From: Candidatus Omnitrophota bacterium
GTDB lineage: Bacteria > Omnitrophota > Gorgyraeia > Duberdicusellales > 4484-171
Direction: 5' to 3'
DNA length: 61,686 bases
Assembly (NCBI GenBank): GCA_043823745.1
Contig: JBDRAN010000012.1
Span: 1 to 61,686, forward strand
Shown here: one piece after another, positions 1-61,686 of the stretch
How positions within the stretch are numbered: position 1 is the first letter of the stretch
How the letters are laid out: each line of letters opens with the position of its first letter
Notes under the pieces: generated by a model
Seen by the model: only the letters and a program-made list of their open reading frames with translations
What the model was told of the DNA's origin: nothing
The model's database searches: none
Position numbers and translations under genes: made by a program

Positions 1-140
1 TGGCGCTGTCGCATAATAGCACCAGCGCCTGATTCCATAGATTAAGAAAAGATTACAGCGATTAAAACACTAATATTTTCAATCATTGTAATCACGAATT
101 AATCGTTGTAATCGGGGACTGACGCGTTTCGCGACAGTCC

Positions 141-198
141 CTCTATTGTTTTTTCTGCTTGAGGAGGGAGCCCAGGCCTTTAGGCCGAAGGGCTCCAC
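141..198. repeat. Partial copy of palindromic MITE/REP-like element (family 1)
   Basis: ctctattgttttttctgct..ggagggagcc.aggcctttaggccga.gggctccac is near-identical to 4465-4522. Confidence 0.75.
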
Positions 199-208
199 TT
201 AATTCATT

Positions 209-3200
209 ATGCGTTTACCTGAATTTGGAGTCAAATTTCCTGTTACCAATATCATGATTTTTCTTGCGGTATTGGTGCTGGGGGTTGTTTCGCTCTCAAA
301 GCTTCCCGTAGACCTGATGCCTGAGATTGAGCCGCCTTCAATCTCGGTGATTACCGTGTATGAGGGCGCCAGCGCCGAAGACGTTGAGACTAAAGTTACT
401 GAAGTTATCGAGAATAACCTTGCCACCATATCAAATCTTGATAAGATTACCTCGCGCTCACTCGAAAACCTCTCTGTCGTATCGTGCCGTTTCAATTGGG
501 GCGTTAACCTTGATGAGGCCTCAAACGATATACGTGATAAGCTTGAGTTTGCCAAGCGTACCCTGCCTGACGAGATAGAGACACCGATCGTTTTTAAATT
601 TAATACGTCGCTGATCCCCATAATTTTTGTGGGTATCAATTGTCCTGACGCCTTATATCCGCAATTGTTTCATTTGGTTGACAGAAACGTCAGTGACGCG
701 CTCAAACGCGTTCCCGGTGTGGGCGCGGTGCAGATGTACGGGGGCCTGGAGCGTCAGATCAATGTTGATATCGATAAGCCCCGTCTTGAAGCCTATGGCC
801 TCTCCGTACAACAGGTTATTGACCGCTTAGCTCGAGAGAACATTACCTTACCCGCGGGTGACCTTAAAACCGGATATATTGATTATGTGTTGCGCGTGCC
901 CGGAGAATTCAGCGACCCGTCGCAAATAAAAGACATTATTATCGCCGGTATGGGCGAGAAAATTGTTTATTTGAAAGATATTGCTCGTGTGGCCGATTCC
1001 TTTAAGGAAGTGACCATGTTTGTGCGCTCAAACGGGAAACTCGGCATGATGATGATGATACAAAAGCGTTCCGGCTCCAACACCGTCGAAGTCGCCGGGC
1101 GCATAAAGAAGGAAATCGGCCGGATCGAGAAGCGTTACCCTGAGCTTGAATTTTCTATTTTAATGGACACGTCCCGCCATGTGCGCCAGTCTATTAACGA
1201 CTTGACGCAGACCGTGTATTGGGGGGGGATTTTTGTAATTCTTGTAGTTTTTTTGTTTTTGCGTCAGATCCGCCCCAGCCTTATCATTGCGGTTACTATT
1301 CCGTTCTCGCTGATAATCGCGTTTATTTTTATGTATCTGTTGGGGTACACGATCAATATTATGTCGCTTTCAAGCCTCGCGATTGCGATCGGCATGGTGG
1401 TGGATAATGCTATTGTTATTGTCGACAATGTATTTCGTCATCGCGAAAGGGGACAGAAGCCGCGCGAAGCAGCGATCTATGGCGCTTCCGAGGTGGGCCT
1501 TGCGGTGAGTGCCTCGACACTAACGACGGTGGTCGTGTTCGTGCCGATGGTATTTTTAACCGGTATCGTCGGGGTTATGTTTAAACAGCTTGCTGCCATT
1601 GTAACGGTGACGTTGCTTGCGTCCCTTTTTACGGCGCTGACACTTACGCCGACATTGTGTTCAAAAATCCTGGTGCGGCTTCCGCAGGAGGCTTCTCGGC
1701 GTGATAAAAAATCACTGTATCAGAAATTTTACGAGACAAGCGGAGCCTTTTTTGATCGCTGTGATGCCGTATATGGGAAGCTTTTGAGCTGGGCTTTGCG
1801 TCATAAAAAAACAACGCTGTTTCTGGCGATTGCTGTTTTTATCAGCAGCATAATGCTCGTGCCGAAAATTGGCACAGAGTTTGTTCCGGAGGAGGATACC
1901 GGTGATTTAAATGTCCAGGTCGAGCTCCCGGTAGGAACGCGCGTCGAAGAGACCGATAAGATATCGAAACAAATAGAGGAGATAATGCGCGCAACAATTC
2001 CGGAAGCCGGTACTATCTTTACCCGTGTGGGCCAATCAAGCAGCTCGCGTTTCGGTGTTGCCTTTGGTGCCCGCACCGGGTCGCATGCTATCAATATCGG
2101 CGCTAAAATAGGCAGCTTAAATGAACGGAGCCGCTCCACAAAAGAGATTGGTGAGATGTTGCGGCCAAAAATAACCGCGCTCCTGGGGGTAAAAAAAGTG
2201 AATATCCAGTCAGGCAGCCCCTTCTCGCGGCTGCTTTTCGGCGGCGGTAAGCCCATTTCCATTGAGATCATGGGGCATGACTTGACAGCTACCGACGCCC
2301 TTGCATATACCGTGAAAGAAAAAATCGCTCAGGTAAAAGGAATCGTTGATGTCACTGTTTCCCGTGAGCTCGGTAAGCCTGAATTGCAAATCGAGGTTGA
2401 TAGGGTAAAAGCATCATCGCTGGGCTTGAATATGGCGACGATAACTGATACCGTACGTACCTATTTTTACGGCTCAACCGCCAGCAAATACCGCGAAGGG
2501 GGCGATGAATACGATATCTTTGTGCGGTTAAAAGAGGCCGATCGCAAAAGCGTTCGTGACGTCGAGAGTACCCCTATTATTACGACGTCCGGTAAAGTCA
2601 TCCGCCTGAGCAACATCGCCAAAGTCGCCTACCGCACGGGGCCCATTGAGATCGAACGGCAAAATCAGGAACGTATCATTAAAGTTGAAGCAAATATATT
2701 TCGCAGGTCCTTGGGTGACGTTGCGCGCGACATCCGTCACATTATTGCAGATATCCCGATCCCTGAGGATACCAGCGTTAATCTAGGAAGCGATGTGGAA
2801 GAGCAGGGTAAAGCGTTCGCAAGCCTTATTGCGCTTTTTATTCTCGGCGGCATATTGGTGTACATGGTGATGGCAGCTCAATTTGAATCGTTGCTTGATC
2901 CTTTTATCGTTCTTTTTTCTATTCCGTTTGCGTTTACCGGTGTTGCATTCGGCCTTTTCTTTGGGAATGTTACGTTAAGCGTTATTTCTTTTATCGGCCT
3001 GATAATGCTGGTAGGTATCGTTGTTAACAACGCTATCGTATTGGTTGATTACATAAATATTTTACGCAGTCGAGGGGTCGGGATGAAAGAGGCTATTATA
3101 ACCGGCGGCGCCAATCGTTTGCGCCCGGTGCTTATGACTACGTTTACGACGCTGGCAGGTATGTTTCCTTTGGCGGCCAGCACCGGAGAAGGCTCGGAGC

Positions 3201-3334
3201 TCTGGAGGCCGCTGGGGGTGAGTATGATCGGTGGGCTGATACTTTCCACATTCATTACCCTAATCCTCGTGCCGGTCTTATACGCGATATTAAAGCGCGG
3301 ATCGGCAGCGCGCACATCCTTGAAGGGTTCTTGA
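209..3334 (+). CDS. RND efflux transporter permease (AcrB/AcrD/AcrF family)
   Basis: 1041 aa; GMVVDNAIVIVDN, GIVVNNAIVLVD and RLRPVLMTT motifs; duplicated TM architecture. Confidence 0.96.
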   Translation: MRLPEFGVKFPVTNIMIFLAVLVLGVVSLSKLPVDLMPEIEPPSISVITVYEGASAEDVETKVTEVIENNLATISNLDKITSRSLENLSVVSCRFNWGVNLDEASNDIRDKLEFAKRTLPDEIETPIVFKFNTSLIPIIFVGINCPDALYPQLFHLVDRNVSDALKRVPGVGAVQMYGGLERQINVDIDKPRLEAYGLSVQQVIDRLARENITLPAGDLKTGYIDYVLRVPGEFSDPSQIKDIIIAGMGEKIVYLKDIARVADSFKEVTMFVRSNGKLGMMMMIQKRSGSNTVEVAGRIKKEIGRIEKRYPELEFSILMDTSRHVRQSINDLTQTVYWGGIFVILVVFLFLRQIRPSLIIAVTIPFSLIIAFIFMYLLGYTINIMSLSSLAIAIGMVVDNAIVIVDNVFRHRERGQKPREAAIYGASEVGLAVSASTLTTVVVFVPMVFLTGIVGVMFKQLAAIVTVTLLASLFTALTLTPTLCSKILVRLPQEASRRDKKSLYQKFYETSGAFFDRCDAVYGKLLSWALRHKKTTLFLAIAVFISSIMLVPKIGTEFVPEEDTGDLNVQVELPVGTRVEETDKISKQIEEIMRATIPEAGTIFTRVGQSSSSRFGVAFGARTGSHAINIGAKIGSLNERSRSTKEIGEMLRPKITALLGVKKVNIQSGSPFSRLLFGGGKPISIEIMGHDLTATDALAYTVKEKIAQVKGIVDVTVSRELGKPELQIEVDRVKASSLGLNMATITDTVRTYFYGSTASKYREGGDEYDIFVRLKEADRKSVRDVESTPIITTSGKVIRLSNIAKVAYRTGPIEIERQNQERIIKVEANIFRRSLGDVARDIRHIIADIPIPEDTSVNLGSDVEEQGKAFASLIALFILGGILVYMVMAAQFESLLDPFIVLFSIPFAFTGVAFGLFFGNVTLSVISFIGLIMLVGIVVNNAIVLVDYINILRSRGVGMKEAIITGGANRLRPVLMTTFTTLAGMFPLAASTGEGSELWRPLGVSMIGGLILSTFITLILVPVLYAILKRGSAARTSLKGS

Positions 3335-3347
3335 GAATAGGTGAATT

Positions 3348-3638
3348 ATGAAGATGGTTTTTATCGCGTACAATGAGGGGATAGACGAAGAAGTGACCGA
3401 AATGCTCGCGGCCTGCGGCCTGTCAAGCTTTACGAAGTGGCAGAAGGTTCTCGGCAAAGGCCTTACGAGCGCACCGCATTTTGATACCAGCGTCTGGCCC
3501 GGCGCGAATAATGTCTGCGTGGTGGTTACCGAGGCCGCAGGAGCCTCGGTGCTCCTTGAACACGTCAGAGCGTTGCGCGGTAGGTTTGCCAAAGAAGGCA
3601 TTAAAGCCTTTGTTCTTCCCGTCGAAGAGGTCGCGTAG
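3348..3638 (+). CDS. P-II-like (PG0541-type) transporter-associated protein
   Basis: 96 aa; MVFIAYN, FTKW..V.GKG, PH..T.VWPG.N motifs; directly after the RND permease. Confidence 0.75.
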   Translation: MKMVFIAYNEGIDEEVTEMLAACGLSSFTKWQKVLGKGLTSAPHFDTSVWPGANNVCVVVTEAAGASVLLEHVRALRGRFAKEGIKAFVLPVEEVA

Positions 3639-3707
3639 CGTACCGTGGTTATGTTTTTACGTTGCCGGCTACTATTTTTCTGGTATAATTTCCATCAAGA
3701 AAACTAT

Positions 3708-4388
3708 ATGAAAAGATGTATCGGTCTATTCTTTTGTGTAATTTTTTTGTGCGGTCCTGCGTATGCCGTGTCTAGCTATGGCACGCGAATGCCCGAGAAA
3801 AACACTGCCTCGGTTGGCCTGCAGAGCTATGATATCATAGCGCGTGATTTAAAAGATAATTATGGAAGTCTGCGGAGCCTGCAGAATTTTCTGCTTGTTT
3901 CTTATGGGGTTACCGATTGGTTTTCCATTGACCTTAAAGGCGGCGCCGGTTATATCAAGGCCCACCCGACCGATAGCGCCGAAATCGATTATGGCACTAA
4001 TTTTGCCGGAGGATATGGAGTACGCTTTAGGGTTTTTGAAAAAGATAAGCTTAAAAGCGTTTTTGGTTTTCAGCATATCAGCGTTCATCCCGACAAAAGA
4101 GGCACTGATGCCGGCACCAATAGAGCAATTCTTGATGACTGGCAGGTCTCCTTGCTTGCCTCGTATGATTTATCGGTCATAACTCCGTACGTGGGAACGC
4201 GCTGGTCGCGCGTTGATTATATTCATAAGGTAGATGACGATCGCAAACGAAAGATGTCTGATCTTGATAATGCAATTGGTCTTATCGCCGGCTGCGATAT
4301 TCCGTGGGGAGAGAAGTTTTGGGTAAATCTCGAGGGGCAGTTTATTGACGCGAAAGCCTTTGCGGTCAGCTTCAATTATAGCTTTTAA
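3708..4388 (+). CDS. Outer-membrane beta-barrel protein
   Basis: Signal peptide MKRCIG...AYA (start moved to ATG 3708), amphipathic beta strands, C-terminal FNYSF. Confidence 0.7.
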   Translation: MKRCIGLFFCVIFLCGPAYAVSSYGTRMPEKNTASVGLQSYDIIARDLKDNYGSLRSLQNFLLVSYGVTDWFSIDLKGGAGYIKAHPTDSAEIDYGTNFAGGYGVRFRVFEKDKLKSVFGFQHISVHPDKRGTDAGTNRAILDDWQVSLLASYDLSVITPYVGTRWSRVDYIHKVDDDRKRKMSDLDNAIGLIAGCDIPWGEKFWVNLEGQFIDAKAFAVSFNYSF

Positions 4389-4522
4389 TTTAATCCCTCG
4401 CAGCCCCCACGAGGGGCGTCCTTGGGGGACAGAAATCCCTGGGCTTTAGCTCGAGGGATGAATACTCTATTGTTTTTTCTGCTCGGGAGGGAGCCTAGGC
4501 CTTTAGGCCGAGGGGCTCCACT
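4386..4522. repeat. Palindromic MITE/REP-like element (family 1), full copy
   Basis: taatttaatccctcgcagccc...gggcgtccttgggggacagaaatc.ctgggctttag shared with 19141-19301; the right part is shared with 141-198. Confidence 0.75.
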
Positions 4523-4730
4523 GAGCACGTTGTTTTTGCGAGTGTTTAGCATGAAGCAAAAACAACTGTGCGAATTAACCCCGCCCGGAGTCAGGGTTAT
4601 AACCCTGTATAAAGCGAGCGCGGGGCTATACCAAATCTACCGACTTTGAGTCGGGGGCAGGTTGTAAGGCGGAGGCCTACTCCTATTGTTGTCCACCGAC
4701 AAAGTTGGTGGTAATTCATCCCTCCCTAGC

Positions 4731-6203
4731 GTGCTTATTAAGACAAAACCTGAAGAATTTCAAAGTTACCTTGAGGACACCTCTAATCTTAAAGGCTCGG
4801 CGCATACCCTTTATGCCCCCTCCGACAGCCGCGAGGTTTCAAGCCTCCTGGAGGAGTTGTGCGCACAGAAGACACACTGCACGGTTTCCGCGGGTAGGAC
4901 CGGAACGACCGGCGGCTGCGTGCCTTTTGACGGGGTGGCCCTGTCTCTTGAGAATCTTACGGGCATCGGCCCTGTTGATACCGCGCGCGGCCTCGTGAGA
5001 GTCCAAGCGGGGGTTACGCTTGCGGCACTCGAGGAAAGATTGCGCCAACAAAATTATACGTTACGGGCCGCGCCGACTGAGTCACTCGCCTATATCGGGG
5101 GCGCAATCGCAACCGGCGCAAGCGGGGTACGTGGATTTGGCTATGGTTCAATACGCAATTATGTTTCGGCGCTGGATGTGGTGCTGTCGGATGGTACGCC
5201 GTTTGCTGTACGCAGAGGAGAAGTTAGAGCGGTTAAACGTACGTTTGCTTTTACGAGAGAGGGCAGGGTCTTCTCGTTCAGCCTTCCTTCATACGCCTGC
5301 CCCCCGGTAAAAACGCAGGCGGGTTATTACGTGCGGGATGATATGGATTTGATTGATCTGTTTATCGGCAGCGAAGGAACCCTTGGCATTATTGTCGGGG
5401 CTGAACTTGCAGTGTCGGTCGTGCCCCATGCGATGTTCGATGGGCTTATATTTTTTGAGGATAAGTTGAAGGCTCTTTCATTTGTCCGCAGCATTCAGGA
5501 ACGTAAACGAAAAGGAGCTCCGTGTCCCGTCGCGCTTGAATTCTTTGATTCTTTCTCCCTTGAGTTTCTACGGCCCGACTACTCATTCATTCCGTCGCAG
5601 GCACGCGCGGCACTGTATTTTGAACAGGAAGTGGGCGAGGCGGATAATCTTGAGGAATCTCTTGCAACCTGGGCAAACCGTATTGAGGATGCAGGGGCGT
5701 TGTTTGATTCATGTATCATCGCCGAAACACAAAAGGAGCGCGAGCGCCTATTTTTATTCAGGCACCGGCTTCCCCAGCGTATTAATGAATTTTTGCGCAG
5801 CACGCATCAGCGCAAAGCAGCAACTGACATTGCCGTTCCCGACCATCTCTTTTTATCGATGTATACTTTTTACCAGGAAATCGCCCGCTCAAGCGGTATT
5901 GAATATGTTAATTTTGGCCACATTGGCCAGTCGCATCTGCATTTTAATTTCCTTCCGCGCAATCAAGAGCAGAGCATTCACGCGCAGGAGCTGTTGAGAA
6001 CCCTCTGCGCTAAGGCCGTAGCGTTTGGCGGGACCGTATCAGCGGAGCATGGTATCGGTAAAATTAAGAAACCGTACCTATCGCTTATGTACGATCAGAA
6101 GGAAATTAAAGAAATGGCAGCGCTGAAAAGATATTTTGACCCCGCCTGTATCCTGGGGCTTGATAATATATTTGATAAAGAATTATTGATAGAAGCGGAA
6201 TGA
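4731..6203 (+). CDS. FAD-linked oxidase (GlcD / D-lactate dehydrogenase family)
   Basis: GRTGTTGG, FIGSEGTLG, FGHIGQSHLH, GTVSAEHGIG and DPACIL motifs; likely GTG start at 4731. Confidence 0.9.
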   Translation: MLIKTKPEEFQSYLEDTSNLKGSAHTLYAPSDSREVSSLLEELCAQKTHCTVSAGRTGTTGGCVPFDGVALSLENLTGIGPVDTARGLVRVQAGVTLAALEERLRQQNYTLRAAPTESLAYIGGAIATGASGVRGFGYGSIRNYVSALDVVLSDGTPFAVRRGEVRAVKRTFAFTREGRVFSFSLPSYACPPVKTQAGYYVRDDMDLIDLFIGSEGTLGIIVGAELAVSVVPHAMFDGLIFFEDKLKALSFVRSIQERKRKGAPCPVALEFFDSFSLEFLRPDYSFIPSQARAALYFEQEVGEADNLEESLATWANRIEDAGALFDSCIIAETQKERERLFLFRHRLPQRINEFLRSTHQRKAATDIAVPDHLFLSMYTFYQEIARSSGIEYVNFGHIGQSHLHFNFLPRNQEQSIHAQELLRTLCAKAVAFGGTVSAEHGIGKIKKPYLSLMYDQKEIKEMAALKRYFDPACILGLDNIFDKELLIEAE

Positions 6204-6279
6204 CGCGGACTTAAACGCGGATAGACGCTGGCGGCGTAGTTCCGCGTAGATATCCGCGTGTATCCGCCTCTAGCTTTTT

Positions 6280-6672
6280 ATGAAAAAACACCTCGATGTC
6301 GTCGCCGGATTAATTACAAAAGACGGAAAAATCCTGCTTTGTCAACGCAAGGAGCATGATAGCTTTGGGCTTCTGTGGGAGTTTGCCGGAGGCGTGGTGG
6401 AGCCCGGTGAGGATTATCGCCGCGCCCTGATACGTGAAATGAAAGAGGAGCTCGATCTTTTCGTTGAAGTTGATAAGCTTGTGGGTACCTTTGAAGATGA
6501 GAACGAAACGCTTAAAATTACTGTTCGTCTTTTTTCTTGTCGCGTTCTACGCGGTGCGCCGCTGGCCAAAGATTGCACTAATTTTGGATTTTTTTCTTAT
6601 AGCCAAGCGTGCACGCTTCAGTGCGCTCCGGTTGACCGGAAGATTCTTGCCGCATTGGCGAGCGAGCTTTAA
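6280..6672 (+). CDS. Nudix hydrolase, MutT/NudG-like
   Basis: Nudix box WEFAGGVVEPGEDYRRALIREMKEELD. Confidence 0.9.
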   Translation: MKKHLDVVAGLITKDGKILLCQRKEHDSFGLLWEFAGGVVEPGEDYRRALIREMKEELDLFVEVDKLVGTFEDENETLKITVRLFSCRVLRGAPLAKDCTNFGFFSYSQACTLQCAPVDRKILAALASEL

Positions 6673-7337
6673 GGGGTGCAATCTTGGGCGTGGTGGCGGA
6701 TATCCCTTCCTTCTACCATATAATATACATCTTCACTGATGTTAGTCGCATGATCCGCAATGCGCTCTAAGTGCCGGGCTACCAGCATGAGGTCTATGGC
6801 GCGGTTGATGTTTTTAGCATCTTGAAGCATGTATGTCAAAAGCTCCCTGAAGATCTGATCGTTCAGGTTGTCTACAGAATCATCACGCTTGCAGATTTCT
6901 CGGGCAAGAACGGGATTCCTATTGATAAAGGAGTCAATTGCGTCTTTGACCATTTTTTGCGTGATGTCTGCCATGCGAGGGATGTCTATCAAGGGCTTAA
7001 GCGGTGGCTCACGCAGCAGGTCTTTCGTGCGCTCAACAATATTGATGGCCAGATCGCCGATTCGTTCAAGGTCCGCGTTGATTTTGATCGCCGAGATTAT
7101 GAAGCGAAGGTCGCTTGCGGCGGGTTGCCTAAGCGCGATGAGTTTAAGCGCAAAATCATCAACCTCGATTTGCAGCATATTGATGGCTTTTTCTTTTTCA
7201 AGAATGCCTGCGGTTAGGTCTTCGCGCCGTTCTTTAAGCGCCGTGATCGACTTCTCAATCATCTCTTCCGCGATAGAAGACATCCTCACCAACTTTTCTT
7301 TCAGGTCCTTTAGTTCTTCGTCAAAGTGTCTTTCCAT
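6669..7337 (-). CDS. phoU: Phosphate signalling protein PhoU
   Basis: QPAASDLRFI, DLERIGDLAINI and HLERIADHATNI motifs; last gene of the pst operon. Confidence 0.97.
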   Translation of the reverse strand: MERHFDEELKDLKEKLVRMSSIAEEMIEKSITALKERREDLTAGILEKEKAINMLQIEVDDFALKLIALRQPAASDLRFIISAIKINADLERIGDLAINIVERTKDLLREPPLKPLIDIPRMADITQKMVKDAIDSFINRNPVLAREICKRDDSVDNLNDQIFRELLTYMLQDAKNINRAIDLMLVARHLERIADHATNISEDVYYMVEGRDIRHHAQDCTP

Positions 7338-7703
7338 TTTTACCTCCTTAATGAGACTTACAATTTTTCAAATCTTCCTGATTGAAAAATTGTTTAGTCG
7401 AATTAACCTCGACAGTTGCAAGAAAATTTAGTATAAATTTTCGCAGCGCTAAACTGTCGAGGTACCTGCACTATTTCGCCTCTATGACTATTTTCCCAAT
7501 TTTCAGAGACTGAAAATTGGGAGGAATCTATCGGGTGCACAATGGGGAGAATTAATCCCGTAGCGCTCCAGTTAAATTTCTGTAAAATTCAACTGGTATA
7601 CAGCACACCAGTGCGTCCAAGTGAATAGGCGCAAGGGACTATAATCATCATATTGTAACGCTGGAAGCGTTCCCAGCGTGAATTTTTGCTCATATAATTC
7701 GCG

Positions 7704-8456
7704 TTATCCGAACTTACCCGTTATATAATTCTCCGTCCGCTCATCGCGCGGCGCGGTAAAAAGCTTATCTGTTTTTCCGAATTCAATAAGCTCACCTAAG
7801 AGCATAAAACCCGTTTCATCCGACACGCGCGCTGCTTGCTGCATATTATGGGTAACAATAACGATGGTGTAATTTTTTTTGAGTTCACGCATCAGTTCTT
7901 CAATGCGCATGGTAGCCTGCGGATCAAGCGCCGAGCAAGGTTCATCCATCAGTAGAATTTCCGGTTTAATTGCCACCAAACGGGCAATGCATAAGCGCTG
8001 TTTTTGCTCAAGAGAAAGCCGAAGCGCGGGCTTACGCAGTTTGTCCTTCAACGCGTCCCACAGCAGGACTGATTTTAAACTTTCCTCTATGATCATGTCA
8101 AGTCCCGCTTTATGCCTGCATTCCCCGTGAATCTTGACGCCAAAGGCAAGATTCTCATAGACGGAAAGAGGAAAAGGGTTCGGCCGCTGGAAAACCATTC
8201 CGACTTTTTTTCGCAAGCGCACCAGATCCTGAGTCGCAAGAATATTTTCCCCATCAATTATGATTTCTCCCTGCGTACGTACCCCTTCGATTACATCGTT
8301 CATCCGGTCAAATGCGCGCAGGAGCGTTGATTTGCCGCACCCCGAGGGCCCTATGATTGCGGTAATTGTATTTTTAGCAATAGAGAGAGAAACGTCTTTA
8401 AGCGCGTGAAAGTTGGTGTACCACAGATTTAGATTATTAACGGTTATACTGGCCAT
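7704..8456 (-). CDS. pstB: Phosphate ABC transporter ATP-binding protein PstB (copy 2, degenerate signature LSLEQ)
   Basis: [40 protein letters not shown]. Confidence 0.95.
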
Positions 8457-8468
8457 AGGTTTTAGAAA

Positions 8469-9218
8469 TTATCCGAATTTTCCGCTAATGTAATCATCGG
8501 TGCGCGCGTCGCGGGGCGCGGTGAATATTTTATCGGTTTTATCGAGCTCAATGAGCTCACCCATTAAAAAGAATGCCGTTTTGTCTCCTACGCGCGCTGC
8601 CTGTTTGACGTTATTGGTGACAAGGACAATCGTATATTTTTCTTTAAGTTTGAGCATCGCTTCTTCGACTTTTGCGGTGGATATCGGGTCAAGGCCCGAG
8701 CAGGGTTCATCAAACAAAATTACTTCGGGGCAAACCGCAAGGGTTCGGGCGATGCAGAGTCGTTGTTGTTGTCCGCCCGATAACTTATAAGCTGATTCAT
8801 TGAGCCGGTCTTTTACCTCATCCCAGATGTAAGCGGATTGTAACGCTTGCTCGACGATCGCGGTGAGTTTTTTGCCTTTATACCTACCGTGCATTTTAAC
8901 CCCGTAGGCGACATTATCAAAGATGGAGAGGGGCAGCGGCAGCGGGAGCGCAAATACCATACCGATACGCTTGCGTAGCTGTTCGATGTTGATGGTCAAA
9001 ATATCCTTGTTGTCGAATGTCACGCTACCCTGCATTTTAAAGCCGGCATTGAGGTTGTTGAGTCGATTGAGCATGCGTAGGAATGTAGTTTTGCCGCTGC
9101 TTGAAGGGCCGATAATGCTTAGGATCTGGTGAGGGGGTATCTGAATGGTGACGTTTTGTAAAGCCTGCGTCGCTCCAAACCAGATACTAAGATTTTTAAT
9201 ATCAAATGTATTTACCAT
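8469..9218 (-). CDS. pstB: Phosphate ABC transporter ATP-binding protein PstB (copy 1, degenerate Q-loop and H-switch)
   Basis: GPSSSGKTT, LSGGQQQRL, DEPCSGLDP, YISGKFG. Confidence 0.95.
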   Translation of the reverse strand: MVNTFDIKNLSIWFGATQALQNVTIQIPPHQILSIIGPSSSGKTTFLRMLNRLNNLNAGFKMQGSVTFDNKDILTINIEQLRKRIGMVFALPLPLPLSIFDNVAYGVKMHGRYKGKKLTAIVEQALQSAYIWDEVKDRLNESAYKLSGGQQQRLCIARTLAVCPEVILFDEPCSGLDPISTAKVEEAMLKLKEKYTIVLVTNNVKQAARVGDKTAFFLMGELIELDKTDKIFTAPRDARTDDYISGKFG

Positions 9219-10063
9219 TTTTTCCTTTTACGGAATTGGTAGCGAATAATAATAGCGACCAGGTTCATGAATAAGACGAGTGCCAAAAGTACCAGCGCCG
9301 TTCCATAACGAGTTTTTTCATCGACATTAGGCACTTGTGTCGAGATGACATAGAGATGGTAGGGAAGCGCCATCGCCTGGTCAAAAATTGATTCGGGCAG
9401 TTGCGGAAGATAAAATGCCGCAACCGTGAAAAGAATTGGCGCTGTTTCACCGGCCGCCCTGCCAAGGCCCAGAATCGTTCCGGTAAGGATACCCGGTACT
9501 GCGTTAGGCAGCACGATATGGCGAATTGTCTGCCACTTGCTTGCTCCCAGGGATAAGCTCACTTCACGAAAGACAAGTGGTACGCTTTCAAGCGCTTCCC
9601 GGGAGGCAGTAATGATAAGAGGTAATATCATAATGCCCAGTGTCAATGAGCCTGCAAGAATAGACGCGCCAAACTTAAAAAATATAACAAAGAGCGCCAA
9701 ACCAAAAAGTCCGTAGACGACTGAAGGAACTCCGGCAAGGTTTACGATAGCAAGCTTAATGATGCGGGTTAAGAGATTGGTTTTTGCGTACTCGCTTAAA
9801 TATATTGCGGCAAGAAGGCCGATGGGCAGGGCAAAAACAATGGCGCCTGCCACTAAATAGATCGTTCCGACGATCGCCGGGAAAATTCCTCCTGCGCGCA
9901 TGCCTTGGCGGGGTATGTCCGATAAAAACTGCCAGTTGATCGCGGGAAGGCCTTTTTGGATAATGATGGCCACAATAATAATTACCGGTATCACGATAAC
10001 CAGTGTTGCCAGAAAAAGAAGCGAGAAAGCGATTTTTTGTGTCCGGTAAGGATTTTTTTTCAT
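9212..10063 (-). CDS. pstA: Phosphate ABC transporter permease PstA
   Basis: LAGVPSVVYGLFG and GRAAGETAP motifs; operon context. Confidence 0.96.
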   Translation of the reverse strand: MKKNPYRTQKIAFSLLFLATLVIVIPVIIIVAIIIQKGLPAINWQFLSDIPRQGMRAGGIFPAIVGTIYLVAGAIVFALPIGLLAAIYLSEYAKTNLLTRIIKLAIVNLAGVPSVVYGLFGLALFVIFFKFGASILAGSLTLGIMILPLIITASREALESVPLVFREVSLSLGASKWQTIRHIVLPNAVPGILTGTILGLGRAAGETAPILFTVAAFYLPQLPESIFDQAMALPYHLYVISTQVPNVDEKTRYGTALVLLALVLFMNLVAIIIRYQFRKRKKW

Positions 10064-10923
10064 TGGTTTTTATGTAAAAACATATCGGCGCCGACATTGA
10101 TAACAAAGCTGATGACAAAAAGAACAATACCGATCGCAAAGAGCGCAAAATAATGTTCACTGCCGACTACCGCTTCACCCATCTCGGCGGCAATCGTCGC
10201 GGTAAGTGTACGTACCGGGACTAAAATGCTTTGTGGTATAACCGCTGAGTTTCCGGTGATCATCATAACCGCCATCGTTTCTCCGATAACTCGGCCTATC
10301 CCAAGCATCACCGCCGCAAGGATTCCGGAAGAGGAAGCCGGTAAAATTACACGTACGATGGTCTGCCAGTGGGTCGCGCCCAGGGCAAACGCGCCATCTT
10401 TGTAGGTTTTAGGGACGCTGTAAAGCGCATCTTCAGCGATAGAGACAATGGTGGGCATGGCCATAAATGCAAGCATAATTGAGCCTGAAAGGGCGCACAG
10501 GCCGGTTGGCAGATTAAAGGTGCTTTTTACCCAGGGTACCAGCGTTACCATGCCGATAAAGCCAAGGACGACGCTGGGTATTGCCGCGAGTAATTCAACT
10601 CCGGCTTTGAGGATTTCCTTGATTTTTAAGGGAGCAATTTCCGCGATGTAAATAGCGCATGGCACCCCGATGAGAATGGAGATTACCATGGCAACGACGG
10701 TTACGACAAGCGAACCAAGAATAAGTGGTAAAATTCCCAGTTGCGCAGGCTCCGAGATAGGATACCAGTTCTTTCCGCCCAGGAATGCCGCGGGAGAAAT
10801 TGTTTTAAAGACGGATAAACCTTCCTTAAGCAGGAAAAGAAAAATCAGAATAACAAAAAAAATCGAGGCGATACCGCAGAGAAAGATCAGTTTTTCGATG
10901 ATAAATTCTTTAATTTTTCTCAT
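10060..10923 (-). CDS. pstC: Phosphate ABC transporter permease PstC
   Basis: ELLAAIPSVVLG and GRVIGETMAV motifs. Confidence 0.96.
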   Translation of the reverse strand: MRKIKEFIIEKLIFLCGIASIFFVILIFLFLLKEGLSVFKTISPAAFLGGKNWYPISEPAQLGILPLILGSLVVTVVAMVISILIGVPCAIYIAEIAPLKIKEILKAGVELLAAIPSVVLGFIGMVTLVPWVKSTFNLPTGLCALSGSIMLAFMAMPTIVSIAEDALYSVPKTYKDGAFALGATHWQTIVRVILPASSSGILAAVMLGIGRVIGETMAVMMITGNSAVIPQSILVPVRTLTATIAAEMGEAVVGSEHYFALFAIGIVLFVISFVINVGADMFLHKNQ

Positions 10924-10934
10924 AGGCGCGTGAG

Positions 10935-11792
10935 TTATTGCTTAATTGGTACAAAGTCGGTTTCAAGAACGATCTTCTGCCCTTCGACAGAAAGTGCGTA
11001 GTCAATAAATGCTTTGATGTCGCCCTGCGGTGTTTTGTTCGTGTATATGAACAGGGGCCGCGAAATAGGATATTTTCCGCTTATAACATTTTCGATGACG
11101 GGGGCTACGTATTCTGATGTGTTATTGGGCGCAACGGCAATTGCTTTTTGGCGGCTTGATATATAACCCATGCCGTAATAGCCGATTGCCCCGGAGTTTC
11201 CCGAAACTTCTTCGGCAATGGCCTGAGAAGAGGATAGCATCAGCGCGCCAGGAGCAAACTCTTCTTTGCTGCGTGCGTCAAGCTTACGTAAGACATGTTC
11301 CTTAAAATAAACATGCGTTCCGGAATTGACTTCGCGGGAAAGAACTACGATTTTCTGGTCGTTGCCGCCGACTTCTTTCCAGTTGGTGATGGTACCGGTA
11401 AAAATACCGGCTAATTGGTCTGTCGTTAGGTTGCTGACGGGATTTGCAGGGTTGACTACGACCGCAAGTCCGTCGAGCGCTACCTTTATTTCAAAAGGCT
11501 CGATATTTTTATTCTTGGCCAGCTCTATCTCTTTTTCTTTAATGTTGCGTGAGCTCATGGCAATATCGCAGGTTCCACTGATAAGGCTTGAAAGACCCGT
11601 TCCCGAACCTCCGCCGGTCACCGCAATAAACTTACCGGTATTTTTCTCCATATATTTTTCAGCCCAGGTCTGCACCAGGTTTACCATGGTGTCAGAACCT
11701 TTTATCTGAACCATTTTATTTTTCGCTGCAACCGTTGATAATGTGGCGACGATAAGAGCGATTGTGCCTAAAAGCGTGATTATTTTTTTCAT
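10935..11792 (-). CDS. pstS: Phosphate ABC transporter substrate-binding protein PstS
   Basis: IKGSDTM, GGGSGTG, SREVNSGT and YPISRPL motifs; signal peptide. Confidence 0.96.
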   Translation of the reverse strand: MKKIITLLGTIALIVATLSTVAAKNKMVQIKGSDTMVNLVQTWAEKYMEKNTGKFIAVTGGGSGTGLSSLISGTCDIAMSSRNIKEKEIELAKNKNIEPFEIKVALDGLAVVVNPANPVSNLTTDQLAGIFTGTITNWKEVGGNDQKIVVLSREVNSGTHVYFKEHVLRKLDARSKEEFAPGALMLSSSQAIAEEVSGNSGAIGYYGMGYISSRQKAIAVAPNNTSEYVAPVIENVISGKYPISRPLFIYTNKTPQGDIKAFIDYALSVEGQKIVLETDFVPIKQ

Positions 11793-11840
11793 AGATCCTC
11801 CTTTACGATAGGGGTGCTGGTGTCAACCGGGACAACGCCT

Positions 11841-11887
11841 ATTATACATTTTTTTACCATTGCGCATGTAAAATCTATGTAAAATCT
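11841..11887 (-). promoter_or_regulatory. Pho box and -10 element of the pstS promoter
   Basis: Minus strand AGATTTTACAT-AGATTTTACAT, a perfect 11-bp-period direct repeat (11866-11887), about 19 nt upstream of TATAAT (11841-11846). Confidence 0.75.
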
Positions 11888-11997
11888 TCCCATGGCTGGG
11901 CCATTTTAATGACAATTCTATTGTCTTCTTCCCACGCTATATTGTTGGCCGTTGCAGGTATGGTTAATGCCAGCCCTATTCTCATAAGCCATTTCAT
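11875..11997 (-). pseudogene. Possible truncated remnant of a second pstS-like gene (40 aa)
   Basis: MKWLMRIGLALTIPATANNIAWEEDNRIVIKMAQPWEDFT with AAGGAGA RBS; IVIK..AQPW resembles the PstS N-terminus. Confidence 0.4.
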
Positions 11998-12018
11998 GAT
12001 AGTGATCTCCTTGGTCTT

Positions 12019-13272
12019 TTAGAATTTAAAATTAAGATCAACCTGGAAAAGATTTTCCGGATTCTTTAAAAGGTGCAACCTCTTGGTGTGGTAATAATCA
12101 AGGTCAAGGCTCACGTTCTTGCTTAAGCCCAGCGAGTAACTTACTTCGTGTCCGCTGATACCGGTTCCGCCGCCGTAACGGTCTGAATCAGGAAGCGCAT
12201 CGATCCAGGCATTGCTTTCAAGACGCGCAAACAGGTACTTAAATTGCCAATCGCCTTTGCCGGCAATTTTCTGACTGCCGATTTTTATTCCGGTAAGATA
12301 GCCGTCGTTGTTTTCGCTGGGATGAATGTTGCGAACGTATTCAGTGAATATTCCGGCATAGGGTAATTTGATTCCCAGTACCGTCAGAGGGTTGTTTACA
12401 CCCACTTCAAGCATGGGGGTGACGCAGTCATAATCATCCCTGAGTGCATTGCCCACGCGGGTATTGGTGTTTGAGCTATACTCCAGAACATCCCCCTTGA
12501 CGTTGTTAAAACCGGTATAGCCCAGCGCAAATTTAACATTGGTGTTTTCTGCGGGTTTCCATTCAAGGCCGGGTTGGATAACCCACATAAAGGGATCTGA
12601 TTCCGAGCTCATGGTAAAGGAGCGCTCATCGTCATCAAGCACAAAAATTCCGGTGTTGGCAAAAAGGCTTAACTTCTGATTAAGCGCGTAGTTAAACTGT
12701 GCCGCGCCGCCTTCGGGGTGAATGTCGGTGTCCCATAAGAGGTCACCCGGTTCCCAGAGAGGATTTTTCATTCTGCCGCCGAAAGCGGTTACCCAGGGAG
12801 TGAGTGCGTATTCGGCAAATACGTAATCAAGACGGATGTCTTTAAGCTCGAACATATTCTCGAATGTCTGGTTTGTCGAACGCGGGTCGGTGCCGCCTGA
12901 GGAAAGGCCGAGATATATCTTTACCTGGGGATTGACTTTGGCTTCAGCGCCCAGACGCAGGCGGAAGCGTCCCCGGTTTCTTCCGTGGCCGGAGTTTGTG
13001 CTGGCCTTTCTGTTTTCATGTTGGTAGCGTAAGCGAAAATCACCTTTTAATTTAATAGTTTTGAGCCATGTCGGCAGCGTTTCATACGTGCCTTGCGTAA
13101 TTTCTTTTTTTACTTCTTCTTTTGTTTCGGTAACGATCTGTTGCGCTTCGCCGGCGGTGAGAATTCCCTTCTCAACAAGTTTCTGAACCAAAACATCGAT
13201 TTCACCTGCAAAAACCGTTTGCGTAAAACACAGGAGCGCTGCGGCCGCAACGCCCATTTTCAAACCCCTCAT
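12019..13272 (-). CDS. Putative porin, likely phosphate-regulated
   Basis: Signal peptide, LVEKGILT N-domain, KGDFRLRY, RFRLRLG, STNQT, C-terminal LNFKF. Confidence 0.85.
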   Translation of the reverse strand: MRGLKMGVAAAALLCFTQTVFAGEIDVLVQKLVEKGILTAGEAQQIVTETKEEVKKEITQGTYETLPTWLKTIKLKGDFRLRYQHENRKASTNSGHGRNRGRFRLRLGAEAKVNPQVKIYLGLSSGGTDPRSTNQTFENMFELKDIRLDYVFAEYALTPWVTAFGGRMKNPLWEPGDLLWDTDIHPEGGAAQFNYALNQKLSLFANTGIFVLDDDERSFTMSSESDPFMWVIQPGLEWKPAENTNVKFALGYTGFNNVKGDVLEYSSNTNTRVGNALRDDYDCVTPMLEVGVNNPLTVLGIKLPYAGIFTEYVRNIHPSENNDGYLTGIKIGSQKIAGKGDWQFKYLFARLESNAWIDALPDSDRYGGGTGISGHEVSYSLGLSKNVSLDLDYYHTKRLHLLKNPENLFQVDLNFKF

Positions 13273-13322
13273 CGAAACCCCCTTTCTTTTTTATCTTTTT
13301 ACAGCCAAAGTATACCCCAGAG

Positions 13323-13364
13323 GTATTAAATCCAAATAAAGAGGATGTAAAATCTAGGTTAAAT
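13323..13364 (-). promoter_or_regulatory. Pho box upstream of the porin gene
   Basis: Minus strand ATTTAACCT-AGATTTTACAT, the same unit as at pstS; TATACT -10 at 13309-13314. Confidence 0.65.
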
Positions 13365-13453
13365 GAAGGGTGGCAGAGGGTAGCCGCCGTGGGCGGTATC
13401 TTCTACAGAAAGAAAGGAGATGCACTAATTAATTGAGGTATATGTTGAGGAAA

Positions 13454-14434
13454 TTAAGTTTGGGATAGAAGCGTTACAGATTCTTTGAATGCTTCGATAA
13501 TAGAACGTGCCTGGCCGAGGGTCTTTGCGTGCGAGAACCGCTCGCGTAAAGGGCGGGTGCCGCTTAAGCCCTTGGTGTACCAGTGGAAGAACTTGCGAAA
13601 CATAATAATACTATGCGTCGGGCCCCAGAAAGCGGCAAGCACCTCCAGGTGTTCGGCCATAACCTGCGCAATCACTTTTATGGTCGGTCTGTGAAATATT
13701 TTCTTGTGTGTAGCTGCGTCGAGCTCTTTAAATATCCAAGGGTTTCCGAGGGCTCCTCGGGCGATTGCTACTGCATCGGCCCCGGTTTCATTAAACATTT
13801 TTTCAACGAGCGGCGCCGAAAAAATATCGCCGCTTGCGATGACCGGAACAGAAAGTATTTTTTTTACGGCGCGGATGATTTCATAGTCAACAGCGCCAAA
13901 ATATCCTTGTGAACGGGTTCTGCCATGGAGGAATATGCCCGCTACTCCTGCATCTTGAGCCGCCCGGGCTGTCTCGGTCGCATTTACGGAGTTTTTATCC
14001 CAACCGGCGCGGATTTTAACCGTAACCGGCCAGGGCGAATGGTTGACGAGAACCGAGAGCAATTGTCCGAGATGTTTTGGGTTTTTGAGCAAGCTTGCTC
14101 CTTTTCCTTTGGAAGTAACTTTTTTTACCGGGCAGGCAGCATTAAAATCAAGGATGTCAAAATGGTATTTTTCCAATATTTCGATGGAGCGTATCAAATA
14201 ATCAGGTTCATTACCGACTAACTGCACACCCAGCGGTCGGTCATGTTTGTCAGTTGCAAGCATCCGGTTTATTTTTTTATTTTCATAGCAGAGTGAGCGT
14301 GCATCGATCATTTCGGTGAAGGCGAGCTCGGCACCAAAGCGGCGGTTGAGTCTCCGGAAAGTAAGGTCGCTGATCCCCGCAAGAGGGGAAAGAATGTAGG
14401 GGCTTTTGAGTTTAAGGGTACCGAGGGTAAGCAT
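13454..14434 (-). CDS. dusB: tRNA dihydrouridine synthase
   Basis: SPLAGISD, NAACPVKKV..G.GA.LL, VTVKIRAGW, HGRTR, IARGALGNPW. Confidence 0.92.
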   Translation of the reverse strand: MLTLGTLKLKSPYILSPLAGISDLTFRRLNRRFGAELAFTEMIDARSLCYENKKINRMLATDKHDRPLGVQLVGNEPDYLIRSIEILEKYHFDILDFNAACPVKKVTSKGKGASLLKNPKHLGQLLSVLVNHSPWPVTVKIRAGWDKNSVNATETARAAQDAGVAGIFLHGRTRSQGYFGAVDYEIIRAVKKILSVPVIASGDIFSAPLVEKMFNETGADAVAIARGALGNPWIFKELDAATHKKIFHRPTIKVIAQVMAEHLEVLAAFWGPTHSIIMFRKFFHWYTKGLSGTRPLRERFSHAKTLGQARSIIEAFKESVTLLSQT

Positions 14435-14449
14435 AGACTAGCGTTTAGT

Positions 14450-14473
14450 CCCCTTCGGGGAGGCTTCGCACCG
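14450..14473. repeat. REP-like element (family 2) CCCCTTCGGGGAGGCTTCGCACCG
   Basis: Also at 18131-18155 and inverted at 22081-22104. Confidence 0.7.
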
Positions 14474-14517
14474 TAGAGCGGATAGCGTAGAAGGTAGAGA
14501 TTCAATATTCATTTTTA

Positions 14518-15747
14518 CTATACGCTAAACGCTCCACGCTCTCCGCTATTTGTAATGGGGAGGGTAAACCAAAATATCGACCCCTGGCCTTCAGCACTTT
14601 CGACGCCGATCGAGCCGCCATGCAGTTCGATGATGTGCTTTGCAATAGCAAGGCCAAGCCCGGCGCCAGATTTTGAGCCCGCGCGCGATTTATTCACCTG
14701 ATAAAAGCGTTCAAATACGCGTTCTCTATCGCCATGGGTAATGCCGACGCCGGAATCCTGGACACTGATACGTAAGGTTCCTTGCGTCTCGGTGCACTCT
14801 ATTGTAATGGTTCCGTTCTCTGTGTTGAATTTTATAGCGTTATCGATAATATTGGAGATGACGCGAAGGAGTTGTTCTTTGTCCGCGAGCGCGCTTATAT
14901 GTAAGGGGATGTTATTCGTAAGTGCAATATGTTTTTTTTGCAGAGCAATGGCATAATCGAGCCTGACGCTGTCGATAAAATTTTTAAGAGCGATCGGTTC
15001 ATGCCGTAAGACCAGATGGCGGGATTCAATACGTGAGAGTTCAAGAAGCTCGCTAATTAAATGTTCGAGGCGTTCGGTGTGCTCCTGAATAATATGAAGG
15101 AAATTTTCACGGTTCTTTTTGTCATCGATCGCGCCTTCAAGGAGGGTTTCTACGAAACCTTTAATAGAGGTAAGAGGGGTTTTGAGCTCATGGGAGATGT
15201 TAGCTACAAATTCAGCGCGCGTCGATTCCAGCTTCCTGATTTCTGTCATGTCATAGAAGAGGAGAACGCAGCCTTTGATTGCCGTATCTGCCGTAAGCGG
15301 TGTGGCGCTTACCTTAAATATGGTGCGTATCGGCGAAAGAAACGTGACTTCTTTTGAGATGCTCACGCACGTGGCGAATACAGCGCTGACGATCTCAAAG
15401 ATTTCGTTGTTGCGGACGACTTCAAGGAAAAATTTCCCTCGCACATCGCTTTCCAGGATGCCAAAAATTCGTTGACTCGCAGGATTAATTAAAACGATTC
15501 TTTGTTCTGCATCAAGCGCGATTACACCTTCAGCCATGCTTGTGATGACGGCTTCCAGTTGAGCGTTTTTGACGCGCAGCATCTCACCCCGCGCCTGGAG
15601 GGTCCCCAGCGTTTCGTTTACGGCGTCAGCAAGTTCTTTCGTTGTGCCGGTACCGGGTGCATGTATTTTCTTGATCGTGCCATCTGAGACAATCTCCTTG
15701 AGGGTTTTAGTGATTGCGCGCAATTTTCGGTTGGTTGAGAAAAACAT
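14518..15747 (-). CDS. phoR: PAS-containing sensor histidine kinase PhoR
   Basis: FVANISHELKTPLTSIKG H-box; N, G1, F and G2 boxes; PAS domain; next to phoB. Confidence 0.9.
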   Translation of the reverse strand: MFFSTNRKLRAITKTLKEIVSDGTIKKIHAPGTGTTKELADAVNETLGTLQARGEMLRVKNAQLEAVITSMAEGVIALDAEQRIVLINPASQRIFGILESDVRGKFFLEVVRNNEIFEIVSAVFATCVSISKEVTFLSPIRTIFKVSATPLTADTAIKGCVLLFYDMTEIRKLESTRAEFVANISHELKTPLTSIKGFVETLLEGAIDDKKNRENFLHIIQEHTERLEHLISELLELSRIESRHLVLRHEPIALKNFIDSVRLDYAIALQKKHIALTNNIPLHISALADKEQLLRVISNIIDNAIKFNTENGTITIECTETQGTLRISVQDSGVGITHGDRERVFERFYQVNKSRAGSKSGAGLGLAIAKHIIELHGGSIGVESAEGQGSIFWFTLPITNSGERGAFSV

Positions 15748-15752
15748 AATAC

Positions 15753-16445
15753 TTAGCTCTCGAGGTTAAAGCGGTAGCCGTAATTTTTTACGGTAACAAT
15801 ACGAGCGGCTTCATTTTTTAATTTCTTGCGAAGAGAGCGTATATGTACGTCAATGGTGCGGGTTTCTATTTCTGCGGCCCGGTCAAATCCCCAGATGTTT
15901 TCAAGCAGATAATCGCGGGAAAGCATTCTTCCGTTTGCTTGCGCGAGGGTTTTTAAAAGCTCAAATTCTTTGGCAGTTAACTCAAGGGCTTTGCGTTTAA
16001 GAGTTACGCTGACTTTGGAGAAGTCGATGACCAGTCCGCCGACATGCAACATTTCATGAGCTGGCTGTTGCTCGTTCGCGCGCCGCAGAACAGCCTTAAT
16101 GCGCGCGATGAGTTCTTTGGGGCTAAAGGGCTTGGTGACATAATCGTCAGCTCCAAGCTCAAGCCCCACGATTTTATCGGTTTCCTGAGATTTTGCGGTC
16201 AACATAATAATGGGAATGCGCGACGTTTTTACGTTTCGTTTGAGGATCTTACAAACCTCGATACCGTCAAGCTCAGGTAACATTAAATCAAGAAGAATGA
16301 GATTAGGATGGGCTTGCCCTGCTACCTCCAGCGCTTCTTCACCGTCACCGGCGACCAGAGTTTTAAAACCCTCCTTGGCAAGGTTATATTCGAGCATTTT
16401 GACGATATCTTTTTCGTCTTCGACAATAAGGATTTTTTCTTTCAT
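15753..16445 (-). CDS. phoB: OmpR-family response regulator PhoB/PhoP
   Basis: MKEKILIVEDE, LLDLMLP, GADDYVTKPFS, TRTIDVHIRSLRKK; start moved to ATG 16445. Confidence 0.88.
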   Translation of the reverse strand: MKEKILIVEDEKDIVKMLEYNLAKEGFKTLVAGDGEEALEVAGQAHPNLILLDLMLPELDGIEVCKILKRNVKTSRIPIIMLTAKSQETDKIVGLELGADDYVTKPFSPKELIARIKAVLRRANEQQPAHEMLHVGGLVIDFSKVSVTLKRKALELTAKEFELLKTLAQANGRMLSRDYLLENIWGFDRAAEIETRTIDVHIRSLRKKLKNEAARIVTVKNYGYRFNLES

Positions 16446-16587
16446 GGGATGGTTTGGGGATTTGATATGTGGATATACTGTATACAAAAAAGGTGTATAT
16501 TGCAAGATTTTATTTTGCGGGTATAATCACTTTGTTCGTGGGTTTTTTTATTATCGCAAGGGGCATCATCTAAGCTAAAGGAGCGCT

Positions 16588-17121
16588 ATGAGAGAAAAAT
16601 TGCTTGAGTTGCTCAAGCGGGACGCGTGGTTTAAGGGAGAGGTAAAGCTTGCTTCAGGCAAGGTAAGTGATTTCTATATCGATGTCCGCAGGGTGAGCTT
16701 AACCTCGGAAGGGATTTATTACATTTCGCATAGTATCTGGGAGATGATTAAGAACGATACAATCCATGCCCTCGGCGGCCCGACATTGGGCGCTGATCCG
16801 ATTGTGGGTGGCGTGTGTATGGTCGCGCATGGTAAAAGGAAATACTTAAAAGGATTCCTGATGCGCAAAACCCCCAAAGAGCATGGTCGGCAGCAACTCA
16901 TCGAGGGCAAAGAATTACTTGCCGGCGAGCGCGTCGTCGTCATTGATGATGTCGCGACCAGCGGCGGTTCTTTGCTGAAAGCTGTTGAGGTGCTGCAAAA
17001 AGAAAAAGTCACCGTGGTTAAGGCGGTAACCGTGATCGATCGAGAAGAGGGTGCGGCCGAGAAATTTAGTAAAATCGGAGTACCGCTTCTGTCGATCTTT
17101 AAGCGCAGCGATTTCTTTTGA
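16588..17121 (+). CDS. pyrE: Orotate phosphoribosyltransferase
   Basis: LASGKVSDFYID, RK..KEHG, VVIDDVATSGGS PRPP-binding loop. Confidence 0.95.
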   Translation: MREKLLELLKRDAWFKGEVKLASGKVSDFYIDVRRVSLTSEGIYYISHSIWEMIKNDTIHALGGPTLGADPIVGGVCMVAHGKRKYLKGFLMRKTPKEHGRQQLIEGKELLAGERVVVIDDVATSGGSLLKAVEVLQKEKVTVVKAVTVIDREEGAAEKFSKIGVPLLSIFKRSDFF

Positions 17122-17124
17122 AGA

Positions 17125-17967
17125 ATGATTACGCAGATTAGGAATAGATTACACAGATTTAATATTTCAATCTGTCATCTGCCATTTGCCCAACAGGGCG
17201 TCCTAGGGACTGCCGTCTGCTATCTGTTGCTCGCCGGTTGCATTACCAGCGAATACAATGTCGGCACCCATCGGCATGATACGATGCTTTATTCTACCGC
17301 GAAGGAGGCAGCCATGGGGGCCAACATCGCGCGTAAAATTGCCGATGAGTTTAAGCTTTCAAAAAGTCCTTACGACATCGAGCGCATTAATACCATTGGA
17401 AGGAAGGTTGCCGCTGTCTGTGACCGGAAAGAAATTAATTATTATTTCTATGTTATCGAAGAAGATGACAAGGGGAAAAAAGACGAGAAGAACGCTTTTA
17501 GTGTTCCCGGAGGCTATGTCTATATTTTTAAAGCGCTCATGGATGATTTAACCGATGAGGAACTTGCGTATGTCCTGGCGCACGAGGTTTCACATGTCGT
17601 TTCTCGTCACGGCATCAAGCGTCTGCAGGCCGCGATGGGGTACAATCTACTTATGGTTGCCGCGGTAGGCGCGCGGGCTGACCCTGAATTTGTCAATGGA
17701 CTTTCGTTCGCGCTCGCGCAGCTTATTGCCGGGTATTCTCGTGAAGATGAGTTTAATGCCGATGAGTTGGCTGCCAAATATCTAAAGATGGTCGGTTACG
17801 ATCCTCGTATCGGTATCGATGTTTTGGAGAAACTTTACAAAGAAAACAAGAAAGAGATTAGGCCGCTTTCATATTTTCGTACCCACCCGTATACTGCCGA
17901 GCGTATCCGTCACATCAAGGAAACTCTCCATCTGCCGATTGATGTGAATGATTTTATCAATTCATAG
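17125..17967 (+). CDS. M48 family metallopeptidase lipoprotein
   Basis: Lipobox LLAGC, NAFSVPGG, HEVSH, YSREDEFNAD, FRTHP. Confidence 0.92.
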   Translation: MITQIRNRLHRFNISICHLPFAQQGVLGTAVCYLLLAGCITSEYNVGTHRHDTMLYSTAKEAAMGANIARKIADEFKLSKSPYDIERINTIGRKVAAVCDRKEINYYFYVIEEDDKGKKDEKNAFSVPGGYVYIFKALMDDLTDEELAYVLAHEVSHVVSRHGIKRLQAAMGYNLLMVAAVGARADPEFVNGLSFALAQLIAGYSREDEFNADELAAKYLKMVGYDPRIGIDVLEKLYKENKKEIRPLSYFRTHPYTAERIRHIKETLHLPIDVNDFINS

Positions 17968-18130
17968 CAGGCTGCAGGCCAGAGGGGCATGGTTTCGCTT
18001 CTAGCCCAGAAGGGCAATGCTCGCGCGATACCTTTGAGCGCGAGGTACATAGCCAAAGCCACAGGCTTAAAACTTTGGTGTCACCAAGTCGCAAAGTCAC
18101 AAGGTCACAGGTTTTTACTGGTGACTTTGT

Positions 18131-18155
18131 CCCCTCGCGGGGAGGCTTCGCACTG
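18131..18155. repeat. REP-like element (family 2)
   Basis: cccctcgcggggaggcttcgcactg between convergent genes. Confidence 0.6.
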
Positions 18156-18170
18156 TTGTGGTGACTGACC

Positions 18171-19133
18171 TTAGATTTTAATAAAATCCTTAAGCAAGAA
18201 GAGGAGGACGAGGTTAAGCGTATTGTAGAGGGAGTGGAATATGATTGGCGAGATAATATTTTGTGTTTTCTCGTAGGTATAACACAGCGCGATACTTATA
18301 AACGAAAGCGGCAGGATATCGTATGGGGTCCGGTGGAGAACCGCGAAGAAAAGCGATGTTGCGATTGCTGCGGGTAAAAATGAGAATCGTGTCCGCGTGA
18401 ATTTATAAATGAACCCTCGAAAGAAAAGTTCTTCCGCAACAGGCCCTAAGATCGCCGCCTCAAAGGCTAAGAGCGCCATCATCGGCTTATTTTTAAGCGT
18501 AAGAAAAAGCGGGATGGCAGGATTAATCGTGCGTGTTATGTTCAATGTTTGAGTTACGAGCGTGCTTACAAACGCCGCCAGTATCAGAAGGGGCAGCGTT
18601 GCGGTATAGACGCTCAAGATGGCAGTGAGATTTTGTCTTTGTATTTTAAAATCGAGCCATCGTACTGAAAGAAAGGCAACGACGAGTAATATGGTGCCAA
18701 GCTCCATGAGACCGTTGGCCGTCAGTAAAAGCCCGATTGGATTTATGCGGATATCAGCCCGGGAGATCAAAACAATGGTTAGTTCAAGCGTAAGGAGCAG
18801 AAAGGAGGCTAGAAAGAAGAGCTTACTTGATTGTTCCTCGGCCAGCGGCAGCATTTTTTGCGCTTCTTGCCGGTTGATTGCCGGCATCCCGTGGAATTTT
18901 TTTACTGCAGCCACAGCTAGCATAATTACGCCTGTTACAATCAATCCCGCATAGAGCATAAGGAAAAAAGAAATAAGTTTCAGATGAGGGCTTTTGAGGA
19001 GTTGTTGCTGGTTGAGCGAGAAATTAATTCCGGGATCCGGAAGAGCTTTTGCGGTAATGATGCTTTGAAGCGTGATAATGCCGGTCAGGCAGAGGATGGT
19101 TGCGATAAGGTAGAGGTTACGTTTGGAGAGCAT
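18171..19133 (-). CDS. CPBP (CAAX/Abi) family intramembrane metalloprotease
   Basis: AEELFFRG, FAVLH and HSLYN motifs; multiple TM segments. Confidence 0.92.
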   Translation of the reverse strand: MLSKRNLYLIATILCLTGIITLQSIITAKALPDPGINFSLNQQQLLKSPHLKLISFFLMLYAGLIVTGVIMLAVAAVKKFHGMPAINRQEAQKMLPLAEEQSSKLFFLASFLLLTLELTIVLISRADIRINPIGLLLTANGLMELGTILLVVAFLSVRWLDFKIQRQNLTAILSVYTATLPLLILAAFVSTLVTQTLNITRTINPAIPLFLTLKNKPMMALLAFEAAILGPVAEELFFRGFIYKFTRTRFSFLPAAIATSLFFAVLHRTPYDILPLSFISIALCYTYEKTQNIISPIIFHSLYNTLNLVLLFLLKDFIKI

Positions 19134-19140
19134 GTGATCT

Positions 19141-19301
19141 TAATTTAATCCCTCGCAGCCCACCAGGGGCGTCCTTGGGGGACAGAAATCACTGGGCTTT
19201 AGGCCAACAGGACACCCTTGGAGGGCAGCCCGAGGGATGAATGCGATTATGGATTCCTGCTCGGGAGGAAGCCCCGGTCTAAAGACTGGAGAGGCTTCAC
19301 T
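19141..19301. repeat. Palindromic MITE/REP-like element (family 1)
   Basis: Homologous to 4386-4522; ends in gaagccccggtctaaagactggagaggcttcac. Confidence 0.7.
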
Positions 19302-19329
19302 ATTTTCTGCCGGAGAACAAAGCGCGGGT

Positions 19330-19764
19330 TTAACCATACGCAATCGAGAGATATAAGCATCCTTTCCCCGTTTTTTGATTATAAAAAAAGATTGCTGAAG
19401 CAAATCCGTGTTTCGTCGGGACCCACTGTTGCATTCCAAATGACTTTCTATATTTATTTCTAAAAAAGGAACTGGATGGATCTTGGCTATCCGGAATGAC
19501 TATTAATCTTTTTTCGTCGTCAAAGTATGGCAATGCTTCCTGAAGCTCTAGCTTGGCCGCAAAATTGTTTATTTGTTCTGGACGTACGCTCACGTTGCAA
19601 TGCATTTCTCGTGCAACCCACCCTCCATGGCATCCGTTGAACTCGTAGGGCACGCCTGTTTCATTTAGTAAGGCCCGCACCTGGGACTGAAATGGATTGG
19701 GGATGCATCCCGCAAACAGAGTGGCGATAAATAGAAATGAAACGATTCGTGTGGTTCTTATCAT
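19330..19764 (-). CDS. Hypothetical lipoprotein
   Basis: Lipobox LFAGC after hydrophobic stretch; GAGG RBS before ATG 19764. Confidence 0.65.
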   Translation of the reverse strand: MIRTTRIVSFLFIATLFAGCIPNPFQSQVRALLNETGVPYEFNGCHGGWVAREMHCNVSVRPEQINNFAAKLELQEALPYFDDEKRLIVIPDSQDPSSSFFRNKYRKSFGMQQWVPTKHGFASAIFFYNQKTGKGCLYLSIAYG

Positions 19765-20084
19765 ATTTATACCTCGCAAAACTATCTCCAATGCTGGTTA
19801 GATGGTTTTACGGTAGAGGTAAGACAACGGGTAGTCGTGGACCCGCCAATCTCGCCATAAGCGGATTAGCGAGGTCTCGCCCGCCAAGCAAATCTTGGCG
19901 AGGCGGACGCCAGGCGAACCCTACAACCCATTGAAATACAACTACTTATAAGAATTCATCGCAAACGCAGTATGGGCTGGCTCATCACCTTAGACGAACC
20001 CATTTTCAATAAACCTACAAAATCCAAAGAACCAACAAATTCAGAACCTCACTACGACTACGTTATTTAACTTCTACTGACTAA

Positions 20085-20795
20085 TTAACTCTTTTCCCAG
20101 AAAAGTTCTCCGGAAGCGCTCACAACAAAAAGACGTACATATTGGGGCTTCCAAGATTCATTCTCTGACAAAAATGCGTCAAGTTCATTCTGCCCTTTGC
20201 CTCGTGGATACTTTAAATAATCATTAAAATACACCAACAACGCAGTCATATCTGGACGTTGCGTAACTTTTATCTTGCGATCTATCGCTTTTTGAATCAG
20301 GCCTATCTTTTCTAAAATCGATTTATTACCCTCTCCCGCTTCATCTTTAACAAGAATTTGCAACCCGGTCCTTTTAGTACCTACTTTTGTAACTTTGCCA
20401 ATCATAGTAACAGAACTATGTTCCAGAAAATATAACATTCTAAGATGTTCTTCTTCGTCTCTATCTGCTTGAGTTATTTCAATGTGTCTAGGGATAGAGT
20501 TATCACTGCTTTCCAATCTAACATCAAAGTTCTGATTACCTAAAACACAAGTGACTTTTACATCGCCCCATTCTTCGCTTTTACGTTGAGCCAAACGGTA
20601 AAAGGGAAATAATTCTTCGTAGAATTTTTTAGCGATCCCTGCGTGTAAAATGTTTTGCTTTTTTAACTCTTCCCTGTGTACTTTGGTACTGGCCAGTTTT
20701 TGATCAAACCATTCGATAAAATCTTTCAGAGTTCTTGACTGAGAGATTTCACTTTCACTTAAATAATTTTCTAGCTTCAAATTCATTCCTTCCAT
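20085..20795 (-). CDS. Hypothetical protein, possibly PD-(D/E)XK nuclease fold
   Basis: AT-rich ORF coupled (TAATG) to the upstream gene; NFDVRL...IEIT resembles a D..ExK/T motif. Confidence 0.6.
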   Translation of the reverse strand: MEGMNLKLENYLSESEISQSRTLKDFIEWFDQKLASTKVHREELKKQNILHAGIAKKFYEELFPFYRLAQRKSEEWGDVKVTCVLGNQNFDVRLESSDNSIPRHIEITQADRDEEEHLRMLYFLEHSSVTMIGKVTKVGTKRTGLQILVKDEAGEGNKSILEKIGLIQKAIDRKIKVTQRPDMTALLVYFNDYLKYPRGKGQNELDAFLSENESWKPQYVRLFVVSASGELFWEKS

Positions 20796-21247
20796 TAAAC
20801 CATCACTTCGGGCTTCCACTCTATAATTGGCTTGAAAGCATTCCATCTTACTTCCCCTGTTGTTTCAGGCCGATAATCTTTATTGGTTTCGATTTCAAAC
20901 GCTCCTCCAGGACAAATCATAACCCACAATTTCGGCATAAAAGGTGAAAAAATCTTGGCCCAACTCTTATAGCGGTTATTTGACCACAAAATTAATACTT
21001 CTTGACCTTGCTTAACCTTCTCAAAAGCCATGCATAAATGATCGTAGTCCTGTTTATGGAAAATAAGACCTGTAACAGGCTCAGCAAATTTTAAACATAT
21101 CATTGATAAAACAGCATAAGGATAATACTTGCGGCCCTTTATTTCGAATTCTTGGGTTTTATCAAAACGAAGGAATTTGGCTATTTTACAAAGAGCCCCG
21201 TCAATTTCAGCCCACGACTTATTGTTAATAAAATATTTCTGGGCCAT
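20795..21247 (-). CDS. Hypothetical protein
   Basis: Start MAQKY with GGGAG RBS; the ORF extension upstream runs through palindromic repeats. Confidence 0.6.
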   Translation of the reverse strand: MAQKYFINNKSWAEIDGALCKIAKFLRFDKTQEFEIKGRKYYPYAVLSMICLKFAEPVTGLIFHKQDYDHLCMAFEKVKQGQEVLILWSNNRYKSWAKIFSPFMPKLWVMICPGGAFEIETNKDYRPETTGEVRWNAFKPIIEWKPEVMV

Positions 21248-21409
21248 TTTTACTCCCTCGAGGGTTCGCGTCCACCAAATTTGCAGAGCAAATTTGGTGA
21301 GATCTCTCCAAAATTCAAAATTTTGGAGGATCCACAACCCGCCTTGCCGCTTTGCTTCAAGGCGAGGTCTCACCAGTCTCGCCAAGCTTTACTTGGCGGA
21401 CTAGGTGGA

Positions 21410-21664
21410 TTAGTGGGGATGTTGACTCAAAAACATTTCCTTTATTCTTCGCCGTCCAGTCGTCGACTTGTAAAATTTTTCTTTTTGTCTAGCTTCCTTA
21501 AGTGTTTCAAACTCTTCAATATGAATTACATTATACGGTCGATATGGTCGAGATGCTTTAACCCTGCCAGTATTGTGCAGTGCTAATCGTTTATTAACGT
21601 CATCTGCTACGCCCGTATACGTTCTCGTTTTTGCTTCATTGAGCAAGATATAAACATAATGCAT
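21410..21664 (-). CDS. Small GIY-YIG nuclease family protein
   Basis: MHYVYIL...TYTG.....RL..HN.G...YRP....E.F.....A...E...KS..GR. Confidence 0.9.
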   Translation of the reverse strand: MHYVYILLNEAKTRTYTGVADDVNKRLALHNTGRVKASRPYRPYNVIHIEEFETLKEARQKEKFYKSTTGRRRIKEMFLSQHPH

Positions 21665-21753
21665 AGTTGCGTCCATGCGGCGGATCCGCCTCACCAAATT
21701 TGTGAAACAAATTCGGTGGGCGAGATCTCGCCAAATTTTTGTTTTGCAAAATT

Positions 21754-21844
21754 TGGCGGAGGAGAGAGGATTTGAACCTCTGAGGGACACAAGGTCCCTA
21801 CTGGTTTTCGAGACCAGCGCATTCAACCACTCTGCCACTCCTCC
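21754..21844 (-). tRNA. tRNA-Ser(CGA)
   Basis: GGAGGAG acceptor, CTGGT-CTCGAAA-ACCAG anticodon arm, long variable arm, GTTCAAATC, GCCA end. Confidence 0.96.
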
Positions 21845-21951
21845 AGATAAAATTTTACGCAAAACGCAAAAGTCCAACGGTTTTTCCGCCATCTCGCCAC
21901 CTATGTGGCGGATGGCGAGACCTCGCCTAATCAAATATTATGGTGGCGGGC

Positions 21952-21986
21952 GAGACCGGCACATTCAACCACTCTGTCACCTCTCC
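21952..21986 (-). pseudogene. 5' half of a tRNA-Ser copy broken at the anticodon loop
   Basis: GGAGAGGTGACAGAGTGGTTGAATGTGCCGGTCTC parallels the 5' half of the intact tRNA-Ser and then runs into palindromes. Confidence 0.75.
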
Positions 21987-22080
21987 GGGGGTAGCTAGCC
22001 TTTAGCGATTAGCGTAGAGCGTAGAGGAAAAATAATAAAGAATGGATAATTTTAGATCCCCTTTTTCATTACTCCCTAAA

Positions 22081-22104
22081 CGGTGCGAAGCCTCCCCGAA
22101 GGGG
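22081..22104. repeat. REP-like element (family 2), inverted
   Basis: cggtgcgaagcctccccgaagggg is the reverse complement of 14450-14473. Confidence 0.7.
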
Positions 22105-22132
22105 GCTATCCGCTCTACGCTACACGCTTTCT

Positions 22133-23692
22133 TTACGATGTCAACCCTTGCGCAATGATATATTCTACAGGATTGTAGTCGTCTGTAAAGATGCTTGCCG
22201 TGTCCATATGTGAGGCATAGACGTGTGGCGCAATATAGGTTTCAAGGATTGCGCGCAGGGTGCCCTGAGCCTTACTCTTTTTCGTTTCAATATCGAGGCT
22301 CTTCTTGGTCGCGACGATAAGGACGTTTTGATATTGATCCGGGAAACCCGGTTCAACGCTGAATACATAGACGCCGGCAAATACCCGCGAGAGCGTTTTT
22401 ACGATTGAGCATAAGAGCCGTGACTTTTCCCCTTGGAGCGCGCTAATGATATTCATGATGTAGATGCCATCATCGGTAAGGTGTTCATTGACGGAGGCAA
22501 AGAATTCTTTTGTTACCAGATGCGCCGGGATGTTACGCTTGCCGTGGTAGGCGTCACCGAAGATAACGTCATAGTGGTTTGTGCTCATAGCCAGTTGTCT
22601 TCGCGCGTCACCGACCTGAATATTCATGGTAGGGTATTGGTCGGTGCGGAAAAAAGTTTTTCCGACACGAACTACTTCCGGATCGATTTCAAATACTTCT
22701 ACGTTGCTTTGAGGGTATTGAAGGGTAAAGAGCTCAGGAAGATAGAAGCTCCCTCCGCCTAAGACAAGAATGCGCGCTGGCGCTGTGTTTCGTAATTGCG
22801 CAAGCTGCCAGTAACGGTAATAGGCAAGTACCGGTTCCATGGAGTTTTCGAATTGGCCGCCTTCGGTGGTCGTGTCCAAGTGAAGCATCCGCGCTCCTCC
22901 CGCGTCCCAGAACCATTGCTTGATGACCGTAATGCGATGATAAAAATTGGTGTGCTGGTATAGTATATAAGGTTCCCGGGGGATAGCACCTGCGGCGTGA
23001 GCGACGTACGACGAAGCAAGAATAAGCGCTACAACGCTCACATGTATAATTTTAGTCTTTTTTTTTCCTGAGGAAAAAAGGTAAAGGATGAGGGCAAGAA
23101 TCGCAAGAAGTATCCCGCTTAAGGTAAAGATGGCCCGTATTCCAAGAAGCGGAATAAGAAAGAATCCGGTTGCAAATGTGCCGGTGACACTGCCTAAGAC
23201 GGAAAGCATCCCTATAAAACCGGCGGCGATTCCAACATGCCGGTCGCCGCTTGCGGCGCTGGCAAGCCGTATAGCAAACGGCGTTACCGTGCCCAGGAAG
23301 AAAGCGGGCATGGCAAAGAAAATAAGCGATGCTAGTGCCGGTCCCCAGATAATGCTTGTCCCGATAAGCAGGGGTTCTGTCACGCGGTAGAGAAGAGGTG
23401 CGATAAAGGCAAAGAGGGATGACGCAAGAAGCAGGTTCCCGAGGATAATAAAGGAAGGCTTCTTATCCGCAAGCCACCCGCCGAAATAGTACCCGGCACT
23501 CATTGCCGCAAGAATGATCCCAATGAGGCCGGTCCAGGTGTAGAGGGTGTTGCCAAACAGAGGAGCCAGCAGGCGGTTTCCGGCAAGTTCAATCACCATG
23601 GTGATTGCGCCGGCGCAAAACGTAATCGTTGCGAGTAATATGTTAACTTTTACAACATTGTTTTTGGAGGTAGGCTTTTTTTCTGGTTGCAT
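22133..23692 (-). CDS. Fused MFS-like membrane domain / spermidine synthase-like methyltransferase
   Basis: ELAGNRLLAPLFGNTLYTW N-domain; LVLGGG, EIDPEV, GDAR, FGDAY, FTDDYNPVE. Confidence 0.9.
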   Translation of the reverse strand: MQPEKKPTSKNNVVKVNILLATITFCAGAITMVIELAGNRLLAPLFGNTLYTWTGLIGIILAAMSAGYYFGGWLADKKPSFIILGNLLLASSLFAFIAPLLYRVTEPLLIGTSIIWGPALASLIFFAMPAFFLGTVTPFAIRLASAASGDRHVGIAAGFIGMLSVLGSVTGTFATGFFLIPLLGIRAIFTLSGILLAILALILYLFSSGKKKTKIIHVSVVALILASSYVAHAAGAIPREPYILYQHTNFYHRITVIKQWFWDAGGARMLHLDTTTEGGQFENSMEPVLAYYRYWQLAQLRNTAPARILVLGGGSFYLPELFTLQYPQSNVEVFEIDPEVVRVGKTFFRTDQYPTMNIQVGDARRQLAMSTNHYDVIFGDAYHGKRNIPAHLVTKEFFASVNEHLTDDGIYIMNIISALQGEKSRLLCSIVKTLSRVFAGVYVFSVEPGFPDQYQNVLIVATKKSLDIETKKSKAQGTLRAILETYIAPHVYASHMDTASIFTDDYNPVEYIIAQGLTS

Positions 23693-23870
23693 GGTTTGCC
23701 ACGAATGATATTAGTGAAAGCTTAGATTTAAGGGTTCATACATGTAAGAAATACGAGGGGGACTTGAAACAAATCTCGCCGAAGGCGAGCTTCTTAGTAT
23801 TTGTTCCAAGACCACTCTCGTACAAAATAAAGTTATCGTTGGCGCGTAAAACTTTTAGAACGAGCAAAAA

Positions 23871-23952
23871 TGCGCGGAGGGGGACTTGAACCCCCACGGA
23901 GTTACCCATACGCTTCTGAGACGTATGCGTCTGCCAATTCCGCCACCCGCGC
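23871..23952 (-). tRNA. tRNA-Leu(CAG)
   Basis: GCGCGGG..GGAATTGGCAGAC, TACGT-CTCAGAA-GCGTA, GTTCAAGTC; CCA not encoded. Confidence 0.95.
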
Positions 23953-24176
23953 GAAAAGTTATCTTCAAGAATCGCCTATCGCTTTCTTTGATGGTTTCTC
24001 ACGCTCACAAGGCAGTGCGGGATGGGCGCATTAAAAAATGTTGCTTCGCAACTGTCCATACCGCTACTTACGCAAAAAGTTCTCAAAGGCTTTGCGTTTT
24101 CGCTTCTGTAACCCCTATATATTAACTATATTTTATTATCTTTGTCAACTAAATATGCTATGTTATAATTCTTTTC

Positions 24177-25121
24177 GTGATTCTTATATCGCTTGCCATT
24201 ATTAAACTTACGGTGATCGCGGCGCTGGGATACTACCTTTTCAAAAAAAAGGTTATCGATGAAAAAGTGCTTAATTTTCTGGTCTTTTTCGTCATTAATA
24301 TCACGATTCCCTTTATGGCGTTTTCCCGTATCATCGGAAGTCACGATATTGCGCGTAAACCGCCGTTGGTGTTTTTATTCTTAAGTACCTGCATATTTCT
24401 TGTAAGCGCCGGCCTTGCGTTTCTTTTTTCCTTTTGGCGCAGCCACGCTCTTAAGCGAGAGTTTATCAGTATCGTAAGTTTTCAGAATTGCGGGTATCTG
24501 CCGCTTAATATCGCCTTATTTCTTTTTCCTCCCCTTATGCGCGAGGAGTTTATTGTTTATGTGTTTTTGTATATTTTGGGGTTTGACATTATCTTGTGGT
24601 CGGTGGGAAGTTATTTTATTTTCAGGCGCAAAGGAGAGGCATTTAAAGGCCGCTCCCTGCTGACCCCGCCGATCGCAAGCACCCTTGCGGCGCTTTTCCT
24701 GGTATACACCAATACGGGGCGTTTTATCCCCCCGGTGATTATTGCTCCCATGAAAATGATCGGTGATGTTAGTTTTGTGCTTTCCATGATAATTCTTGGG
24801 TGTTGGCTGGCCAAAATAGATCTGGCGCGGTTTTATACCAGGTTGTTCATCGTAATCGAAGCGAGCTTTCTTAAGCTGGTTGCAGTGCCGCTTGCGTGCC
24901 TGTTTCTGGTGGTGCACTACGATATATCGGGATTGTTCGGTTTTTTTATTGTGTTGCAGGCCTCGATGCCTTCGGCGGTAACCCTGCCGATCGTGGTTAA
25001 CTTGCGTAGCGCTGATAGTGAGTTTGTTTCGCAAGGGGTTTTTCTTACCCATATCGCCAGCATCATAACAGTGCCGGTGTGGCTTGGGTTATATATGAGA
25101 TTGACCGGGTTTAGGTTTTAG
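24177..25121 (+). CDS. AEC (auxin efflux carrier-like) family transporter
   Basis: About 10 TM segments; FQNCGYLPL and QASMPSA motifs. Confidence 0.9.
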   Translation: MILISLAIIKLTVIAALGYYLFKKKVIDEKVLNFLVFFVINITIPFMAFSRIIGSHDIARKPPLVFLFLSTCIFLVSAGLAFLFSFWRSHALKREFISIVSFQNCGYLPLNIALFLFPPLMREEFIVYVFLYILGFDIILWSVGSYFIFRRKGEAFKGRSLLTPPIASTLAALFLVYTNTGRFIPPVIIAPMKMIGDVSFVLSMIILGCWLAKIDLARFYTRLFIVIEASFLKLVAVPLACLFLVVHYDISGLFGFFIVLQASMPSAVTLPIVVNLRSADSEFVSQGVFLTHIASIITVPVWLGLYMRLTGFRF

Positions 25122-25272
25122 CAACGCTGATTACCGCGAATAGGAAACGCTAATTTTCGCGAATATAGAGAGACATAAATCAGTTTGCGCTATGATTGGA
25201 ATGATTAGAAGGTTTATAATCACTGAAATCTTTCTTTAATCTCTGGAATCACTCTAAAGAGCGTGGGTAAAA

Positions 25273-25758
25273 ATGAGTACCGACAAAAAAGATACGGCAT
25301 ATAAACTGGTGGCAACTAATCGAAAAGCGCGCCACGCCTATCATATTATGGAGTCGCATGAAGCGGGGATCGTCCTTGAGGGAAGCGAGGTGAAATCATT
25401 GCGCAGCAAGGGGTGCTCGCTCGATGAAAGTTTCGGCCGTCTTGAGCGCGGCGAAGTGTATGTGTACGGTATGCATATCCCTGAGTTTTCCCGGAGCCCC
25501 TATTTTAAGCCCGATTCACGCCGGATCCGTAAATTGTTGTTACATAAAAAAGAGATCCAGCGTATTATCGGTTTCACGACCCAGAAAGGGTTTACCATTA
25601 TTCCGCTCCAAGTATATTTTAATGAGCGTGGTATCGTTAAAGTGGAAATAGCGCTTGCCAAAGGAAGATTATTGTTTGATAAGCGGCGCAAAATAAAAGA
25701 AGAGATCGCCGATCGTGAGGCAGACCGGGAATTGAAGAGATACCATAAGGGAAGATGA
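25273..25758 (+). CDS. smpB: SsrA-binding protein
   Basis: NRKARHAY, EAGIVLEGSEVKSLR, RKLLLHKKEI, DKR. Confidence 0.97.
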   Translation: MSTDKKDTAYKLVATNRKARHAYHIMESHEAGIVLEGSEVKSLRSKGCSLDESFGRLERGEVYVYGMHIPEFSRSPYFKPDSRRIRKLLLHKKEIQRIIGFTTQKGFTIIPLQVYFNERGIVKVEIALAKGRLLFDKRRKIKEEIADREADRELKRYHKGR

Positions 25759-25921
25759 TCGATGTTGTGCAACAGCCGGCGCTTAACACCCGGCGTCTAA
25801 TGGAATTACGCCGGTGTGCGCTTGCTGCGCAAGGAATTACGTCGGTGTTGCCCTTCTAGGTTTTACACCCGGCGCTTAAAGGTATGGCGCCGGTATCGCC
25901 CTTCTGGGCGAGGAGGATTGC

Positions 25922-26692
25922 ATGAGTGACATACTGCAGGTGAGTATTGATGCGGCGCAGCGCGCGGGTAAATATCTTTTTGATAATTTCGGTAATATCA
26001 GCACCATCGAGAGCAAAGGCGATCGTAATCTTGCGACGAATATCGACAAGGAAGCGGAGCGTATCATTGTTGATAAAATAAAATCGGCGTTTCCTACGCA
26101 CGGGATCCTTGCGGAGGAAGGCAGTAATTCGCAGCTTGAGAGCGAATACGTGTGGGTTATCGACCCGCTTGACGGGACACACAACTTTATACGCGGCATC
26201 AATATTTTTGGCGTTTCCATAGGGGTTGTGCGCAATAATGTGTTTATTGCCGGCGTTATTTATATGCCGGTAACGGATGAGCTCTACGTTGCCGAACGCG
26301 GCGGCGGCGCTTATAAAAATGATAAAAAAATTAAAGTATCGAGTGCGCGTAATTTAAAAGAATGTTCCATCTCTTTTGATTCCAGTATCAGGTACGCACC
26401 GTCTGTTATGCTCAAGGCGCTCGGCGAGCTTGCCGGCAGCGTATTTAACATCCGTATGTTTGGCTCCTCCGTGCGCGCGCTTTCGTATATCGCGGAGGGA
26501 ACGCTTGATTTTTCAGTAGAATATTTTGATCATCCCTGGGATTTTTCCGGGGGGGTATGCATCATCGAAGAAGCAGGGGGAATGCTCACGACCCTACGGG
26601 GCGAGTCCCTTTCCTACCGGGATATAGGATATATTGCATCCAACGGGCATATGCATGAAGAAGTCGGCAGTTTGATTAAGGCATGTTTTTAG
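25922..26692 (+). CDS. Inositol monophosphatase family protein (SuhB-like)
   Basis: AEEG, WVIDPLDGTHNF, PWDFSGG. Confidence 0.93.
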   Translation: MSDILQVSIDAAQRAGKYLFDNFGNISTIESKGDRNLATNIDKEAERIIVDKIKSAFPTHGILAEEGSNSQLESEYVWVIDPLDGTHNFIRGINIFGVSIGVVRNNVFIAGVIYMPVTDELYVAERGGGAYKNDKKIKVSSARNLKECSISFDSSIRYAPSVMLKALGELAGSVFNIRMFGSSVRALSYIAEGTLDFSVEYFDHPWDFSGGVCIIEEAGGMLTTLRGESLSYRDIGYIASNGHMHEEVGSLIKACF

Positions 26693-26730
26693 TTTGCTCT
26701 ATGCACGGGAGCAATGTGTATCGATAGGCC

Positions 26731-28350
26731 ATGAAATTTTCTCTTGGATATAATCACGATATCGGAATGGTGGCGCTTCTTGAGCGCTACCGCGCGCATA
26801 TCGAAGCGCTTTATTTCCCGGCGCCGGGGCGCCTTATCGGCTCCGGCAGGCACCTTGATCAGGATAATCGTTATGAAACGCAAATCCCCGAGCTTATCGC
26901 GGCATGTCAAAAACTCGATATCCGCAGTCAGCTTCTTTTGAACGCAACATGCGAGGGCCGTGATGGCCTGGCCAAGAATTTTTTTTCTCCCCTCGTTACG
27001 TACGTTAAGGATTTACGTGACCGGGGGCTTACCACTATTGTGGTTACCAACCCTCTCTATATCGAGCAATTCAAAAAGTGTATTCCCGGATTAGTTGTTG
27101 AGGCGTCGGTCAACTGTTATATGCGTACGCCGGAGCACGCTGTTTATCTTAAAAATTTAGGCGCAGACATCCTTACGATTGACCGGGATATTAATCGGGA
27201 TATTTCTCTTATTCGAAAGATAAAAGAGGCCACCGGGTTGCCCTTGCGTCTGATGCTTAACGAAGGGTGCGTGCGTAACTGTCCTTTTCGTAATCTTCAT
27301 TATAACTATATCGCGCATGGAGGAATACCTCCGCATGAGGCGCTTAGGGGTATTTGTCTTGATAAATTTTGCATGAAGATATACCGGAAGAATCCGGAAA
27401 AAATATTCGCTATTCCTTTTGTGCTCCCCGAAGATGTCAGGCGTTACAAAGGGCTGGTTGATTTTTATAAACTTACGACCAGGATTTTTTCTACCAAGCA
27501 GCTTGAAGCATGTCTTAAGGCGTATATTTCCGGCACGTTCACAGGGAACCTGCTTACGATTATTGATAGTCCCGGCTTGGCTGCGTTTGAATATGTTGAT
27601 AGCGCGTACCTTGTAAAGAAGAAATTTTTCAAACGAATGCTTTCCTGCGATGGCGTCTGCCGCCGGTGCGGGTATTGCGCGCGGCTTCTTTCACGGGCGG
27701 CAGTTCTTAATCGTGAATATCTCCCAGAAACGGTCCGCGCGTCTCAGGCGCTTCAGGCGATACAGGTTTATCGAAGAGCTCGTAAGTCACAAGGCTTCGA
27801 TAGCGCATTGCAGATAAACGTAGGCAGAGCCTCTATGGACGCGGGGCTCTACAAAAAGGCGATACGAGCGTTTAAGAATGTTATTGTGCGTAATCCCGGC
27901 GAGGCCGAGGCGTATCTTCTTTTAAGTTCCTGTTACGAGAAGAGTGCTCAAATCAAGGAGGCATTTCGGGTGTATCATGAGGCGCTTAAGCGTTTACCGC
28001 AGGCCCGGCCGCTTTATGTGGGGCTCGCGCGCCTTTATTTTGCCATGCGGGATTATGATGCCGTTATAAAAAATATTCAGAGAGCGCTTGATATTCCGGG
28101 CCAGGAGCATATACCCCGGTTATATTTTATGCTCGGTATTTCCTATCAGAAGACGCGGTGCTACAAAAAAGCTCTGCGATTTTTTAACAAGCTGCAGAAA
28201 TATCCACCGGTTGACCCCGAAGTTTACGCTCATCTTTCGCAGTGTTATCGCGCGCTCGGAGAGGTTAGGCGCGCAAAAGATACGCTTGCGCGTGGGTCGG
28301 CATTGCGCGACAATAACGAGACATCTGCGTTGACGCGGCACGCCGCATGA
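26731..28350 (+). CDS. Peptidase U32-family (Fe-S) protein with C-terminal TPR repeats
   Basis: GSGR, LLNATC, EASVN, DRDINRD, NEGCxxxCP..xH, PED, CxxxCxxCxxC; TPR-like helices in the last ~190 aa. Confidence 0.8.
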   Translation: MKFSLGYNHDIGMVALLERYRAHIEALYFPAPGRLIGSGRHLDQDNRYETQIPELIAACQKLDIRSQLLLNATCEGRDGLAKNFFSPLVTYVKDLRDRGLTTIVVTNPLYIEQFKKCIPGLVVEASVNCYMRTPEHAVYLKNLGADILTIDRDINRDISLIRKIKEATGLPLRLMLNEGCVRNCPFRNLHYNYIAHGGIPPHEALRGICLDKFCMKIYRKNPEKIFAIPFVLPEDVRRYKGLVDFYKLTTRIFSTKQLEACLKAYISGTFTGNLLTIIDSPGLAAFEYVDSAYLVKKKFFKRMLSCDGVCRRCGYCARLLSRAAVLNREYLPETVRASQALQAIQVYRRARKSQGFDSALQINVGRASMDAGLYKKAIRAFKNVIVRNPGEAEAYLLLSSCYEKSAQIKEAFRVYHEALKRLPQARPLYVGLARLYFAMRDYDAVIKNIQRALDIPGQEHIPRLYFMLGISYQKTRCYKKALRFFNKLQKYPPVDPEVYAHLSQCYRALGEVRRAKDTLARGSALRDNNETSALTRHAA

Positions 28351-28445
28351 GGGTGACGCATGTTGCGAGAAAATATGTGTACGAGTGTTCTTGATTCCAT
28401 GTTTGTGTGTGGTATGATACAATTGAATGGGTTCAAGGAGGTGCT

Positions 28446-29210
28446 ATGAGAGTGATAGGTTTTTTTATCGTTTGCATCTTAAGTATCGGAAGCGCTTTTT
28501 TTTGTTTTGCAGAGTGTTCTGGTGGCGGATGCGTTGAAAGCGCCGCGGATGAGTGGGTCTTCAACGAAACAAATGCTTATTGTAATGTTTTACCCCGGCC
28601 GGCAGCGAGTTGGTTCGCGAAAGCAGGGGTCAGCGAAGCTTCGCTTCGTTGGGATTTATCTAATTTTTACGATGGTAACTTCTTTCTTTTGAGTAAGCTC
28701 CGGGCAGGGATTGCGTCAGGAGAGGCATTGACCGGAACTCCCCAGGAGCGCGCGCAGTGGCAGCAGGTGATTCAGCAGGCGCAGGTATTACCGTTTCCCT
28801 GGAGGACCGCGGGTATTGCCCGGCTTTCAGGCGGCCGAGCCCGTCTTGTTACTGATGAGGATGGGTTTGCCTCAATTGGACAGGAGCTGATTCTTAAAAA
28901 TAAATACAGTGTTCTTTTGACTTTTAACTATACTGCCGTTCAGGCAAGCAGTAATGATATGCTTGAGGTGGTGGCTATTTTTCCGCCTGCCGTAGGAGAA
29001 ACGGGTGTATCAGAGGAAGTCATTCTTAGTTCGCATCGCTTGGCCCGGCTTTCCGAGCTTGAAGAGGTGTCGATACCGGTTTTTAAAAATAAGAGTTTCG
29101 AGAGAGCGTTTGGCTCGGCCGGAACACGTCGGGTGGAGATCGCCGTGCGGATTAAAGGAAATGCTCAAAAGGCCGCCACCGTTGATTTCGGTAATTTTAG
29201 TATAGCGTAG
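28446..29210 (+). CDS. Secreted hypothetical protein, paralog of 36114-36797
   Basis: GGAGG RBS, signal peptide; PWRTAG, ASIGQELIL and ATVDFG align with PWRARG, ASLSQDIKL and ATVRLD. Confidence 0.7.
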   Translation: MRVIGFFIVCILSIGSAFFCFAECSGGGCVESAADEWVFNETNAYCNVLPRPAASWFAKAGVSEASLRWDLSNFYDGNFFLLSKLRAGIASGEALTGTPQERAQWQQVIQQAQVLPFPWRTAGIARLSGGRARLVTDEDGFASIGQELILKNKYSVLLTFNYTAVQASSNDMLEVVAIFPPAVGETGVSEEVILSSHRLARLSELEEVSIPVFKNKSFERAFGSAGTRRVEIAVRIKGNAQKAATVDFGNFSIA

Positions 29211-29331
29211 GAGTATCCGTATCTCGCGCACCGGGGAAATAAAAATAATTGACTCTATGCTCGGAGGGTGTACAATAACAGTGATGTTTTCGGGTGGTAT
29301 AATCAATAATGATATTAAAAAAGGAGGAGAA

Positions 29332-29787
29332 ATGAGAAGCTGGTATTTTAGATTGGGGCTCATTTTCCTAGTAACCGCTAGCTTTAGTGGTGTGGTGGCT
29401 GCGGCAAGCGAAACGATTACGATAAGCACGTATTATCCTGCCCCCTTCGGTGTATATAAGCAGATGAAAGTTATGCCTACCCAGACTGCATATATGGTTC
29501 TTGGGGATGACCCGAATAATTCGCGTAATCCTGTCATAAGCCTTGTTGACGCGGATGCAACGGCGGCCGCCGGGGCGGGTACGTTACGCCCCTCGATTAC
29601 GTTTCAGAATTCCGTATCTACCGCCGCTGTTGATTTTCGTATTGCACAATTCGGTGATAATGATTTACGTATTATCGGAGGAACGACTACCTTCGTGAAT
29701 AATGGGGGTAATTACGGAAGGATTAGAGCGGGCGAACTTTGGATTTGCAGCGGTCTTGCTACCCCCACCAACATTGTTCCTGATTGA
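29332..29787 (+). CDS. Secreted 'TISTYYPAP' motif protein, paralog of 36886-37302
   Basis: AGGAGG RBS, signal peptide, ETITISTYYPAPFGVYKQM, GDNDLRIIGGTTTF. Confidence 0.75.
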   Translation: MRSWYFRLGLIFLVTASFSGVVAAASETITISTYYPAPFGVYKQMKVMPTQTAYMVLGDDPNNSRNPVISLVDADATAAAGAGTLRPSITFQNSVSTAAVDFRIAQFGDNDLRIIGGTTTFVNNGGNYGRIRAGELWICSGLATPTNIVPD

Positions 29788-29801
29788 CGAGTGGATATAT
29801 C

Positions 29802-30203
29802 ATGACAACAAAAGGCGGCATCATAGAAGAAGGGAAGGATAGCGTCAAATTGGCAGTTAATTGCGAAATGTACCCTCTTCAAAGCGTTTACGCGGCAGCG
29901 TATGTTTTTTTGGATAAAGCGTATGTGTATCTTGATAAAGAATCAAAGGATACAATCAGTGTATGGCTGTTCCGGAAAAACAAAAAAGACAATCTTCGAA
30001 CATTCGGCATGGATTTCTACAACGAGCTTTTAAATTATGCGCATTACTTTAGCAGTCTTAAGGCGAACGCCGAGGCGATTAAGCTCCTGATGCAACGGGC
30101 ACTTTTTTCCGCTTCCCCGTCGCTTGCGCTTGAAGCGGGGAAGAAAGAGATAGAGGGCCTTGCGCAGGAGCTTACCGATAAAAAAGCGCGTAACGGGCGA
30201 TGA
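29802..30203 (+). CDS. hxsD: His-Xaa-Ser system protein HxsD
   Basis: YPLQSVYAAAYVFLDKAYVYLD...DFYNELLNY...ALF matches the HxsD pattern; HxsB and HxS precursor are nearby. Confidence 0.8.
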   Translation: MTTKGGIIEEGKDSVKLAVNCEMYPLQSVYAAAYVFLDKAYVYLDKESKDTISVWLFRKNKKDNLRTFGMDFYNELLNYAHYFSSLKANAEAIKLLMQRALFSASPSLALEAGKKEIEGLAQELTDKKARNGR

Positions 30204-30415
30204 TGTTCTTAAAGAAAACCGGTAAGAAGATATTTATCAAGCTCCACAAGGAGTTATATGACCGGAATGTTATTGAACGGGTCAAGCGCCAGGAGCCCGG
30301 CATTCTCGGTGTGGTACATAGCGACGCCGCGCATTATCTTGTTGAGATGAGGACAAAACAGAGACGCGATTACCTTGATTTTTTAAATTATCTTATCTAT
30401 ATGGCGCGCGCATAG
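30200..30415 (+). CDS. Small HxsD-like protein
   Basis: 71 aa, coupled to hxsD; IKLHKELYD...DFLNYLI echoes the HxsD layout. Confidence 0.55.
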   Translation: MMFLKKTGKKIFIKLHKELYDRNVIERVKRQEPGILGVVHSDAAHYLVEMRTKQRRDYLDFLNYLIYMARA

Positions 30416-30475
30416 CGTGGTGATAGCGTAAAAATCGAGCTAAAAAATTTTCCTGTTCTAAAAAGGAGGTCGTCG

Positions 30476-30889
30476 ATGAGTAAACCGAAAGAAAAAAAAC
30501 ACTTTAAACCCGTGGCCCGGAGTATCAAGAACTTCCTTAAAGATGAAGATGGTTTCGTTACAAAAAGCAGCATTCTTAAAATTAGCTTAGGGACAGTCGC
30601 TTCCATGGGAATCCTTAGCTCGGCATTTGCGGATTATAATATAAGCCCTATTCGTGTCTCTGATGTCTGGGTTAATACTAACTTTGCTAATTTTCACACC
30701 AACAGTGTCGGGCTTGCCGCGCTCCCTGCCCCTTATGCTGCTCAATTTCCTGAATGTCAACGTATGCTTCATACTAATACGACCGCTCACTTAAGCCATA
30801 GTTCGCATGATTTCCATATGAACGTACGCGGACGGCTTGACGCTAAGGGGTGGGTTGGTAAGATCGTCTACAACGGCCCGTTACTTTAA
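30476..30889 (+). CDS. Putative RiPP-like precursor 1: Flp-pilin-like leader plus His-Xaa-Ser/His-Xaa-Asn core
   Basis: AGGAGG RBS; leader IKNFLKDEDG|FVTKSSILKISLGTVASMGILSS; core HTN, HTN, HLSHSSHDFHMN. Confidence 0.8.
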   Translation: MSKPKEKKHFKPVARSIKNFLKDEDGFVTKSSILKISLGTVASMGILSSAFADYNISPIRVSDVWVNTNFANFHTNSVGLAALPAPYAAQFPECQRMLHTNTTAHLSHSSHDFHMNVRGRLDAKGWVGKIVYNGPLL

Positions 30890-30909
30890 GCAGCATAGTT
30901 TCTGCCTAT

Positions 30910-31722
30910 ATGCGAGGTTTAAAGGCGTTCGGCCACCAATATCAAAAGGGTATTAGATTATTTTCTATTGCAGTCGTGTTTATCGTGGTGACGGTTAGTT
31001 TTTCCGTTGCGGATGCCCAAGAAAATAGCAATACTCCTTCCTTCCTGCCGGGAAAAAATTCCGATGATAGTTTCCAGCGTAAGATAGCCTTCGCTAAAGA
31101 TGTCTTGCAGAAGGCGGGATACCTCGAGATCCTCGAGGTGTATCGCGCGGTTAGAGAAGAGGATACATCTCGGTGCGCATCACCCCAGGCGGTAACCCTT
31201 GCCAACGATCTGCTTGCCTTACGCTATGCCGGAGAGAATCGTTGCGGCAGCATCAAAAATGTTCTTTTCCGCCAGATGTGCGAAGCTGCAAACGCTGACA
31301 GTTGCGATGCGGCAGGTCCTTTAAAAAATTTCTGCTCCGGGGTGCGCGCAAGCGATCCCGTAAGACTTATGCGTGAGCTTTCAGGCGGTGAATTTTTGAA
31401 AGCGCTTGGCGTGCAATTGCCTATCACCGAGAACACCGTTTTATTCGGGCTCTCAATATATTATGGATTTAAGCATTACAGTCCTGTCGCTTGCGAGCGC
31501 TTTTTGAATGACGCGCGTCTTCCGTTGTCCTCCAAGGTTTCCTGCCAGCTTCTTTTCGCTCAGGATTTTAATAGTCAGTATGATTCGCTTGTTAATGATC
31601 TCGCTCTTTTTATGGTTTCGCGCCTGGCGCCACAGGAAGGTGCTTGCGAACAGATACAGAATGGGCGGGTGAAAAAGGCGTGCTTGAACAAGGCGATTAA
31701 AGACTTGGGCGATATCTGGTAA
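30910..31722 (+). CDS. Secreted cysteine-rich hypothetical protein
   Basis: Signal peptide; repeated C-x2-I-x-N-x6-C units (CGSIKNVLFRQMC, CEQIQNGRVKKAC). Confidence 0.7.
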   Translation: MRGLKAFGHQYQKGIRLFSIAVVFIVVTVSFSVADAQENSNTPSFLPGKNSDDSFQRKIAFAKDVLQKAGYLEILEVYRAVREEDTSRCASPQAVTLANDLLALRYAGENRCGSIKNVLFRQMCEAANADSCDAAGPLKNFCSGVRASDPVRLMRELSGGEFLKALGVQLPITENTVLFGLSIYYGFKHYSPVACERFLNDARLPLSSKVSCQLLFAQDFNSQYDSLVNDLALFMVSRLAPQEGACEQIQNGRVKKACLNKAIKDLGDIW

Positions 31723-31726
31723 TTTT

Positions 31727-32581
31727 TTAGCGAAACATTTTGAAGAGCGTTTCCGGAAAACCCGCATAGGTAAGGAGCGCTCCCAGGAACATAAAAGGCG
31801 CCAGGGGCACACGTACGGGCTTTTTGCTTTGGAGCCCTATCGCGGCGTTGAGAATATAGAAACCGATAGAATAGAGGAGTGTTATGCGCATAAAGGCTAT
31901 AATATTTCCGGGTTCAAAGAAGCGTGGCATCGTACAGTAGCGCAGCATGAGTCCCCCGATACCAAGAACAAGGATAAGGAGTTTGTAGCGGATTACGCTG
32001 ATACCCTGGAATATGACGGCATATGAAATAAAAAGAATTACAACGTTAAGGAAAGGGTTGGGGGGAAGTGGTAGAAGTTTTAAGGCCGGCGGCACGATCC
32101 AGGTGATGCTTGCAATGATCATGATTGTCCTTCCAAAATAGAGCATGGTTTTTTTTGATATCAATTGCTTGAAGAACGTAGTTTTATTCTTGATTATATC
32201 GTTCCCCAGCGAAGGAACCAGCCCCAGAAGACTGACAAGAAACGTATTAAGGAAAAGCGCCAGGCAGGGGAGCGGCACTACCGATTGATTGGCTGCGGAG
32301 GGGACCAGGAGCAGGGAATAGGTGACAAAGAGCTTTGCGTCTCCTGCTTTCCAGGCACGGGCAAGATAAAGTATGAACCCGATACCAAGCCCGACGAGAG
32401 GATTCAGAACAATGCGGGGTGTCCAGGGGATAGAGCCAAGCGCCATGCCGACACCGTACCCGAGAATTCCGGCTGTGCCGAGCGCGCACAGGTGCCTGTT
32501 GCGTATTTTTTTTATGGCGATGTCGGTAGTTATGGTAAGCGCCCCGGTTACAAGAAGCACAATTAAAAAATATATATTCAT
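31727..32581 (-). CDS. A24 family prepilin peptidase without methylase domain
   Basis: Catalytic aspartates in TTDIAIKKIRN and AGDAKL; C-terminal RVPLAPFMFLG; multi-TM. Confidence 0.88.
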   Translation of the reverse strand: MNIYFLIVLLVTGALTITTDIAIKKIRNRHLCALGTAGILGYGVGMALGSIPWTPRIVLNPLVGLGIGFILYLARAWKAGDAKLFVTYSLLLVPSAANQSVVPLPCLALFLNTFLVSLLGLVPSLGNDIIKNKTTFFKQLISKKTMLYFGRTIMIIASITWIVPPALKLLPLPPNPFLNVVILFISYAVIFQGISVIRYKLLILVLGIGGLMLRYCTMPRFFEPGNIIAFMRITLLYSIGFYILNAAIGLQSKKPVRVPLAPFMFLGALLTYAGFPETLFKMFR

Positions 32582-32662
32582 GGTATTTTTTGTTATTATA
32601 GCATATCGGGCTCAACGAGCAGTATTTTTTTCTGATGCTTCCGCGGCGAGGGTGAAGGCTCT

Positions 32663-33661
32663 ATGAGTAAATTTACGATACGGAGGTGTTTATCGGGTGA
32701 TCTTTCTAGCCTGGTTGGATTTTTCCGGCGCATGAAAGCCGCGTACGATGTTAATTTCCTGCCGCAGGATAAAGATGCGTTTTTGGAAAAATATTATTGG
32801 CCGGACGCGGAAGAAAAATTTAATTATTATCTTCTGCATAATCGTGATGGCGCAATCGTCGGCGGCACCGGATATGTCCCTTTTAAGGGTCTTTTTTGCC
32901 GGAAACCGCTCTCCGGGTTTGTGGCAACGGATAGCATCATCGACCCGGCCTGGCGCCGGAAGCTCCCCGGGCTCGTCCCTTTATTTGCGCGTACGTATGA
33001 GCGCATGGTGCGCGGCGAAAAGCTATTTCCATTGGCCTGCCCCGCTTCAGAGACGGTTGCGGAAAGTTTCAAGCGAGTGCGCTGGAGCCAATTTACCTGG
33101 ATTTACAAGCTGTATAGTCCGGTTGTAGCCAGGGTTACCCCGCACCTGGCGGCAGCGGGGCTTTGCATTGAGCGGATTGAATGTTTTGATAAGTCGTTTG
33201 AAGAGTTTTTTAAAATGATCGCGTCGGACTACGATTTCCTGATGCACGCCGATCGGGAATTTCTTAATCAAAAATATTGCGGCAATACCCGGGGCCCGTA
33301 TGTCATCCTTGCCGCGCATATGAAGCGTAAACTTTCCGGTTACCTGGTATGCCTGATACGCGACTGCGACATTGAAATCGTCGACGTCACGATCGACATA
33401 CGTTTGCCGCACCTTATCCTTTTCTTGATGTATGCGGCATTTTCGTATTGCCCCCGCCGGGATATTGCGATAACAACTTGTTATGTCAGCAATAAACGTT
33501 ATTTTGAAATCTTGCGTTCAATGGGCTTTTCCTGTTGCTGGGAGGTTGAATGTTTATTTTTTAAACCCGTGGCATTATTCCACCCGGGTTTTGCCGCCGC
33601 AATGGAGCAGTCTGATATGTCAACCTATCATTGCAACGGTTTTACGCAGCAGGCATATTGA
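32663..33661 (+). CDS. Tandem-GNAT acyltransferase 1
   Basis: GFVATDSIIDPAWR, YDFLMHADREFLNQKY, IEIVDV; paralog of 39442-40452. Confidence 0.72.
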   Translation: MSKFTIRRCLSGDLSSLVGFFRRMKAAYDVNFLPQDKDAFLEKYYWPDAEEKFNYYLLHNRDGAIVGGTGYVPFKGLFCRKPLSGFVATDSIIDPAWRRKLPGLVPLFARTYERMVRGEKLFPLACPASETVAESFKRVRWSQFTWIYKLYSPVVARVTPHLAAAGLCIERIECFDKSFEEFFKMIASDYDFLMHADREFLNQKYCGNTRGPYVILAAHMKRKLSGYLVCLIRDCDIEIVDVTIDIRLPHLILFLMYAAFSYCPRRDIAITTCYVSNKRYFEILRSMGFSCCWEVECLFFKPVALFHPGFAAAMEQSDMSTYHCNGFTQQAY

Positions 33662-33721
33662 TGCACGTAATAAGCGCGCAATCATTTTAGTGGATTTTTT
33701 TTGAAGGGTGTGTATAGTAAT

Positions 33722-34612
33722 ATGGCTATGCCGACGGTGGTAACCGGAATATCTTTTGTCTCTGTTAAAACCCTGCCGCAGGTCGCGGATATTGTCGAAT
33801 GCAGCCGCCGCCTCCTGGTTGATCGAGGTGCCGTCATTACCCCGCAGGCGTCCCGCCGCTACGGTTTTTTTCTTGGAACAACATTCAGTAATTTTGCTAT
33901 CCGTAAAGCTAACACTGAAAAGTATTTTTCTCGGGGTGTCCGGCCCATCAACCCCGCCGATTTCCCCAAAGGTTTAATTTCATATCTGGGCGGCGAGTCA
34001 TGCACCGCGCTGGGTATCAAGGGATTTAACATTACCTTTTCAAGCGGTGTTTCTTCAGGCGTTGACGCGCTTATGCAAGGAGTGTATTTTGCCGCGCGGC
34101 ATAAGGGCAATAGGGCGCTGGTGCTTACGCTGCATGAAGCTTTAAAGTCAAACGCGCGTATCGGTTTTTCGGGAATAAGCGGTATTATGGTTGAGGCCGC
34201 GCCTCTTTGTGAGCGTTCCTATGCCGAGATTATGGGATTTAAGTCAGTCTTTGAAAAAGCAGGAGATTGTGAAGGATTACAAAAGCTTATCACGGCGGCT
34301 GTAACGCAGTACCGCCTCCATGAAGCTTCCTTGATGGTTGCCTGTAGCGGCCGATCACGTGGCTCTATAGGATCCCGGCTCTTTGAGCGGATACGTGCAT
34401 CATATCCTATGGTAGAAACGATCAAGTCACCGGTACGTGGCGGGATTTCTGAATTGCTGCGGATCGTAAAGAAAAAAATATGGCTCAAGGAAAAGTATAT
34501 TTTGTTCTCGCAGCTCGGGGAAAACAGCAATAGCGGTTGCGTTGTGCTGCGCGTATCGAAAAGAGGAGGATATCCCGATGAAAAAAAATTCTACCAAAAA
34601 AAGTGTGCGTAA
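33722..34612 (+). CDS. Ketosynthase-like partner (chain-length-factor-like, no catalytic Cys)
   Basis: YGFFLGT, INPADFP, LGIKGFNITFSSGVSSGVDAL where the active-site Cys is absent, YAEIMG; precedes ACP and KS. Confidence 0.72.
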   Translation: MAMPTVVTGISFVSVKTLPQVADIVECSRRLLVDRGAVITPQASRRYGFFLGTTFSNFAIRKANTEKYFSRGVRPINPADFPKGLISYLGGESCTALGIKGFNITFSSGVSSGVDALMQGVYFAARHKGNRALVLTLHEALKSNARIGFSGISGIMVEAAPLCERSYAEIMGFKSVFEKAGDCEGLQKLITAAVTQYRLHEASLMVACSGRSRGSIGSRLFERIRASYPMVETIKSPVRGGISELLRIVKKKIWLKEKYILFSQLGENSNSGCVVLRVSKRGGYPDEKKFYQKKCA

Positions 34613-34895
34613 GAAAACCAAATCCGCTCATTCCGCGCCCCCGGCAAGCGGGAACATTAGAGACCAGGCTATTGAAATTATCAGCAATCTTGCGAAGCTG
34701 CCGAAGGATAAAATGCTGCAGTATAATCGGGAGAACTTTACCGATGTAGGTCTTGATTCTTTTACACTGGTTGAAATTGTATTTTCTATCGAGAACACGT
34801 TTGACATTGATATTCCGCAGGATAGTTTACCCGGTATCAAAAATCTTGATGATTTGATTTCACTTATTGAGGAGCTTGTTAAAAAACGTGGCTGA
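34578..34895 (+). CDS. Acyl carrier protein
   Basis: GLDSFTLVEIVFSIENTFDIDI phosphopantetheine site; GAGGAGG RBS. Confidence 0.92.
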   Translation: MKKNSTKKSVRKKTKSAHSAPPASGNIRDQAIEIISNLAKLPKDKMLQYNRENFTDVGLDSFTLVEIVFSIENTFDIDIPQDSLPGIKNLDDLISLIEELVKKRG

Positions 34896-36039
34896 ACGGG
34901 TTGTGGTGACAGGTCTGGGCGTTGTTTCTTCGCTGGGCGTTACCGTCGAGGTATTTTGGAAGAACCTTATTGCAGGGGCTTCAGGGATGAGTCCTATCGA
35001 GGCGTTTGCGACCGGGCACCTGGAACGCCGCGTCGGAGGAGAAATAAAAAAGTATCAGATTCCTGCAGGCACTCATCATCTGCCCCGGAGCCATCAATTT
35101 GCAATCGATGCATGCGCGAAGGCTCTGGCTGACGCGGGCCTGAGCTACCCGGCGCATTGTGATGTCGCCTTAGGGAGTATTGTCGCAGGACTCGAGTTTC
35201 TTGAAAAAAAACACAAGAGCTTTAAAAATTACCCGCTATATATGCTTGCGGCTAACGTTATAGAGATGCTTACGGTGCGCGGCGCCGCCTTTACGGTGTC
35301 CGGAGCCTGCGCCGCGGGAAACTACGCGGTAGGCTTGGCGTATGAGCGCATTAAGCGCGCAGAGGCAGAGGTGATTCTTGCCGGGGGCGCTGACTATTTT
35401 TCTGAAGGAACATTCATCGGTCTTTATAAAGTTTTTTCACTCGCGCCGGATATATGTCAGCCGTTTGATAAAAATCGTAAGGGCTTGATCCCGGCGGAGG
35501 GTGCGGGAGTACTTGTTCTTGAGTCGCTTTCAAGCGCCCGCAGGCGGGGCGCGCGTATTTACGCGGAAGTTCTAGGCTATGGAGCAAGCACCGATGCCTA
35601 TCACCCGCTCATTCCCTTGCAGGAAGGCATTTATGGGTGCATGGAGGATGCCTTGCGCGCATGCGGCGTCAGCGGCAGTGATATCGATTATATTAGCGCG
35701 CATGGTACGGGCACGGTTCCTAATGACAAAGCGGAATGTCAAGCAATACGCAAACTTTTTGGCAAAGCGCGTTCTAAAAAAATACCCGTAAGCTCAATCA
35801 AATCGATGCTCGGCCATGCGATGGGGGCGGCAAGCGCGATTGAGTCGATTGCCTGCTGTATGGCTATTTCCCGTGGAATACTCCCACCAACGATCAATTA
35901 TAAAACTCGTGATCCTGAGTGTGACCTTGATTGTGTGCCCAATACCGCGCGCGCTTATCGGGCTGATATTATCCTTAACAATGCCTTTGGGTTTGGCGGG
36001 ATGAATTGCTCTGTTGTTCTGGGACGTTGGAAAAATTAA
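34888..36039 (+). CDS. Beta-ketoacyl-ACP synthase (FabF/KAS II-like)
   Basis: RVVVTGLG, GACAAG (Cys), AHGTGT, KSMLGHAMG, NAFGFGGMN. Confidence 0.95.
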   Translation: MAERVVVTGLGVVSSLGVTVEVFWKNLIAGASGMSPIEAFATGHLERRVGGEIKKYQIPAGTHHLPRSHQFAIDACAKALADAGLSYPAHCDVALGSIVAGLEFLEKKHKSFKNYPLYMLAANVIEMLTVRGAAFTVSGACAAGNYAVGLAYERIKRAEAEVILAGGADYFSEGTFIGLYKVFSLAPDICQPFDKNRKGLIPAEGAGVLVLESLSSARRRGARIYAEVLGYGASTDAYHPLIPLQEGIYGCMEDALRACGVSGSDIDYISAHGTGTVPNDKAECQAIRKLFGKARSKKIPVSSIKSMLGHAMGAASAIESIACCMAISRGILPPTINYKTRDPECDLDCVPNTARAYRADIILNNAFGFGGMNCSVVLGRWKN

Positions 36040-36076
36040 TAGGTACGGTGTTTGGCCGGCAGGATACGTTGTTTTC

Positions 36077-36104
36077 TTGACAAGAAACGGTTATGCGATA
36101 TACT
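36077..36104 (+). promoter_or_regulatory. Sigma70-like promoter for the second cluster module
   Basis: TTGACA-N16-TATACT. Confidence 0.55.
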
Positions 36105-36113
36105 AAAAATATC

Positions 36114-36797
36114 ATGAAAATGCAGAGGAGAAAAGTCATTACCGCTGGTTTTTTACTTGCGCTGTTTCCGGTATGGTGCTATGCGCAGACTATTACCATA
36201 AAAGGATCAACCGAGAAAAAACCCCTTACCACGGCTCAGATAGGCGCGTCCTACGAAGTTTCCGATAATTTTCAAAACGGTGATTTTCAGCAATCCGCTC
36301 AGTATGAAACGGCAGTTGCGTCAAACCCCCTGTTTAATCCTCCCTATGCGTTGCGTGCGAACGAACAAGCCCTGGTTGATTTTTTTAAGAAGCCGCTCCT
36401 GTTGCATCCTTGGCGTGCACGAGGCGATGTGAAGCTGGTGCATGAGGGGGATAACATTCTTGTCCAGCTTAATCTTGCCAAGGGGGTGGAAGCATCATTG
36501 TCTCAGGATATTAAATTGAGAGATAAAAATGCTCGTATTGAATTTGATCTTTTTGGTACGGGTGGCGCACCGTCGGGGGTATTTGAGGTAGCGATTCTTG
36601 ATGCATCGGGCCGCTTCCCGATCGCCACATACAGCGCATCTACGATCTCATCCCAGAAACATTGCGTTATAAATCTAAGCGGCAATAAAAATCTTATGGC
36701 TCGCAAAGCCGGCGATACGCTCACGGTTGAGTTTTCCTTACGGGGCAAAGAGCAAGATTCGGCAACCGTGCGTCTTGACTCTGTAGTGATTATGTAG
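36114..36797 (+). CDS. Secreted hypothetical protein, paralog of 28446-29210
   Basis: Signal peptide ending CYA; C-terminal beta-rich domain shared with the paralog. Confidence 0.7.
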   Translation: MKMQRRKVITAGFLLALFPVWCYAQTITIKGSTEKKPLTTAQIGASYEVSDNFQNGDFQQSAQYETAVASNPLFNPPYALRANEQALVDFFKKPLLLHPWRARGDVKLVHEGDNILVQLNLAKGVEASLSQDIKLRDKNARIEFDLFGTGGAPSGVFEVAILDASGRFPIATYSASTISSQKHCVINLSGNKNLMARKAGDTLTVEFSLRGKEQDSATVRLDSVVIM

Positions 36798-36885
36798 CAA
36801 TAGTGAAGGGCTCTTACGCGCCGCCGGCGTGCGTATAGGTATTCTTAAAAAAGAGATATTCGTTCTCGAAAAGAAGGAGGAGTGT

Positions 36886-37302
36886 ATGAGGAAAAATTTT
36901 TTTGTTGCTCTTATGTGTGCCGCGGTGGTGTCTATCGGTGCGAGTGCGTTTTGCGCCGATGAAACAATAACGATATCCACCTATTATCCGGCTCCGTATG
37001 GTGTGTATAAAAAAATGCAAATTATGGATACCCAGGGAGCCAACATAACCTTGTACAGTAGTGACCCCGTTACCGCCGGTAACCCTACGTTAGCCTTAAG
37101 CGATAGTAATGCAGCCGGGGGGTTGATCCCTTCAATTACGTTTGATAATGATCCAGCAGCCAGCCCTGACTTTCGCATATCACTTCGTGGCGATAACGAT
37201 CTTCGGGTGCAGGGGGGCACGACGACATTTACCGATGATGCCGGAAACTATGCGCCCGTGCGTACCAGTAAAATTATTATTTGTTCCGGAGCCGCAACGT
37301 AA
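36886..37302 (+). CDS. Secreted 'TISTYYPAP' motif protein, paralog of 29332-29787
   Basis: AAGGAGG RBS; ETITISTYYPAPYGVYKKM, GDNDLRVQGGTTTF, ICSG. Confidence 0.75.
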   Translation: MRKNFFVALMCAAVVSIGASAFCADETITISTYYPAPYGVYKKMQIMDTQGANITLYSSDPVTAGNPTLALSDSNAAGGLIPSITFDNDPAASPDFRISLRGDNDLRVQGGTTTFTDDAGNYAPVRTSKIIICSGAAT

Positions 37303-37363
37303 TTACTATGGTGTATCCCGTATGTATCGAAAAAACACTATTGCGTAAGGGGTGGGCGTCGCA

Positions 37364-38764
37364 ATGACTGATCGCGTAACACTTCCTTTTAACTCGCGCG
37401 TGATACGTAACAGGTATCTTGTGTCCAATGCCCTTGGAAACTGGGATTTTCTGGAGAAGAACGAATTTCAGGCTTTTCATGGATTGCGTCTTAAACAGGG
37501 AACACCTCTGTTTAGGCGGCTTTATGAGAAAGGTTTGTTGGCGGATGAGCATAACATAAAAACTCTGGTCGATGACTACCGGAATTTAAATGCTAATATT
37601 TTCCATGACACCAGATTACATATTGCCGTTGTGACAACCCGGTGCAATTTACGCTGCTGCTATTGCCAGGCACATACCGGCGCGTACCAGGATATGGACA
37701 TTACGGTCGCAAGCCGTGTTTTAAAGAATATCTTTGACGTTAAAAGCCCCTGCGTTACGTTAGAGTTCCAGGGTGGTGAGCCGCTGCTTAATTGGGAGAC
37801 GGTGCGCTTTCTCATCGAGCAGGCTACAAAGATCAATAACGGCGTAAAACAGCTGCAGTTTTCCCTGACGAGTAATCTAACCTTGCTTGATGATGAGAAA
37901 ATGAAATTTCTCACGGACCACGGCGTCGGAATGTGCGGTTCTTTAGATGGCCCCCGGCACATTCATGATCATAATCGAACGTTTGCCAAGGGCGCGGGAA
38001 GTTACGATACCGTAGTCAAAAACATTCATAGATTTGAAACTGCGTTTGGCGCCAAAATAGGTCTTCTCCCCACCGTTACTAAGCACTCATTACCGTATTA
38101 TAAAGACATCGTTGATGAGTATGTGCGTCTTGGTCAAAGCAGCATTGCGCTTCGGCCGGTCAATCAGCTGGGGCATGCCTGTGCGCAGTGGAATACGCTT
38201 GGCTATACCGCTGAGGAGTTCAGTGAGTTCTACCGCAAGGCCCTTGAGTATATTCTTTCCTTAAATAAAAAAGGGATTTTCATTCGCGAGCGAATGGCTG
38301 CGATTATGCTTGAAAAAGTGCTCAATAAAAAAGATCCCGGATATGTTGAGCTGATGAATCCCTGCGGCGCGGGCCGGGGCCAGATCGTGTATATGCCGGA
38401 TGGAAGTTGTTACCCGTGCGATGAGTCTCGGATGGTGGGTGATGAGATGTTTAAGCTTGGCAATATTCTCGATGAGGATTACGAGGACCTGATGCACAAG
38501 GAAAATCTCCTGCACCTTCTTGAGTCTTCCCTGATGAACCTGTGGGATTATAATTCTGCGTTTGCGCCCTGGATGGGGACCTGCCCGGTTGTTAATTACG
38601 CGGCGCAGAAGAACTTTGTTCCTAAAATCTGGTGTTCAGCGGTCCATAAAATCTATACGGCTCAATTTAACTATCTTTTTGAAAAAATGGAGCAAAGCGA
38701 GGAAAATACAAAGATTTTTAGGCAATGGATAAAAAAGGAGGGTGTTTATGAATCAAAAAAATAA
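37364..38764 (+). CDS. hxsB: His-Xaa-Ser system radical SAM maturase HxsB-like
   Basis: LPFN..YLVSN N-terminus, LHIAVVTTRCNLRCCYCQA, EFQGGEPLLN, SLDGP, GYVELMNPCGAG, YPCDESRM. Confidence 0.85.
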   Translation: MTDRVTLPFNSRVIRNRYLVSNALGNWDFLEKNEFQAFHGLRLKQGTPLFRRLYEKGLLADEHNIKTLVDDYRNLNANIFHDTRLHIAVVTTRCNLRCCYCQAHTGAYQDMDITVASRVLKNIFDVKSPCVTLEFQGGEPLLNWETVRFLIEQATKINNGVKQLQFSLTSNLTLLDDEKMKFLTDHGVGMCGSLDGPRHIHDHNRTFAKGAGSYDTVVKNIHRFETAFGAKIGLLPTVTKHSLPYYKDIVDEYVRLGQSSIALRPVNQLGHACAQWNTLGYTAEEFSEFYRKALEYILSLNKKGIFIRERMAAIMLEKVLNKKDPGYVELMNPCGAGRGQIVYMPDGSCYPCDESRMVGDEMFKLGNILDEDYEDLMHKENLLHLLESSLMNLWDYNSAFAPWMGTCPVVNYAAQKNFVPKIWCSAVHKIYTAQFNYLFEKMEQSEENTKIFRQWIKKEGVYESKK

Positions 38765-39179
38765 GAAGCGATTTGATACCGTCGGGAAAACAATCAAGAG
38801 CTTCATGCGAGATGAGGATGGGTTTGTCGATAAGGGAAAAATCTTAAAAATCAGTTTGGGTACCGTTGCGACATTGGGTATCCTTTCCTCGACATTCAAT
38901 AGCCAGGCTTTAGGGCATGCTAACTACCGACATCAGAATTATGCCGGCCCCAGTGATCCCCAAATTACACACATGAATGGGCAGCTGAATCTTACCAGCC
39001 ACGCCAATACCGTGACGCTGCAGAATATTACGGGGATGACGGGCTGTCAGGAGATAGTGCATAGTAATGCGAATAATGTATTGAAGACATATGTCTTAAA
39101 TGGGGGGATTAACGGTACGGCGACGTATCGCGACTTCTATAATCAATGGGGCGAGGGTGGCAAAATATACGAAGTATAA
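38748..39179 (+). CDS. Putative RiPP-like precursor 2: Flp-pilin-like leader plus five His-Xaa-Asn motifs
   Basis: AAGGAGG RBS inside the hxsB end; leader IKSFMRDEDG|FVDKGKILKISLGTVATLGILSS; HAN, HQN, HMN, HAN, HSN. Confidence 0.8.
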   Translation: MNQKNKKRFDTVGKTIKSFMRDEDGFVDKGKILKISLGTVATLGILSSTFNSQALGHANYRHQNYAGPSDPQITHMNGQLNLTSHANTVTLQNITGMTGCQEIVHSNANNVLKTYVLNGGINGTATYRDFYNQWGEGGKIYEV

Positions 39180-39441
39180 AAAATCGGCTGCCGGTGTATC
39201 GCACGAATCAATTTTTTGATACGATCGTCCGAGTATAGAAACCGCCCGGGAATACGTTGTTGATTTTTCTCCATGGATGCGTGCCTAAAACATGGCACAC
39301 ATGAGTGCGGCTCGGTAGGTTCCTGGAGTGCGTATATTTTCCCGCTGACAATTATCATGTGTCCGGTCTGTCCGCTGCCGGCACGTAACATCACATTAAG
39401 TTTGATTCCTTTATTTTTTCGAAGATTTCTACCCATGGTGT

Positions 39442-40452
39442 ATGCCAACGAACTTAAAGTTTCACGTATGTCGATGCAGCGTCGATGATATCGATAATCT
39501 TGTTACGTTTGCCTCAAGGCTGGCGCATAAGAACATAGTTTTTTTACCCCGCTCCAAAGAACACTTCCTGCGTAAATATCTTAGTTATGGAGAAAAAACC
39601 GGAACGCTCAATCTTTTTGCTATCAAGCGAGAAGATGGAGATATTGTTGGTGTGAGCGGCTTTGTTCCGTTTAAGGGATTTTTTGGCAACAAAATTTTCC
39701 AGGGCTTTATCGGCACTGACGCGGCGATTGACCCCCACTACACCGTCCGCTATCCCGGCCTGGCCGCAATGCTTGCAATGAGTTATGAATCGATGGTACG
39801 TGTCGAGAAGCGGTTTCCCTTAATTTTCCCTAACGATAAAAAGGTCCTTAAAGCGTTTCGGGGTGTGCGCTGGGGAGAGTTTTCTCGCCTGGAGGAGTGG
39901 GTAAATCCTTTCGCGATGCAGCTTATCCCTGATTTTGGCACCGGATCAATCGAAGTCTCGCGCATAGAGCATTTTGAATCTTCAGACCAGCGGTTTTTTA
40001 AACGCGTGGCTTCGCAGTATGATTTTCTGATGCAGGCGGATATTGATCTTTTAAATTGGCGGTATTTTGACAATCCATATGCGGCACAGTCTATCGTCGT
40101 GGCTGCGCGCCGGCAGGGCGAGCTTGCCGGTTACATGGTGGTGCAGGGCGTGGGGGTAGACATCTGCATTGTCGATACGGTTATCGATTTGGAACACCCC
40201 TCCGCGCTTTTACTGCTGCTTTTTAAAACCTTGGAATACTTTGACCGTACCGCGAGCGCGCGTATCCTGTGCTATATGAGCCACCAGCGGTATATTGAAA
40301 TTTTAAGTAAAATAGGATTTTTTAGACAGCATATCTTAAAATGCCTTTTTTTTAAGGCAGGATTGCTTTTTAGCAACACTTCACATGACTTGATGCATGC
40401 TGGTACTTCTCAGCGTTACCATTTTAATGGGTTTGCCCCGCATTTGTGCTAA
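39442..40452 (+). CDS. Tandem-GNAT acyltransferase 2
   Basis: GFIGTDAAIDP, YDFLMQADIDLLNWRYFDNP, YHFNGF; paralog of 32663-33661. Confidence 0.72.
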   Translation: MPTNLKFHVCRCSVDDIDNLVTFASRLAHKNIVFLPRSKEHFLRKYLSYGEKTGTLNLFAIKREDGDIVGVSGFVPFKGFFGNKIFQGFIGTDAAIDPHYTVRYPGLAAMLAMSYESMVRVEKRFPLIFPNDKKVLKAFRGVRWGEFSRLEEWVNPFAMQLIPDFGTGSIEVSRIEHFESSDQRFFKRVASQYDFLMQADIDLLNWRYFDNPYAAQSIVVAARRQGELAGYMVVQGVGVDICIVDTVIDLEHPSALLLLLFKTLEYFDRTASARILCYMSHQRYIEILSKIGFFRQHILKCLFFKAGLLFSNTSHDLMHAGTSQRYHFNGFAPHLC

Positions 40453-40649
40453 AAAGGGGGAGCATCCCCCGGTCGAGGCCGCCAATGCTTTTAAATCCAA
40501 CCCGCTTTACAGCTTTTAAAAACTCGCTATAATAATGGTGTATTTGTGCTTTTATACGGGGCATGTTTGGTTCTATTGCCTTTAAGATCTTTTAAAGAAA
40601 ATTCGGGCGTAGCGTAGTCCGGCTAGCGCGTCCCGACATTTGCCATACG

Positions 40650-40976
40650 ATGGTATACGTCTATATTTTAAAAAGTAAGAAAGATGCGAGCTATTATGTT
40701 GGTCAAACTGAGCATATTGTTGATAGATTATATAGACATAATACAGCGCAATCTGTATCAACAAAATTAAAGATACCTTGGGAATTAGTTTATCTGGAAG
40801 AATTTAACACGAGGCCACTCGCAGTTAAACGGGAACTGCAGATAAAGAAACAAAAGCGTAAAAAATATATAGAAAGATTAATCAAATCGGGGCGTGGCTC
40901 AGTTCGGCTAGAGCACTTGGTTTGGGACCAAGAAGTCGGTGGTTCAAATCCACTCGCCCCGACCAAAATTTCATGA
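40650..40976 (+). CDS. Small GIY-YIG nuclease family protein (ORF reads through tRNA-Pro)
   Basis: MVYVYILKS....YYVGQT....RL.RHN...PWELVYLEEF...A..RE..IKK. Confidence 0.88.
   Translation: MVYVYILKSKKDASYYVGQTEHIVDRLYRHNTAQSVSTKLKIPWELVYLEEFNTRPLAVKRELQIKKQKRKKYIERLIKSGRGSVRLEHLVWDQEVGGSNPLAPTKIS
40888..40965 (+). tRNA. tRNA-Pro(TGG)
   Basis: CGGGGCG acceptor, CTTGG-TTTGGGA-CCAAG, GTTCAAATC, ACCA. Confidence 0.96.
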
Positions 40977-41127
40977 CCAATATCGGGAAGGTCGTGGGTT
41001 CAAATCCCACCTTCCCGATATGTGCTTTGGCAAGTGTCGGGAAGCCCGATGGTCAAAACCTGTCCGCCCCGATTATAATAATTTTCTTTTTCCTCTTGTG
41101 TGTTGTGGTGGTATAATATTATTTACC

Positions 41128-41571
41128 ATGAGACGTATTGCAGTATTAGTATTGTTGTATCTTACATGCGCGGTGTGCAATGTGTATGCGCTTGGGTTTT
41201 CAACGGAAGAGGCAATCAGTTACTACAACGAAGGGGTCAAGGCTCAAAAGAGCGGTGATTTTAATGGCGCGTTTAACGCCTACCAGAAGACGTTGTTGCT
41301 AGCCCCCGATAATCTTGAGTATCACAAATCTATCCGCAATAATCTTGGCATTATGTATCATCATCGAGGAGATCTTGCGGGAGCGGAGCAGGCGTTCAAG
41401 GAGGCATTGCTTATAGACCCGGAGTACCAAGCAGCAAAATTTAATCTTGGATTGATCTATGACGCGCGCCGTGGTAAGGCGGCGTCATTGCCCTATTGGG
41501 CACAGCTCCTTGACCTGGAATCGCTTAAGCCAAGAGAATTTATTCTGGAGCCCGCGCGTAAGAAAGAATAG
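41128..41571 (+). CDS. Secreted TPR-repeat protein
   Basis: Signal peptide MRRIAV...VYA; YNEGV, NNLGIMY and FNLGLIY TPR motifs. Confidence 0.85.
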   Translation: MRRIAVLVLLYLTCAVCNVYALGFSTEEAISYYNEGVKAQKSGDFNGAFNAYQKTLLLAPDNLEYHKSIRNNLGIMYHHRGDLAGAEQAFKEALLIDPEYQAAKFNLGLIYDARRGKAASLPYWAQLLDLESLKPREFILEPARKKE

Positions 41572-41696
41572 TAATGTTTTCCCTGCCACCGGTTTCTACT
41601 ACACTAAAAAACTGATTGTGTGACGCATGTGTATTAGGTAGGGGTATGGGGTTGGCATTGTGTGTTTCCGGGGGAGTACGTAAGAAGAATTATCGT

Positions 41697-42247
41697 AATG
41701 AAGTCGTAATTTTTCAAACAAGAGGGTCCAGGCGTATTGTGAAGAAAAATTACATGACTGAATTACCCCGAGCTTTGGCACAAAGAATTTCAAAGAAATT
41801 CGATTGCCATGGTAAAAGCGAGGGAGGAGCTCATTGGATTGATATTATCGATGCATCTATATACGTGCAAAATTTATACTAAATTTTGCAAAAATGTGTC
41901 GATTTAAGTGACTCTAATCTTTTTTAAGTCTTGAACAACTTAAAAAAGCTAAGAGTCACTAAGCGCCCGCAATGAAGTCGTAATTTTTCAAACAAGAGGG
42001 TCCAGGCGTATTGTGAAGAAAAATTACATGACTGAATTACCCCGAGCTTTGGCACAAAGAATTTCAAAGAAATTCGATTGCCATGGTAAAAGCGAGGGGG
42101 AGGCTCCTGGACAGTGACATCATCGACGCGCCTCTATAGCTTGCAAAATTTATACTAAATTTTGCAACAATGCGTCGATATAACCAATTCTAAGATTTTT
42201 GTTCGCCCCTCTGGGCCTCCAAAAGTCTAAGAATTGTTAAGCGCCCG
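41697..42247 (+). repeat. Tandem duplication of a ~274-bp non-coding unit
   Basis: 41697-41970 and 41971-42247; first ~125 bp essentially identical; both end in taagcgcccg. Confidence 0.9.
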
Positions 42248-42478
42248 TAGCTTCCGCCAAAGGCGGGATTTCGCTGGGTGGCTACGGTTAAGGAGCTCAA
42301 CAATTGGAGTTATCCAATTTCTCACGGGCGCACAAGGAGAGCGCGAGAGGAAAGAATTTCTTCTCGTATTACGTAGACACCATTGAAAGGAAGGGAAGTG
42401 ACAGGTGCTAACCCACGGAGTGGGTGAGCCCGTCAGAGAGGGGAAACGTAGTTTCCTCTTCATGAAGAACGAAGTGAT

Positions 42479-42552
42479 GCGCCCGTAGCTCAATTGGATA
42501 GAGCAACTGCCTTCTAAGCAGTAGGTTGTGTGTTCGATTCACGCCGGGCGCG
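42479..42552 (+). tRNA. tRNA-Arg(TCT)
   Basis: GCGCCCG acceptor, ACTGC-CTTCTAA-GCAGT, GTTCGATTC. Confidence 0.95.
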
Positions 42553-42746
42553 TGTTATCATTATTAGAGAATAAGCAACAATACGCAGGCATTGCATTAG
42601 ACAGCTTTGAAAATCTTCAGGGTGACAGCGAGCCGCATTTGACTTCAGGGGTTTATCGTGTAGGCGAGCGTCATAAGGGACAGAGTCCCTTTGAAGGCCA
42701 AGATTCGTTTCCTGCGAATGCGTGCGCAAGCACTCTTGGCCATGGT

Positions 42747-42792
42747 AGTAGGTTGTGTGTTCGATTCACGCCGGGCGCGTGTTATCATTATT
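42747..42792 (+). repeat. 46-bp direct repeat of the tRNA-Arg 3' end plus trailer
   Basis: Identical to 42520-42565. Confidence 0.9.
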
Positions 42793-42952
42793 CGCTATAA
42801 ATAATAATTTTTTCCGGAAACACTTTAGGACAGCTTTGCAATTGTGCAGGGTGGTAGCGGGCCGCTCAAACGTGCGTTAAGTAAAGTCTTTAACGGAGCT
42901 CATCGCAAAAGAATTCCCGTGAGGTCTGCGTAAGCGTCCTAAGAGGTGTGTC

Positions 42953-44251
42953 GTGCATCATTTCAATAAAAACATTATTAAGAAGATTATTCTTATTACC
43001 TGTATACTTTTTTCATTTGTCGTTATCACCCTGCATGTCGCGGTAAATATCAAAGGCAGGCAGTTTCTCGCTGGCAAGCTTACGCAAATCTTCAGCCGGC
43101 GCGTTACCATTGGAAAACTCAACACCTATTTTTTTGTTAACGTGTATCTTGAGGACGTTACGGTCGAGGGGCTTTGTCATATCGACAAAGTTTTTGCTGT
43201 AGGCGGCATTTTTGACATCTTTAGGAAGAACCTTAATCTTGCGCTCCTTAAAGTAGTTCATCCGGTGGTAACTCTTGACCGTGGCGCGTTTGCGGTGGTT
43301 GCGGCCGGCATTCATTCTTCCCCAAAAGAACCTGAATCCCAACTGCAGCCGGCACAGCCTGATCAACCGGGTTTTTTGTCTGGAACGCCTCAAGCGCAGG
43401 CGCGCGGGCCGATCGAATTTACGATTCATCAATTCATTGTGACCGATGGCGTTTTTACCTATCGTGATACAGAAAAACCGGTATCGGTTACTCTTGAAAA
43501 AGCATATATAAAAATGGGAGGGTTACAGTTCACGTCCCGCGGGCTTAAAAAGTTTTCGTGCCAAATTAAAGGTGTCTTGCCCTGGAGGCAAGGTAAAGCG
43601 GGTAGGCTTGCGATCGACGGCTGGATTGATTATCCCCACCGCAATATGGATGTTGATGTTACGCTTCAGAATATTGATTACCACGCATTCGCTGCCCACT
43701 ATCCGCCGTTTTGGAAGCCGGATAATCTAGGAGTCAGGGAAGCGTTGTTGTCGCTTGCAGCAAATTTACATTCTCAACATAACAATTTATTGATCGATAC
43801 ATCGGTGATCCTGGAGAGCATCGCGTTTATGGAGAATGTCCAGGAAAATTCAAAAATCAGGTATCTGAAGACGATTATTGCGATTATACAAGGAGAACAA
43901 AAGAAGCCGACCTTAAGCCTTAGAATTAATACATTGATGGATGCCCCGCAGCTCGATTTTTCGCAGTTTAAGAATAATTTTAAAGGAATGATCAAGTTCA
44001 GGCCGACGATGGCGGTAGAGCAGGCGGTCGAAAAGGCAAAAGAAGTCGGCGTCAGCGCCGTGAAAGAAACCAAAGAAATAGCGGTAGATAACGCGATTGG
44101 CGCGGTCAAGGGCGTTGTCGGCGCCATACGTGATGCGATTTCAATTTCCGAAGGCGGCAAGGTTGTTGAAGTGGCTACATCGGTAAATGCGACTGCGGCA
44201 GAGTCAAAAATACAACCCCACAACGCAAACGCTCAGCCGGTTTCTCCTTAA
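42953..44251 (+). CDS. AsmA/DUF748-like membrane-anchored periplasmic protein
   Basis: N-terminal TM, R.VTIG.L, repeated beta-groove-like strands. Confidence 0.65.
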   Translation: MHHFNKNIIKKIILITCILFSFVVITLHVAVNIKGRQFLAGKLTQIFSRRVTIGKLNTYFFVNVYLEDVTVEGLCHIDKVFAVGGIFDIFRKNLNLALLKVVHPVVTLDRGAFAVVAAGIHSSPKEPESQLQPAQPDQPGFLSGTPQAQARGPIEFTIHQFIVTDGVFTYRDTEKPVSVTLEKAYIKMGGLQFTSRGLKKFSCQIKGVLPWRQGKAGRLAIDGWIDYPHRNMDVDVTLQNIDYHAFAAHYPPFWKPDNLGVREALLSLAANLHSQHNNLLIDTSVILESIAFMENVQENSKIRYLKTIIAIIQGEQKKPTLSLRINTLMDAPQLDFSQFKNNFKGMIKFRPTMAVEQAVEKAKEVGVSAVKETKEIAVDNAIGAVKGVVGAIRDAISISEGGKVVEVATSVNATAAESKIQPHNANAQPVSP

Positions 44252-44323
44252 GAAACAAACCAAGAGAGGCTATTTACAAGAGATCGATTTTGGTATATCA
44301 TAAAAAGGTAAAAAAAGGAAATT

Positions 44324-44761
44324 ATGACGCATTCCAAAAGCAATAGTCCGGGCAGTGAACGAAGAAGGTTTAGGCGTGTTCGGGTTAACTTAGTGGTCGT
44401 GTATCGTGAGGATGAGCCCCTTGATGTTCGTATCCGCGCCGGGGGTGTTGAACATGCCTCAACCATGGTTGATATCTGCGAGGAGGGAATCTCGATCCTG
44501 ACAGATATCAATGTTTCGGTGGCAACAGTGCTGTGGATTCGTTTTACGCTGGCAGAACCAAAGAGCAAAGGCCTTGATTTTTACGGGACTGCGGAGATAA
44601 AGGGTAAGGTTTTATATAGCATGCTGATACCCACGGGGCATTACCGATTAGGGATTCACTTTTTTGATTTAAAAGATAAAGAACGCCGTCTTATCGCAAA
44701 CTTTGTAGATATAGTCGATAAGAAGCTTTCAATAGATGGCGAAACGAACATGCGTGAATAG
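44324..44761 (+). CDS. PilZ domain protein
   Basis: ERRRFRRV (RxxxR) and DICEEG (D/NxSxxG variant), YRLGIHF. Confidence 0.85.
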   Translation: MTHSKSNSPGSERRRFRRVRVNLVVVYREDEPLDVRIRAGGVEHASTMVDICEEGISILTDINVSVATVLWIRFTLAEPKSKGLDFYGTAEIKGKVLYSMLIPTGHYRLGIHFFDLKDKERRLIANFVDIVDKKLSIDGETNMRE

Positions 44762-45348
44762 CGATCGCAATCCCGTCCGCAACCGTTGAAAACATTAGAT
44801 TCTCTTTTTGAGCGCATTCTGTTTTCGCCACTCGTAGCGGCAACTGAGGAGTTTTGTTTAAAATTCTACCGAGAATTGACAGCACAGCGAATAGAGTATT
44901 ATTTCTTACGAGTAGGACTTTATAAAATCAGTTCTTAATGCATGAATGACAGGCATACGCGCAAGAAGCTGCCGAAGTTAAGAAAAAATTGAAGCAGCAA
45001 AGTACTTCTGAGATTCTCTTTGGGGATTGACAAGTGGAGCGTGTTTGACAACTTTGATAAGTCTTTCAGCGAAACGTCAGAAAGGGGTAGAACCCCTTTC
45101 TGAAGGTTGAGTTTTCGCTGAAAGCGAAACAATAATGCGAAGCATTTTCAACCCGGGAGGTGCAGCTTAATAAGCCTTGTTTTTTGCAATGAAGCCCGAG
45201 CGTGACAAGGTTCACTTGCTGAATTGTGTAAAGAATTCTTAACCGAATTATCCCTATAAAATTCAATAATTTTGATGAGGATAGAGCATATGATTGTGAA
45301 CTGTTTCGTTCATTTGACAGAGAAATTGTTCTTTGGTAATATATATTC

Positions 45349-45825
45349 GTGGTAAAAAGAAGCTGTCTTATCTGTGGTAAAGATATTTGGATAAAAAGAA
45401 ATCATGCAAAAAAAGGTTGGGGTAAATATTGTTCCAAAAAATGTCAAGGCAAAGCACAGATAAAAGGTAAATGGCTTGAATGTGATTATTGCGGCAAAAA
45501 GATTTATAGGACACCTAAAGATTTTAAAAAATCAAAAAGTAAAAAGTTCTTTTGTTCGGTAAGCTGCCATTGTTCTTGGGAAAATAAAAATCACCGATGT
45601 GGCGAAAACGCTCCAAATTGGGTTGCGGGACACAATGTGTATCGTTTATTAATGAAACGCTACGGAAAGATAGAAAAATGCAGCAAATGCGGGTTTGAAG
45701 ATAAAAGAGTATTGGTAGTTCATCATACTGATTGCGACAGGAAAAATAATCAATATGATAATTTAGAGTGGTTGTGCCGTAACTGTCATAGCATCTTTCA
45801 TTACGAAAATAAAACTAAACGGTAG
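45349..45825 (+). CDS. HNH endonuclease with zinc-ribbon repeats
   Basis: CxxCGK...KYCSxxC repeats; VHH.D.DR.NN...NL..LCRNCH; stop codon lies inside the tRNA-His 5' end. Confidence 0.88.
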   Translation: MVKRSCLICGKDIWIKRNHAKKGWGKYCSKKCQGKAQIKGKWLECDYCGKKIYRTPKDFKKSKSKKFFCSVSCHCSWENKNHRCGENAPNWVAGHNVYRLLMKRYGKIEKCSKCGFEDKRVLVVHHTDCDRKNNQYDNLEWLCRNCHSIFHYENKTKR

Positions 45826-45898
45826 GTGTAGCTCAGTTGGTTAGAGCCCTTGACTGTGGCTCAAGGTGTCGCGAGTTCGATTCTCGTCACCTACCCCA
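45821..45898 (+). tRNA. tRNA-His(GTG)
   Basis: G-1, CTTGA-CTGTGGC-TCAAG, GTTCGATTC, CCA. Confidence 0.96.
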
Positions 45899-45941
45899 AT
45901 TATTACCCTCATGCGAACCGAGGCTCTTGTGAGCCACAAAA

Positions 45942-46708
45942 GGGGGAAAAGGGGGACAGACACCTTTTCTTGACAACATCCCCCCGCGCTATTAAAATAG
46001 CGTCATGCCCAGACAGGCACGTATAGTTATTCCGCACACTGCCCACCATATAACCCAACGTGGCAACTACCGTCAGAATGTTTTTGATAAAGAGCGCGAT
46101 TATAAACAATATTGTGAATGGATCAATGAATACGCGCAGGAAACCGGCCTGGATATTCTTGCCTATTGCCTGATGAAAAATCATGTACATTTTATCGTTG
46201 TTCCTAAGCAGGAAAGCGATATGGCCGCGGTTTTTAAAACAACGCATATGCGTTATGCTCATTACATTAACCGGCAAAGAAAGGCAAAGGGACACCTATG
46301 GCAGGGGAGATTCTATTCCTGTATACTTGAAGATACCCACTTATATCGGGCAATAAGATACGTTGAAAATAACCCGTTACGGGCTAAAATAGTAAAGTGC
46401 GCAGAGGATTACGAGTACTCCAGCGCTAAAGACCATGCGAAAGAAAGAGATAAACCGTTCATAAAACTTACGGAGCATAAAGATATCAAATCCGGAAAAC
46501 AATGGCAAGACTACCTGCGGGAGGACGATCCTTACATGACCCAGGAGATTAGGTTAAAGACCAGCCGGGGGTTGGTTATTGGTAGTGTTAGGTTTTTAAG
46601 TAAACTAGAAAAACTTCTAAACCGTTCTCTACGATGTTTGAGCCAGGGCAGGCCAAGAAAAAAAGCGTGAATGTGTAGAGAAAAAAGGTGTCTGTCCCCT
46701 TTTCCCCC
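45942..46708. mobile_element. RAYT module bounded by ~26-bp inverted repeats
   Basis: gggggaaaagggggacagacacctttt (45942-45968) / aaaaggtgtctgtccccttttccccc (46683-46708). Confidence 0.8.
46005..46670 (+). CDS. REP-associated tyrosine transposase (RAYT, Y1 HUH)
   Basis: MPRQAR, HITQRGN, AYCLMKNHVH, GHLWQGRFYS, YVENNP, YSSA. Confidence 0.93.
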   Translation: MPRQARIVIPHTAHHITQRGNYRQNVFDKERDYKQYCEWINEYAQETGLDILAYCLMKNHVHFIVVPKQESDMAAVFKTTHMRYAHYINRQRKAKGHLWQGRFYSCILEDTHLYRAIRYVENNPLRAKIVKCAEDYEYSSAKDHAKERDKPFIKLTEHKDIKSGKQWQDYLREDDPYMTQEIRLKTSRGLVIGSVRFLSKLEKLLNRSLRCLSQGRPRKKA

Positions 46709-47280
46709 GCCATCAGGATATGAAAAAGACATGGAAAAAAGATATGAACGTGGGCTATGTGTGTTGCCTTCTAAAGAATTGGAAAGGGAGACAACAGAAG
46801 CTGAGTTAAGACAAAACAAGGCAAGGAAACTTTTAAATGACTATTTCTTTTGGACCAAGGATGTCTAAATAATTTACTGATATTAAGAAAAGATACTTAT
46901 TGGATATAGCAACAATTGATATCTAAGGTGCGGAAATTGAGAAATGCCTATTAACACCTTTCACCCGATGCAAAAATTATACCCGTTTTTAAGCACAAAC
47001 CAGCCGTAAGCCGACGTCAAACAGGTTATAATTTGGTGTATCCTGACACCCTAACTACCCGTATACAGAGAGTCTTTCTGCCGCGCCATATTTCTGGGCC
47101 TCGTGACGAGAGCCACCCTTTGATATAAACTCCTTACCAACTTCTATTGACAAGCATATACCGCTCACACTACAATATGTCTACACAGAAAGATATGTGA
47201 ATATAGCATAGTTAGCTCTTGAATAAGAATTGCACACGCGCTTTAGATGTCCGATTTATTAGTGAGGAGTTATCCCTAAA

Positions 47281-47970
47281 ATGAAAAAAGAACTTTTTAA
47301 AAAAATCAGGAAATATCATGAATTTATCAAAGAAAGATCAGAGATGGAGGACAATTCCGATTTGCCAATTCCTGAATTATTTGATAGTAATGATGAATAT
47401 GCTGGACTCTGCGTTCAGGCACAAGATACACAAGACGATATAGATAAATTGCTAATTGAGTTTAAGGATCGCCTTATTGATGGTTTGACTCCACTCGAAT
47501 TCAAAGAATTAGATTTCTTTTTGAAATCATCTGACCTAGGCTTTGATCAAAATATAGAACAATACCAACAATTTCGGTTCCTTATTTTCAAAGAAGAGGA
47601 AAAAAGGAATTTGAAAAAGGTAAAACGACTTCGTCTCTTAAGAAACGTAGATGTTCGAACAAGTTATCTTTACAATGAAGCTATCAGATGTTATACGAAC
47701 AGCGCTTTCAACGCTAGCTGTGTTTTATGTCGAGCGATAGCCGAAAATATTATTAAGGTTAAATCCAATGAGCCCTATGGGAAACCCCGCGATTTACTTA
47801 AAAAAATCCGTAATTCAAAATTAACCCGTTTATATAGTGAAATTGCCAAAAAGGCTAACAGGATTTTACATCATCCAAATGAGAAAACTAAAGAAGAAGA
47901 TGCTTTGAAGGCCGTGGTATTATTGCAGGATTTTATTAGTGAGAGTACCGTAGTCAGAGCTCTAAATTAG
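47281..47970 (+). CDS. Hypothetical protein with DUF4145/HEPN-like C-terminal domain
   Basis: YNEAIRCY...ASCVLCRAIAE...ANRILH. Confidence 0.65.
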   Translation: MKKELFKKIRKYHEFIKERSEMEDNSDLPIPELFDSNDEYAGLCVQAQDTQDDIDKLLIEFKDRLIDGLTPLEFKELDFFLKSSDLGFDQNIEQYQQFRFLIFKEEEKRNLKKVKRLRLLRNVDVRTSYLYNEAIRCYTNSAFNASCVLCRAIAENIIKVKSNEPYGKPRDLLKKIRNSKLTRLYSEIAKKANRILHHPNEKTKEEDALKAVVLLQDFISESTVVRALN

Positions 47971-48050
47971 AATTCCTGAATGAGGTAGATATCTAAGACG
48001 GCATTGCAAGATAGAATAGGGTTAATCTTTTTTTGCTGGGTATAAAAAAT

Positions 48051-49031
48051 ATGCGAGTTTTGTGTTCCTTATGTAGACGCCGAAGTTTTTTTGATAATGG
48101 GTGGTATCGTCAAAAAGAATTATCGTTCTGTCGAAAGTGCTGGCCGCGTTTGAATCCCACAGTAGCGTGGTTTGAAGAAAAAATAGAGCACTTACAGATT
48201 AGTATTGGAGACGTGCTAAAAAGAAAAAACACAATTTTTGAATATATAAGTAAGGGGCAGTTACGAAGTGGAATAGATGAGGGAAAACGGTTAACCGAAC
48301 GCGTTATCGAACATCTCGCGCTACCCAAAAGGGATATTCGATTTGAATTTAAGAAATTAGAGAGCAGCGTAGCAGGAACTGTTGAAAACACTGGATTGGG
48401 ATATTTAGTTAGTATATCACAAGAGCTGCAGGATAATTTTAGGGCTTTATCAGCAATCTTAGTTCACGAATTGATGCATATTTATCTTGGCAATCGAGGA
48501 TTGTATTGTAAATCTCAAGCTGACCGGGAAGAACTTACGGATCTTTCTTGTGTGTTGCTTGGTTTTGGGCAAGAAATGATAAATGCAAAAAGAGCATATC
48601 ATGTGGATAAGAAAACGCTTGGTGGAAGTGGGATTGGGTACGAGACCAGCTATCACAACCTTGGCTATCTTACCGAGGAGCAGATTGGTTATGCCCTCGG
48701 GTATTTTCTGAAAAATAATGATATAAACATGGAAGATATTAAAAGTTCGATTGATGAGCAATGTTGGTATATTGTTTTAGAAGGTGTCGCTCTTGAGAGA
48801 AAATTTCGGAGCGCCGTTATCGCACATAGAAAAGCAAAGATATTTTTATCAGAGCAGCTTTCAAAAAAGGAAATTTGTGAGTTTACGTGTCCGGTATGTT
48901 CTCTAAAAATGGGAGTGCCACGTGAAACGCTTGATAGAATAGGGATTCTTAAAGTAAATTGCAGAGGGTGTAAGTCGGAGATTCATTTTGATGGTAAGGC
49001 GATAGTTCGGTTTGTTGAGTTTTTAAAGTGA
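48051..49031 (+). CDS. HExxH metallopeptidase-like protein with terminal zinc ribbons
   Basis: ILVHELMH..E.LTD...LGFG, GYL; CxxC pairs at both ends. Confidence 0.65.
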   Translation: MRVLCSLCRRRSFFDNGWYRQKELSFCRKCWPRLNPTVAWFEEKIEHLQISIGDVLKRKNTIFEYISKGQLRSGIDEGKRLTERVIEHLALPKRDIRFEFKKLESSVAGTVENTGLGYLVSISQELQDNFRALSAILVHELMHIYLGNRGLYCKSQADREELTDLSCVLLGFGQEMINAKRAYHVDKKTLGGSGIGYETSYHNLGYLTEEQIGYALGYFLKNNDINMEDIKSSIDEQCWYIVLEGVALERKFRSAVIAHRKAKIFLSEQLSKKEICEFTCPVCSLKMGVPRETLDRIGILKVNCRGCKSEIHFDGKAIVRFVEFLK

Positions 49032-49166
49032 TTTTTGTCAAATCCATGGAAAGAACATTTTAGCTCTATTCAATTTTCTTGACAAAAAATAAAAGCGGAG
49101 TAGATTAAATTCATATTAAAGGTCGTCCCGAGTTGCGAAGGAGTAAATCCCGGACGTTAAAAAAGT

Positions 49167-49206
49167 AAAACCTTCATTGGTCAAGCTATGACCGGTGAAG
49201 GTTTTC
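49167..49206 (+). terminator. Strong hairpin in the leader of the protease gene
   Basis: aaaaccttcattggtca-agcta-tgaccggtgaaggtttt. Confidence 0.5.
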
Positions 49207-49237
49207 GTGTTTCAAGATGGAGTTTAGGATAAATTAA

Positions 49238-50476
49238 ATGCAAAATTTTCTTAAAATATTTCTGGTTATTTTACTCGTTGGTGCGTTTTTGTACACAAAC
49301 CACGAAATCTCCAAATTATCTAATCGGATTCAAAAGATAGAAAATAAACTCGGTGGCCCCAAGAGAATAGCGTGTAACGAAAAAGACACCATAGAGAAGG
49401 TGCGTCGATCAGTTGTCCGGGTTATCGGTGGTGAGTCTGAGGGGTCAGGTTTTGTGATTAAAAAGGGCGGCTTTATCTTGACTAACTTTCATGTGATTGA
49501 CGCTGAACCAAATCCAAAAGTCATATTGCCTGATAATACTTTTGAGACAGGAGAAGTCATCATGGCTGACAAGGATGCAGATCTTGCCGTGATTAAGATC
49601 AAAAAAGACCTTCCGACGGTTCAGTTCGCACGCCTTGGTTCAATGTGCCCTGCCGAAGAAGTCTTGGCCATAGGGTATCCGCTTGGGGGTGATCTGTCCG
49701 GTGAGTCGTTTGTTATCCGTGGGGCGTTCTCAAGAAGCACAAAAGATAAAGAAAACGGGGTTGAATATCTCCTGACCGATATGACTATGCTTTCCGGGAT
49801 AAGCGGAGGGCCGATGGTGAATATCTGCGGGGAAGTGGTTGGTATCAATACGGCTGGGTTAGTTTTGGGAGGAATGGGTTTGGCCGTTTCTTCCGATTCT
49901 ATATTCGAAAAATTCCGCCAGATGTCTGCCTCAAAGGACCGCCTAAAAGATGTACAGAGAATAGTTTTTGAACCTAATAAAAACGCACTTGAGGCCGTCA
50001 GGTGTTTTTATAATTATCTTAAGGCCAGGAGGCTTGAAAAGGCTTTTGAGCTCTTATCCGACAATTTTGTCAAGGGATACAGTTTTGAGCACTGGGCGCG
50101 GGGGTACCGGCCGCTACTTGATACGACCGTAGTCATAATCAAACCAGACAAAAAAATAGTGAGCAGAATACACGTCAAACTATCCACCAAAGACCTAGTT
50201 GACGATGAGATCGTATATAAGTATTTTGAAGGTTATTGGGATGTCCGGCAGATAAACGGAACATGGATGCTCTGGGACCCCAACATCAGTGAAGTCAAAG
50301 ATCCGGAACGGGACTGGTTTGTAGATCAGGAGATTAAAGAAGAAGTAGAGGAGTTCGCAAAAACTCATACGGATTTTGAAAAATATAGGACTGAAATGTA
50401 TAAAATATCGCGAGAACCAGGAAATGAAAATTTAAGCTTGCAGGAACTCTATGATAAAGCTAAAGAAAAGAAATAG
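49238..50476 (+). CDS. Membrane-anchored trypsin-like (S1C) serine protease
   Basis: GSGF, TNFHV, DADLA, GYPLG, GISGGP, GEVVGIN. Confidence 0.9.
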   Translation: MQNFLKIFLVILLVGAFLYTNHEISKLSNRIQKIENKLGGPKRIACNEKDTIEKVRRSVVRVIGGESEGSGFVIKKGGFILTNFHVIDAEPNPKVILPDNTFETGEVIMADKDADLAVIKIKKDLPTVQFARLGSMCPAEEVLAIGYPLGGDLSGESFVIRGAFSRSTKDKENGVEYLLTDMTMLSGISGGPMVNICGEVVGINTAGLVLGGMGLAVSSDSIFEKFRQMSASKDRLKDVQRIVFEPNKNALEAVRCFYNYLKARRLEKAFELLSDNFVKGYSFEHWARGYRPLLDTTVVIIKPDKKIVSRIHVKLSTKDLVDDEIVYKYFEGYWDVRQINGTWMLWDPNISEVKDPERDWFVDQEIKEEVEEFAKTHTDFEKYRTEMYKISREPGNENLSLQELYDKAKEKK

Positions 50477-50512
50477 CCGTTTTGTGAACGGTAGGCACTA
50501 AGGAGGAACGCA

Positions 50513-51301
50513 ATGAACACCCCTTTTTTAGAGACTGTAAAAGAAGCGCTTGCGAGCGAAGAAAAATCTTTATTGCAAGAAAACCAAGAATTGTTATTGC
50601 GGGATTCCGAATCAACGGTTGTCTTAAGTGTCAATGAAAAGGAGGTTTTATCTTTTGTTAACGAGTTACTTTTTAGGCATTTTTTCAGCAATGTTAAGGC
50701 CGGACACTATTACTGCGATCCTGCTAAGATAAATGAGTATTTTCACGAAAGTTCACAAAACCGGCTTGGGGGCATTAAAGAGGGGATGCTTTATCAATTA
50801 TTTTTAACATATTATACTTTTAAAATTAAAATTTTAGATTGGGGGAAGCAAATAGGAGATGGTATCGTCAAAAAAGTATTTCTTGACGAAATTGTGAACG
50901 GTATTGAAACGGAACTGGCTGCTTGTTTCTTTCCGACACCAGGGCCGGTTAATTTCTCCCCTATGATGCGACTCGTTTCTATTAAATCAAAATTAGAAAA
51001 TTATGCACCAGGCATAACGTTCGATGAAATCTTCGAAGTTATAATCCCATGTGGTAAATGTAAAGCCAAATTAAGGCTCTATGCCCATAAGGGGTTGGGT
51101 CGAGTCACTTGTCCGAATTGTAAACAAAGTTTTGTTTTTAATCCAATTGAAACACTTCAGTTGAAAATTGTTGCTGATATGTGTGAGATTTGGAAGAACA
51201 GAAGAGATTTACTAGATAAAAGTGCTGAAACCATATGGAGTCAGGAAAGAGATGTTCTAGAAAAAGAGATCGACCGGTGCAAAAATATGACTGATTTATA
51301 A
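50513..51301 (+). CDS. Hypothetical protein with zinc ribbon
   Basis: AGGAGG RBS; CGKC...CPNC. Confidence 0.6.
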   Translation: MNTPFLETVKEALASEEKSLLQENQELLLRDSESTVVLSVNEKEVLSFVNELLFRHFFSNVKAGHYYCDPAKINEYFHESSQNRLGGIKEGMLYQLFLTYYTFKIKILDWGKQIGDGIVKKVFLDEIVNGIETELAACFFPTPGPVNFSPMMRLVSIKSKLENYAPGITFDEIFEVIIPCGKCKAKLRLYAHKGLGRVTCPNCKQSFVFNPIETLQLKIVADMCEIWKNRRDLLDKSAETIWSQERDVLEKEIDRCKNMTDL

Positions 51302-51326
51302 GTGAGAGAACATCAAAAATAACCCA

Positions 51327-51537
51327 ATGTCCGCCTAAATGAGGTGGACATTTTGCATCTATCTATCCATCAAAGAGTTACGTAATTTCAAGCCAAGAAT
51401 GACCGGACAAAACGGACAGATTACGCGAGGAATTACCTCTCTAAAACCCTGATTTTATTGAAAATAGCCTTGATTGGGCTTATAATAATACCTGTAGATA
51501 GAGAGAGGTTTCCCCTCGCCTCATACGAGAGGGACCC
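51327..51537 (+). repeat. ~210-bp non-coding direct repeat, left copy
   Basis: ggtggacattttgcatcta...ggacaaaac.gaca...cgcgaggaa.acctctctaaa...agagaggtttcccctcgcc...gagggaccc, also at 60982-61368. Confidence 0.85.
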
Positions 51538-51809
51538 GTCTTTTTCGCTTTTAGCGAAAAAAACAGAGCAATTGAGCAATCGATAATAGAAAATAGAACA
51601 GGACTCAATTGCGGTCTATTGTTCAATTCTCTATTTTCAATTACAAAAGAGAGGTAGAAGCCCTGATTGAGATTAGTCAATCAGGGCTTTTTTATTACCT
51701 ATTTACAGAGAGTTTTTCTGTCGCGCCGCATTACCGGGGTTCTCATGGGAGTTACCCTAGTAAATATTCTGGCCTCATTAGCTGCCCAAAGGTCCTCTGA
51801 TGAGGATGC

Positions 51810-51859
51810 TTGACAATATATGGGTAGCATAGTACAATAGTTTCGATATACATAAACTA
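51810..51859 (+). promoter_or_regulatory. Sigma70 promoter with putative ArsR operator
   Basis: TTGACA-N17-TACAAT followed by the inverted repeat tagttt-N10-aaacta. Confidence 0.6.
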
Positions 51860-51886
51860 CGAAAATAGCTATAAAGGGGGATAACG

Positions 51887-52228
51887 ATGGATAAGAACAT
51901 GGAAGAGCGAATGTTTCAAATGCATGCTGAAGTTTGTAAAAGCATGGCTAATGCAACACGATTAAAGATTATGAATTTACTACGCGAGGGCGAAAAATCG
52001 GTTGAAGAACTGAGGGGTCGGTTAAACCTGCTCAAAGCAAATCTTTCTCAACACTTGAGTATTTTGCGCCAACGAAGAATTGTATCTACTCGGAGAGTCG
52101 GTTTAAATGTTTACTACAAAATAGCCAATCCAAAAATGATAAAAGCCTGTGATATTTTACGAGAGGTGCTTTTAGAACAGCTTCAAGAAAGCGGAAAATT
52201 AGTGCGAGACGTAACCAATAAAAGATAA
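51887..52228 (+). CDS. ArsR/SmtB family transcriptional regulator
   Basis: RLKIMNLL...E.SV.EL...NLSQHLSILR...V..RR.G..VYY. Confidence 0.93.
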   Translation: MDKNMEERMFQMHAEVCKSMANATRLKIMNLLREGEKSVEELRGRLNLLKANLSQHLSILRQRRIVSTRRVGLNVYYKIANPKMIKACDILREVLLEQLQESGKLVRDVTNKR

Positions 52229-52247
52229 TCCAAAAAGAGAGGTCAAA

Positions 52248-54548
52248 ATGCTTAGTAAATTAACCGAAATTGTTACCGGATTTCCTAAGACAACAATAGC
52301 TGTAGTGCTTATCGCCACTATTTTCTTTGCCATGCAGTTTCCAAAGATAAAAATAGATACAGACCCGGAGAATATGCTTGAACAGAAGCAATCTGATAGG
52401 GTCTTCTATGATAAGGTTAAAAAAGAATTCGGCATCAATGACCTTTTGGTGGTGGGCGTAGTTGACGAGAAAGGGATTTTTACTTCAGATACATTAAAAA
52501 GGGTTGCTAAAGCAACAGATGACATCTTAAAGATTAAAGGCGTGATTATCGAGGATGTAGTGAGTTTACGCACATCCGATAATGTAACTTCGGAAAGTGG
52601 GACTTTAGTAGTAAAACGTTTTATGGAAGAGGTTCCTCAAGGCCAGAAAGAAATAGAAAACCTTAAATCTGCCCTTTATGGAAATTCATTCTTTGCAGAT
52701 AAGATTATTTCTCGTGACGGAAAGGCAACTTCTATCTATATTCCTATTGAGAGAAAAGACCAGAGTTACCGCATATCTAAAGAAATAGAAAGAATCCTTA
52801 AAAAAGAATTAACTCCCCAGCAAAAGTATTATTTGGCTGGCTTGCCGGTTGCCGAAGATACATTTGGCAATGAAATGTTCGTCCAGATGGGTATTACCGC
52901 ACCTCTGGCAGGATTTTTTATAATGATACTTTTATTTCTAATTTTTAGAATGGGCATAGCTGTTGTCCCACCCATGCTTGATGCAATGCTAAGTGTCATC
53001 TGGACAATGGGGCTGTTGATTGGTTTGGGCTTTACCGTTCACATTATGAGTTCAATGATTCCTATATTCCTTATGCCCATTGCGCTTTTGGATGATATCC
53101 ACATCTTAAGTGGTTTTTTTGACCGTTATCTTACCATTAGAGATAAAAGAAAAGCTATAATGCTGACAATGAAAGATCTTTATCGGCCAATGTTCTTTAC
53201 CTCTATTACCTCGGCGGTTGGTTTTGGCTCATTAGCTTTGGCTGATATTCCGCCAGTAAGAGTATTTGGATTCTTTGTCGCCTTTGGCATAATGGCAGCT
53301 TGGGTTTTTACTAATACAATCGTTCCGGCAATTATCATGTTTATGAACGAAGAAAAGTTGGCCGCCTTTTTGGAAAAAAGGCAAAAGAAAACTTCGAGCC
53401 TTGACAAAATGCTTAAGGCATTTGGCAGATTTTCTTTTTATAGAAGCAAAGCTATCCTATTTGCCTCTCTAATAGTGCTTATTATAGGCATCATAGGTAT
53501 TTATCAGGTTCGTATCAATGATAATCCGGTAAAATGGTTTAAGTCGTATCATAAGATCAGAATCGCAGACAATATAATGAATAAGTTATTTGGTGGAACA
53601 TACACGGCTTATTTAGTGGCAGAAGGTGATAAAGAAGATGCGATAAAAAGGCCCGATGTGATGTCTTACATAGACAAACTGCAAAATCACCTCGAAGGTT
53701 TGAATATTGTTGGCAAGACCTCATCGGTTGCAGATATTGTAAAAAGGATAAATTATGTGCTTCACGATGATAGTAAAGGCTTTGATGTTGTGCCTAAAAC
53801 TCAAGCGGAAATAGGCCAGTATCTTTTCTTATTTTCAATGACCGGAGATCCGAATGATCTAGATAATTTCTTGGATTACAATTCACAAAAGGCAAATATA
53901 TGGATTCAGATGAAAGGGGGAGATGATACCCAGATGCGCCAGGTGGAAATATCCTCCTATAATTTCATGAAAGATAATCCCCCACCTAAAGAGATAACCG
54001 TCAGGTGGTCAGGCCTTACCTATATAAATAAGGTCTGGCAAAACTTGATGGTCTGGGGAATGCTTAAAGCAGTGCTGGGAAGCTTTCTTATCGTATTCTT
54101 ACTTATGGTGTTGGCATTTCGCTCGTTAAGATTGGGAGTTATTTCTATGCTGCCGCTGACTATTGCAATTATCTCTGCCTATGGGTTTGTAGGTTTTGCG
54201 GGCAAAGATTATGACATGCCTATCGCAGTCTGCGCAGCCCTGAGTCTTGGTATGGCTATTGACTTTGCGATTCATTACCTGCAGAGATTTAAGGTGGCGT
54301 ATTACGAACTTAAAGACATAGAGGCCGCTAACACGTTTATGGCTGGGGAGCCTTATAAAGCTATAATGGGTAATGCTATTGTTATCTCCTTAGGATTTCT
54401 GCCTTTAATAACCTCTACGCTCACACCATACGTAACCGTAGGGACATTCTTTGCCATTTTAATGTTATTTAGTACTTTAGCTACCTTAATTCTGCTACCA
54501 GCAATTATGAGATTATGGGGTAAATCTTTGTTCAAAGGGAGGATTTAA
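52248..54548 (+). CDS. MMPL/RND family transporter
   Basis: DTDPENML, duplicated TM blocks, DDIHIL, GMAIDFAIH. Confidence 0.9.
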   Translation: MLSKLTEIVTGFPKTTIAVVLIATIFFAMQFPKIKIDTDPENMLEQKQSDRVFYDKVKKEFGINDLLVVGVVDEKGIFTSDTLKRVAKATDDILKIKGVIIEDVVSLRTSDNVTSESGTLVVKRFMEEVPQGQKEIENLKSALYGNSFFADKIISRDGKATSIYIPIERKDQSYRISKEIERILKKELTPQQKYYLAGLPVAEDTFGNEMFVQMGITAPLAGFFIMILLFLIFRMGIAVVPPMLDAMLSVIWTMGLLIGLGFTVHIMSSMIPIFLMPIALLDDIHILSGFFDRYLTIRDKRKAIMLTMKDLYRPMFFTSITSAVGFGSLALADIPPVRVFGFFVAFGIMAAWVFTNTIVPAIIMFMNEEKLAAFLEKRQKKTSSLDKMLKAFGRFSFYRSKAILFASLIVLIIGIIGIYQVRINDNPVKWFKSYHKIRIADNIMNKLFGGTYTAYLVAEGDKEDAIKRPDVMSYIDKLQNHLEGLNIVGKTSSVADIVKRINYVLHDDSKGFDVVPKTQAEIGQYLFLFSMTGDPNDLDNFLDYNSQKANIWIQMKGGDDTQMRQVEISSYNFMKDNPPPKEITVRWSGLTYINKVWQNLMVWGMLKAVLGSFLIVFLLMVLAFRSLRLGVISMLPLTIAIISAYGFVGFAGKDYDMPIAVCAALSLGMAIDFAIHYLQRFKVAYYELKDIEAANTFMAGEPYKAIMGNAIVISLGFLPLITSTLTPYVTVGTFFAILMLFSTLATLILLPAIMRLWGKSLFKGRI

Positions 54549-54549
54549 A

Positions 54550-55359
54550 ATGAAGGCGATTAAGATACTCTTTGTAGTCAGTCTATTTATTTTTACTGGT
54601 TTTAACCGGAAATTGTCATTTGCCCAAGGTGAGTTATCCGCCGCCGACATTGTCGCTAAATCAAGGCTCGCTTTTTATTATGCCGGGGATGATATGCGAG
54701 CAAAAGTGATGATGGAACTTATAAATAAAAATGGGCAAAAGAGGGTACGAGAACTTACCATGTTAAGAAAAGATTATGAAGAAGGCGGGAATCAGAAATA
54801 TTTTATGTACTTTCATAAGCCGGTTGAAGTAAAGGATACTACCTTTATGGTTTATAAATACCCCAATAAAGATGATGACCGCTGGATCTTTATTCCTTCA
54901 ATTAATCTGGTAAAACAAATTGCTGCCAATGATAAATACTCCAGCTTCGTAGGCAGCGATTTTACCTATGAAGATGTCTCCGGTAGAAAAACCGACGAGG
55001 ATACTCACGTGCTGTTAAGAAAAGACAAATTGGAAAGCAGAAATTGTTTTGTTATCGAAAGCACTCCAAGAGGTTCATCTGAATACACAAAAATGATCTC
55101 TTGGATTGATGAGACGAATTTCCTGCCTTTAAAAGAAGAATTTTATGATAAGCAGAATGAACTCTACAGGCAGTTTGAGACACAAGAAACAAAAGATATA
55201 AATGGTATTTTAACAATAACAAAAAGGGTAATGAAGAATATAAAAACCGGTCATAGAACAGAAGTTATTTTTCAGGAGATCGAATATAATTTAGGGATAG
55301 AAGACAATATCTTTTCTGAACGATACTTAAGGAGACCACCCTTGGAATGGATAAGATAA
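54550..55359 (+). CDS. Outer-membrane lipoprotein-sorting (LolA-like) protein
   Basis: DDDRWIFIP...SSFVGSDFTYEDV motif; follows MMPL. Confidence 0.88.
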   Translation: MKAIKILFVVSLFIFTGFNRKLSFAQGELSAADIVAKSRLAFYYAGDDMRAKVMMELINKNGQKRVRELTMLRKDYEEGGNQKYFMYFHKPVEVKDTTFMVYKYPNKDDDRWIFIPSINLVKQIAANDKYSSFVGSDFTYEDVSGRKTDEDTHVLLRKDKLESRNCFVIESTPRGSSEYTKMISWIDETNFLPLKEEFYDKQNELYRQFETQETKDINGILTITKRVMKNIKTGHRTEVIFQEIEYNLGIEDNIFSERYLRRPPLEWIR

Positions 55360-56615
55360 AAATATTATTACTCATAATCGCCTCTTTTATTTTTATTCCC
55401 ATGGCTTTTGCTGAAGAACTATCATTGCACGGTTTCTTACAGACAGATTATTCAGTTAGAGTGAATGATGATAACCCGCAAGGCGCAAAGCAAGGAAATC
55501 TGATACTAGGTGAAGAAAGAGCGCAGATTAAAGCGTCATTCTATCCGCAAAAGAGCAAAATAGGAATATTCGTAAAATCTGATTTTTACCATGATTGGGT
55601 AGAAGAAGATTGGGCCTTTGATTTTCGGGAAGGATATCTCGATTTAGCGGAAGACAAATTTGGTTTAAGAGCCGGCCGCCAAATATACACATGGGGAGTG
55701 GGAGACCTTCTTTTTATAAATGATGTCTTTCCTAAAGACTGGGAGGCGTTTTACTCGGGAAGGCCGTTAGAATATTTAAAGATTGGCGTGGATAGCCTAA
55801 AGCTGGATGTCTATTCCGATATTATTTCCGCCGAGATAGTTGTTATGCCTTTTTTTGAGCCAAATGACCTTCCCTCGGTAGGTAGATTCCATTTTTTCGA
55901 CCCATATCCAAATATACCAAATAGAGAACTTGAAAAACCAGACTCCGCCTTTGAAAAAATTGGAAACATGGAATATGCCTTAAGGCTTTATCGTTATATC
56001 GGGGATTTTGATGTTTCAGCCTATGCTTATAAGGGTTTTTCCAGGTCGTCCGGGATGAAGACGAATAATTTTAATTCCCCTTCTGTTATTTCTCTTTTCT
56101 ATCCGGAATTAGCCGTTTATGGCTTAAGCGCTCAACGAAGCGCCTTAGGCGGCGTGGTGAGTACTGAATATGGCTATTATAACTCTTTGGATGATAGGGG
56201 CGGCAAGGATCCGGGTATTAATAATTCACAATCACGCTTTCTTATGGGATATCAAAAGGCATTCCCTGAGGATTTTACTGTTGGAATCCAATATTACGGT
56301 GAGCTGATGCACCGATACGGCCGGTATGAAGATAATCTTCCTTCTTCATTTACGAAGAGAAAACAGCTCCATCAATACATTACTTTAAGGCTTACAAAAT
56401 TACTTAAATATCAGACACTAAAACTTTCATTATTTACCTTTTATAGCCCGGATGAAAAGGATTTCTTAATAACTCCTGAAGTTAGTTATAACTTTACCGA
56501 TAATCTTCTTGGCAGCATAGGTATGAACATTTTTGCTGGGACCGAAGATGGTACCACATTTGGACAGCATAAAAAAGATAGTAACATTTATGTAACGGCG
56601 AGATATAGTTTTTAA
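55347..56615 (+). CDS. Outer-membrane beta-barrel (DUF1302-like)
   Basis: Signal peptide, REGYLD, GRQIYTWG.GD, C-terminal ARYSF. Confidence 0.75.
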   Translation: MDKIKILLLIIASFIFIPMAFAEELSLHGFLQTDYSVRVNDDNPQGAKQGNLILGEERAQIKASFYPQKSKIGIFVKSDFYHDWVEEDWAFDFREGYLDLAEDKFGLRAGRQIYTWGVGDLLFINDVFPKDWEAFYSGRPLEYLKIGVDSLKLDVYSDIISAEIVVMPFFEPNDLPSVGRFHFFDPYPNIPNRELEKPDSAFEKIGNMEYALRLYRYIGDFDVSAYAYKGFSRSSGMKTNNFNSPSVISLFYPELAVYGLSAQRSALGGVVSTEYGYYNSLDDRGGKDPGINNSQSRFLMGYQKAFPEDFTVGIQYYGELMHRYGRYEDNLPSSFTKRKQLHQYITLRLTKLLKYQTLKLSLFTFYSPDEKDFLITPEVSYNFTDNLLGSIGMNIFAGTEDGTTFGQHKKDSNIYVTARYSF

Positions 56616-56628
56616 TTGGGAGATATAA

Positions 56629-57810
56629 ATGCCGGAGATTTTAAATACAAAAAGATATAAATTAGATAAAAACGTCTTTACCCTAGGGTTAGTGAGTCTA
56701 TTCACTGATATCTCAAGCCAGATGATATATCCTCTGCTTCCTATTTTCTTATCTAGTGTCTTGGGGGTAGGGGTAGCATTTATTGGTTTACTTGAAGGAA
56801 TAGCCGAAGCTAGTGCCAGTATATTGAAAGTACTTTCCGGATGGTATTCCGATAAATTAAAGAAGCGCAAGCCCATAATTTTTTTAGGGTATAGCTTATC
56901 AACCATAGGTAAGCCTTTTCTTTATCTGGCTACTTTAGGCTGGCATGTATTGGCGGTTCGATTTATTGACAGGGTTGGTAAAGGAATACGCACATCTCCA
57001 AGAGATGCCCTTGTTGCGGATTCAAGCCTTCCTGAGCAAAGAGGAAAGGCATTTGGCATCCAGCGGGCTATGGATAGAATGGGTGCCTTCTTGGGCCCCT
57101 TGATTGCTTTTGCTATTCTACCCCTACTAAATAATAATCTGCGATTGGTATTTCTACTTGCCTTTTTTCCCGCACTCATTGCTGTACTTATTATAGTTTT
57201 CTTTCTGAAAGAAAAACGACACATTCAGGATCCGTCTAAACAAATAAAATCTATTTCATTAAAACATTTCAGCAGAGATTTTAAATTCTTTGTTTTGATC
57301 TTGGCAATATTTACTCTGGGTAATTCCAGCGATGCCTTTTTAATTTTAAGAGCGAAAGATTTAGGAGTAAAAATAGTACTTATCCCTATTCTTTGGCTTG
57401 TGTATAATTTTGTCAGCTCTGCTTCGTCAATTCCTTTAGGCCATCTCTCGGATAAAATAGGCAGAAGAAAAACCACACTTTTAGGATTTTTTGTCTATGG
57501 AGCAGTCTATTTAGGATTTGCTTTTTCTAATACGCAAAGTCTTATCTGGATTTTTATGGCTCTTTACGGTGTATACTACGGATTGAGTGAAGGTGTCTTG
57601 CGGGCATGCGTTGCCGATTTGGTGGAAGATAAATCAATTTTAGCAAGCGCCTACGGGATTTATCACACGGCGGTAGGCCTATGTATGTTCCCGGCAAGTT
57701 TGCTCATGGGAATTCTTTGGCAATCTTTTGGTCCGCATATAGCGTTTTCCGTTGGTGCCTCACTTTCACTTATCGCAGCCGTACTTTTGGCTATTTTTAT
57801 TCGGAGGTGA
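56629..57810 (+). CDS. MFS transporter
   Basis: SLFTDISSQM, GWYSDKLKKRKP, DRVGKGIRTSPRDAL, LSDKIGRR. Confidence 0.93.
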   Translation: MPEILNTKRYKLDKNVFTLGLVSLFTDISSQMIYPLLPIFLSSVLGVGVAFIGLLEGIAEASASILKVLSGWYSDKLKKRKPIIFLGYSLSTIGKPFLYLATLGWHVLAVRFIDRVGKGIRTSPRDALVADSSLPEQRGKAFGIQRAMDRMGAFLGPLIAFAILPLLNNNLRLVFLLAFFPALIAVLIIVFFLKEKRHIQDPSKQIKSISLKHFSRDFKFFVLILAIFTLGNSSDAFLILRAKDLGVKIVLIPILWLVYNFVSSASSIPLGHLSDKIGRRKTTLLGFFVYGAVYLGFAFSNTQSLIWIFMALYGVYYGLSEGVLRACVADLVEDKSILASAYGIYHTAVGLCMFPASLLMGILWQSFGPHIAFSVGASLSLIAAVLLAIFIRR

Positions 57811-57815
57811 TAAAG

Positions 57816-58002
57816 ATGACATTAGAAAAGAGTTTTGAGAGGCTTTGCAGGATTCTTTATTTTGATAAGTCTTATATTGGCTTATTTTGTCAGCCCAAAG
57901 TGGCTATGGTTCACAGCTTTTGTCGGTTTTAACCTTTTTCAATCCGCTTTTACAAATTGGTGCCCGATGATGCGGGTACTAAGAAAGTTTGGAGTGAGGT
58001 GA
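57816..58002 (+). pseudogene. DUF2892 (YgaP-like) membrane protein with +1 frameshift
   Basis: MTLE + RVLRGFAGFFILISL...WFTAFVGFNLFQSAFTNWCPMM; one extra A in gaaaaga; 187 nt = 62 codons + 1. Confidence 0.8.
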
Positions 58003-58053
58003 ATTTTAATATTCAGGAATGATGTCACGAAGACATTGTTACGGGAGGTGTCT

Positions 58054-58407
58054 ATGGATAAAATAACCATTATACTTAACGAAGGACCTAATACGATGCG
58101 TTCTTGGAATGGTATCCGGCTTGCTAGCGGATTGTTGGACGTCAATTTAGAAACAAGCATAGTATTATTCGATGAAGCGGTTTTTTGTGCCAAGAAAGAC
58201 CAGAATCCTCCTGATGATTTAGAGGGTTTGAATCTTGGGAAAAAGCTTTCAGATCTGATCAAGCTGGGTGTTAATATCTTGGCCTGCGGCAGTTGTTGTC
58301 AAGCACGTGGGATGAAGAAAGAAGAACTGATTGATGGCGTTGAGATCTGCTGTTTGACGGATGTAGCTAACGCTATAAAGACAAGTAAACAGACATTGGT
58401 ATTCTAA
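58054..58407 (+). CDS. DsrE family protein
   Basis: DEAVFCAKKDQ, ACGSCCQARG. Confidence 0.88.
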   Translation: MDKITIILNEGPNTMRSWNGIRLASGLLDVNLETSIVLFDEAVFCAKKDQNPPDDLEGLNLGKKLSDLIKLGVNILACGSCCQARGMKKEELIDGVEICCLTDVANAIKTSKQTLVF

Positions 58408-58420
58408 AGGGAGGTTTTAA

Positions 58421-59161
58421 ATGTTCGATCTAAATTCTAACGAAATCAAGAAATTAGTCAAAGGCAAATATAGTAAAGTTGCCCGCGATCCTTATGCGGT
58501 GTATAACTTTCCCGTAGGCAAAACCTTTGCCTTAAAAGTTGGTTACCCCAAAGAAGTCTTGGACACTCTCCCTATTTCTCTGACCGAGTCTTTTACGGGC
58601 GCTAATAATCCTCAGCCATTCGTGGAATTAAAGCAAGACGAGATTGTTTTGGATTTAGGTTGCGGCGGCGGTTTAGATTTATATTTTTACAGCCAGGCCG
58701 TAGGGCCTGAAGGCAAAGTTTACGCCGTAGATATTTCAGAGGATATGGTTAATCGGGCAAAAGACAATATGCGTAAAACCGGAAGGGGAAATGTAGAAAT
58801 CCGTATCGGAGAATCAGACCGTATTCCTTTTGGCGACAACTTTTTTAATGTGGTTGCTTCAAACGGCATATATAATTTATCTCCTGATAAAGAGGCTGCA
58901 ATGAAAGATGTTTACAGGGTCTTAAAATCTGGAGGCCGTACTGTTTTTTGTGAGATAGTCCTAAAGGAAGCGCTTTCCGAAGGCGAAAGAAAAAACCATA
59001 GCGATTGGTTCAGGTGCATCGGTGGAGCCTTAGTGGAAAAAGATTTTACTGTTCTAATGAAAAAAGTAGGGTTTAAAAACATAGAAGTTATATCGAAATG
59101 CCGCAATGCCCGAACAGGTCATCCTTATGCTATATGCGCGAACATCAGGGCTTATAAATAG
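58421..59161 (+). CDS. Arsenite methyltransferase-like SAM-dependent methyltransferase
   Basis: ESFTGANNP, VLDLGCGGGLD, VGPEGKV, SNGIYNLSPDK, WFRCIGGAL. Confidence 0.8.
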   Translation: MFDLNSNEIKKLVKGKYSKVARDPYAVYNFPVGKTFALKVGYPKEVLDTLPISLTESFTGANNPQPFVELKQDEIVLDLGCGGGLDLYFYSQAVGPEGKVYAVDISEDMVNRAKDNMRKTGRGNVEIRIGESDRIPFGDNFFNVVASNGIYNLSPDKEAAMKDVYRVLKSGGRTVFCEIVLKEALSEGERKNHSDWFRCIGGALVEKDFTVLMKKVGFKNIEVISKCRNARTGHPYAICANIRAYK

Positions 59162-59199
59162 GTTTGGAGTGCGAAGTGAATAAGGGTAAAGATGATTAC

Positions 59200-59982
59200 A
59201 TGATACCAATACGTGCAAATAAACATTACCGAAAGCCGTCTGTTTTTGACCCGGTAAATTTGCTAAAACAGGCTCGGCGTCAGAAGTCGCTACCATCTGG
59301 CAGTGTGCCAGAGATATGCGTACTCGATCCTGATGGCGATCTATCTTTATATATTCGGGATTACTCTGTAGGCAAGCGTAACTCCTGTTGGGCTTGTTAT
59401 CACACGGATCTTTATAGTATAGAAATTGAAGGATTGTCTGTAGGTGTAATTGGACGGGCTGTAGGCGCTTCTTTTTCCGTACTCGTAGCAGAAGAATTAT
59501 TTGCGTCGGGGTGCCGGTTATTAATTAGTATTACTTCGGCCGGGCAAATTAAGCCTGTCCATAAACCACCTTACTTTATTTTAATTGATCGTGCCTTAAG
59601 AGATGAAGGAACTAGCTATCACTATATACCGGAATCAGTTTATGCTTCCATTCAGACAGAGATTCTTGTTATGTTAAATGGAATTATTAAAAAAAAGCCA
59701 TTAGTTATACAAGGTGCGGTTTGGACAACTGATGCGCCGTTTCGAGAGACAAAAGAGGCTATTTCCTTTGCGCGCTCGGAAAATCTACTTGCTGTCGAAA
59801 TGGAGGCCGCGGCGCTCTATGCGTTTGCGCAGGCACGAAAAAAGAAAGTTGTATGTTTCGCTCATGTCACAAATCAAATGGGCATGGTTGAAAAAGATTT
59901 TGAAAAAGGTAAAGATAATGGGAATGCTGTTTTGCTCAAGCTTATAACAAATGTTATTTCTGAATGGAAAAAAGTGGCTTAA
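59200..59982 (+). CDS. Nucleoside phosphorylase family protein
   Basis: ALRDEGTSYHY, VWTTDAPFRET, AVEMEAAA. Confidence 0.88.
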   Translation: MIPIRANKHYRKPSVFDPVNLLKQARRQKSLPSGSVPEICVLDPDGDLSLYIRDYSVGKRNSCWACYHTDLYSIEIEGLSVGVIGRAVGASFSVLVAEELFASGCRLLISITSAGQIKPVHKPPYFILIDRALRDEGTSYHYIPESVYASIQTEILVMLNGIIKKKPLVIQGAVWTTDAPFRETKEAISFARSENLLAVEMEAAALYAFAQARKKKVVCFAHVTNQMGMVEKDFEKGKDNGNAVLLKLITNVISEWKKVA

Positions 59983-60006
59983 TATTTTTATTTTAGGAGT
60001 GAAAGC

Positions 60007-60570
60007 ATGAAGATCAGAGAAAGCGGTATGCCTGAGCGTGATATGTGGGAGAAATTCTTTAGTCCCGCAGAGCTTCTGGCTACGCTTGGCCTAAATAACC
60101 AGATGGGTGATGTGGCAGAGTTTGGTTGCGGATACGGTACATTTACTATTCCGGTTGCAGCAGTTATTAAAGGAAAAATTTATGCGTTGGATATCGAATC
60201 GGATATGATTCGAATTACCAGAGAAGAGGCTGAAAAAAACAGACTGGAGAATGTGCAACCAATATTGCGTGACTTTATAACAGAGGGTTCCGGCCTACCT
60301 GACGGAAGCATGGATTATGTAATGCTTTTTAATATCCTTCACCTTGAAAAACCAATGGTTCTTATTAACGAAGCGAAGCGGATTTTGAGGGAAGGCGGCA
60401 AGCTTGGAATTATTCACGGGAATTATGATGCTTCGACACCACGAGGGCCTTCCATGGGAATCCGTCCCAAACCTGAAGATGGCATAAAATGGGCTGAAAG
60501 TGCCGGGTTCGGCGGAACTGCCCGGTATGATTTAAAGCCATACCATTATGGGATTGTTTTAATAAAATGA
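60007..60570 (+). CDS. Class I SAM-dependent methyltransferase
   Basis: EFGCGYGTF, YALDIE, RILREGG. Confidence 0.88.
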   Translation: MKIRESGMPERDMWEKFFSPAELLATLGLNNQMGDVAEFGCGYGTFTIPVAAVIKGKIYALDIESDMIRITREEAEKNRLENVQPILRDFITEGSGLPDGSMDYVMLFNILHLEKPMVLINEAKRILREGGKLGIIHGNYDASTPRGPSMGIRPKPEDGIKWAESAGFGGTARYDLKPYHYGIVLIK

Positions 60571-60610
60571 GTACAAGTAACGAGAAATTGAAAATTAGGA
60601 GGTAAACGCA

Positions 60611-60943
60611 ATGTTACAAGTAGGAATGATTAGATGCCAGCAAACAGAAGATATGTGCGCGGGCAATACAGATTTTAAAATTGCAAAAGAAGGAAAATGT
60701 GTCTTTGAGGAAACCGGGCCCGTTGAAGTTGTTGGATTTGTTTCTTGCGGAGGCTGTCCCGGAAAAAGAGCTGTCATGCGTGCAAAAACGATGGTTGAAC
60801 GTGGAGCTGGAGCAATTGTTTTTGTCTCCTGCATAAAGAAAGGGACCCCGATAGGTTACCCTTGTCCTCATTACGAAAACATGAGAGACGCGGTAATAAA
60901 AAAAGTTGGTCAAGATATTAAAGTTTTTGAATGGTCTCATTAG
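60611..60943 (+). CDS. CGGC domain protein
   Basis: IRCQQTEDMC, GFVSCGGCPG, YPCPH. Confidence 0.9.
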   Translation: MLQVGMIRCQQTEDMCAGNTDFKIAKEGKCVFEETGPVEVVGFVSCGGCPGKRAVMRAKTMVERGAGAIVFVSCIKKGTPIGYPCPHYENMRDAVIKKVGQDIKVFEWSH

Positions 60944-60981
60944 AGAGCGGTAAGGTAGTGACTTTCTAAGATTGCTTATAT

Positions 60982-61368
60982 ATGTCTACCCAAAAAAGGT
61001 GGACATTTTGCATCTACCTACCAGGTAAATAGTTGTATAATTTCGAGCCTAAAATGACAGGACAAAACAGACAACCCTGCTTCGTAACCACTACAAAATT
61101 CTCTTCGACCCCCTTCGAGGACTTCGTAATTTTGTAGCACTCGCAGGATTTCGCTCGATAAAGGCTTAATCCCTTTGCCTAAATTCCACGGACACAGTCC
61201 GTGGAAGAAATGGTAAGGGACGTCGCCCTATCGGGCTCCAGTGTGCTCAAATTTCGCGAGGAATAACCTCTCTAAACCGCCAATTTTCTTGATAATTGCC
61301 TTATTCGGCCCTATGATTATATCTATAAATACAGAGAGGTTTCCCCTCGCCCTAACGATGAGGGACCC
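60982..61368 (+). repeat. Direct repeat, right copy, with a ~175-bp palindromic insertion
   Basis: Homologous to 51327-51537; extra hairpins ctacaaaatt..aattttgtag and ttccacggac..gtccgtggaa. Confidence 0.85.
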
Positions 61369-61686
61369 CAATGAAACTTACCCTTTTCTGTCTTAACAAG
61401 ACAGAAAAGGGTTTAGTTGAATTGTCCCGCCGAGTTCACAAAAATTATCGAAGAGAATTTTTGTGTATCAAGACGAGGCGGAATATCTCTCGTTTTTAGA
61501 TCCAGTTATCCCGAAACGCTCTTCAAAAATATCGTAGATACTTTTGAAGTATTGAGGCGGTTCGGGACATTCTAGTCAAGCGAAGTGAAGAATTAGATTT
61601 AGTTAAATTATTTTCTCGGTCACAGAAGAGCGAGTGAATAGCCATGATTGATTAAAGCGATCATGGCTATTTTTATCTCCGAGAGT

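Follow-up and report, generated by a model that had tools for sequence, protein, structure and literature searches.

A probable lineage-specific variant of the His-Xaa-Ser radical-SAM maturation system in Omnitrophota, with a divergent A24-like peptidase and a candidate acylation module

What kind of pathway would place radical-SAM peptide maturation, a prepilin-type peptidase and an acyl carrier protein with ketosynthases side by side on one contig? The question is raised by positions 26731-40452 of the window, a 61,686-nucleotide stretch (contig JBDRAN010000012.1, assembly GCA_043823745.1) from Candidatus Omnitrophota. The original prediction, made from the sequence, described a single pathway yielding cross-linked, leader-cleaved, acylated and possibly hydroxylated pilin-like peptides. 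Profile and sequence comparison located every gene that it named (Table 1), and HxsB, HxsD and two HxsA3-like precursors support its central proposal of an Hxs-type radical-SAM maturation locus. In our reading, the block probably encodes a variant, specific to the Omnitrophota lineage, of the radical-SAM protein-maturation system known as His-Xaa-Ser (Hxs); it is composed of two complementary sub-modules and would operate by the mechanism outlined below. The source is an uncultured groundwater bacterium. The TIST pair, the sec pair, the Cys-rich p270 and the HxsD-related 71-aa ORF were absent from the earlier gene list, which did not record the lack of HxsC either.

Table 1 Features of the block, with coordinates in the window and the evidence for each assignment.
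Feature	Coordinates	Strand	Evidence
U32-like N-terminal domain with TPR C-terminal half	26731..28350	+	TPR families strong; PF01136 20.6 bits, cut-off 22.4
'sec' secreted protein, 267 aa	28407..29210	+	Family unassigned; paralogue of 36093-36797
'TIST' secreted protein 1	29257..29787, likely start 29332	+	Conserved motif ETITISTYYPAPFGVY after a signal peptide
HxsD-like protein	29784..30203	+	TIGR03976 35.7 bits, E 8.2e-9, under cut-off 50
HxsD-related ORF, 71 aa	30200..30415	+	NF038315 at E 0.045 only
HxsA3-like precursor 1, 137 aa	30476..30889	+	Weak NCBIfam HxsA3 match, 26.0 bits, cut-off 65
p270, Cys-rich, 270 aa, mostly helical	30910..31722	+	Signal or anchor sequence
Divergent aspartic membrane peptidase of the A24 (GxGD) type, methyltransferase domain absent	31727..32581	-	PF01478 18.6 bits, cut-off 26.5
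Tandem-GNAT acyltransferase 1, N-myristoyltransferase-like fold	32663..33661	+	AF2 model, fold comparison
KS-like partner, triad-less, chain-length-factor-like	33701..34612	+	PF00109 21.6 bits
Acyl carrier protein (ACP)	34542..34895, likely start 34578	+	PF00550 32.5 bits; TIGR00517 E 2e-10
FabF-like ketosynthase (KS)	34867..36039	+	PF00109 and PF02801; TIGR03150 346.9 bits, below cut-off 493.75
'sec' secreted protein, 234 aa	36093..36797	+	Paralogue of 28407-29210
'TIST' secreted protein 2	36829..37302, likely start 36886	+	Paralogue of TIST 1
HxsB radical SAM/SPASM maturase	37352..38764	+	TIGR03978 412.8 bits, cut-off 370
HxsA3-like precursor 2	38742..39179	+	Weak HxsA3 match, 18.9 bits, cut-off 65
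Tandem-GNAT acyltransferase 2	39442..40452	+	38% identical to GNAT 1 over full length, E 2e-74

Precursor, GNAT, TIST and sec genes are duplicated in the window, and HxsB, HxsD, the A24-like peptidase, p270 and the KS set are present once; the shorter sec gene is the first of sub-module B. The best promoter-like site of a scan lies at 36077-36104 (11 of 12 matches). Unusual junctions are bridged by independent contigs of two public sequencing runs, which may themselves be the window's own samples. PADLOC, in a 2023 release that predates HXS, returned generic radical-SAM matches only.

HxsB, the sole match above the TIGR03978 cut-off in this genome and a single genome copy, is by sequence a full family member, in agreement with the prediction. 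The expected HxsD was recovered with a significant match, although one scoring under the family cut-off, and in 8 of 20 related neighbourhoods tblastn places a homologue of the HxsD-related ORF in the corresponding position. A search for HxsC in the window's genome (92% complete) gave a best score of 48.6 bits against a cut-off of 267.9, and this component was not found. HxsC and HxsD are reported to form the core complex in Escherichia coli (PMC13128918), and the chemistry here may differ because HxsC is absent.

Recurrence had been put forward as the test of the locus, with a failure of the components to co-occur in homologous loci counting against it; they do co-occur, and the order TIST, HxsD, HxsD-related ORF, HxsB, HxsA, sometimes p270, A24-like peptidase (reverse strand), GNAT, KS partner, ACP and KS is found in four other genomes. 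Among 401 genomes of the phylum, HxsB homologues occur in 44, all of the same class, and about 20 kb was fetched around HxsB for 20 neighbourhoods. HxsD adjoins HxsB in all 20, and the precursor was detected in 17 by tblastn and in 18 by a leader HMM; TIST lies upstream of HxsD in 14, the A24-like gene falls within the fetched sequence in 13, p270 homologues follow the precursor in 6, the GNAT/KS/ACP set is present in 4, and homologues of the longer sec protein are found in 2, both of the KS clade. Across the full sample, the A24-like gene (E<=1e-10) is present in 42 genomes, comprising 41 of the 44 with HxsB and 1 of the 357 without (G240). Such counts overstate the statistical support because related genomes are not independent.

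The co-encoded secreted proteins are largely without family assignments. TIST 1 and TIST 2 are 47% identical, and across 12 homologues the motif shows little or no variation at T, T, Y, Y, P, P and G; an Atlas search with TIST 2 gave weak tail-fibre-like leads only (scores <=0.87, TM <0.5). The two sec proteins are weakly related (22% identity, E 0.001), and the longer one has no match in Pfam or NCBIfam. Neither database contains a family matching p270, for which the Atlas search yielded nothing above 0.81.

The two precursors are paralogues (65% identity across the N-terminal 48 residues), and in both it is the leader that matches the HxsA3 profile. Precursor 1 consists of a Lys-rich leader, the sequence DEDG/FVTKSS (the slash follows the leader Gly), a hydrophobic segment (best 19-residue stretch from residue 33, Kyte-Doolittle mean 1.52), five His-x-Ser/Asn/Thr motifs and a C-terminal extension. 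Precursor 2, of 145 aa if started at the GTG at 38742 and 143 aa if started at the ATG at 38748, has DEDG/FVDKGK and five His-x-Asn motifs. The leader Gly is invariant in all 23 locus precursors and in 158 of 158 alignable family representatives, and pilin mutagenesis identifies this as the single residue strictly required by prepilin peptidases. Acidic residues precede it at -2 and -3, and position +1 varies across the representatives (Phe in 52, Lys in 51, Asn in 11). An acidic +5 is present in 20 of the 23 locus precursors and 113 of the 158 representatives; in the window, this position is Ser in one copy and Gly in the other. The predicted pilin leader therefore stands as far as the invariant Gly before a hydrophobic segment is concerned, but not with respect to +1 and +5, and family searches of the block found no pilus assembly genes: the leader resembles a class III signal at the sequence level without being a canonical one. 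Its conserved core of about 20 residues could instead be a recognition site for HxsB or HxsD. Most family members are short proteins of about 80-110 aa whose compact core is rich in His, and 78 of the 158 representatives end in Tyr. A conserved Lys-Gly marks the C-terminal extension common to four of the five extension-bearing KS-clade precursors.

The predicted A24 assignment holds for the family, all ten homologues matching PF01478 at E<=0.1, although the window's copy scores below the cut-off. Residues D20, N28, W77, G80, D81, K83 and P262 are invariant in these ten, in which neither catalytic Asp motif nor the C-terminal Pro motif varies, and the invariant Asp pair argues for an active enzyme. 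The AF2 model (pLDDT 80.1) aligns with FlaK (3s0x_B; Z 13.5, rmsd 3.6, 173 residues aligned), the next match having Z 4.5; Foldseek alone ranked FlaK 38th, with E 1.2, and so missed it at E<=0.001. A separate canonical A24 peptidase is encoded on another contig of the genome (48.4 bits), so that the one in the cluster is additional. Complex prediction for the peptidase with leader residues 1-60 scored 0.35 (best control 0.00), with at least 69% contact agreement between runs and partner pLDDT of at least 56; it lends weak support to the pairing. The mark used was passed by 58 out of 80 solved complexes, only 7 of them at 0.60 or under, and by 2 out of 110 mismatched pairs, both at 0.60 or under. 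From these lines together we infer that the A24-like peptidase cuts the HxsA-like leader.

Downstream lies the putative acylation module. Neither tandem GNAT matches Pfam, and GNAT 1 has no NCBIfam match; the tandem-GNAT fold is assigned to both by modelling, the GNAT 1 model (pLDDT 70.8) placing N-myristoyltransferases top in Foldseek and VIA-align (best Z 15.6, rmsd 4.3, 286 residues aligned). The family is rare (5 proteins in a homologue search), and full-length matches occur in only 7 of the 401 genomes (G000, G323, G393, G278, G169, G221 and G224), all of them with HxsB; in all six genomes whose position was examined, the GNAT adjoins Hxs or A24-like genes. The FabF-like KS and Cys-less partner of the original prediction were borne out by alignment: the Cys-His-His triad is intact in the KS, and in the partner Val replaces Cys and both His are missing. 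The ketoacyl-synthase profiles agree, the KS matching both domains and the partner PF00109. The ACP, its start placed from the L047 orthologue, has a Lys-rich N-terminal extension and the serine motif LDSF. In all four other loci found with the GNAT, peptidase, GNAT, KS partner, ACP and KS follow one another in the same order, and in the loci sharing this order the GNAT and KS-partner ORFs overlap or abut. The module is considered clade-specific because the same-order set recurs in four other genomes. Duplication of the GNAT with the precursor, the KS set remaining single, is consistent with each GNAT serving its own precursor. The prediction knew of no system joining RiPP chemistry, pilin processing and a dedicated type II FAS/PKS, which was overstated for the RiPP and fatty-acid part: lipoavitides, which combine a RiPP with a fatty acid, are already known to be made with FAS or PKS genes of their own and an acyltransferase, and the same source cites goadvionins and lipolanthines as further examples (10.1101/2023.10.25.564083).

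Two alternatives, neither of which we consider probable, would dissociate one enzyme set from the Hxs product. The A24-like protein may leave the leader uncut, the DE-x-G core being recognized by HxsB or HxsD, export and cleavage falling to Sec and signal peptidase or another activity, and the A24-like protein serving another co-encoded substrate or acting as a non-proteolytic partner or immunity factor. The variable +1, the acidic -2 and -3, the missing acidic +5 in the window and the modest complex score agree with this, as do an Ala-x-Ala-type site (AFA) beyond the hydrophobic segment of precursor 1, where signal peptidase I could cut, and genome G392 (96% complete), which keeps the leader motif (DEDG/FVSKET) and in which no A24-like gene was found; cleavage of E. 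coli HxsA depends on HxsB, HxsC and HxsD, and no protease is named for this step in that study (PMC13128918). Against it stand the near-restriction of the peptidase to HxsB genomes, the invariance of the leader Gly and of both catalytic Asp, and the other secreted proteins, which begin with ordinary signal peptides and lack a Gly-hydrophobic junction that would make them substrates. It is similarly doubtful that the GNAT, KS partner, ACP and KS form a separate small pathway, for example to an N-acyl amino acid or other lipid, that leaves the Hxs product unmodified. Such independence would suit the small share of neighbourhoods with the module, the lack of reductive FAS genes in the block (no KR, DH, ER or acyltransferase genes accompany the set) and G393, which has the module yet a short, standard precursor without the extension, ending SY. 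It sits poorly with an identical order downstream of the peptidase in five genomes, with full-length GNATs confined to HxsB genomes, with duplication of the GNAT but not the KS set along with the precursor, and with a precursor extension and a sec protein that are peculiar to the KS clade.

Still less probable is a released, soluble, His-rich modified peptide, a classical RiPP with metal-binding or antimicrobial activity, in place of an envelope-anchored effector. The short members with compact cores, the metal binding possible for His-x-Ser/Asn repeats and the frequent C-terminal Tyr would accord with it, C-terminal Tyr chemistry being known from other SPASM systems such as mycofactocin. Family searches of the block found no exporter, C39 peptidase or immunity gene, however, both the membrane peptidase and the conserved hydrophobic segment speak for an envelope location, and the characterized Hxs relative is reported to give a periplasmic protein effector (PMC13128918). 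We regard as very improbable the prediction in its complete form, which would have the U32-TPR protein hydroxylate the peptide as well, all within one pathway. Its U32 assignment is partly upheld, by a match to the U32 protease 5d88 (E 6.6e-7), although PF01136 falls short of its cut-off. The gene adjoins the system in the window and probably does so in a second genome of the genus (G401), where the only full-length orthologue lies 3' of SmpB-IMPase on a short contig; it is present in none of the 20 neighbourhoods, the remaining matches among 31 relatives cover the TPR part alone, and in G323 the sec gene directly follows the IMPase gene. The U32-TPR gene is an adjacent gene and probably no component, and because it is not conserved with the system, the proposed hydroxylation is unsupported.

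Under the favoured reading of an Hxs variant, HxsB and HxsD would modify the His-rich core of the precursor in the cytoplasm. The hydrophobic segment would then insert the precursor into the inner membrane, where the A24-like peptidase would trim the Lys-rich leader after the invariant Gly (DEDG/F). Anchored by its new N-terminal helix or released to the periplasm, the product would act alongside the co-encoded secreted TIST, p270 and sec proteins. In this clade, the KS, its partner and the ACP would produce an acyl-ACP from which the tandem GNAT could move the acyl group onto the processed protein, at the new N-terminal amine or at a Lys of the clade-specific C-terminal extension. The canonical Hxs system is reported to be an antiphage system with a periplasmic effector, HxsA of E. 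coli being matured by HxsB, HxsC and HxsD, N-terminally cleaved and exported, and blocking phage DNA entry (PMC13128918). By analogy, the product's likeliest role here, and the least secure step of the scheme, would be that of an effector in the envelope, such as a barrier to phages. The Omnitrophota variant is unusual in carrying a prepilin-type membrane protease of its own, and a few relatives also have an enzyme set that would attach lipids.

The 14-kb Hxs block (26731-40452) comprises 17 genes, all but one of them on the forward strand, and profile searches recovered every component named in the original prediction. The genes form two complementary sub-modules. Sub-module A carries, in order, sec, TIST, HxsD, an HxsD-related ORF, precursor 1, p270, the A24-like peptidase (minus strand), GNAT 1, the KS partner, ACP and KS; sub-module B carries sec, TIST, HxsB, precursor 2 and GNAT 2. 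Here sec, TIST and p270 denote secreted proteins, the precursors are HxsA3-like proteins with His-x-Asn/Ser motifs, and the GNATs are tandem-GNAT acyltransferases. The joint duplication of the precursor, GNAT, TIST and sec genes suggests matched sets for these four, whereas the single-copy HxsB, HxsD, peptidase and KS set would act on shared features. This partly duplicated arrangement thus represents a natural experiment on the precursor specificity of the enzymes. Searched genome-wide, the leader, the A24-like gene and the GNAT had no copies other than these.

An assembly chimera could produce such a layout, and we reject this explanation: contigs from two public groundwater runs (X1 and X2), which may be the window's own samples, bridge both the KS/sec junction and the junction between the HxsD-related ORF and precursor 1, where HxsB is missing, so that the layout is not an artefact of a single assembly. 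The idea that a piece of HxsB survives between positions 30415 and 30476 was likewise rejected, the gap being only 60 bases long. Scans returned promoter-like sites (33 versus 23.4 +/- 5.2) not above chance overall and terminator-like sites (17 versus 18.5 +/- 4.1) not above chance.

Positions of the features discussed, in the window unless another sequence is named
Feature	Position	Observation
Local G+C dip	20001-22000	G+C 0.404, negative GC skew, by tRNA-Ser
tRNA-Ser	21754-21844	
HxsD	29784-30203	TIGR03976, 35.7 bits, E 8.2e-9, under cut-off of 50
HxsD-related 71-aa ORF	overlaps HxsD	faint HxsD-related match
HxsD-related/precursor 1 junction	29514-30614	bridged by X1/X2 contigs
Precursor 1	30476-30889	leader weakly matches NCBIfam HxsA3
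A24-like peptidase	31727-32581 (minus strand)	PF01478, 18.6 bits, under gathering score of 26.5
ACP	34542-34895	Lys-rich N-terminal extension
ACP, locus L047	17476-17787	Lys-rich N-terminal extension
KS/sec junction	34976-39250, 35546-36630	bridged by X1/X2 contigs
HxsB	37352-38764	TIGR03978, 412.8 bits, cut-off 370; CxxxCxxC and SPASM matches
Precursor 2	38742/38748-39179	leader weakly matches NCBIfam HxsA3
GIY-YIG ORF	40650-40976	runs into tRNA-Pro
tRNA-Pro	40888-40965	
Low-G+C region	44000-61686	G+C 0.38-0.42, versus 0.45-0.51 upstream
tRNA-His	45822-45898	
IS200-like transposase	46005-46670	after tRNA-His
Extra radical SAM genes, locus L053 (G149)	3404-4684, 8958-9899	with Hxs/A24 core
340-aa TIST-motif protein, contig C2 of the window's genome (locus L085)	904-1926	third protein with the motif

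Beyond the block, relatives retain at the equivalent position just a short remnant of the GIY-YIG end, beside the tRNA and a conserved TPR gene. The low-G+C region, which may be an acquired island, encodes past its transposase a trypsin-like peptidase, an MMPL transporter with a LolA-like protein, an MFS transporter and a methyltransferase.

The best score for HxsC (TIGR03977) in the window's genome, which is 92% complete, was 48.6 bits on another contig, against a cut-off of 267.9, and Pfam and NCBIfam searches found no second radical SAM in the block. PADLOC, whose library is older than HXS, returned for HxsB only generic viperin-type radical-SAM matches, plus a weak TPR match. The HxsA3 match is confined to the leader in both precursors (26.0 and 18.9 bits; cut-off 65); their first 48 residues are 65% identical and they are unrelated beyond, each carries five His-x-Ser/Asn/Thr motifs, and Pfam found no peptidoglycan-binding domain in either. 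The short precursor of one relative aligns end to end with the HxsA3 model (39.1 bits). A homologue search with the precursor alignment gave 18 proteins, none bearing the name HxsA3, and an exhaustive profile search gave 405 representatives at E<=0.001 (81 at E<=1e-10). At least two His-x-Ser/Asn/Thr motifs occur in 145 of 158 representatives drawn from the best 150 of the 405 plus overlapping homologue-search matches. About half of the family in that same sample (78/158) ends in Ser/Ala/Thr-Tyr, a conserved Tyr reminiscent of the C-terminal Tyr chemistry that occurs with other SPASM enzymes, for example in mycofactocin; in a further group the last two residues are Gly-Lys or Phe-Lys (representatives P0009-P0165; precursors in loci L048-L064).

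Recurrence of the neighbourhood in other genomes, which the original prediction had singled out as a check, was found. Of 401 genomes taken from across the phylum, 44 encode an HxsB homologue (E<=1e-30), every one of them within the window's class. We compared 20 neighbourhoods. For 18 genomes these were the ~20 kb surrounding HxsB; the other two were loci that a seven-row GNAT alignment picked out among species genomes. That scan returned four loci, two labelled Candidatus Omnitrophota, one labelled only 'bacterium' and one labelled Planctomycetia by its submitter and placed in the window's family. Genes were counted by tblastn with the window's proteins (E<=1e-4), leaving out HxsB matches below 35% identity (these belong to other radical SAMs) and matches covering less than half of the larger queries. 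HxsD was present in 20/20 neighbourhoods, a precursor in 17 (18 by leader HMM), TIST in 14, the A24-like peptidase in 13, the HxsD-related gene in eight, p270 in six, the GNAT in six (seven by HMM), the KS partner, ACP and KS in four each, and sec in two. All four GNAT loci share one order: TIST, HxsD, (HxsD-related), HxsB, precursor, (p270), A24-like (minus strand), GNAT, KS partner, ACP and KS. One relative (G323) carries a single-copy cluster flanked, as in the window, by SmpB-IMPase and GIY-YIG/tRNA/TPR genes. The locus is a genuine variant of the Hxs system that recurs among relatives and has its own A24-type peptidase; one small clade also carries a lipidation-type module.

Other families of the class carry further genes with the Hxs/A24 core. 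In genome G149 one radical SAM distantly resembles HxsC4 (NF038332, 151.7 bits against a cut-off of 500), and DUF2334 and DUF5674 genes are present; extra radical SAM genes occur in its locus L053 and also in L048 and L056, the HxsC4-like one lying between the HxsD-related gene and HxsB, and one of 426 aa following the peptidase. The accessory set, differing across families, is modular. Several relatives have two HxsD-HxsB units (L051/L052 in G169, L061/L062 in G224, and contigs C31 and C221 of G401), so duplication of the system is common within the class; the tandem precursors of G169 bear 11-12 His-x-Ser/Asn/Thr motifs.

The association of the A24-like peptidase with HxsB extends beyond these neighbourhoods. 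A profile of ten homologues finds it in 42 of the 401 genomes (E<=1e-10), and 41 genomes have both genes, a co-occurrence that is strong descriptively and not a statistical test, the sampled genomes being related. Three genomes (G276, G385 and G392) have HxsB without the peptidase and one (G240) has a weak partial peptidase match without HxsB; peptidase genes lying beyond the first ~20-kb fetch were on the same contig 10-30 kb off or on another contig. PF01478 is matched by 10/10 homologues at E<=0.1 (best 1e-6), which keep both catalytic Asp motifs, the second of GxGD type, with D20 (TDIAIKKIRN), N28, W77, G80, D81 (KAGDAKL), K83 and P262 invariant. The AlphaFold model (pLDDT 80.1) aligned by VIA-align with the GxGD protease FlaK (3s0x_B) at Z 13.5 and rmsd 3.6 A over 173/186 residues, the next chain reaching Z 4.5; Foldseek gave nothing at E<=0.001 with the same model, ranking FlaK 38th (E 1.2, TM 0.53 by target), and the profile matched no PDB sequence. 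A separate canonical A24 gene (48.4 bits) lies on another contig of the window's genome, and Pfam and NCBIfam searches found no pilus or secretion assembly gene (ATPase, platform or secretin) among the 17 block genes.

The candidate substrate of this peptidase would be the precursor leader. Among 23 precursors of the loci (25 HMM matches minus one repeat in a counted ORF and one off the motif pattern), the Gly of D-E-x-G is invariant, with Phe at +1 in 19/23 and Glu/Asp at +5 in 20/23; both window precursors have Phe at +1, and their +5 Ser and Gly are two of the three exceptions at that position. A wider set of 160 sequences (the best 150 of the 405 representatives plus overlapping homologue-search matches), 158 of which are not gapped at the Gly position, shows Gly in 158/158, Phe or Lys at +1 in 52 and 51, respectively, and an acidic +5 in 113. 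A hydrophobic stretch of 19 aa begins 7-8 residues past the Gly (Kyte-Doolittle mean ~1.5). With its invariant Gly and variable +1 and +5, the leader resembles class III signals in their one strict feature and only loosely otherwise. When the peptidase was modelled together with residues 1-60 of the leader, the predicted complex gave weak support to the pairing: it scored 0.35 (best control 0.00), with at least 69% contact agreement between runs and a partner pLDDT of at least 56. The mark used was reached by 58/80 solved complexes versus 2/110 mismatched pairs, and at scores <=0.60 by only seven of those 80 and both mismatches.

The GNATs (332 and 336 aa, 38% identical) match no Pfam or NCBIfam family and are rare, with five proteins in a word-indexed set of 5.8 billion. 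GNAT 1 is modelled as a tandem GNAT (pLDDT 70.8; residues 120-160 below 50). Foldseek gave 152 PDB matches at E<=0.001, N-myristoyltransferases and tandem-GNAT acetyltransferases on top, and the best 50 PDB entries by VIA-align were all N-myristoyltransferases (Z 14.3-15.6, rmsd 4.3-4.8, ~280 aligned; top match Z 15.6, rmsd 4.3, 286 aligned); a profile search of PDB sequences returned only RimI (E 0.18). Full-length GNATs occur in 7/401 genomes, with partial matches, mostly to the C-terminal half, in 31 others, and adjoin Hxs or A24-like genes where their position was examined, the G221 copy adjoining the peptidase. From the modelled fold and the adjoining KS and ACP genes, we infer that the GNAT may transfer an acyl chain to a protein amine. 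The KS is FabF-like (346.9 bits, under the FabF cut-off of 493.75) with triad motifs GACAAG, HGTGT and GHAMG; its partner has, in alignment with the KS, Val in place of Cys and no His. The ACP (PF00550, 32.5 bits) has an LDSF motif with the phosphopantetheine serine; its N-terminal extension of ~30 residues, seen in the window and L047, is uncommon among type II ACPs. Precursors of the KS clade, that is, of genomes with the GNAT/KS partner/ACP/KS set, mostly lack the C-terminal Ser-Tyr typical of other members, and a ~25-residue C-terminal extension with a conserved Lys-Gly is found in window precursor 1, L047, L073 and L075; window precursor 2 differs and the G393 precursor retains Ser-Tyr.

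The two TIST proteins are 47% identical and carry ETITISTYYPAP(F/Y)GVY right behind the signal peptide, the sec proteins form a second, weakly related secreted pair, and p270 is a Cys-rich protein of 270 aa. In Atlas searches TIST reached nothing better than leads to tail-fibre-like clusters scoring under 0.9, and p270 gave no useful result; Pfam matched neither TIST nor its 340-aa cousin nor a 237-aa relative. That cousin, on contig C2 with the motif TISTYYPAPYGIY, has tail-fibre-like repeats (GKVGIGT...L.V.G) and a Cys-containing C-terminal part, and the preceding ORF appears similar. Small fibre-like surface proteins of this organism may share the TIST motif as a general module at their N-terminus. 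A role for the U32-TPR protein as pathway member and possible hydroxylase, also proposed originally, is to be dropped: the gene occurs in 0/20 neighbourhoods, and the G323 cluster, with the same flanks, has none. Its TPR matches are strong and its U32 match borderline (U32 structure 5d88 at E 6.6e-7); 31 relatives include one full-length orthologue, of the same genus, on a short contig after SmpB-IMPase, the remaining matches being confined to the TPR part.

The His-Xaa-Ser system was first defined bioinformatically (TIGR03976-03979). According to the available text of Li et al. (Nat Commun 2026; PMC13128918), HxsABCD blocks phage DNA entry, HxsA maturation depends on HxsB, HxsC and HxsD with +8 Da on the last HxS repeat, HxsC binds HxsD, HxsA loses its N-terminus by non-canonical cleavage and acts in the periplasm, 99.7% of HXS systems lie in Pseudomonadota and >99.8% have the four-gene make-up. 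Like HXS of E. coli and other Pseudomonadota, the window has HxsB above the curated cut-off, an HxsD-like gene directly upstream, and a precursor that combines an export-type N-terminus with His-x-Ser-type repeats and whose leader is presumably removed. By contrast, its genome lacks HxsC, of which a distant HxsC4-like relative occurs in other families of the class; its precursors are of HxsA3 type, without the peptidoglycan-binding domain and with His-x-Asn as frequent as His-x-Ser; and it adds the A24-like peptidase, TIST, p270, sec and, in one clade, GNAT/KS/ACP. The peptidase resembles TadV/FlaK-type enzymes in its GxGD and two Asp motifs, its modelled FlaK-like fold and the lack of a methyltransferase domain, and differs in its ~285 aa with extra helices. 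Similarly, the precursors share with type IV pilins, Flp and archaellins a charged leader, the invariant Gly and a hydrophobic helix, most close relatives also having Phe +1 and acidic +5, yet they are acidic just before the Gly and polar at +3 to +9, a third of the wider family has Lys at +1, the window copies lack the acidic +5, and, unlike pilus systems, the block has no pilus ATPase, platform or secretin genes.

The catalytic group of N-myristoyltransferase is its C-terminal carboxylate. The window GNAT shares with the eukaryotic enzyme the modelled tandem arrangement and a common alignment end column in 8/8 close homologues, at ~10% sequence identity and with no Pfam match; its acyl donor is probably acyl-ACP rather than acyl-CoA. 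Classical chain-length factors have Gln at the Cys position. The operon resembles type II PKS and aryl-polyene KS/chain-length-factor pairs in combining an active KS, a triad-less partner and an ACP, whereas the partner is short (~300 aa) with Val or Phe at that position, and no KR, DH, cyclase or acyltransferase genes were found near the KS set. Selidamides are reportedly lipidated RiPPs from hybrid clusters. As set out in the available part of 10.1101/2023.10.25.564083, lipoavitide clusters combine KS III, fatty-acid synthase enzymes and an acyltransferase with a RiPP, goadvionins and lipolanthines being cited there as further lipidated RiPPs. The window likewise co-encodes a ribosomal precursor, a peptide-modifying enzyme, a dedicated KS with ACP and an acyltransferase, but its acyltransferase is an N-myristoyltransferase-shaped tandem GNAT, its KS is FabF-like with a triad-less partner, its peptide chemistry is of Hxs-type radical SAM and its candidate leader protease is an A24 peptidase. 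RiPP/fatty-acid hybrids are thus already described, in 10.1101/2023.10.25.564083; our literature search turned up no publication in which Hxs or radical-SAM maturation of peptides is coupled to a prepilin peptidase. The available parts of PMC9062424 mention HxsB only as an annotated cluster, and those of a recent Omnitrophota genome survey (10.64898/2026.06.07.730766) make no mention of the Hxs variant.

A tentative reading, rather doubtful as a whole, is that the A24 peptidase is the leader protease of a modified and lipidated envelope protein. The precursor would be modified by HxsB and HxsD in the cytoplasm and cut in the membrane after its invariant Gly by the A24 peptidase, as pilins are. 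In the KS clade, the N-myristoyltransferase-like GNAT would then fatty-acylate it with a chain from its own KS/partner/ACP. The resulting envelope protein, rich in His and lipidated, would work together with small, fibre-like secreted partners and might, for example, keep phage DNA from entering. We infer these steps with falling strength, from Gly cleavage through acylation to the envelope or defence role.

Work published in 2026 established Hxs as a broad antiphage defence, with an effector that needs radical-SAM maturation and an unexplained N-terminal cleavage (PMC13128918, whose available text names no HxsA protease, 'peptidase' and 'protease' each occurring zero times). The Omnitrophota variant supplies a candidate for such a cleavage step, a GxGD aspartic peptidase found in 41/44 HxsB genomes, and this companionship makes the cleavage question directly testable. 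If the reading is true, this would be the first case found in our literature search of prepilin-peptidase processing joined to radical-SAM peptide maturation, the GNAT and KS/partner/ACP module would be a new route to lipidated ribosomal products, and the trimming activity on E. coli HxsA might likewise be a prepilin peptidase.

Follow-up and report, generated by a model that had tools for sequence, protein, structure and literature searches.

Two proteins encoded in the genome of a groundwater Omnitrophota bacterium share an N-terminus that resembles a prepilin leader and differ in what follows it, which raises the question of what such a leader does beside a radical SAM maturase and how it would be removed. 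Both genes lie in the stretch of 61,686 nucleotides that was analyzed here (the window; contig JBDRAN010000012.1). Our answer, which we hold to be probable though by no means secure, is that the two proteins (P1 and P2) are substrates of an Omnitrophota-specific Hxs variant, with a two-part leader that a dedicated A24 peptidase would cut after a conserved Gly.

Two Precursors with a Common N-Terminus

P1 (30476-30889, + strand) is a 137-aa ORF with a leader at residues 1-52 and a His-rich core at residues 53-137 that includes HLSHSSHDFH. P2 (38742-39179, + strand) comprises 145 aa if translation starts at GTG and 143 aa if it starts at the ATG of 38748, and its gene overlaps the 3′ end of hxsB by 23 nt. 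The predicted cytoplasmic part of the P1 leader (30476-30553) consists of a Lys-rich stretch and F20-L-K-D-E-D-G26, and that of P2 (38742-38822) contains F21-M-R-D-E-D-G27, placing the candidate cuts after G26 and G27. A short hydrophobic segment follows in both, I36-A52 with an A-F-A end in P1 (30581-30631) and I37-F52 with the tail N-S-Q-A56 in P2 (38850-38909), so that candidate signal peptidase I sites, by the -3/-1 rule only, fall after A52 and A56. Such an anatomy fits the two-step processing that a sequence-only reading of this DNA had proposed as possible. The same reading had described similar leaders with divergent cores, and this was borne out, as the BLASTP alignment of P1 with P2 is confined to the N-termini (31/48 identities, E 1e-20) and the cores give no BLASTP alignment with each other. 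Relatives of the P1 core were found at 45, 41, 37, 32, and 28% identity, and the P2 core is an orphan among the approximately 250 family members collected. The motif F-x-[KR]-D-E-x-G occurs within the first 60 residues of only 2 of the 4354 six-frame ORFs of at least 80 aa in the genome, namely P1 and P2 (residue shuffles: mean 0.28, maximum 2), and a tblastn search of the source genome with the leader yields no third copy.

A profile of the leader retrieved 64 cluster representatives at E ≤ 1e-3 in an exhaustive search and 125 in a word-indexed search, and all named members are hypothetical proteins of Omnitrophica/Omnitrophota. The family logo was built from 52 of the 64 after six long repeat proteins and six fragments were dropped. 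Numbered from the candidate cut, E-3 and G-1 are invariant (52/52) and D-4 nearly so (51/52), followed by K+9 (50), F-7 and K+4 (46 each), and G+11 (45), whereas F+1 is found in 33. Position +6 is N, T, K, or S in 48 of 52 members, Tyr not being among these four commonest residues. Absence of the Glu+5/Tyr+6 pair of Flp pilins, as had been pointed out, holds at +5 for the two precursors (Ser in P1, Gly in P2, neither acidic), but not for the family, in which +5 is acidic in 41/52. Nine polar residues (F-V-x-K-x-x-I-L-K) separate the Gly from an uncharged run that begins at +10 in 52/52 members and averages 16.3 aa with a mean Kyte-Doolittle hydropathy of 1.63. Small residues at -3/-1 after this run pass an A-x-A test in 52/52, a test of little weight since it is permissive in tails so rich in Ala, Ser, and Gly. 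In our reading of these sequences the N-terminus common to both precursors, about 52-56 residues long, would be a two-part leader, the first part running from the Lys-rich stretch to the Flp-type, prepilin-like F-x-K/R-D-E-D-G, and the second made of the nine-residue polar spacer, the short Gly/Ala/Ser-rich hydrophobic segment, and the small residues at -3/-1. Comparable modules of motif plus Gly-rich helix recur as internal repeats of unrelated repeat proteins, a setting in which no leader could be cut off, and this counts against the leader-cleavage reading.

The wider kinship of the leader is indicated by NCBIfam HxsA3 (NF038309), a model for a His-Xaa-Ser repeat protein, whose N-terminal positions 2-45 align with P1 (E 6e-6, 26 bits), P2 (E 9e-4, 18.9 bits), and, weakly, 50 of the 52 members. 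The best member reaches E 2e-12, but every score stays far under the 65-bit cut-off, and no member found bears the name HxsA3. The proposal that a pilin leader had been reused here as a RiPP leader is supported as regards the leader beside HxsB and an A24 peptidase but not as a local reuse, because this leader is common to the whole HxsA3-related family.

Likeness to Flp Pilins

In hhalign the leader profile aligns with 22 Flp ORFs from Omnitrophota at a score of 21.4 (P 0.0022, probability 13%), placing leader Gly on Flp Gly and leader +5 on the Glu of Glu-Tyr. None of 200 column shuffles reached this score (mean 9.7, maximum 16.6), and as a yardstick, the score of Flp with the N-termini of type IVa pilins is 18.9. 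The leader itself scores 8.4 against type IVa pilin N-termini, a value met by 28 of 100 shuffles. The likeness to Flp is therefore real at the level of sequence profiles but modest, and we reject membership of the precursors in the Flp family, since the Pfam Flp_Fap model matches none of the 52 leader-family members at E ≤ 10. The claim of an Flp-like leader is upheld to this extent only. Across the phylum scan the same model matched no Hxs locus at E ≤ 0.001, and in the source genome it matched a single stretch at E ≤ 10, on another contig. The hydrophobic run of same-phylum Flp is also longer and stronger (about 20 aa, hydropathy 2.2-2.9) than that of the leader family, and the polar spacer would hold the scissile bond off the membrane edge, unlike in prepilins.

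The A24-Like Peptidase and Its Association with HxsB

The peptidase reported near the precursors is indeed present, as a divergent A24-family aspartyl peptidase of 284 aa (31727-32581, - strand) with about nine hydrophobic segments and without a methyltransferase domain. Its match to Pfam Peptidase_A24 (PF01478; 18.6 bits, E 0.0026) lies below the curated cut-off of 26.5, and it matches no NCBIfam model. At E ≤ 0.1, however, PF01478 matches 17 of the 20 family members (best E 6.3e-7), and a clade-2 member scores 34.9 bits, above the cut-off. The candidate catalytic residues D20 (32522-32524, - strand) and D81 in W-K-A-G-D-A-K-L-F (32339-32341, - strand) are conserved in 38/39 and 39/39 locus ORFs, respectively, both adjoin Lys/Arg-rich loops, and W77, G80, and K83 are each found in 39/39. 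The source genome has two A24 matches in all, and its housekeeping PilD lies elsewhere, on contig C54, where the family profile does not match it.

We scanned a phylum sample of 301 genomes for the A24-like gene, HxsB, and the leader, which were present in 22, 22, and 21 genomes. Peptidase and HxsB occur together in 21 genomes, each alone in one, and neither in 278, counts that overstate independence as the sampled genomes are related to one another. In 17 of the 21 genomes with both, the peptidase gene shares a contig with HxsB or a precursor at a distance of no more than 10 kb, and in the sole genome with the peptidase but without HxsB (G240) the gene adjoins HxsC-like radical SAM genes. Flp matches above the Pfam cut-off occur in 16 genomes, none of which has the peptidase family. 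We also retrieved 38 loci through leader patterns alone and checked them afterwards, which amounts to the leader-profile check that the sequence-only reading had suggested; HxsB is present in 35 and the A24-like gene in 26, at 10-5121 nt from the precursor (median gap 2.5 kb) and on the opposite strand in 25 of the 26. The flank fetched for the remaining 12 loci contains no such gene. About half of these loci end less than 5 kb beyond the precursor on its downstream side, and four have about 10 kb there; five of the 12 come from four genomes, all of which carry an A24-like gene elsewhere. Leader homologs are thus found in association with A24. Tree distances of HxsB and peptidase correlate as well (Mantel r 0.86, 0/2000 permutations, 33 loci).

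The Cassette and Its Proposed Pathway

HxsB (37352-38764, + strand, 470 aa) is a radical SAM/SPASM maturase that scores 412.8 bits on TIGR03978 (cut-off 370) and matches Pfam Radical_SAM and SPASM, its nearest solved relative being the SPASM maturase 5wgg (E 5e-26). An HxsD-like protein of 139 aa (29784-30203, +) reaches 35.7 bits on TIGR03976, below the cut-off of 50, and such a gene is conserved 5′ of HxsB, in 16 of the 20 locus stretches as well as most of the 38 loci. HxsC was found above cut-off in none of the 301 genomes, and in the source genome not even at E 1e-25. The other genes, all on the + strand, form two cassette copies that start with secreted proteins of 267 aa (28407-29210, relatives in four loci) and 234 aa (36093-36797), 22% identical to each other; the best promoter-like site, by consensus match only, lies at 36077-36104. 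A secreted protein with the ETITISTYYPAP motif (29257-29787, probable start 29332) is the first conserved gene of the cassette and has a paralog of 47% identity immediately 5′ of hxsB (36829-37302). A conserved 71-aa protein (30200-30415) is encoded in relatives between HxsD and HxsB, and a secreted Cys-containing protein of 270 aa (30910-31722), which matches no Pfam family, comes after the precursor in clade-1 loci. A GNAT-like acyltransferase of 332 aa (32663-33661; ESM Atlas feature score 0.97, TM 0.82-0.84 to Acetyltransf_9/GNAT clusters) is divergently oriented to the peptidase gene, an adjacency conserved in clade-1 loci, and 3′ of it follow a KS-like protein (33701-34612), an acyl carrier protein (34542-34895), and a ketosynthase (34867-36039) by Pfam and NCBIfam, conserved in seven loci. 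A second GNAT-like paralog of 336 aa, 38% identical to the first, comes after P2 (39442-40452).

In the pathway we propose, the His-rich core would be modified in the cytoplasm by HxsB with help of the HxsD-like protein, the hydrophobic segment would bring the precursor to the membrane, and the A24 peptidase would cut after G26 in P1 and G27 in P2 at the cytoplasmic face. The core would come to lie beyond the cytoplasm, where it may stay anchored through the leftover segment or be freed by signal peptidase I. The E. coli HXS system, taken as an analog, makes a role in the envelope likely and an antiphage function possible. Our full-text literature searches found no paper in which "prepilin peptidase" occurs together with either RiPP and leader peptide or radical SAM and precursor peptide, and a leader paired with its own divergent prepilin-type peptidase suggests an undescribed way to trim radical-SAM-modified peptides.

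Which Explanation Fits Best?

The same N-terminus could be an extended Sec signal peptide trimmed by signal peptidase I alone after its A-x-A-like site, with K-x-L-K-x-F-x-K-D-E-D-G as a recognition sequence for HxsB/HxsD instead of a cleavage site; the A24-like protein would then cut a second candidate site (L-K-[IV]-[GS]↓L-G-T) beside the hydrophobic run, clear the leftover signal peptide, or act on another substrate. Leader motifs are commonly recognized by RiPP-type radical SAM/SPASM maturases, and the nearest solved relative of HxsB is the SPASM maturase 5wgg. The short and weak run with small residues after it looks like a signal-peptide h-region, K+9 and G+11 are well conserved too, and canonical HxsA carries an ordinary signal peptide (PMC13128918). 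Nevertheless, an invariant Gly after an Asp-Glu that is invariant or nearly so is the prepilin cleavage-site pattern and aligns with the Flp site, the A-x-A support counts for little, and it would go unexplained why an A24 peptidase with conserved catalytic Asp co-occurs almost exclusively with this system and is linked to it, so that we regard the Sec explanation as unlikely, though it deserves to be taken seriously.

Less likely still is that the precursors are true filament subunits and not soluble peptides. They would then be His-rich minimal pilins or pseudopilins with radical SAM modifications, which a type IV filament machine with PilB- and PilC-like proteins would assemble or extrude after A24 cleavage. 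This idea draws on eight clade-2 loci (L094, L097, L098, L106, L110, L113, L115, and L117) with PilB-like and/or PilC-like genes within about 6 kb upstream of HxsD, mostly directly upstream (in L098, 620.7 bits on TIGR02538 and about 400 bits on GspF/PilC), where no canonical pilin ORF of the G-F-T-L-I-E type was found; a regex match in L113 was rejected as a spurious 42-aa ORF. In the source genome, pilin genes do lie 0.2-0.5 kb from a PilC-like gene (contigs C28, C34, and C64), and the frequencies of F+1 and acidic +5 in the logo agree with a pilin. However, the eight loci are species representatives of one clade and the adjacency may be a single ancestral event, no PilB/PilC-like genes were found near the locus of the window or near those of its clade, the segment is shorter and weaker than that of pilins and interrupted by Lys (+4 and +9), and the type IVa comparison stayed at shuffle level. 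Finally, the pilin-like leader and the position of the peptidase might coincide by chance, the enzyme serving Tad or type IV pilus systems, since the genome contains several loci for type IV pili and a Tad-like one on contig C4 but so few A24 matches. We consider this highly improbable, given that the family tracks HxsB in 21 of 22 genomes and not Flp, adjoins HxsC-like genes even in G240, and is linked in most of the independently fetched loci.

Comparison with Known Systems

HXS (HxsABCD) has been described as an antiphage defense of Pseudomonadota, where 99.7% of the systems occur, 99.6% of them in the order D-B-C-A (Nat Commun 2026, PMC13128918). Both this system and that of Omnitrophota have the HxsB maturase and an HxsD-like protein. 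In both, the gene for a His-rich substrate comes directly after that of the maturase, and the substrate is processed at its N-terminus and bound for outside the cytoplasm, presumably so on the Omnitrophota side. The HXS substrate has a 22-residue signal peptide and a peptidoglycan-binding domain, whereas that of Omnitrophota has a prepilin-like leader, a dedicated A24 peptidase is added, and HxsC was not found at cut-off; GNAT, KS, and ACP genes are further additions in the clade of the window, as are PilB/PilC-like genes in another clade. In E. coli, processing of HxsA at its N-terminus requires HxsB, C, and D, which counts against the A24-cleavage reading, and neither "peptidase" nor "prepilin" appears in the part of the paper's text considered here (PMC13128918).

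With Flp/Fap prepilins, which in the same phylum read L-L-K-D-E-S-G↓Q-T-M-V-E-Y, the leader family shares the cytoplasmic Lys-rich part and the hydrophobic-x-K/R-D-E-x-G end, but it has no Tyr at +6, a polar spacer before its shorter and weaker run, and a His-rich C-terminal core of 30-90 aa; the window contains no Tad genes. TadV/CpaA-type A24 peptidases share two conserved Asp and the missing methyltransferase domain with the enzyme at 31727-32581, whereas the Omnitrophota peptidase, at about 285 aa, has a long insert and was not found in bona fide Flp genomes. Dedicated leader peptidases are familiar from other RiPP pathways, for example those whose double-glycine leaders a C39 peptidase domain removes. 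Such pathways and the proposed one follow the same logic, with a conserved leader, a variable core, a maturase, and a co-encoded protease cutting after a conserved Gly, but the Omnitrophota protease would belong to another class, the intramembrane A24 aspartyl peptidases.

A conserved leader with divergent cores

The two putative precursors of the window, P1 (30476-30889, 137 aa) and P2 (38742-39179, 145 aa), can be aligned at their N-termini alone (31/48 identities, E 1e-20), and the motif F-x-[KR]-D-E-x-G is found within the first 60 residues of just two of the 4354 six-frame ORFs of at least 80 aa in the genome, namely P1 and P2, where shuffles lead one to expect 0.28. The P1 core has relatives at 28-45% identity and the P2 core has none among ~250 collected family members. 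Because only the N-termini align, the motif is restricted to this pair and the cores differ, we regard the conserved leader and variable core proposed in the sequence-only reading as confirmed, and with a maturase encoded alongside, the two ORFs have the make-up of RiPP-like precursors. tblastn of the window's genome revealed no third leader copy; a weak match at C13:53104, on another contig, belongs to a cupin-like ORF and was rejected. The P1 core contains H-L-S-H-S-S-H-D-F-H, that of P2 holds scattered H-A-N and H-S-N and nothing more of this kind, and many cores of the wider family are rich in His-x-Ser or His-x-Asn, many having clear repeats and many terminating in H-S-S-Y.

A profile built from the P1 and P2 leaders matched 64 proteins at E<=1e-3 among 1.84 billion cluster representatives, and 52 of these were aligned after 12 had been set aside, half of them long repeat proteins and half fragments. 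P1 alone as query in a word-indexed homolog search returned itself and nothing else; the leader alignment returned 125 proteins, all the named ones being hypothetical proteins of Omnitrophica/Omnitrophota. No relative of the leader was found in viral contigs, plasmids held no match to leader or peptidase, and the leader has no sequence match among solved structures. Anchored on the Gly after which the cut is proposed, the family consensus reads K-x-L-K-x-F-x-K-D-E-D-G | F-V-S-K-E-x-I-L-K-[IV]-G-L-G-T. Before the cut, E-3 and G-1 are invariant (52/52), D-4 is found in 51/52 and F-7 in 46/52; after it, F+1 is kept in 33 members, K+4 in 46, an acidic residue at +5 in 41 and K+9 in 50, and at +6 48/52 members have N, T, K or S, the commonest four. 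P1 and P2, with Ser-Ser and Gly-Lys at +5/+6, are atypical for their family in missing the acidic +5. The HxsA3 model (NF038309) is matched by 50/52 members, every score lying under its cut-off of 65 bits; the scores of P1 (26 bits) and P2 (18.9 bits) come from the leader part alone, in weak alignments to model positions 2-45 (E 6e-6 and 9e-4).

Four Gln/Asn/Tyr-rich repeat proteins (P0042, P0063, P0068 and P0084) are also hit by this profile, with E values from 2e-8 to 7e-4. They contain 3-5 internal copies of N-F-Y-R-D-D-D-G-S-V-D-K-S-x-V-F, after each of which come a Gly/Ala-rich stretch and G-K-K, and the repeat proteins that share the leader motif have no clear Pfam family.

The HxsB-linked cassette

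The maturase gene is HxsB (37352-38764), which scores 412.8 bits against TIGR03978 (cut-off 370). A putative substrate lies right beside it, as P2 overlaps its end; P1 is 6.5 kb away, at a site that HxsB occupies in related genomes. An HxsD-like gene (29784-30203) reaches 35.7 bits against TIGR03976 (cut-off 50; E 8e-9), covering profile positions 1-86 of 90, and its place upstream of HxsB is kept in relatives. For HxsC (TIGR03977, cut-off 267.9 bits), the best match in the window's genome is 48.6 bits and located elsewhere, and none of the 301 phylum genomes sampled has a match above the cut-off. Sub-threshold HxsC-like radical SAM genes (<=178 bits) adjoin an A24-like gene in more distant loci of four of these genomes (G240:C4:50680-64416 and loci of G248, G061 and G224), several of them standing in a row in G240. 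The sole PADLOC hit was HxsB, matched generically as a radical SAM protein to viperin models.

In close relatives the cassette runs as a secreted protein, the ETITISTYYPAP protein, HxsD, a 71-aa protein, HxsB and the precursor, followed by a secreted 270-aa protein, the peptidase (- strand), a GNAT-like gene, a KS-like gene, ACP and KS. An ESM Atlas search with the ETITISTYYPAP protein gave nothing informative. The window holds two old and complementary partial copies of this cassette, with paralogs in the regions 28407-30415 and 36093-37302: one copy has HxsD-like and peptidase genes without HxsB, and the other (36093-40452) retains HxsB, P2 and a GNAT paralog (39442-40452). Paralogs of the two copies are 22-47% identical, and no DNA similarity between the copies was found.

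The GNAT-like gene, divergent from the peptidase gene, and the KS-like, ACP and KS genes that follow it (32663-36039) are conserved in 7 related loci, which suggests that the peptide is fatty-acylated by this set, perhaps at its new N-terminus. GNAT enzymes make known lipidated ribosomal peptides.

A second clade of loci shows a different order: HxsD, HxsB, precursor, two uncharacterized proteins, a second radical SAM gene that is not HxsC (- strand) and the peptidase (- strand). PilB-like and/or PilC-like genes stand within ~6 kb upstream in 8 of these loci (L094, L097, L098, L106, L110, L113, L115 and L117), in most of them directly upstream of HxsD-HxsB-precursor; the PilB-like ATPases have MshEN domains, and a coiled-coil protein usually accompanies the PilB- and/or PilC-like genes (e.g., L098:918-7800). 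None of the 8 loci contains a canonical pilin ORF, compared with the ordinary pilus loci of the window's own genome, where a pilin gene lies 0.2-0.5 kb from the PilC-like gene.

Several other features surround the cassette copies. Directly upstream, 26731-28350 encodes a 539-aa protein that has TPR repeats and whose N-terminus weakly resembles peptidase U32 (E 3e-4); weak relatives are present in 2/20 related locus stretches. Just after the cluster comes a tRNA-Pro gene (40888-40965), overlapped by a 108-aa ORF (40650-40976) that seems to start like a GIY-YIG nuclease and probably reads on into the tRNA. Beyond ~44 kb G+C falls from ~0.47 to ~0.39 (44000-61686), and this part encodes a trypsin-like peptidase (49238-50476) and an MMPL/RND-type transporter (52248-54548). 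All or part of the stretch occurs in 3 DNA sequencing runs of groundwater metagenomes (2 studies); no RNA run containing it is listed.

Association of leader, peptidase and HxsB

Of the 301 phylum genomes, 22 carry the peptidase family, 21 the leader and 22 HxsB; peptidase and HxsB coincide in 21 genomes, each is found alone in one, and 278 have neither. Neither these counts nor those from the loci below form sets of independent trials, because the genomes are related to one another. For 17 of the 21 genomes with both, HxsB or a precursor is found on the peptidase's contig no more than 10 kb away. In the genome with peptidase and no HxsB (G240) the gene adjoins the HxsC-like radical SAM genes, and in the genome with HxsB and no peptidase (G276) the contig with the HxsB locus starts ~1 kb past the precursor. 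The peptidase family was found in 0/16 genomes that have an above-cut-off Flp match.

A second sample, 38 loci of species-representative genomes, was gathered with leader patterns as the sole criterion; the patterns came from a 13-sequence subset and were narrow enough to favour close leaders. HxsB is present in 35, with the precursor at most 150 nt from it in 32. A peptidase gene is present in 26, separated from the precursor by 10-5121 nt (median 2.5 kb) and on the opposite strand in 25. In about half of the 12 loci without a peptidase gene, the sequence downstream of the precursor is no longer than 5 kb, and in all 4 genomes behind 5 of the 12 the gene is present elsewhere. The expectation that leader matches would lie beside HxsB and A24 is thereby borne out. 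Tree distances of HxsB and peptidase correlate (r 0.86; 0/2000 permutations), which shows a shared history, not a function.

The A24-like peptidase

The A24-like gene (31727-32581, - strand) scores 18.6 bits against PF01478, under the cut-off of 26.5. Its ~20 relatives, each of ~287 aa and the named ones from Omnitrophota, are called “prepilin peptidase” or CpaA in some sources; 17/20 match PF01478 at E<=0.1 (best E 6.3e-7), and a relative from the second clade, in L098, reaches 34.9 bits. A24 peptidases are characterized by two catalytic Asp on the cytoplasmic side, the second within a G-x-G-D-x-K-L-like motif. The corresponding D20 and D81 (W-K-A-G-D-A-K-L-F) are invariant in 20/20 aligned members and recur in 38/39 and 39/39 locus ORFs, respectively, and both adjoin Lys/Arg-rich loops. 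The peptidase profile has no sequence match among solved structures. The genome also encodes an ordinary PilD-type peptidase on contig C54, flanked by aroE-like and aroC-like genes, which the profile of the Hxs-linked family does not detect.

Likeness to Flp pilins

Flp pilins of the same phylum carry leaders such as L-L-K-D-E-S-G|Q-T-M-V-E-Y, and the family ends its leader in the same way, with Gly at -1 preceded by D-E-x. When the 52 Hxs leaders were compared by hhalign with 22 Flp ORFs of the phylum, a score of 21.4 (P 0.0022, probability 13%) was obtained in a register that puts Gly on Gly and +5 on the Glu of Glu-Tyr and superposes the hydrophobic runs. None of 200 column shuffles came up to it, their mean being 9.7 (SD 1.9) and their highest value 16.6; reversing the alignment gave 13.7. 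As a yardstick, Flp scores 18.9 against N-termini of type IVa pilins from the window's genome; Hxs leaders against the latter score 8.4, inside the shuffle range.

The resemblance to the Flp leader noted in the sequence-only reading therefore stands for the D-E-x-G end and the hhalign result, but not for membership in the family. PF04964 (Flp_Fap, gathering cut-off 32.2 bits) matches none of the 52 members at E<=10 and no Hxs locus in the 301 genomes at E<=0.001, and its sole match at E<=10 in a six-frame scan of the window's genome is on another contig. The Flp motif consists of Glu +5 and Tyr +6. Its absence, as claimed, holds for P1 and P2; family-wide, +5 is acidic in 41/52. A nine-residue polar spacer after Gly sets the Hxs leader apart from Flp: all 52 members have an uncharged run that begins at +10, with a mean of 16.3 aa and a hydropathy of 1.63, whereas the hydrophobic run of same-phylum Flp starts at +6 in 18/20 ORFs scored and measures ~20 aa with a hydropathy of 2.2-2.9. 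The window's contig holds no T2SSE/T2SSF match, Tad-like genes being on contig C4. With the profile never matched, and with the Glu+5/Tyr+6 pair, the run and the Tad context all at variance, Flp/Fap membership of the leader proteins was rejected.

The Tad-like locus (C4:1256-16237) comprises two TadB/C-like genes, CpaF-like ATPases and a Flp-like ORF with K-A-Q-S-T-L-E-Y-A-L-L-I (Pfam E 0.24); no A24 gene was detected in this locus.

Small residues occupy -3/-1 of the leader tail (P1, A-F-A; P2, S-Q-A), which fits a candidate signal-peptidase-I site by a test that is permissive. Because the D-E-x-G register is Flp-like, yet followed by the spacer, a weaker run and a small-residue tail, the leader looks like a hybrid, with a putative prepilin-type cytoplasmic part and cut site before a Sec-like hydrophobic segment and tail.

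Proposed processing and alternatives

The most economical reading, which we consider probable on sequence and gene context, is that the A24-like protein is the leader peptidase of this system and cuts after the invariant Gly. The peptidase would cleave the leader at the cytoplasmic face, after or alongside modification by HxsB, and export or anchoring of the core would then fall to the hydrophobic segment. Its main rival, which we hold to be rather unlikely, takes D-E-D-G as a recognition motif and leaves the trimming to signal peptidase I, for which the small-residue tail offers a candidate site. Against every model with a cleavage stand the failed Flp family membership and the occurrence of a similar motif with Gly-rich-helix modules as internal repeats in unrelated proteins.

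In a bolder alternative, which we hold to be unlikely, the precursors would be true filament subunits. Unlikely too is a combined arrangement in Omnitrophota, where HxsB-modified His-rich proteins would be handled as prepilins, cut by a dedicated A24 peptidase and, in at least one clade, assembled or extruded by a PilB/PilC-type motor. Hxs peptides would then be post-translationally cross-linked minimal pilins or pseudopilin cargo, and in the window's clade the neighbouring GNAT/ACP/KS set may also N-acylate the Phe that becomes their new N-terminus. The two machineries joined in this arrangement, radical-SAM maturase and prepilin handling, are not known to have been reported together. Full-text literature searches found no paper joining “prepilin peptidase” with RiPP and leader peptide, none joining it with radical SAM and precursor peptide, and none joining Omnitrophota, type IV pili and radical SAM.

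Should cleavage by the A24-like protein be confirmed, a new protease class would be added to the leader peptidases of ribosomal peptide pathways, and class III (pilin-type) signal peptides would have been co-opted for radical-SAM-modified proteins. The analysis also brings together a family of >100 proteins that lack annotation and their cassette of seven to twelve genes, in a phylum that is little studied and for the most part uncultured.

Comparison with the known HXS system

The function of Hxs was assigned only recently, as a block to phage DNA entry in E. coli. [quoted passage not shown] HxsB appears elsewhere as an annotated enzyme family, in passages that make no mention of a peptidase (PMC9062424). 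Unlike canonical HXS, the window's genome has no HxsC above the model cut-off. The Omnitrophota variant points to a concrete processing route for an Hxs effector, in which a dedicated prepilin-type intramembrane aspartyl peptidase would act on an invariant D-E-x-G leader.

Follow-up and report, generated by a model that had tools for sequence, protein, structure and literature searches.

A GNAT acyltransferase, a truncated and catalytically dead ketosynthase-like (KS-like) protein, an acyl carrier protein (ACP) and an active ketosynthase (KS) constitute a dedicated acyl-chain module on a radical-SAM peptide-maturation cluster of Candidatus Omnitrophota, and the purpose of this module is probably to place a lipid on the cluster peptide. 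The window, by which we mean the whole 61,686-nucleotide stretch that was analysed, is contig C12 of a Candidatus Omnitrophota bacterium genome of 2.1 Mb and 92% completeness. The four module genes named in an earlier sequence-only reading of this DNA are all present at 32663-36039 on the + strand and keep their labels with small corrections; they are not chance open reading frames, because they are conserved in other genomes at 33-69% identity. The operon is tightly coupled, the KS-like and ACP genes overlapping by 35 nt and the ACP and KS genes by 8 nt. The features of the cluster are:

28407..29787, + strand: unit-1 pair of secreted proteins (267 aa and 176 aa), paralogues of those at 36093-37302
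29784-30203, + strand: HxsD-like protein (TIGR03976, 35.7 bits, under the cut-off of 50)
30200-30415, + strand: small HxsD-related protein (NF038315, 14 bits)
30476..30889, + strand: precursor 1, 137 aa, with an HxsA3-like leader, a hydrophobic stretch and a His-rich C-terminal part
30910..31722, + strand: secreted Cys-containing core protein, 270 aa
31727..32581, - strand: A24-like membrane aspartic peptidase that lacks a methylase domain, transcribed divergently from GNAT1
32663..33661, + strand: GNAT1, predicted 332-aa cytoplasmic acyltransferase of tandem-GNAT fold, which opens the acyl operon
33722..34612, + strand: KS-like protein, 296 aa, truncated, catalytically dead, CLF-like partner of the KS
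34578..34895, + strand: dedicated ACP, 105 aa, with a Lys-rich N-terminal extension
34888..36039, + strand: KS (KS390), KAS II-like with intact triad, translationally coupled to the ACP
36093..37302, + strand: unit-2 pair of secreted proteins (234 aa and 157 aa), paralogues of the unit-1 pair
37352..38764, + strand: HxsB radical SAM/SPASM maturase (TIGR03978, 412.8 bits against a cut-off of 370)
38742..39179, + strand: precursor 2, 145 aa (NF038309, 18.9 bits)
39442..40452, + strand: GNAT2, GNAT1 paralogue directly after precursor 2

The reading frame of the KS-like protein opens at 33701 and its likely start is the ATG at 33722 (296 aa, and 303 aa at most), with family members ranging from 259 to 312 aa. 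Its match to PF00109 (21.6 bits) is confined to the N-terminal half. Where a KS has its Cys, the window protein has V, and a residue other than Cys is found at this column in 20 of the 21 family members; neither an HGTGT motif nor a GH histidine is present, and the Cys-His-His triad is absent. The top Foldseek matches of its AF2 model (pLDDT 81.6) are FabF and the chain-length factor (CLF) chains AntE and Iga12, with TMq of 0.65-0.73, and the protein has in common with the chain-length factor, or KS-beta, a KS fold without the active-site Cys. Chain-length factors are about 400 aa long and have a conserved Gln in place of the Cys; with about 290-303 aa and a variable residue in that column, the KS-like protein is not a full-length member of this kind. 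When the KS-like protein and the KS were predicted as a complex, a score of 0.95 was obtained in each of three runs, the best of three controls scoring 0.00, with contact agreement between runs of at least 91% and a partner pLDDT of at least 79. Of 157 solved complexes 116 attain this mark, as do 2 of 215 mismatched pairs, figures that are rough since our own alignments were used, and the result may reflect likeness because KS/CLF heterodimers have already been solved. The heterodimer with an active KS that is expected of a KS-beta is therefore predicted here, and the earlier suggestion that the Cys-less partner is a subunit of the chain-length-factor type is supported by the missing Cys, the CLF-like fold and the predicted pairing.

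The ACP begins at an ATG at 34578 that is preceded by a GAGGAGG site, scores 32.5 bits against PF00550 (PP-binding; cut-off 20.8), and contains a G-x-D-S attachment-Ser motif that is invariant in six aligned ACPs; as an AcpP equivalog it falls short, at 40.3 bits under a cut-off of 70.45. The KS frame opens at 34867 and translation probably begins with the GTG at 34888, which gives the overlap with the ACP stop. Both KS Pfam domains are matched, Cys148, His279 and His317 are found in all six cluster KSs, and Lys312 is also present. Judged by these residues the cluster KS is an active KAS II-like enzyme, but with the triad present it is still not a FabF equivalog (TIGR03150, 346.9 bits against a cut-off of 493.75). 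A Pfam scan of the 56 larger open reading frames of the window detected no ketoreductase, dehydratase, enoyl reductase or acyltransferase domain, in agreement with the claim that no reductase or dehydratase is visible beside the module; genes for a PPTase and a FabZ-type dehydratase are present elsewhere in the genome.

The genome encodes nine KSs and five ACPs, including a housekeeping plsX-fabH-fabD-fabG-acpP-fabF set on contig C5 in which FabF scores 603.3 bits, and further KS/ACP sets lie on contigs C16, C20, C48 and C59. KS390 is 36.7% identical to the C5 FabF versus 57-69% to its cluster orthologues. In the KS tree the cluster KSs form a clade of their own (support 100/99) apart from FabF, and the sister of this clade (98/96) is a KS of the KS-ACP-KS set on C16. 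In the sequence-only reading, one half of the refuting condition was that the KS and ACP group with housekeeping fatty-acid synthesis; the tree sets the cluster KS apart, and together with the separate C5 set and the sub-cut-off fabF and AcpP scores this supports a dedicated pair.

GNAT1 itself has no Pfam or NCBIfam match. In the ESM Atlas it obtains a feature score of 0.97 and TM values of 0.82-0.84 to Acetyltransf_9 and Acetyltransf_1 clusters, and Foldseek against the PDB returns VipF, MAB_4324, Eis and the clavulanate tandem GNAT (E 1.6e-9 to 1e-7, probability 1.00), although the TM values are only 0.27-0.40 and the query model is weak (pLDDT 62.4). The orthologue in locus L002 passes PF00583 (24.6 bits, cut-off 20.7). 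By predicted fold and orthologue profile, GNAT1 belongs to the GNAT superfamily and is of the tandem type. GNATs bind the acyl-CoA pyrophosphate through a Q/R-x-x-G-x-G/A motif after strand 4. By eye on the alignment, this canonical donor motif was not found in either half; the N-terminal half has R-R-x-L-P-G-L with a Gly that is not invariant, and the C-terminal half lacks G-x-G. Orthologues are full-length in L001, L002, L033, L102 and L104, and partial in L103 and L105.

The GNAT followed by KS-like protein, ACP and KS is a fixed block in all eight loci where a close GNAT orthologue occurs (the window, L001, L002, L033, L102, L103, L104 and L105, with the sequence of L102 stopping within the KS and that of L103 within the ACP). 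Upstream of the block the A24-like peptidase, an HxsA3-like precursor and HxsB are present in each of the six loci where that side is visible. Among 401 genomes of the phylum, the GNAT (full-length, E < 1e-100) and the truncated KS-like protein (full-length, > 300 bits) occur in the same three (G000, G323, G393). By these observations the GNAT is genetically locked to the KS-like/ACP/KS genes and to the peptide cluster. HxsB is found in 44 of the 401, and the module is therefore a rare add-on to a common core. Because the module genomes are kin, the conserved order is in part shared descent and the three genomes do not represent three independent events; in L001 the flanks resemble those of the window, with Mem_trans, SmpB and inositol monophosphatase genes.

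GNAT2 is 38% identical to GNAT1 over 331 aa, falls inside the clade of KS-linked GNATs with support of 100/100, and follows precursor 2 as had been noted. The further observation of one GNAT per precursor extends to all six loci where both can be counted, with two of each in the window and one of each in L001, L002, L033, L102 and L104. Only the precursor, the GNAT and the two secreted proteins are doubled in the window, HxsB, HxsD, A24, ACP and KS being single. Hxs clusters that lack KS and ACP, those of L037 and L091, carry distant tandem GNATs too, and in L091 these directly follow the precursors.

The two precursors are 65% identical over the leader, and precursor 1 matches NF038309 at 26 bits, under the cut-off of 65 and in its N-terminal part only. 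Precursors share an invariant D-E-x-G, and in our reading of the alignment all four close precursors have, past the hydrophobic stretch, a signal-peptidase site of the A-x-A type; a cut at that point would remove the N-terminus together with any N-terminal acyl group. The HxsD-like protein and the small HxsD-related protein are both kept in L001 and L002. The 270-aa secreted protein matches no family in Pfam or NCBIfam and has orthologues in L001, L002, L102, L037, L092, L094, L095 and L099. For the secreted pairs, the 176-aa and 157-aa proteins are 47% identical and the 267-aa and 234-aa proteins weakly related (E 0.001); a promoter-like site (11/12) lies at 36077-36104, by the unit-2 pair.

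The A24-like peptidase of the window scores 18.6 bits against PF01478, under the cut-off of 26.5, with the L033 and L037 orthologues above it at 28.3 and 29.0 bits. D20 and A-G-D81-x-K-L-F, which we take to be the two catalytic Asp motifs of peptidase A24, are invariant in five orthologues, and a canonical second A24 is encoded on contig C54. The peptidase domain spans residues 8-121 and there is no other Pfam match (E up to 0.01), so that the N-terminal Cys-rich methylase domain is indeed lacking, as had been claimed. This domain is absent from many A24 enzymes (TadV/CpaA, FlaK), and its lack here is nothing special. The new N-terminal Phe that was to follow from processing did not survive as a conserved feature, since only four of six precursors have F after D-E-x-G, L033 having K and L037 N at that place, and Phe is a weak candidate for the acyl acceptor.

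We propose that the active KS and the dead, truncated KS-like protein would form a heterodimer of the KS/chain-length-factor type that extends an acyl chain on the dedicated ACP, while the housekeeping FabD/FabG/FabZ, whose genes lie elsewhere, would supply malonyl loading and whatever reduction or dehydration takes place. From the ACP the acyl group would then be moved by the cytoplasmic tandem GNAT to an amine of the HxsA3-like precursor, GNAT1 serving precursor 1 and GNAT2 precursor 2, with the single ACP common to both. Either a Lys side chain could serve as acceptor, or the alpha-amine that an A24-like cut after D-E-x-G would free on the cytoplasmic side. Carrier-protein-dependent GNATs include GdvG/AprG, SbzI, FeeM and CurA/GphF. 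Transfer to the peptide is plausible by analogy, as ACP-dependent GNATs exist; in goadvionin biosynthesis, according to the available parts of PMC8784127 and PMC11685415, GdvG/AprG puts an ACP-bound polyketide on the N-terminus of a RiPP. Points against this mechanism are the low confidence of the GNAT model (pLDDT 62.4), a donor motif not recognised by eye, the kinship of the module genomes, the GT28-like gene that adjoins the GNAT in the sister clusters L033 and L037 with DegT near by in these and in L091, the variable residue after D-E-x-G and the A-x-A-type site. We regard the chances as about even that the acyl module is a lineage-specific tailoring step of the HxsB/HxsD/A24-peptidase peptide-maturation cluster with the mechanism correct throughout.

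A different acceptor is conceivable, if unlikely, in which the GNAT N-acylates an amino sugar or other small amine and the resulting lipid or glycolipid later decorates the peptide or acts in the envelope. A GT28-like glycosyltransferase gene lies directly upstream of the GNAT/KS-like/ACP/KS block in L033, with a DegT aminotransferase nearby; L037 combines a GT28-like protein, a distant GNAT and DegT, and L091 a distant GNAT and DegT. Five loci of the same class (L034, L035, L036, L038, L040) have distant tandem-GNAT relatives in glycan clusters among GT2/GT9/GT4 glycosyltransferases, polysaccharide deacetylases and epimerases, and these neighbourhoods are what point to a possible sugar acceptor. 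However, the GNATs of these glycan clusters share just 21-30% identity, and this over a single domain, no glycosyltransferase or DegT is found in or beside the cluster in the window, L001 or L002, and in the window the GNAT is doubled along with the precursor without any sugar gene.

Acetyl-CoA is the donor of most GNATs and the nearest solved folds to GNAT1 are acetyltransferases, so the GNATs might just N-acetylate the peptides or something else while the KS-like/ACP/KS genes make an unrelated lipid; this is the second half of the refuting condition of the sequence-only reading, and the genome does contain several other KS/ACP sets (C16, C20, C48, C59). The constant company of these genes, in eight of eight loci, in the same three of 401 genomes and in one tightly spaced operon, makes this improbable. 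It is quite improbable, too, that the GNAT is a loader that primes the ACP with an acyl-CoA starter, as do the CurA and GphF initiation domains, with the chain leaving otherwise. The cluster lacks a FabD-like acyltransferase, the GNAT is the first gene of the operon, and carrier-protein-dependent GNAT-like decarboxylases are known from what is available of PMC11685415; but housekeeping FabD is at hand, the second GNAT stays with the second precursor, a long way from the only ACP, distant GNATs persist in the ACP-less Hxs clusters of L037 and L091, and no thioesterase or other off-loading enzyme was seen in the window cluster. That the KS and ACP are housekeeping fatty-acid synthesis merely adjoining peptide genes is barely credible, for although fabF is the best NCBIfam model for the KS, both proteins score below their cut-offs (346.9 < 493.75 and 40.3 < 70.45), a complete set with a FabF of 603 bits already exists on C5, the KS tree separates the two, and the partner is a truncated, catalytically dead KS.

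Several parts of the cluster resemble known systems. Like the type IV prepilin peptidases (PilD; TadV/CpaA/FlaK), the A24-like enzyme is a polytopic membrane protein with two conserved Asp, one in A-G-D-x-K-L-F, and the precursors share with prepilins an invariant Gly ahead of the hydrophobic stretch. Prepilin leaders are basic and end at the stretch, whereas the D-E-x-G context is acidic and lies about 8 residues before it; the window enzyme further departs from PilD types in being a sub-cut-off (18.6 versus 26.5), divergent second copy beside the canonical A24 on C54.

The combination of an active KS with a Cys-less partner is shared with heterodimers of the type II PKS-like KS/chain-length-factor kind, namely Iga11/Iga12 of ishigamide (PDB 6kxd), AntD/AntE (6smo) and 9s5h/9s5i, the last an unpublished heterodimer for which we found no printed description. 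The best solved relative of KS390 is 9s5h_B (332.7 bits), followed by Iga11 (280.1), both above B. subtilis FabF (264.6), and the KS-like profile best matches 9s5h_C (67 bits); within this genome it is the KS-ACP-KS set on C16 that corresponds at full length to the 9s5h pair. In contrast to these heterodimers, the partner here has about 290 aa rather than about 400, most of the C-terminal catalytic half being missing, and the residue at the Cys position varies in place of the conserved Gln of CLFs.

The HXS antiphage system consists, in the available part of PMC13128918, of HxsD-HxsB-HxsC-HxsA in E. coli and other Gammaproteobacteria. As far as that text describes it, the window cluster has in common with HXS an HxsB above the equivalog cut-off, an HxsD-like protein and an exported substrate with an N-terminal leader (PMC13128918). 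The HxsD-like protein (35.7 versus 50) and the candidate His-Xaa-Ser substrates (26 and 18.9 versus 65) lie under their cut-offs, and no HxsC was found in the 92% complete genome (best TIGR03977 match 48.6 bits, cut-off 267.9). The cluster also differs in having no peptidoglycan-binding HxsA and in adding the A24-like peptidase, secreted proteins and acyl module; the only PADLOC match is HxsB, by generic radical-SAM likeness to viperin models.

Close parallels to the module as a whole are with lipidated RiPPs, among them the goadvionin-type polyketide/fatty-acid-RiPP hybrid lipopeptides. In goadvionins and lipolanthines a GNAT, a dedicated ACP and ketosynthase machinery likewise stand beside a ribosomal precursor, and RiPP-associated GNATs fatty-acylate a peptide amine in selidamides, so far as the accessible portions of PMC8784127 and PMC11685415 (for selidamides, PMC8784127) describe them. 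Compared with the goadvionin system, the peptide machinery in this Omnitrophota host comprises HxsB radical SAM, HxsD-like and A24-like proteins rather than avionin/lanthionine enzymes, the 137-145-aa precursors contain a hydrophobic stretch of membrane type, the GNAT is a 332-aa tandem protein without a Pfam match, and the chain-building set is reduced to a KS, a truncated KS-like protein and an ACP.

The acyl module is a block of four plus-strand genes lying within an Hxs gene cluster (contigs of its genome, G000, are numbered C, the window being C12, and comparison loci in other genomes or metagenome contigs are numbered L):

32663-33661, plus strand: GNAT1, 332 aa, predicted tandem-GNAT fold (ESM Atlas, Foldseek, and PF00583 in the L002 orthologue)
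33701-34612, plus strand: KS-like protein, probable start ATG at 33722, PF00109-type N-terminal KS domain only (Pfam, 21.6 bits)
34578-34895, plus strand: ACP, start ATG at 34578 preceded by GAGGAGG, passes PP-binding (Pfam)
34888-36039, plus strand: KS (KS390), most likely start GTG at 34888, 8-nt overlap with the ACP stop

The operon coupling is tight and the KS is intact, with Cys148, His279, Lys312 and His317 all present, and the ACP attachment site G-x-D-S is kept in each of six aligned ACPs. The KS-like protein, by alignment with the neighbouring KS, has Val in the catalytic-Cys column and lacks both catalytic His residues, and it belongs to a family of ~290-aa proteins in which 20 of 21 members are non-Cys at that column. 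An all-against-library HMMER search with this family recovers 50 representatives at E <=1e-3, 29 of them at E <=1e-10, and ordinary 400-aa KSs surface only at E 1e-7 or weaker. Its AF2 model is good (pLDDT 81.6), with best fold matches to FabF enzymes and to the chain-length-factor chains AntE and Iga12 (TMq 0.65-0.73). The KS-like protein is thus a dead, truncated partner of the intact KS. The predicted complex of the two scores 0.95 in each of three runs compared with 0.00 for the best of three controls, with contact agreement of at least 91% and partner pLDDT of at least 79. The mark used for this score is reached by 116 of 157 solved complexes and by 2 of 215 mismatched pairs, counts that hold just roughly for this pair because custom alignments were used, and since KS/CLF heterodimers have already been solved the pass may reflect likeness rather than binding.

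GNAT1 is predicted to be a tandem-GNAT-fold protein despite having no match in Pfam or NCBIfam scans. Its ESM Atlas feature score is 0.97, with TM values of 0.82-0.84 against clusters carrying Acetyltransf_9 or Acetyltransf_1, and Foldseek against the PDB finds VipF, MAB_4324, Eis and the clavulanate tandem GNAT (E 1.6e-9 to 1e-7), at TM values of just 0.27-0.40 with a poor model (pLDDT 62.4, pTM 0.50, six-row alignment). One orthologue, that of L002, passes PF00583, and a search of PDB sequences with the GNAT alignment gave nothing significant (best E 0.053). In a 12-row tree GNAT1 and its paralogue GNAT2 (39442-40452) both fall within a 100/100 clade of KS-linked GNATs yet are not sisters, GNAT1 grouping with the L002 type and GNAT2 being nearest to the L001 type. 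At one metagenome contig (L104:9992-10998) the GNAT orthologue occupies two separate ORFs (9992-10486 and 10579-10998), owing either to a frameshift or to an assembly error.

Searches with the KS-like and GNAT alignments added seven loci: L001 and L002 in Omnitrophota, L033 in genome G393, and the metagenome contigs L102-L105. In all eight loci with a close GNAT orthologue, KS-like, ACP and KS come after the GNAT within the limits of the contigs (L102 stops inside the KS and L103 inside the ACP), and the A24-like gene (opposite strand), precursor and HxsB adjoin the block in all six with visible upstream DNA (the window, L001, L002, L033, L102 and L104). Co-inheritance of the module with the GNAT and the Hxs-A24 cluster is strict. 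Among 401 genomes of the phylum, the same three (G000, G323 and G393) have a GNAT match at E <1e-100 and, at more than 300 bits, a match to the truncated KS-like protein over its full length, whereas HxsB is present in 44; a further 107 genomes have a KS-like match (E <=1e-12) that is partial only, at most 113 bits and mostly in frames of ~400 aa. Twelve further HxsB loci (L090-L101) share a core of a 176-aa-type secreted protein, HxsD-like, HxsB and precursor, often with a 270-aa protein, and seven have an A24-like peptidase; three of the twelve end at a contig end, and KS-like, ACP or KS is found in none. The HxsB-A24 core is thus widespread, and the module an accessory that it rarely carries. 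Omnitrophota HxsB loci (L090-L101, L033 and L037) usually have an A24-like gene and an HxsA3-like precursor without HxsC, and they differ in tailoring genes (extra radical SAM enzymes, DegT, GT28-like, AsnB-like). Our literature search found no paper in which prepilin peptidase, radical SAM and RiPP appear together, and the HxsB-A24 pairing seems undescribed; a single review brings ketosynthase, GNAT, radical SAM, RiPP and acyl carrier protein into one text. In the portion available of one paper, ladderane-type clusters are called in Omnitrophota and the Hxs/acyl system is not mentioned (PMC9902471).

The genomes bearing the module are kin, so these are not independent events, and L001 has the same flanking genes as the window (Mem_trans, SmpB and inositol monophosphatase). 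The stretch of the window that separates the cluster from the inositol monophosphatase gene encodes a 539-aa protein (26731-28350), which matches Peptidase_U32 weakly, has TPR repeats at its C-terminal end and gave no tblastn counterpart in the syntenic L001. On the other side, a GIY-YIG nuclease ORF (40650-40976) runs into tRNA-Pro (40888-40965), and an ORF for a TPR protein (40939-41571) overlaps the same tRNA, so that the start of the TPR protein must be later. From 44000 to 61686 the G+C content drops from ~0.47 to 0.38-0.42, with genes for an HNH endonuclease, tRNA-His and an IS200-like transposase (46005-46670; a further copy is at C16:12573-13268), then MMPL/RND and LolA-like genes.

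The cluster itself spans 28.4-40.5 kb of the window, nearly all on the plus strand. HxsB (37352-38764), a radical SAM/SPASM enzyme, scores above its equivalog cut-off (412.8 versus 370), an HxsD-like protein (29784-30203) and a small HxsD-related protein each fall below their own cut-off, and HxsC is absent from the genome, which is 92% complete. The two precursors (30476-30889 and 38742-39179; 137 and 145 aa) match the HxsA3 model weakly over their first ~50 residues, and it is over this part that they share 65% identity. The A24-like protein (31727-32581, minus strand) is a membrane protein of 284 aa whose Peptidase_A24 match is below threshold; in five orthologues D20 and A-G-D81-x-K-L-F are kept, and two pass the Pfam cut-off. 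We take D20 and D81 to be the two catalytic aspartates of prepilin peptidases. As the sequence-only reading had noted, there is no PilD-type methylase domain, since the peptidase domain begins at residue 8 and is the only domain found. A second, canonical A24 gene lies on C54, and the cluster gene is therefore an extra copy. Several of the secreted proteins of the cluster could be assigned to no family, and for the 176-aa secreted protein the Atlas returned sub-threshold rows only (features at most 0.87, TM at most 0.39), giving neither a family nor a fold lead. Two secreted proteins (29257-29787 and 36829-37302) carry the motif ETITISTYYPAP(F/Y)GVYK immediately after the signal peptide, with a third copy at G000:C2:904-1926, and a secreted protein with this motif is the first gene in nearly every HxsB-A24 cluster seen. 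PADLOC matched only HxsB among 14 cluster proteins, through a generic radical SAM likeness to viperin models, and sequencing runs with matching sequence are of groundwater metagenome DNA only, with no RNA run.

What the GNATs acylate bears on the proposal, made from the sequence alone, that the new N-terminal Phe receives a chain from the cluster ACP. The Phe is found after Gly in part of the family: D23, E24 and G26 are invariant in six aligned precursors, and the residue following G26 is Phe in four, Lys in L033 and Asn in L037. The D-E-x-G site is acidic and ~8 residues ahead of the hydrophobic stretch, unlike the site of classical prepilins, and in the four close precursors an A-x-A-type signal-peptidase site, read by eye, closes that stretch. 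An acceptor that is a sugar or other small amine instead of a peptide is a live alternative, given that more distant GNAT relatives within the same class are located in glycan clusters. In L033 the gene immediately upstream of the GNAT encodes a GT28-like glycosyltransferase, and a DegT aminotransferase is encoded close by. Distant tandem GNATs (21-25% identity) also occur in two further Hxs clusters without KS or ACP (L037 and L091), both with DegT and extra radical SAM enzymes and L091 also with an asparagine-synthase-like gene; in L091 the GNAT directly follows the precursors. In view of the sugar alternative, the non-conserved residue, the acidic site and the signal-peptidase site, acylation of the N-terminal Phe is only one of several possibilities.

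The organization of the cluster bears on the acceptor in another way. Its first unit comprises two secreted proteins, HxsD-like, HxsD-related, precursor 1, the 270-aa protein, A24-like, GNAT1, KS-like, ACP and KS, and lacks HxsB; the second comprises two secreted proteins, HxsB, precursor 2 and GNAT2, and lacks HxsD, A24, the 270-aa protein, KS-like, ACP and KS. In L001 and L002 each gene is present once, in the order of the first unit, with HxsB preceding the precursor, and the window cluster (28407-40452) resembles two units, merged or duplicated, each having lost genes that the other keeps. In the window, doubling is confined to the two secreted proteins, the precursor and the GNAT, and the proposed rule of one GNAT per precursor holds, at 2:2 here and 1:1 in the five other countable loci. 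This pattern fits a GNAT that recognises its precursor, with one ACP shared, and fits poorly with a GNAT that solely loads the ACP.

That the KS and ACP come from housekeeping FAS was rejected, as the genome (2.1 Mb, 64 contigs; 9 KS and 5 ACP genes) has a separate, classical plsX-fabH-fabD-fabG-acpP-fabF row on C5, KS390 is just 36.7% identical to the C5 FabF, and the KS tree places FabF apart; the pair is dedicated, as first supposed. KS390 shares 45% identity with a C16 KS that belongs to a KS-ACP-KS set, and 57-69% with cluster KSs elsewhere, and in the 14-row tree six cluster KSs form a clade (100/99), the window KS grouping with L002, with the C16 KS as sister (98/96). Both proteins also fall below the housekeeping models, the KS at 346.9 bits against fabF (cut-off 493.75) and the ACP at 40.3 bits against the AcpP equivalog (cut-off 70.45). 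A Lys-rich N-terminal extension of ~25-35 residues is present on three of four aligned cluster ACPs (window 34578-34670, L001:10925-11236 and L002:6921-7259) and missing in the L033, C16 and housekeeping ACPs. Among solved structures KS390 scores highest with chain B of PDB 9s5h (332.7 bits), while the ishigamide KS (280.1) and B. subtilis FabF (264.6) score lower. For the KS-like profile the top match is chain C of that entry, to which the full-length Cys-less KS of C16 also aligns (328.5 bits). From these matches and the likeness to the C16 set, the module seems to derive from a KS'/ACP/KS heterodimer set, with shortening of the inactive partner. PDB 9s5h/9s5i, a solved pair of two different '3-oxoacyl-ACP synthase' chains, is the closest solved relative of the C16 pair and of the window pair (33722-36039); our literature search found no relevant paper on either entry. 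Other KS/ACP sets of the genome are at C16:4403-7179, C59:10881-13462 (with cyclase and polyketide-cyclase genes), C48:62894-64129 and C20:20730-25454 (with aminotransferase, FMN oxidoreductase and UbiA). Three full-length KSs among them lack the Cys-His-His triad (C16a, F/A/E; C48, F/C/E; C59b, K/D/N) and are likely CLF-type partners.

A plausible scheme is that the KS/KS-like pair would extend a chain on the ACP, with malonyl loading and any reduction borrowed. Pfam finds no domain of a ketoreductase, dehydratase, enoyl reductase or acyltransferase in the 56 larger window ORFs scanned, and housekeeping FabD, FabG, a FabZ-type dehydratase and a PPTase are encoded elsewhere in the genome. A cytoplasmic GNAT would then move the chain to a precursor amine; transfer to the leader side is topologically possible, because the leader is cytoplasmic by the positive-inside rule and A24 enzymes also cleave on that side. 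In its fullest form this would be a new route of bacterial protein lipidation, in which an exported, radical-SAM-modified protein is cut at the cytoplasmic face by a prepilin-peptidase-like enzyme and a carrier-protein-dependent tandem GNAT acylates its new N-terminus, which in pilins is methylated instead, with the chain supplied by a private KS/dead-KS/ACP set and one GNAT tuned to each substrate. We regard the full route as rather unlikely. If true, it would carry ACP-dependent GNAT lipidation into an uncultured phylum and another peptide chemistry, that of Hxs radical SAM enzymes, would link a GNAT to a prepilin-peptidase-type processing step, and would offer enzymology a minimal chain-building unit of an active KS and a 290-aa dead partner. 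The window layout of two precursors, two GNATs and one shared ACP is a natural specificity experiment.

Lipidated ribosomal peptides are few, and those known, the goadvionins, lipolanthines and selidamides, come from Actinomycetota, cyanobacteria and Proteobacteria. Our literature search did not find an Hxs radical SAM enzyme combined, in Omnitrophota, with a prepilin-peptidase-like protein, a tandem GNAT that matches no family and a dead KS partner of 290 aa. To our knowledge, the sole studied member of the Hxs radical SAM family is an antiphage system. According to the available part of its description, this HXS system consists of four genes, HxsD-B-C-A, an arrangement present in >99% of HXS systems, almost all of them in Pseudomonadota (PMC13128918); the window cluster differs, with no HxsC in the genome. 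ACP-dependent GNAT lipidation of ribosomal peptides is itself already known: as outlined in the accessible parts of two reports, the goadvionin GNAT transfers an ACP-bound polyketide to a RiPP N-terminus, and in this the goadvionin system is like that proposed for the window (PMC8784127, PMC11685415).
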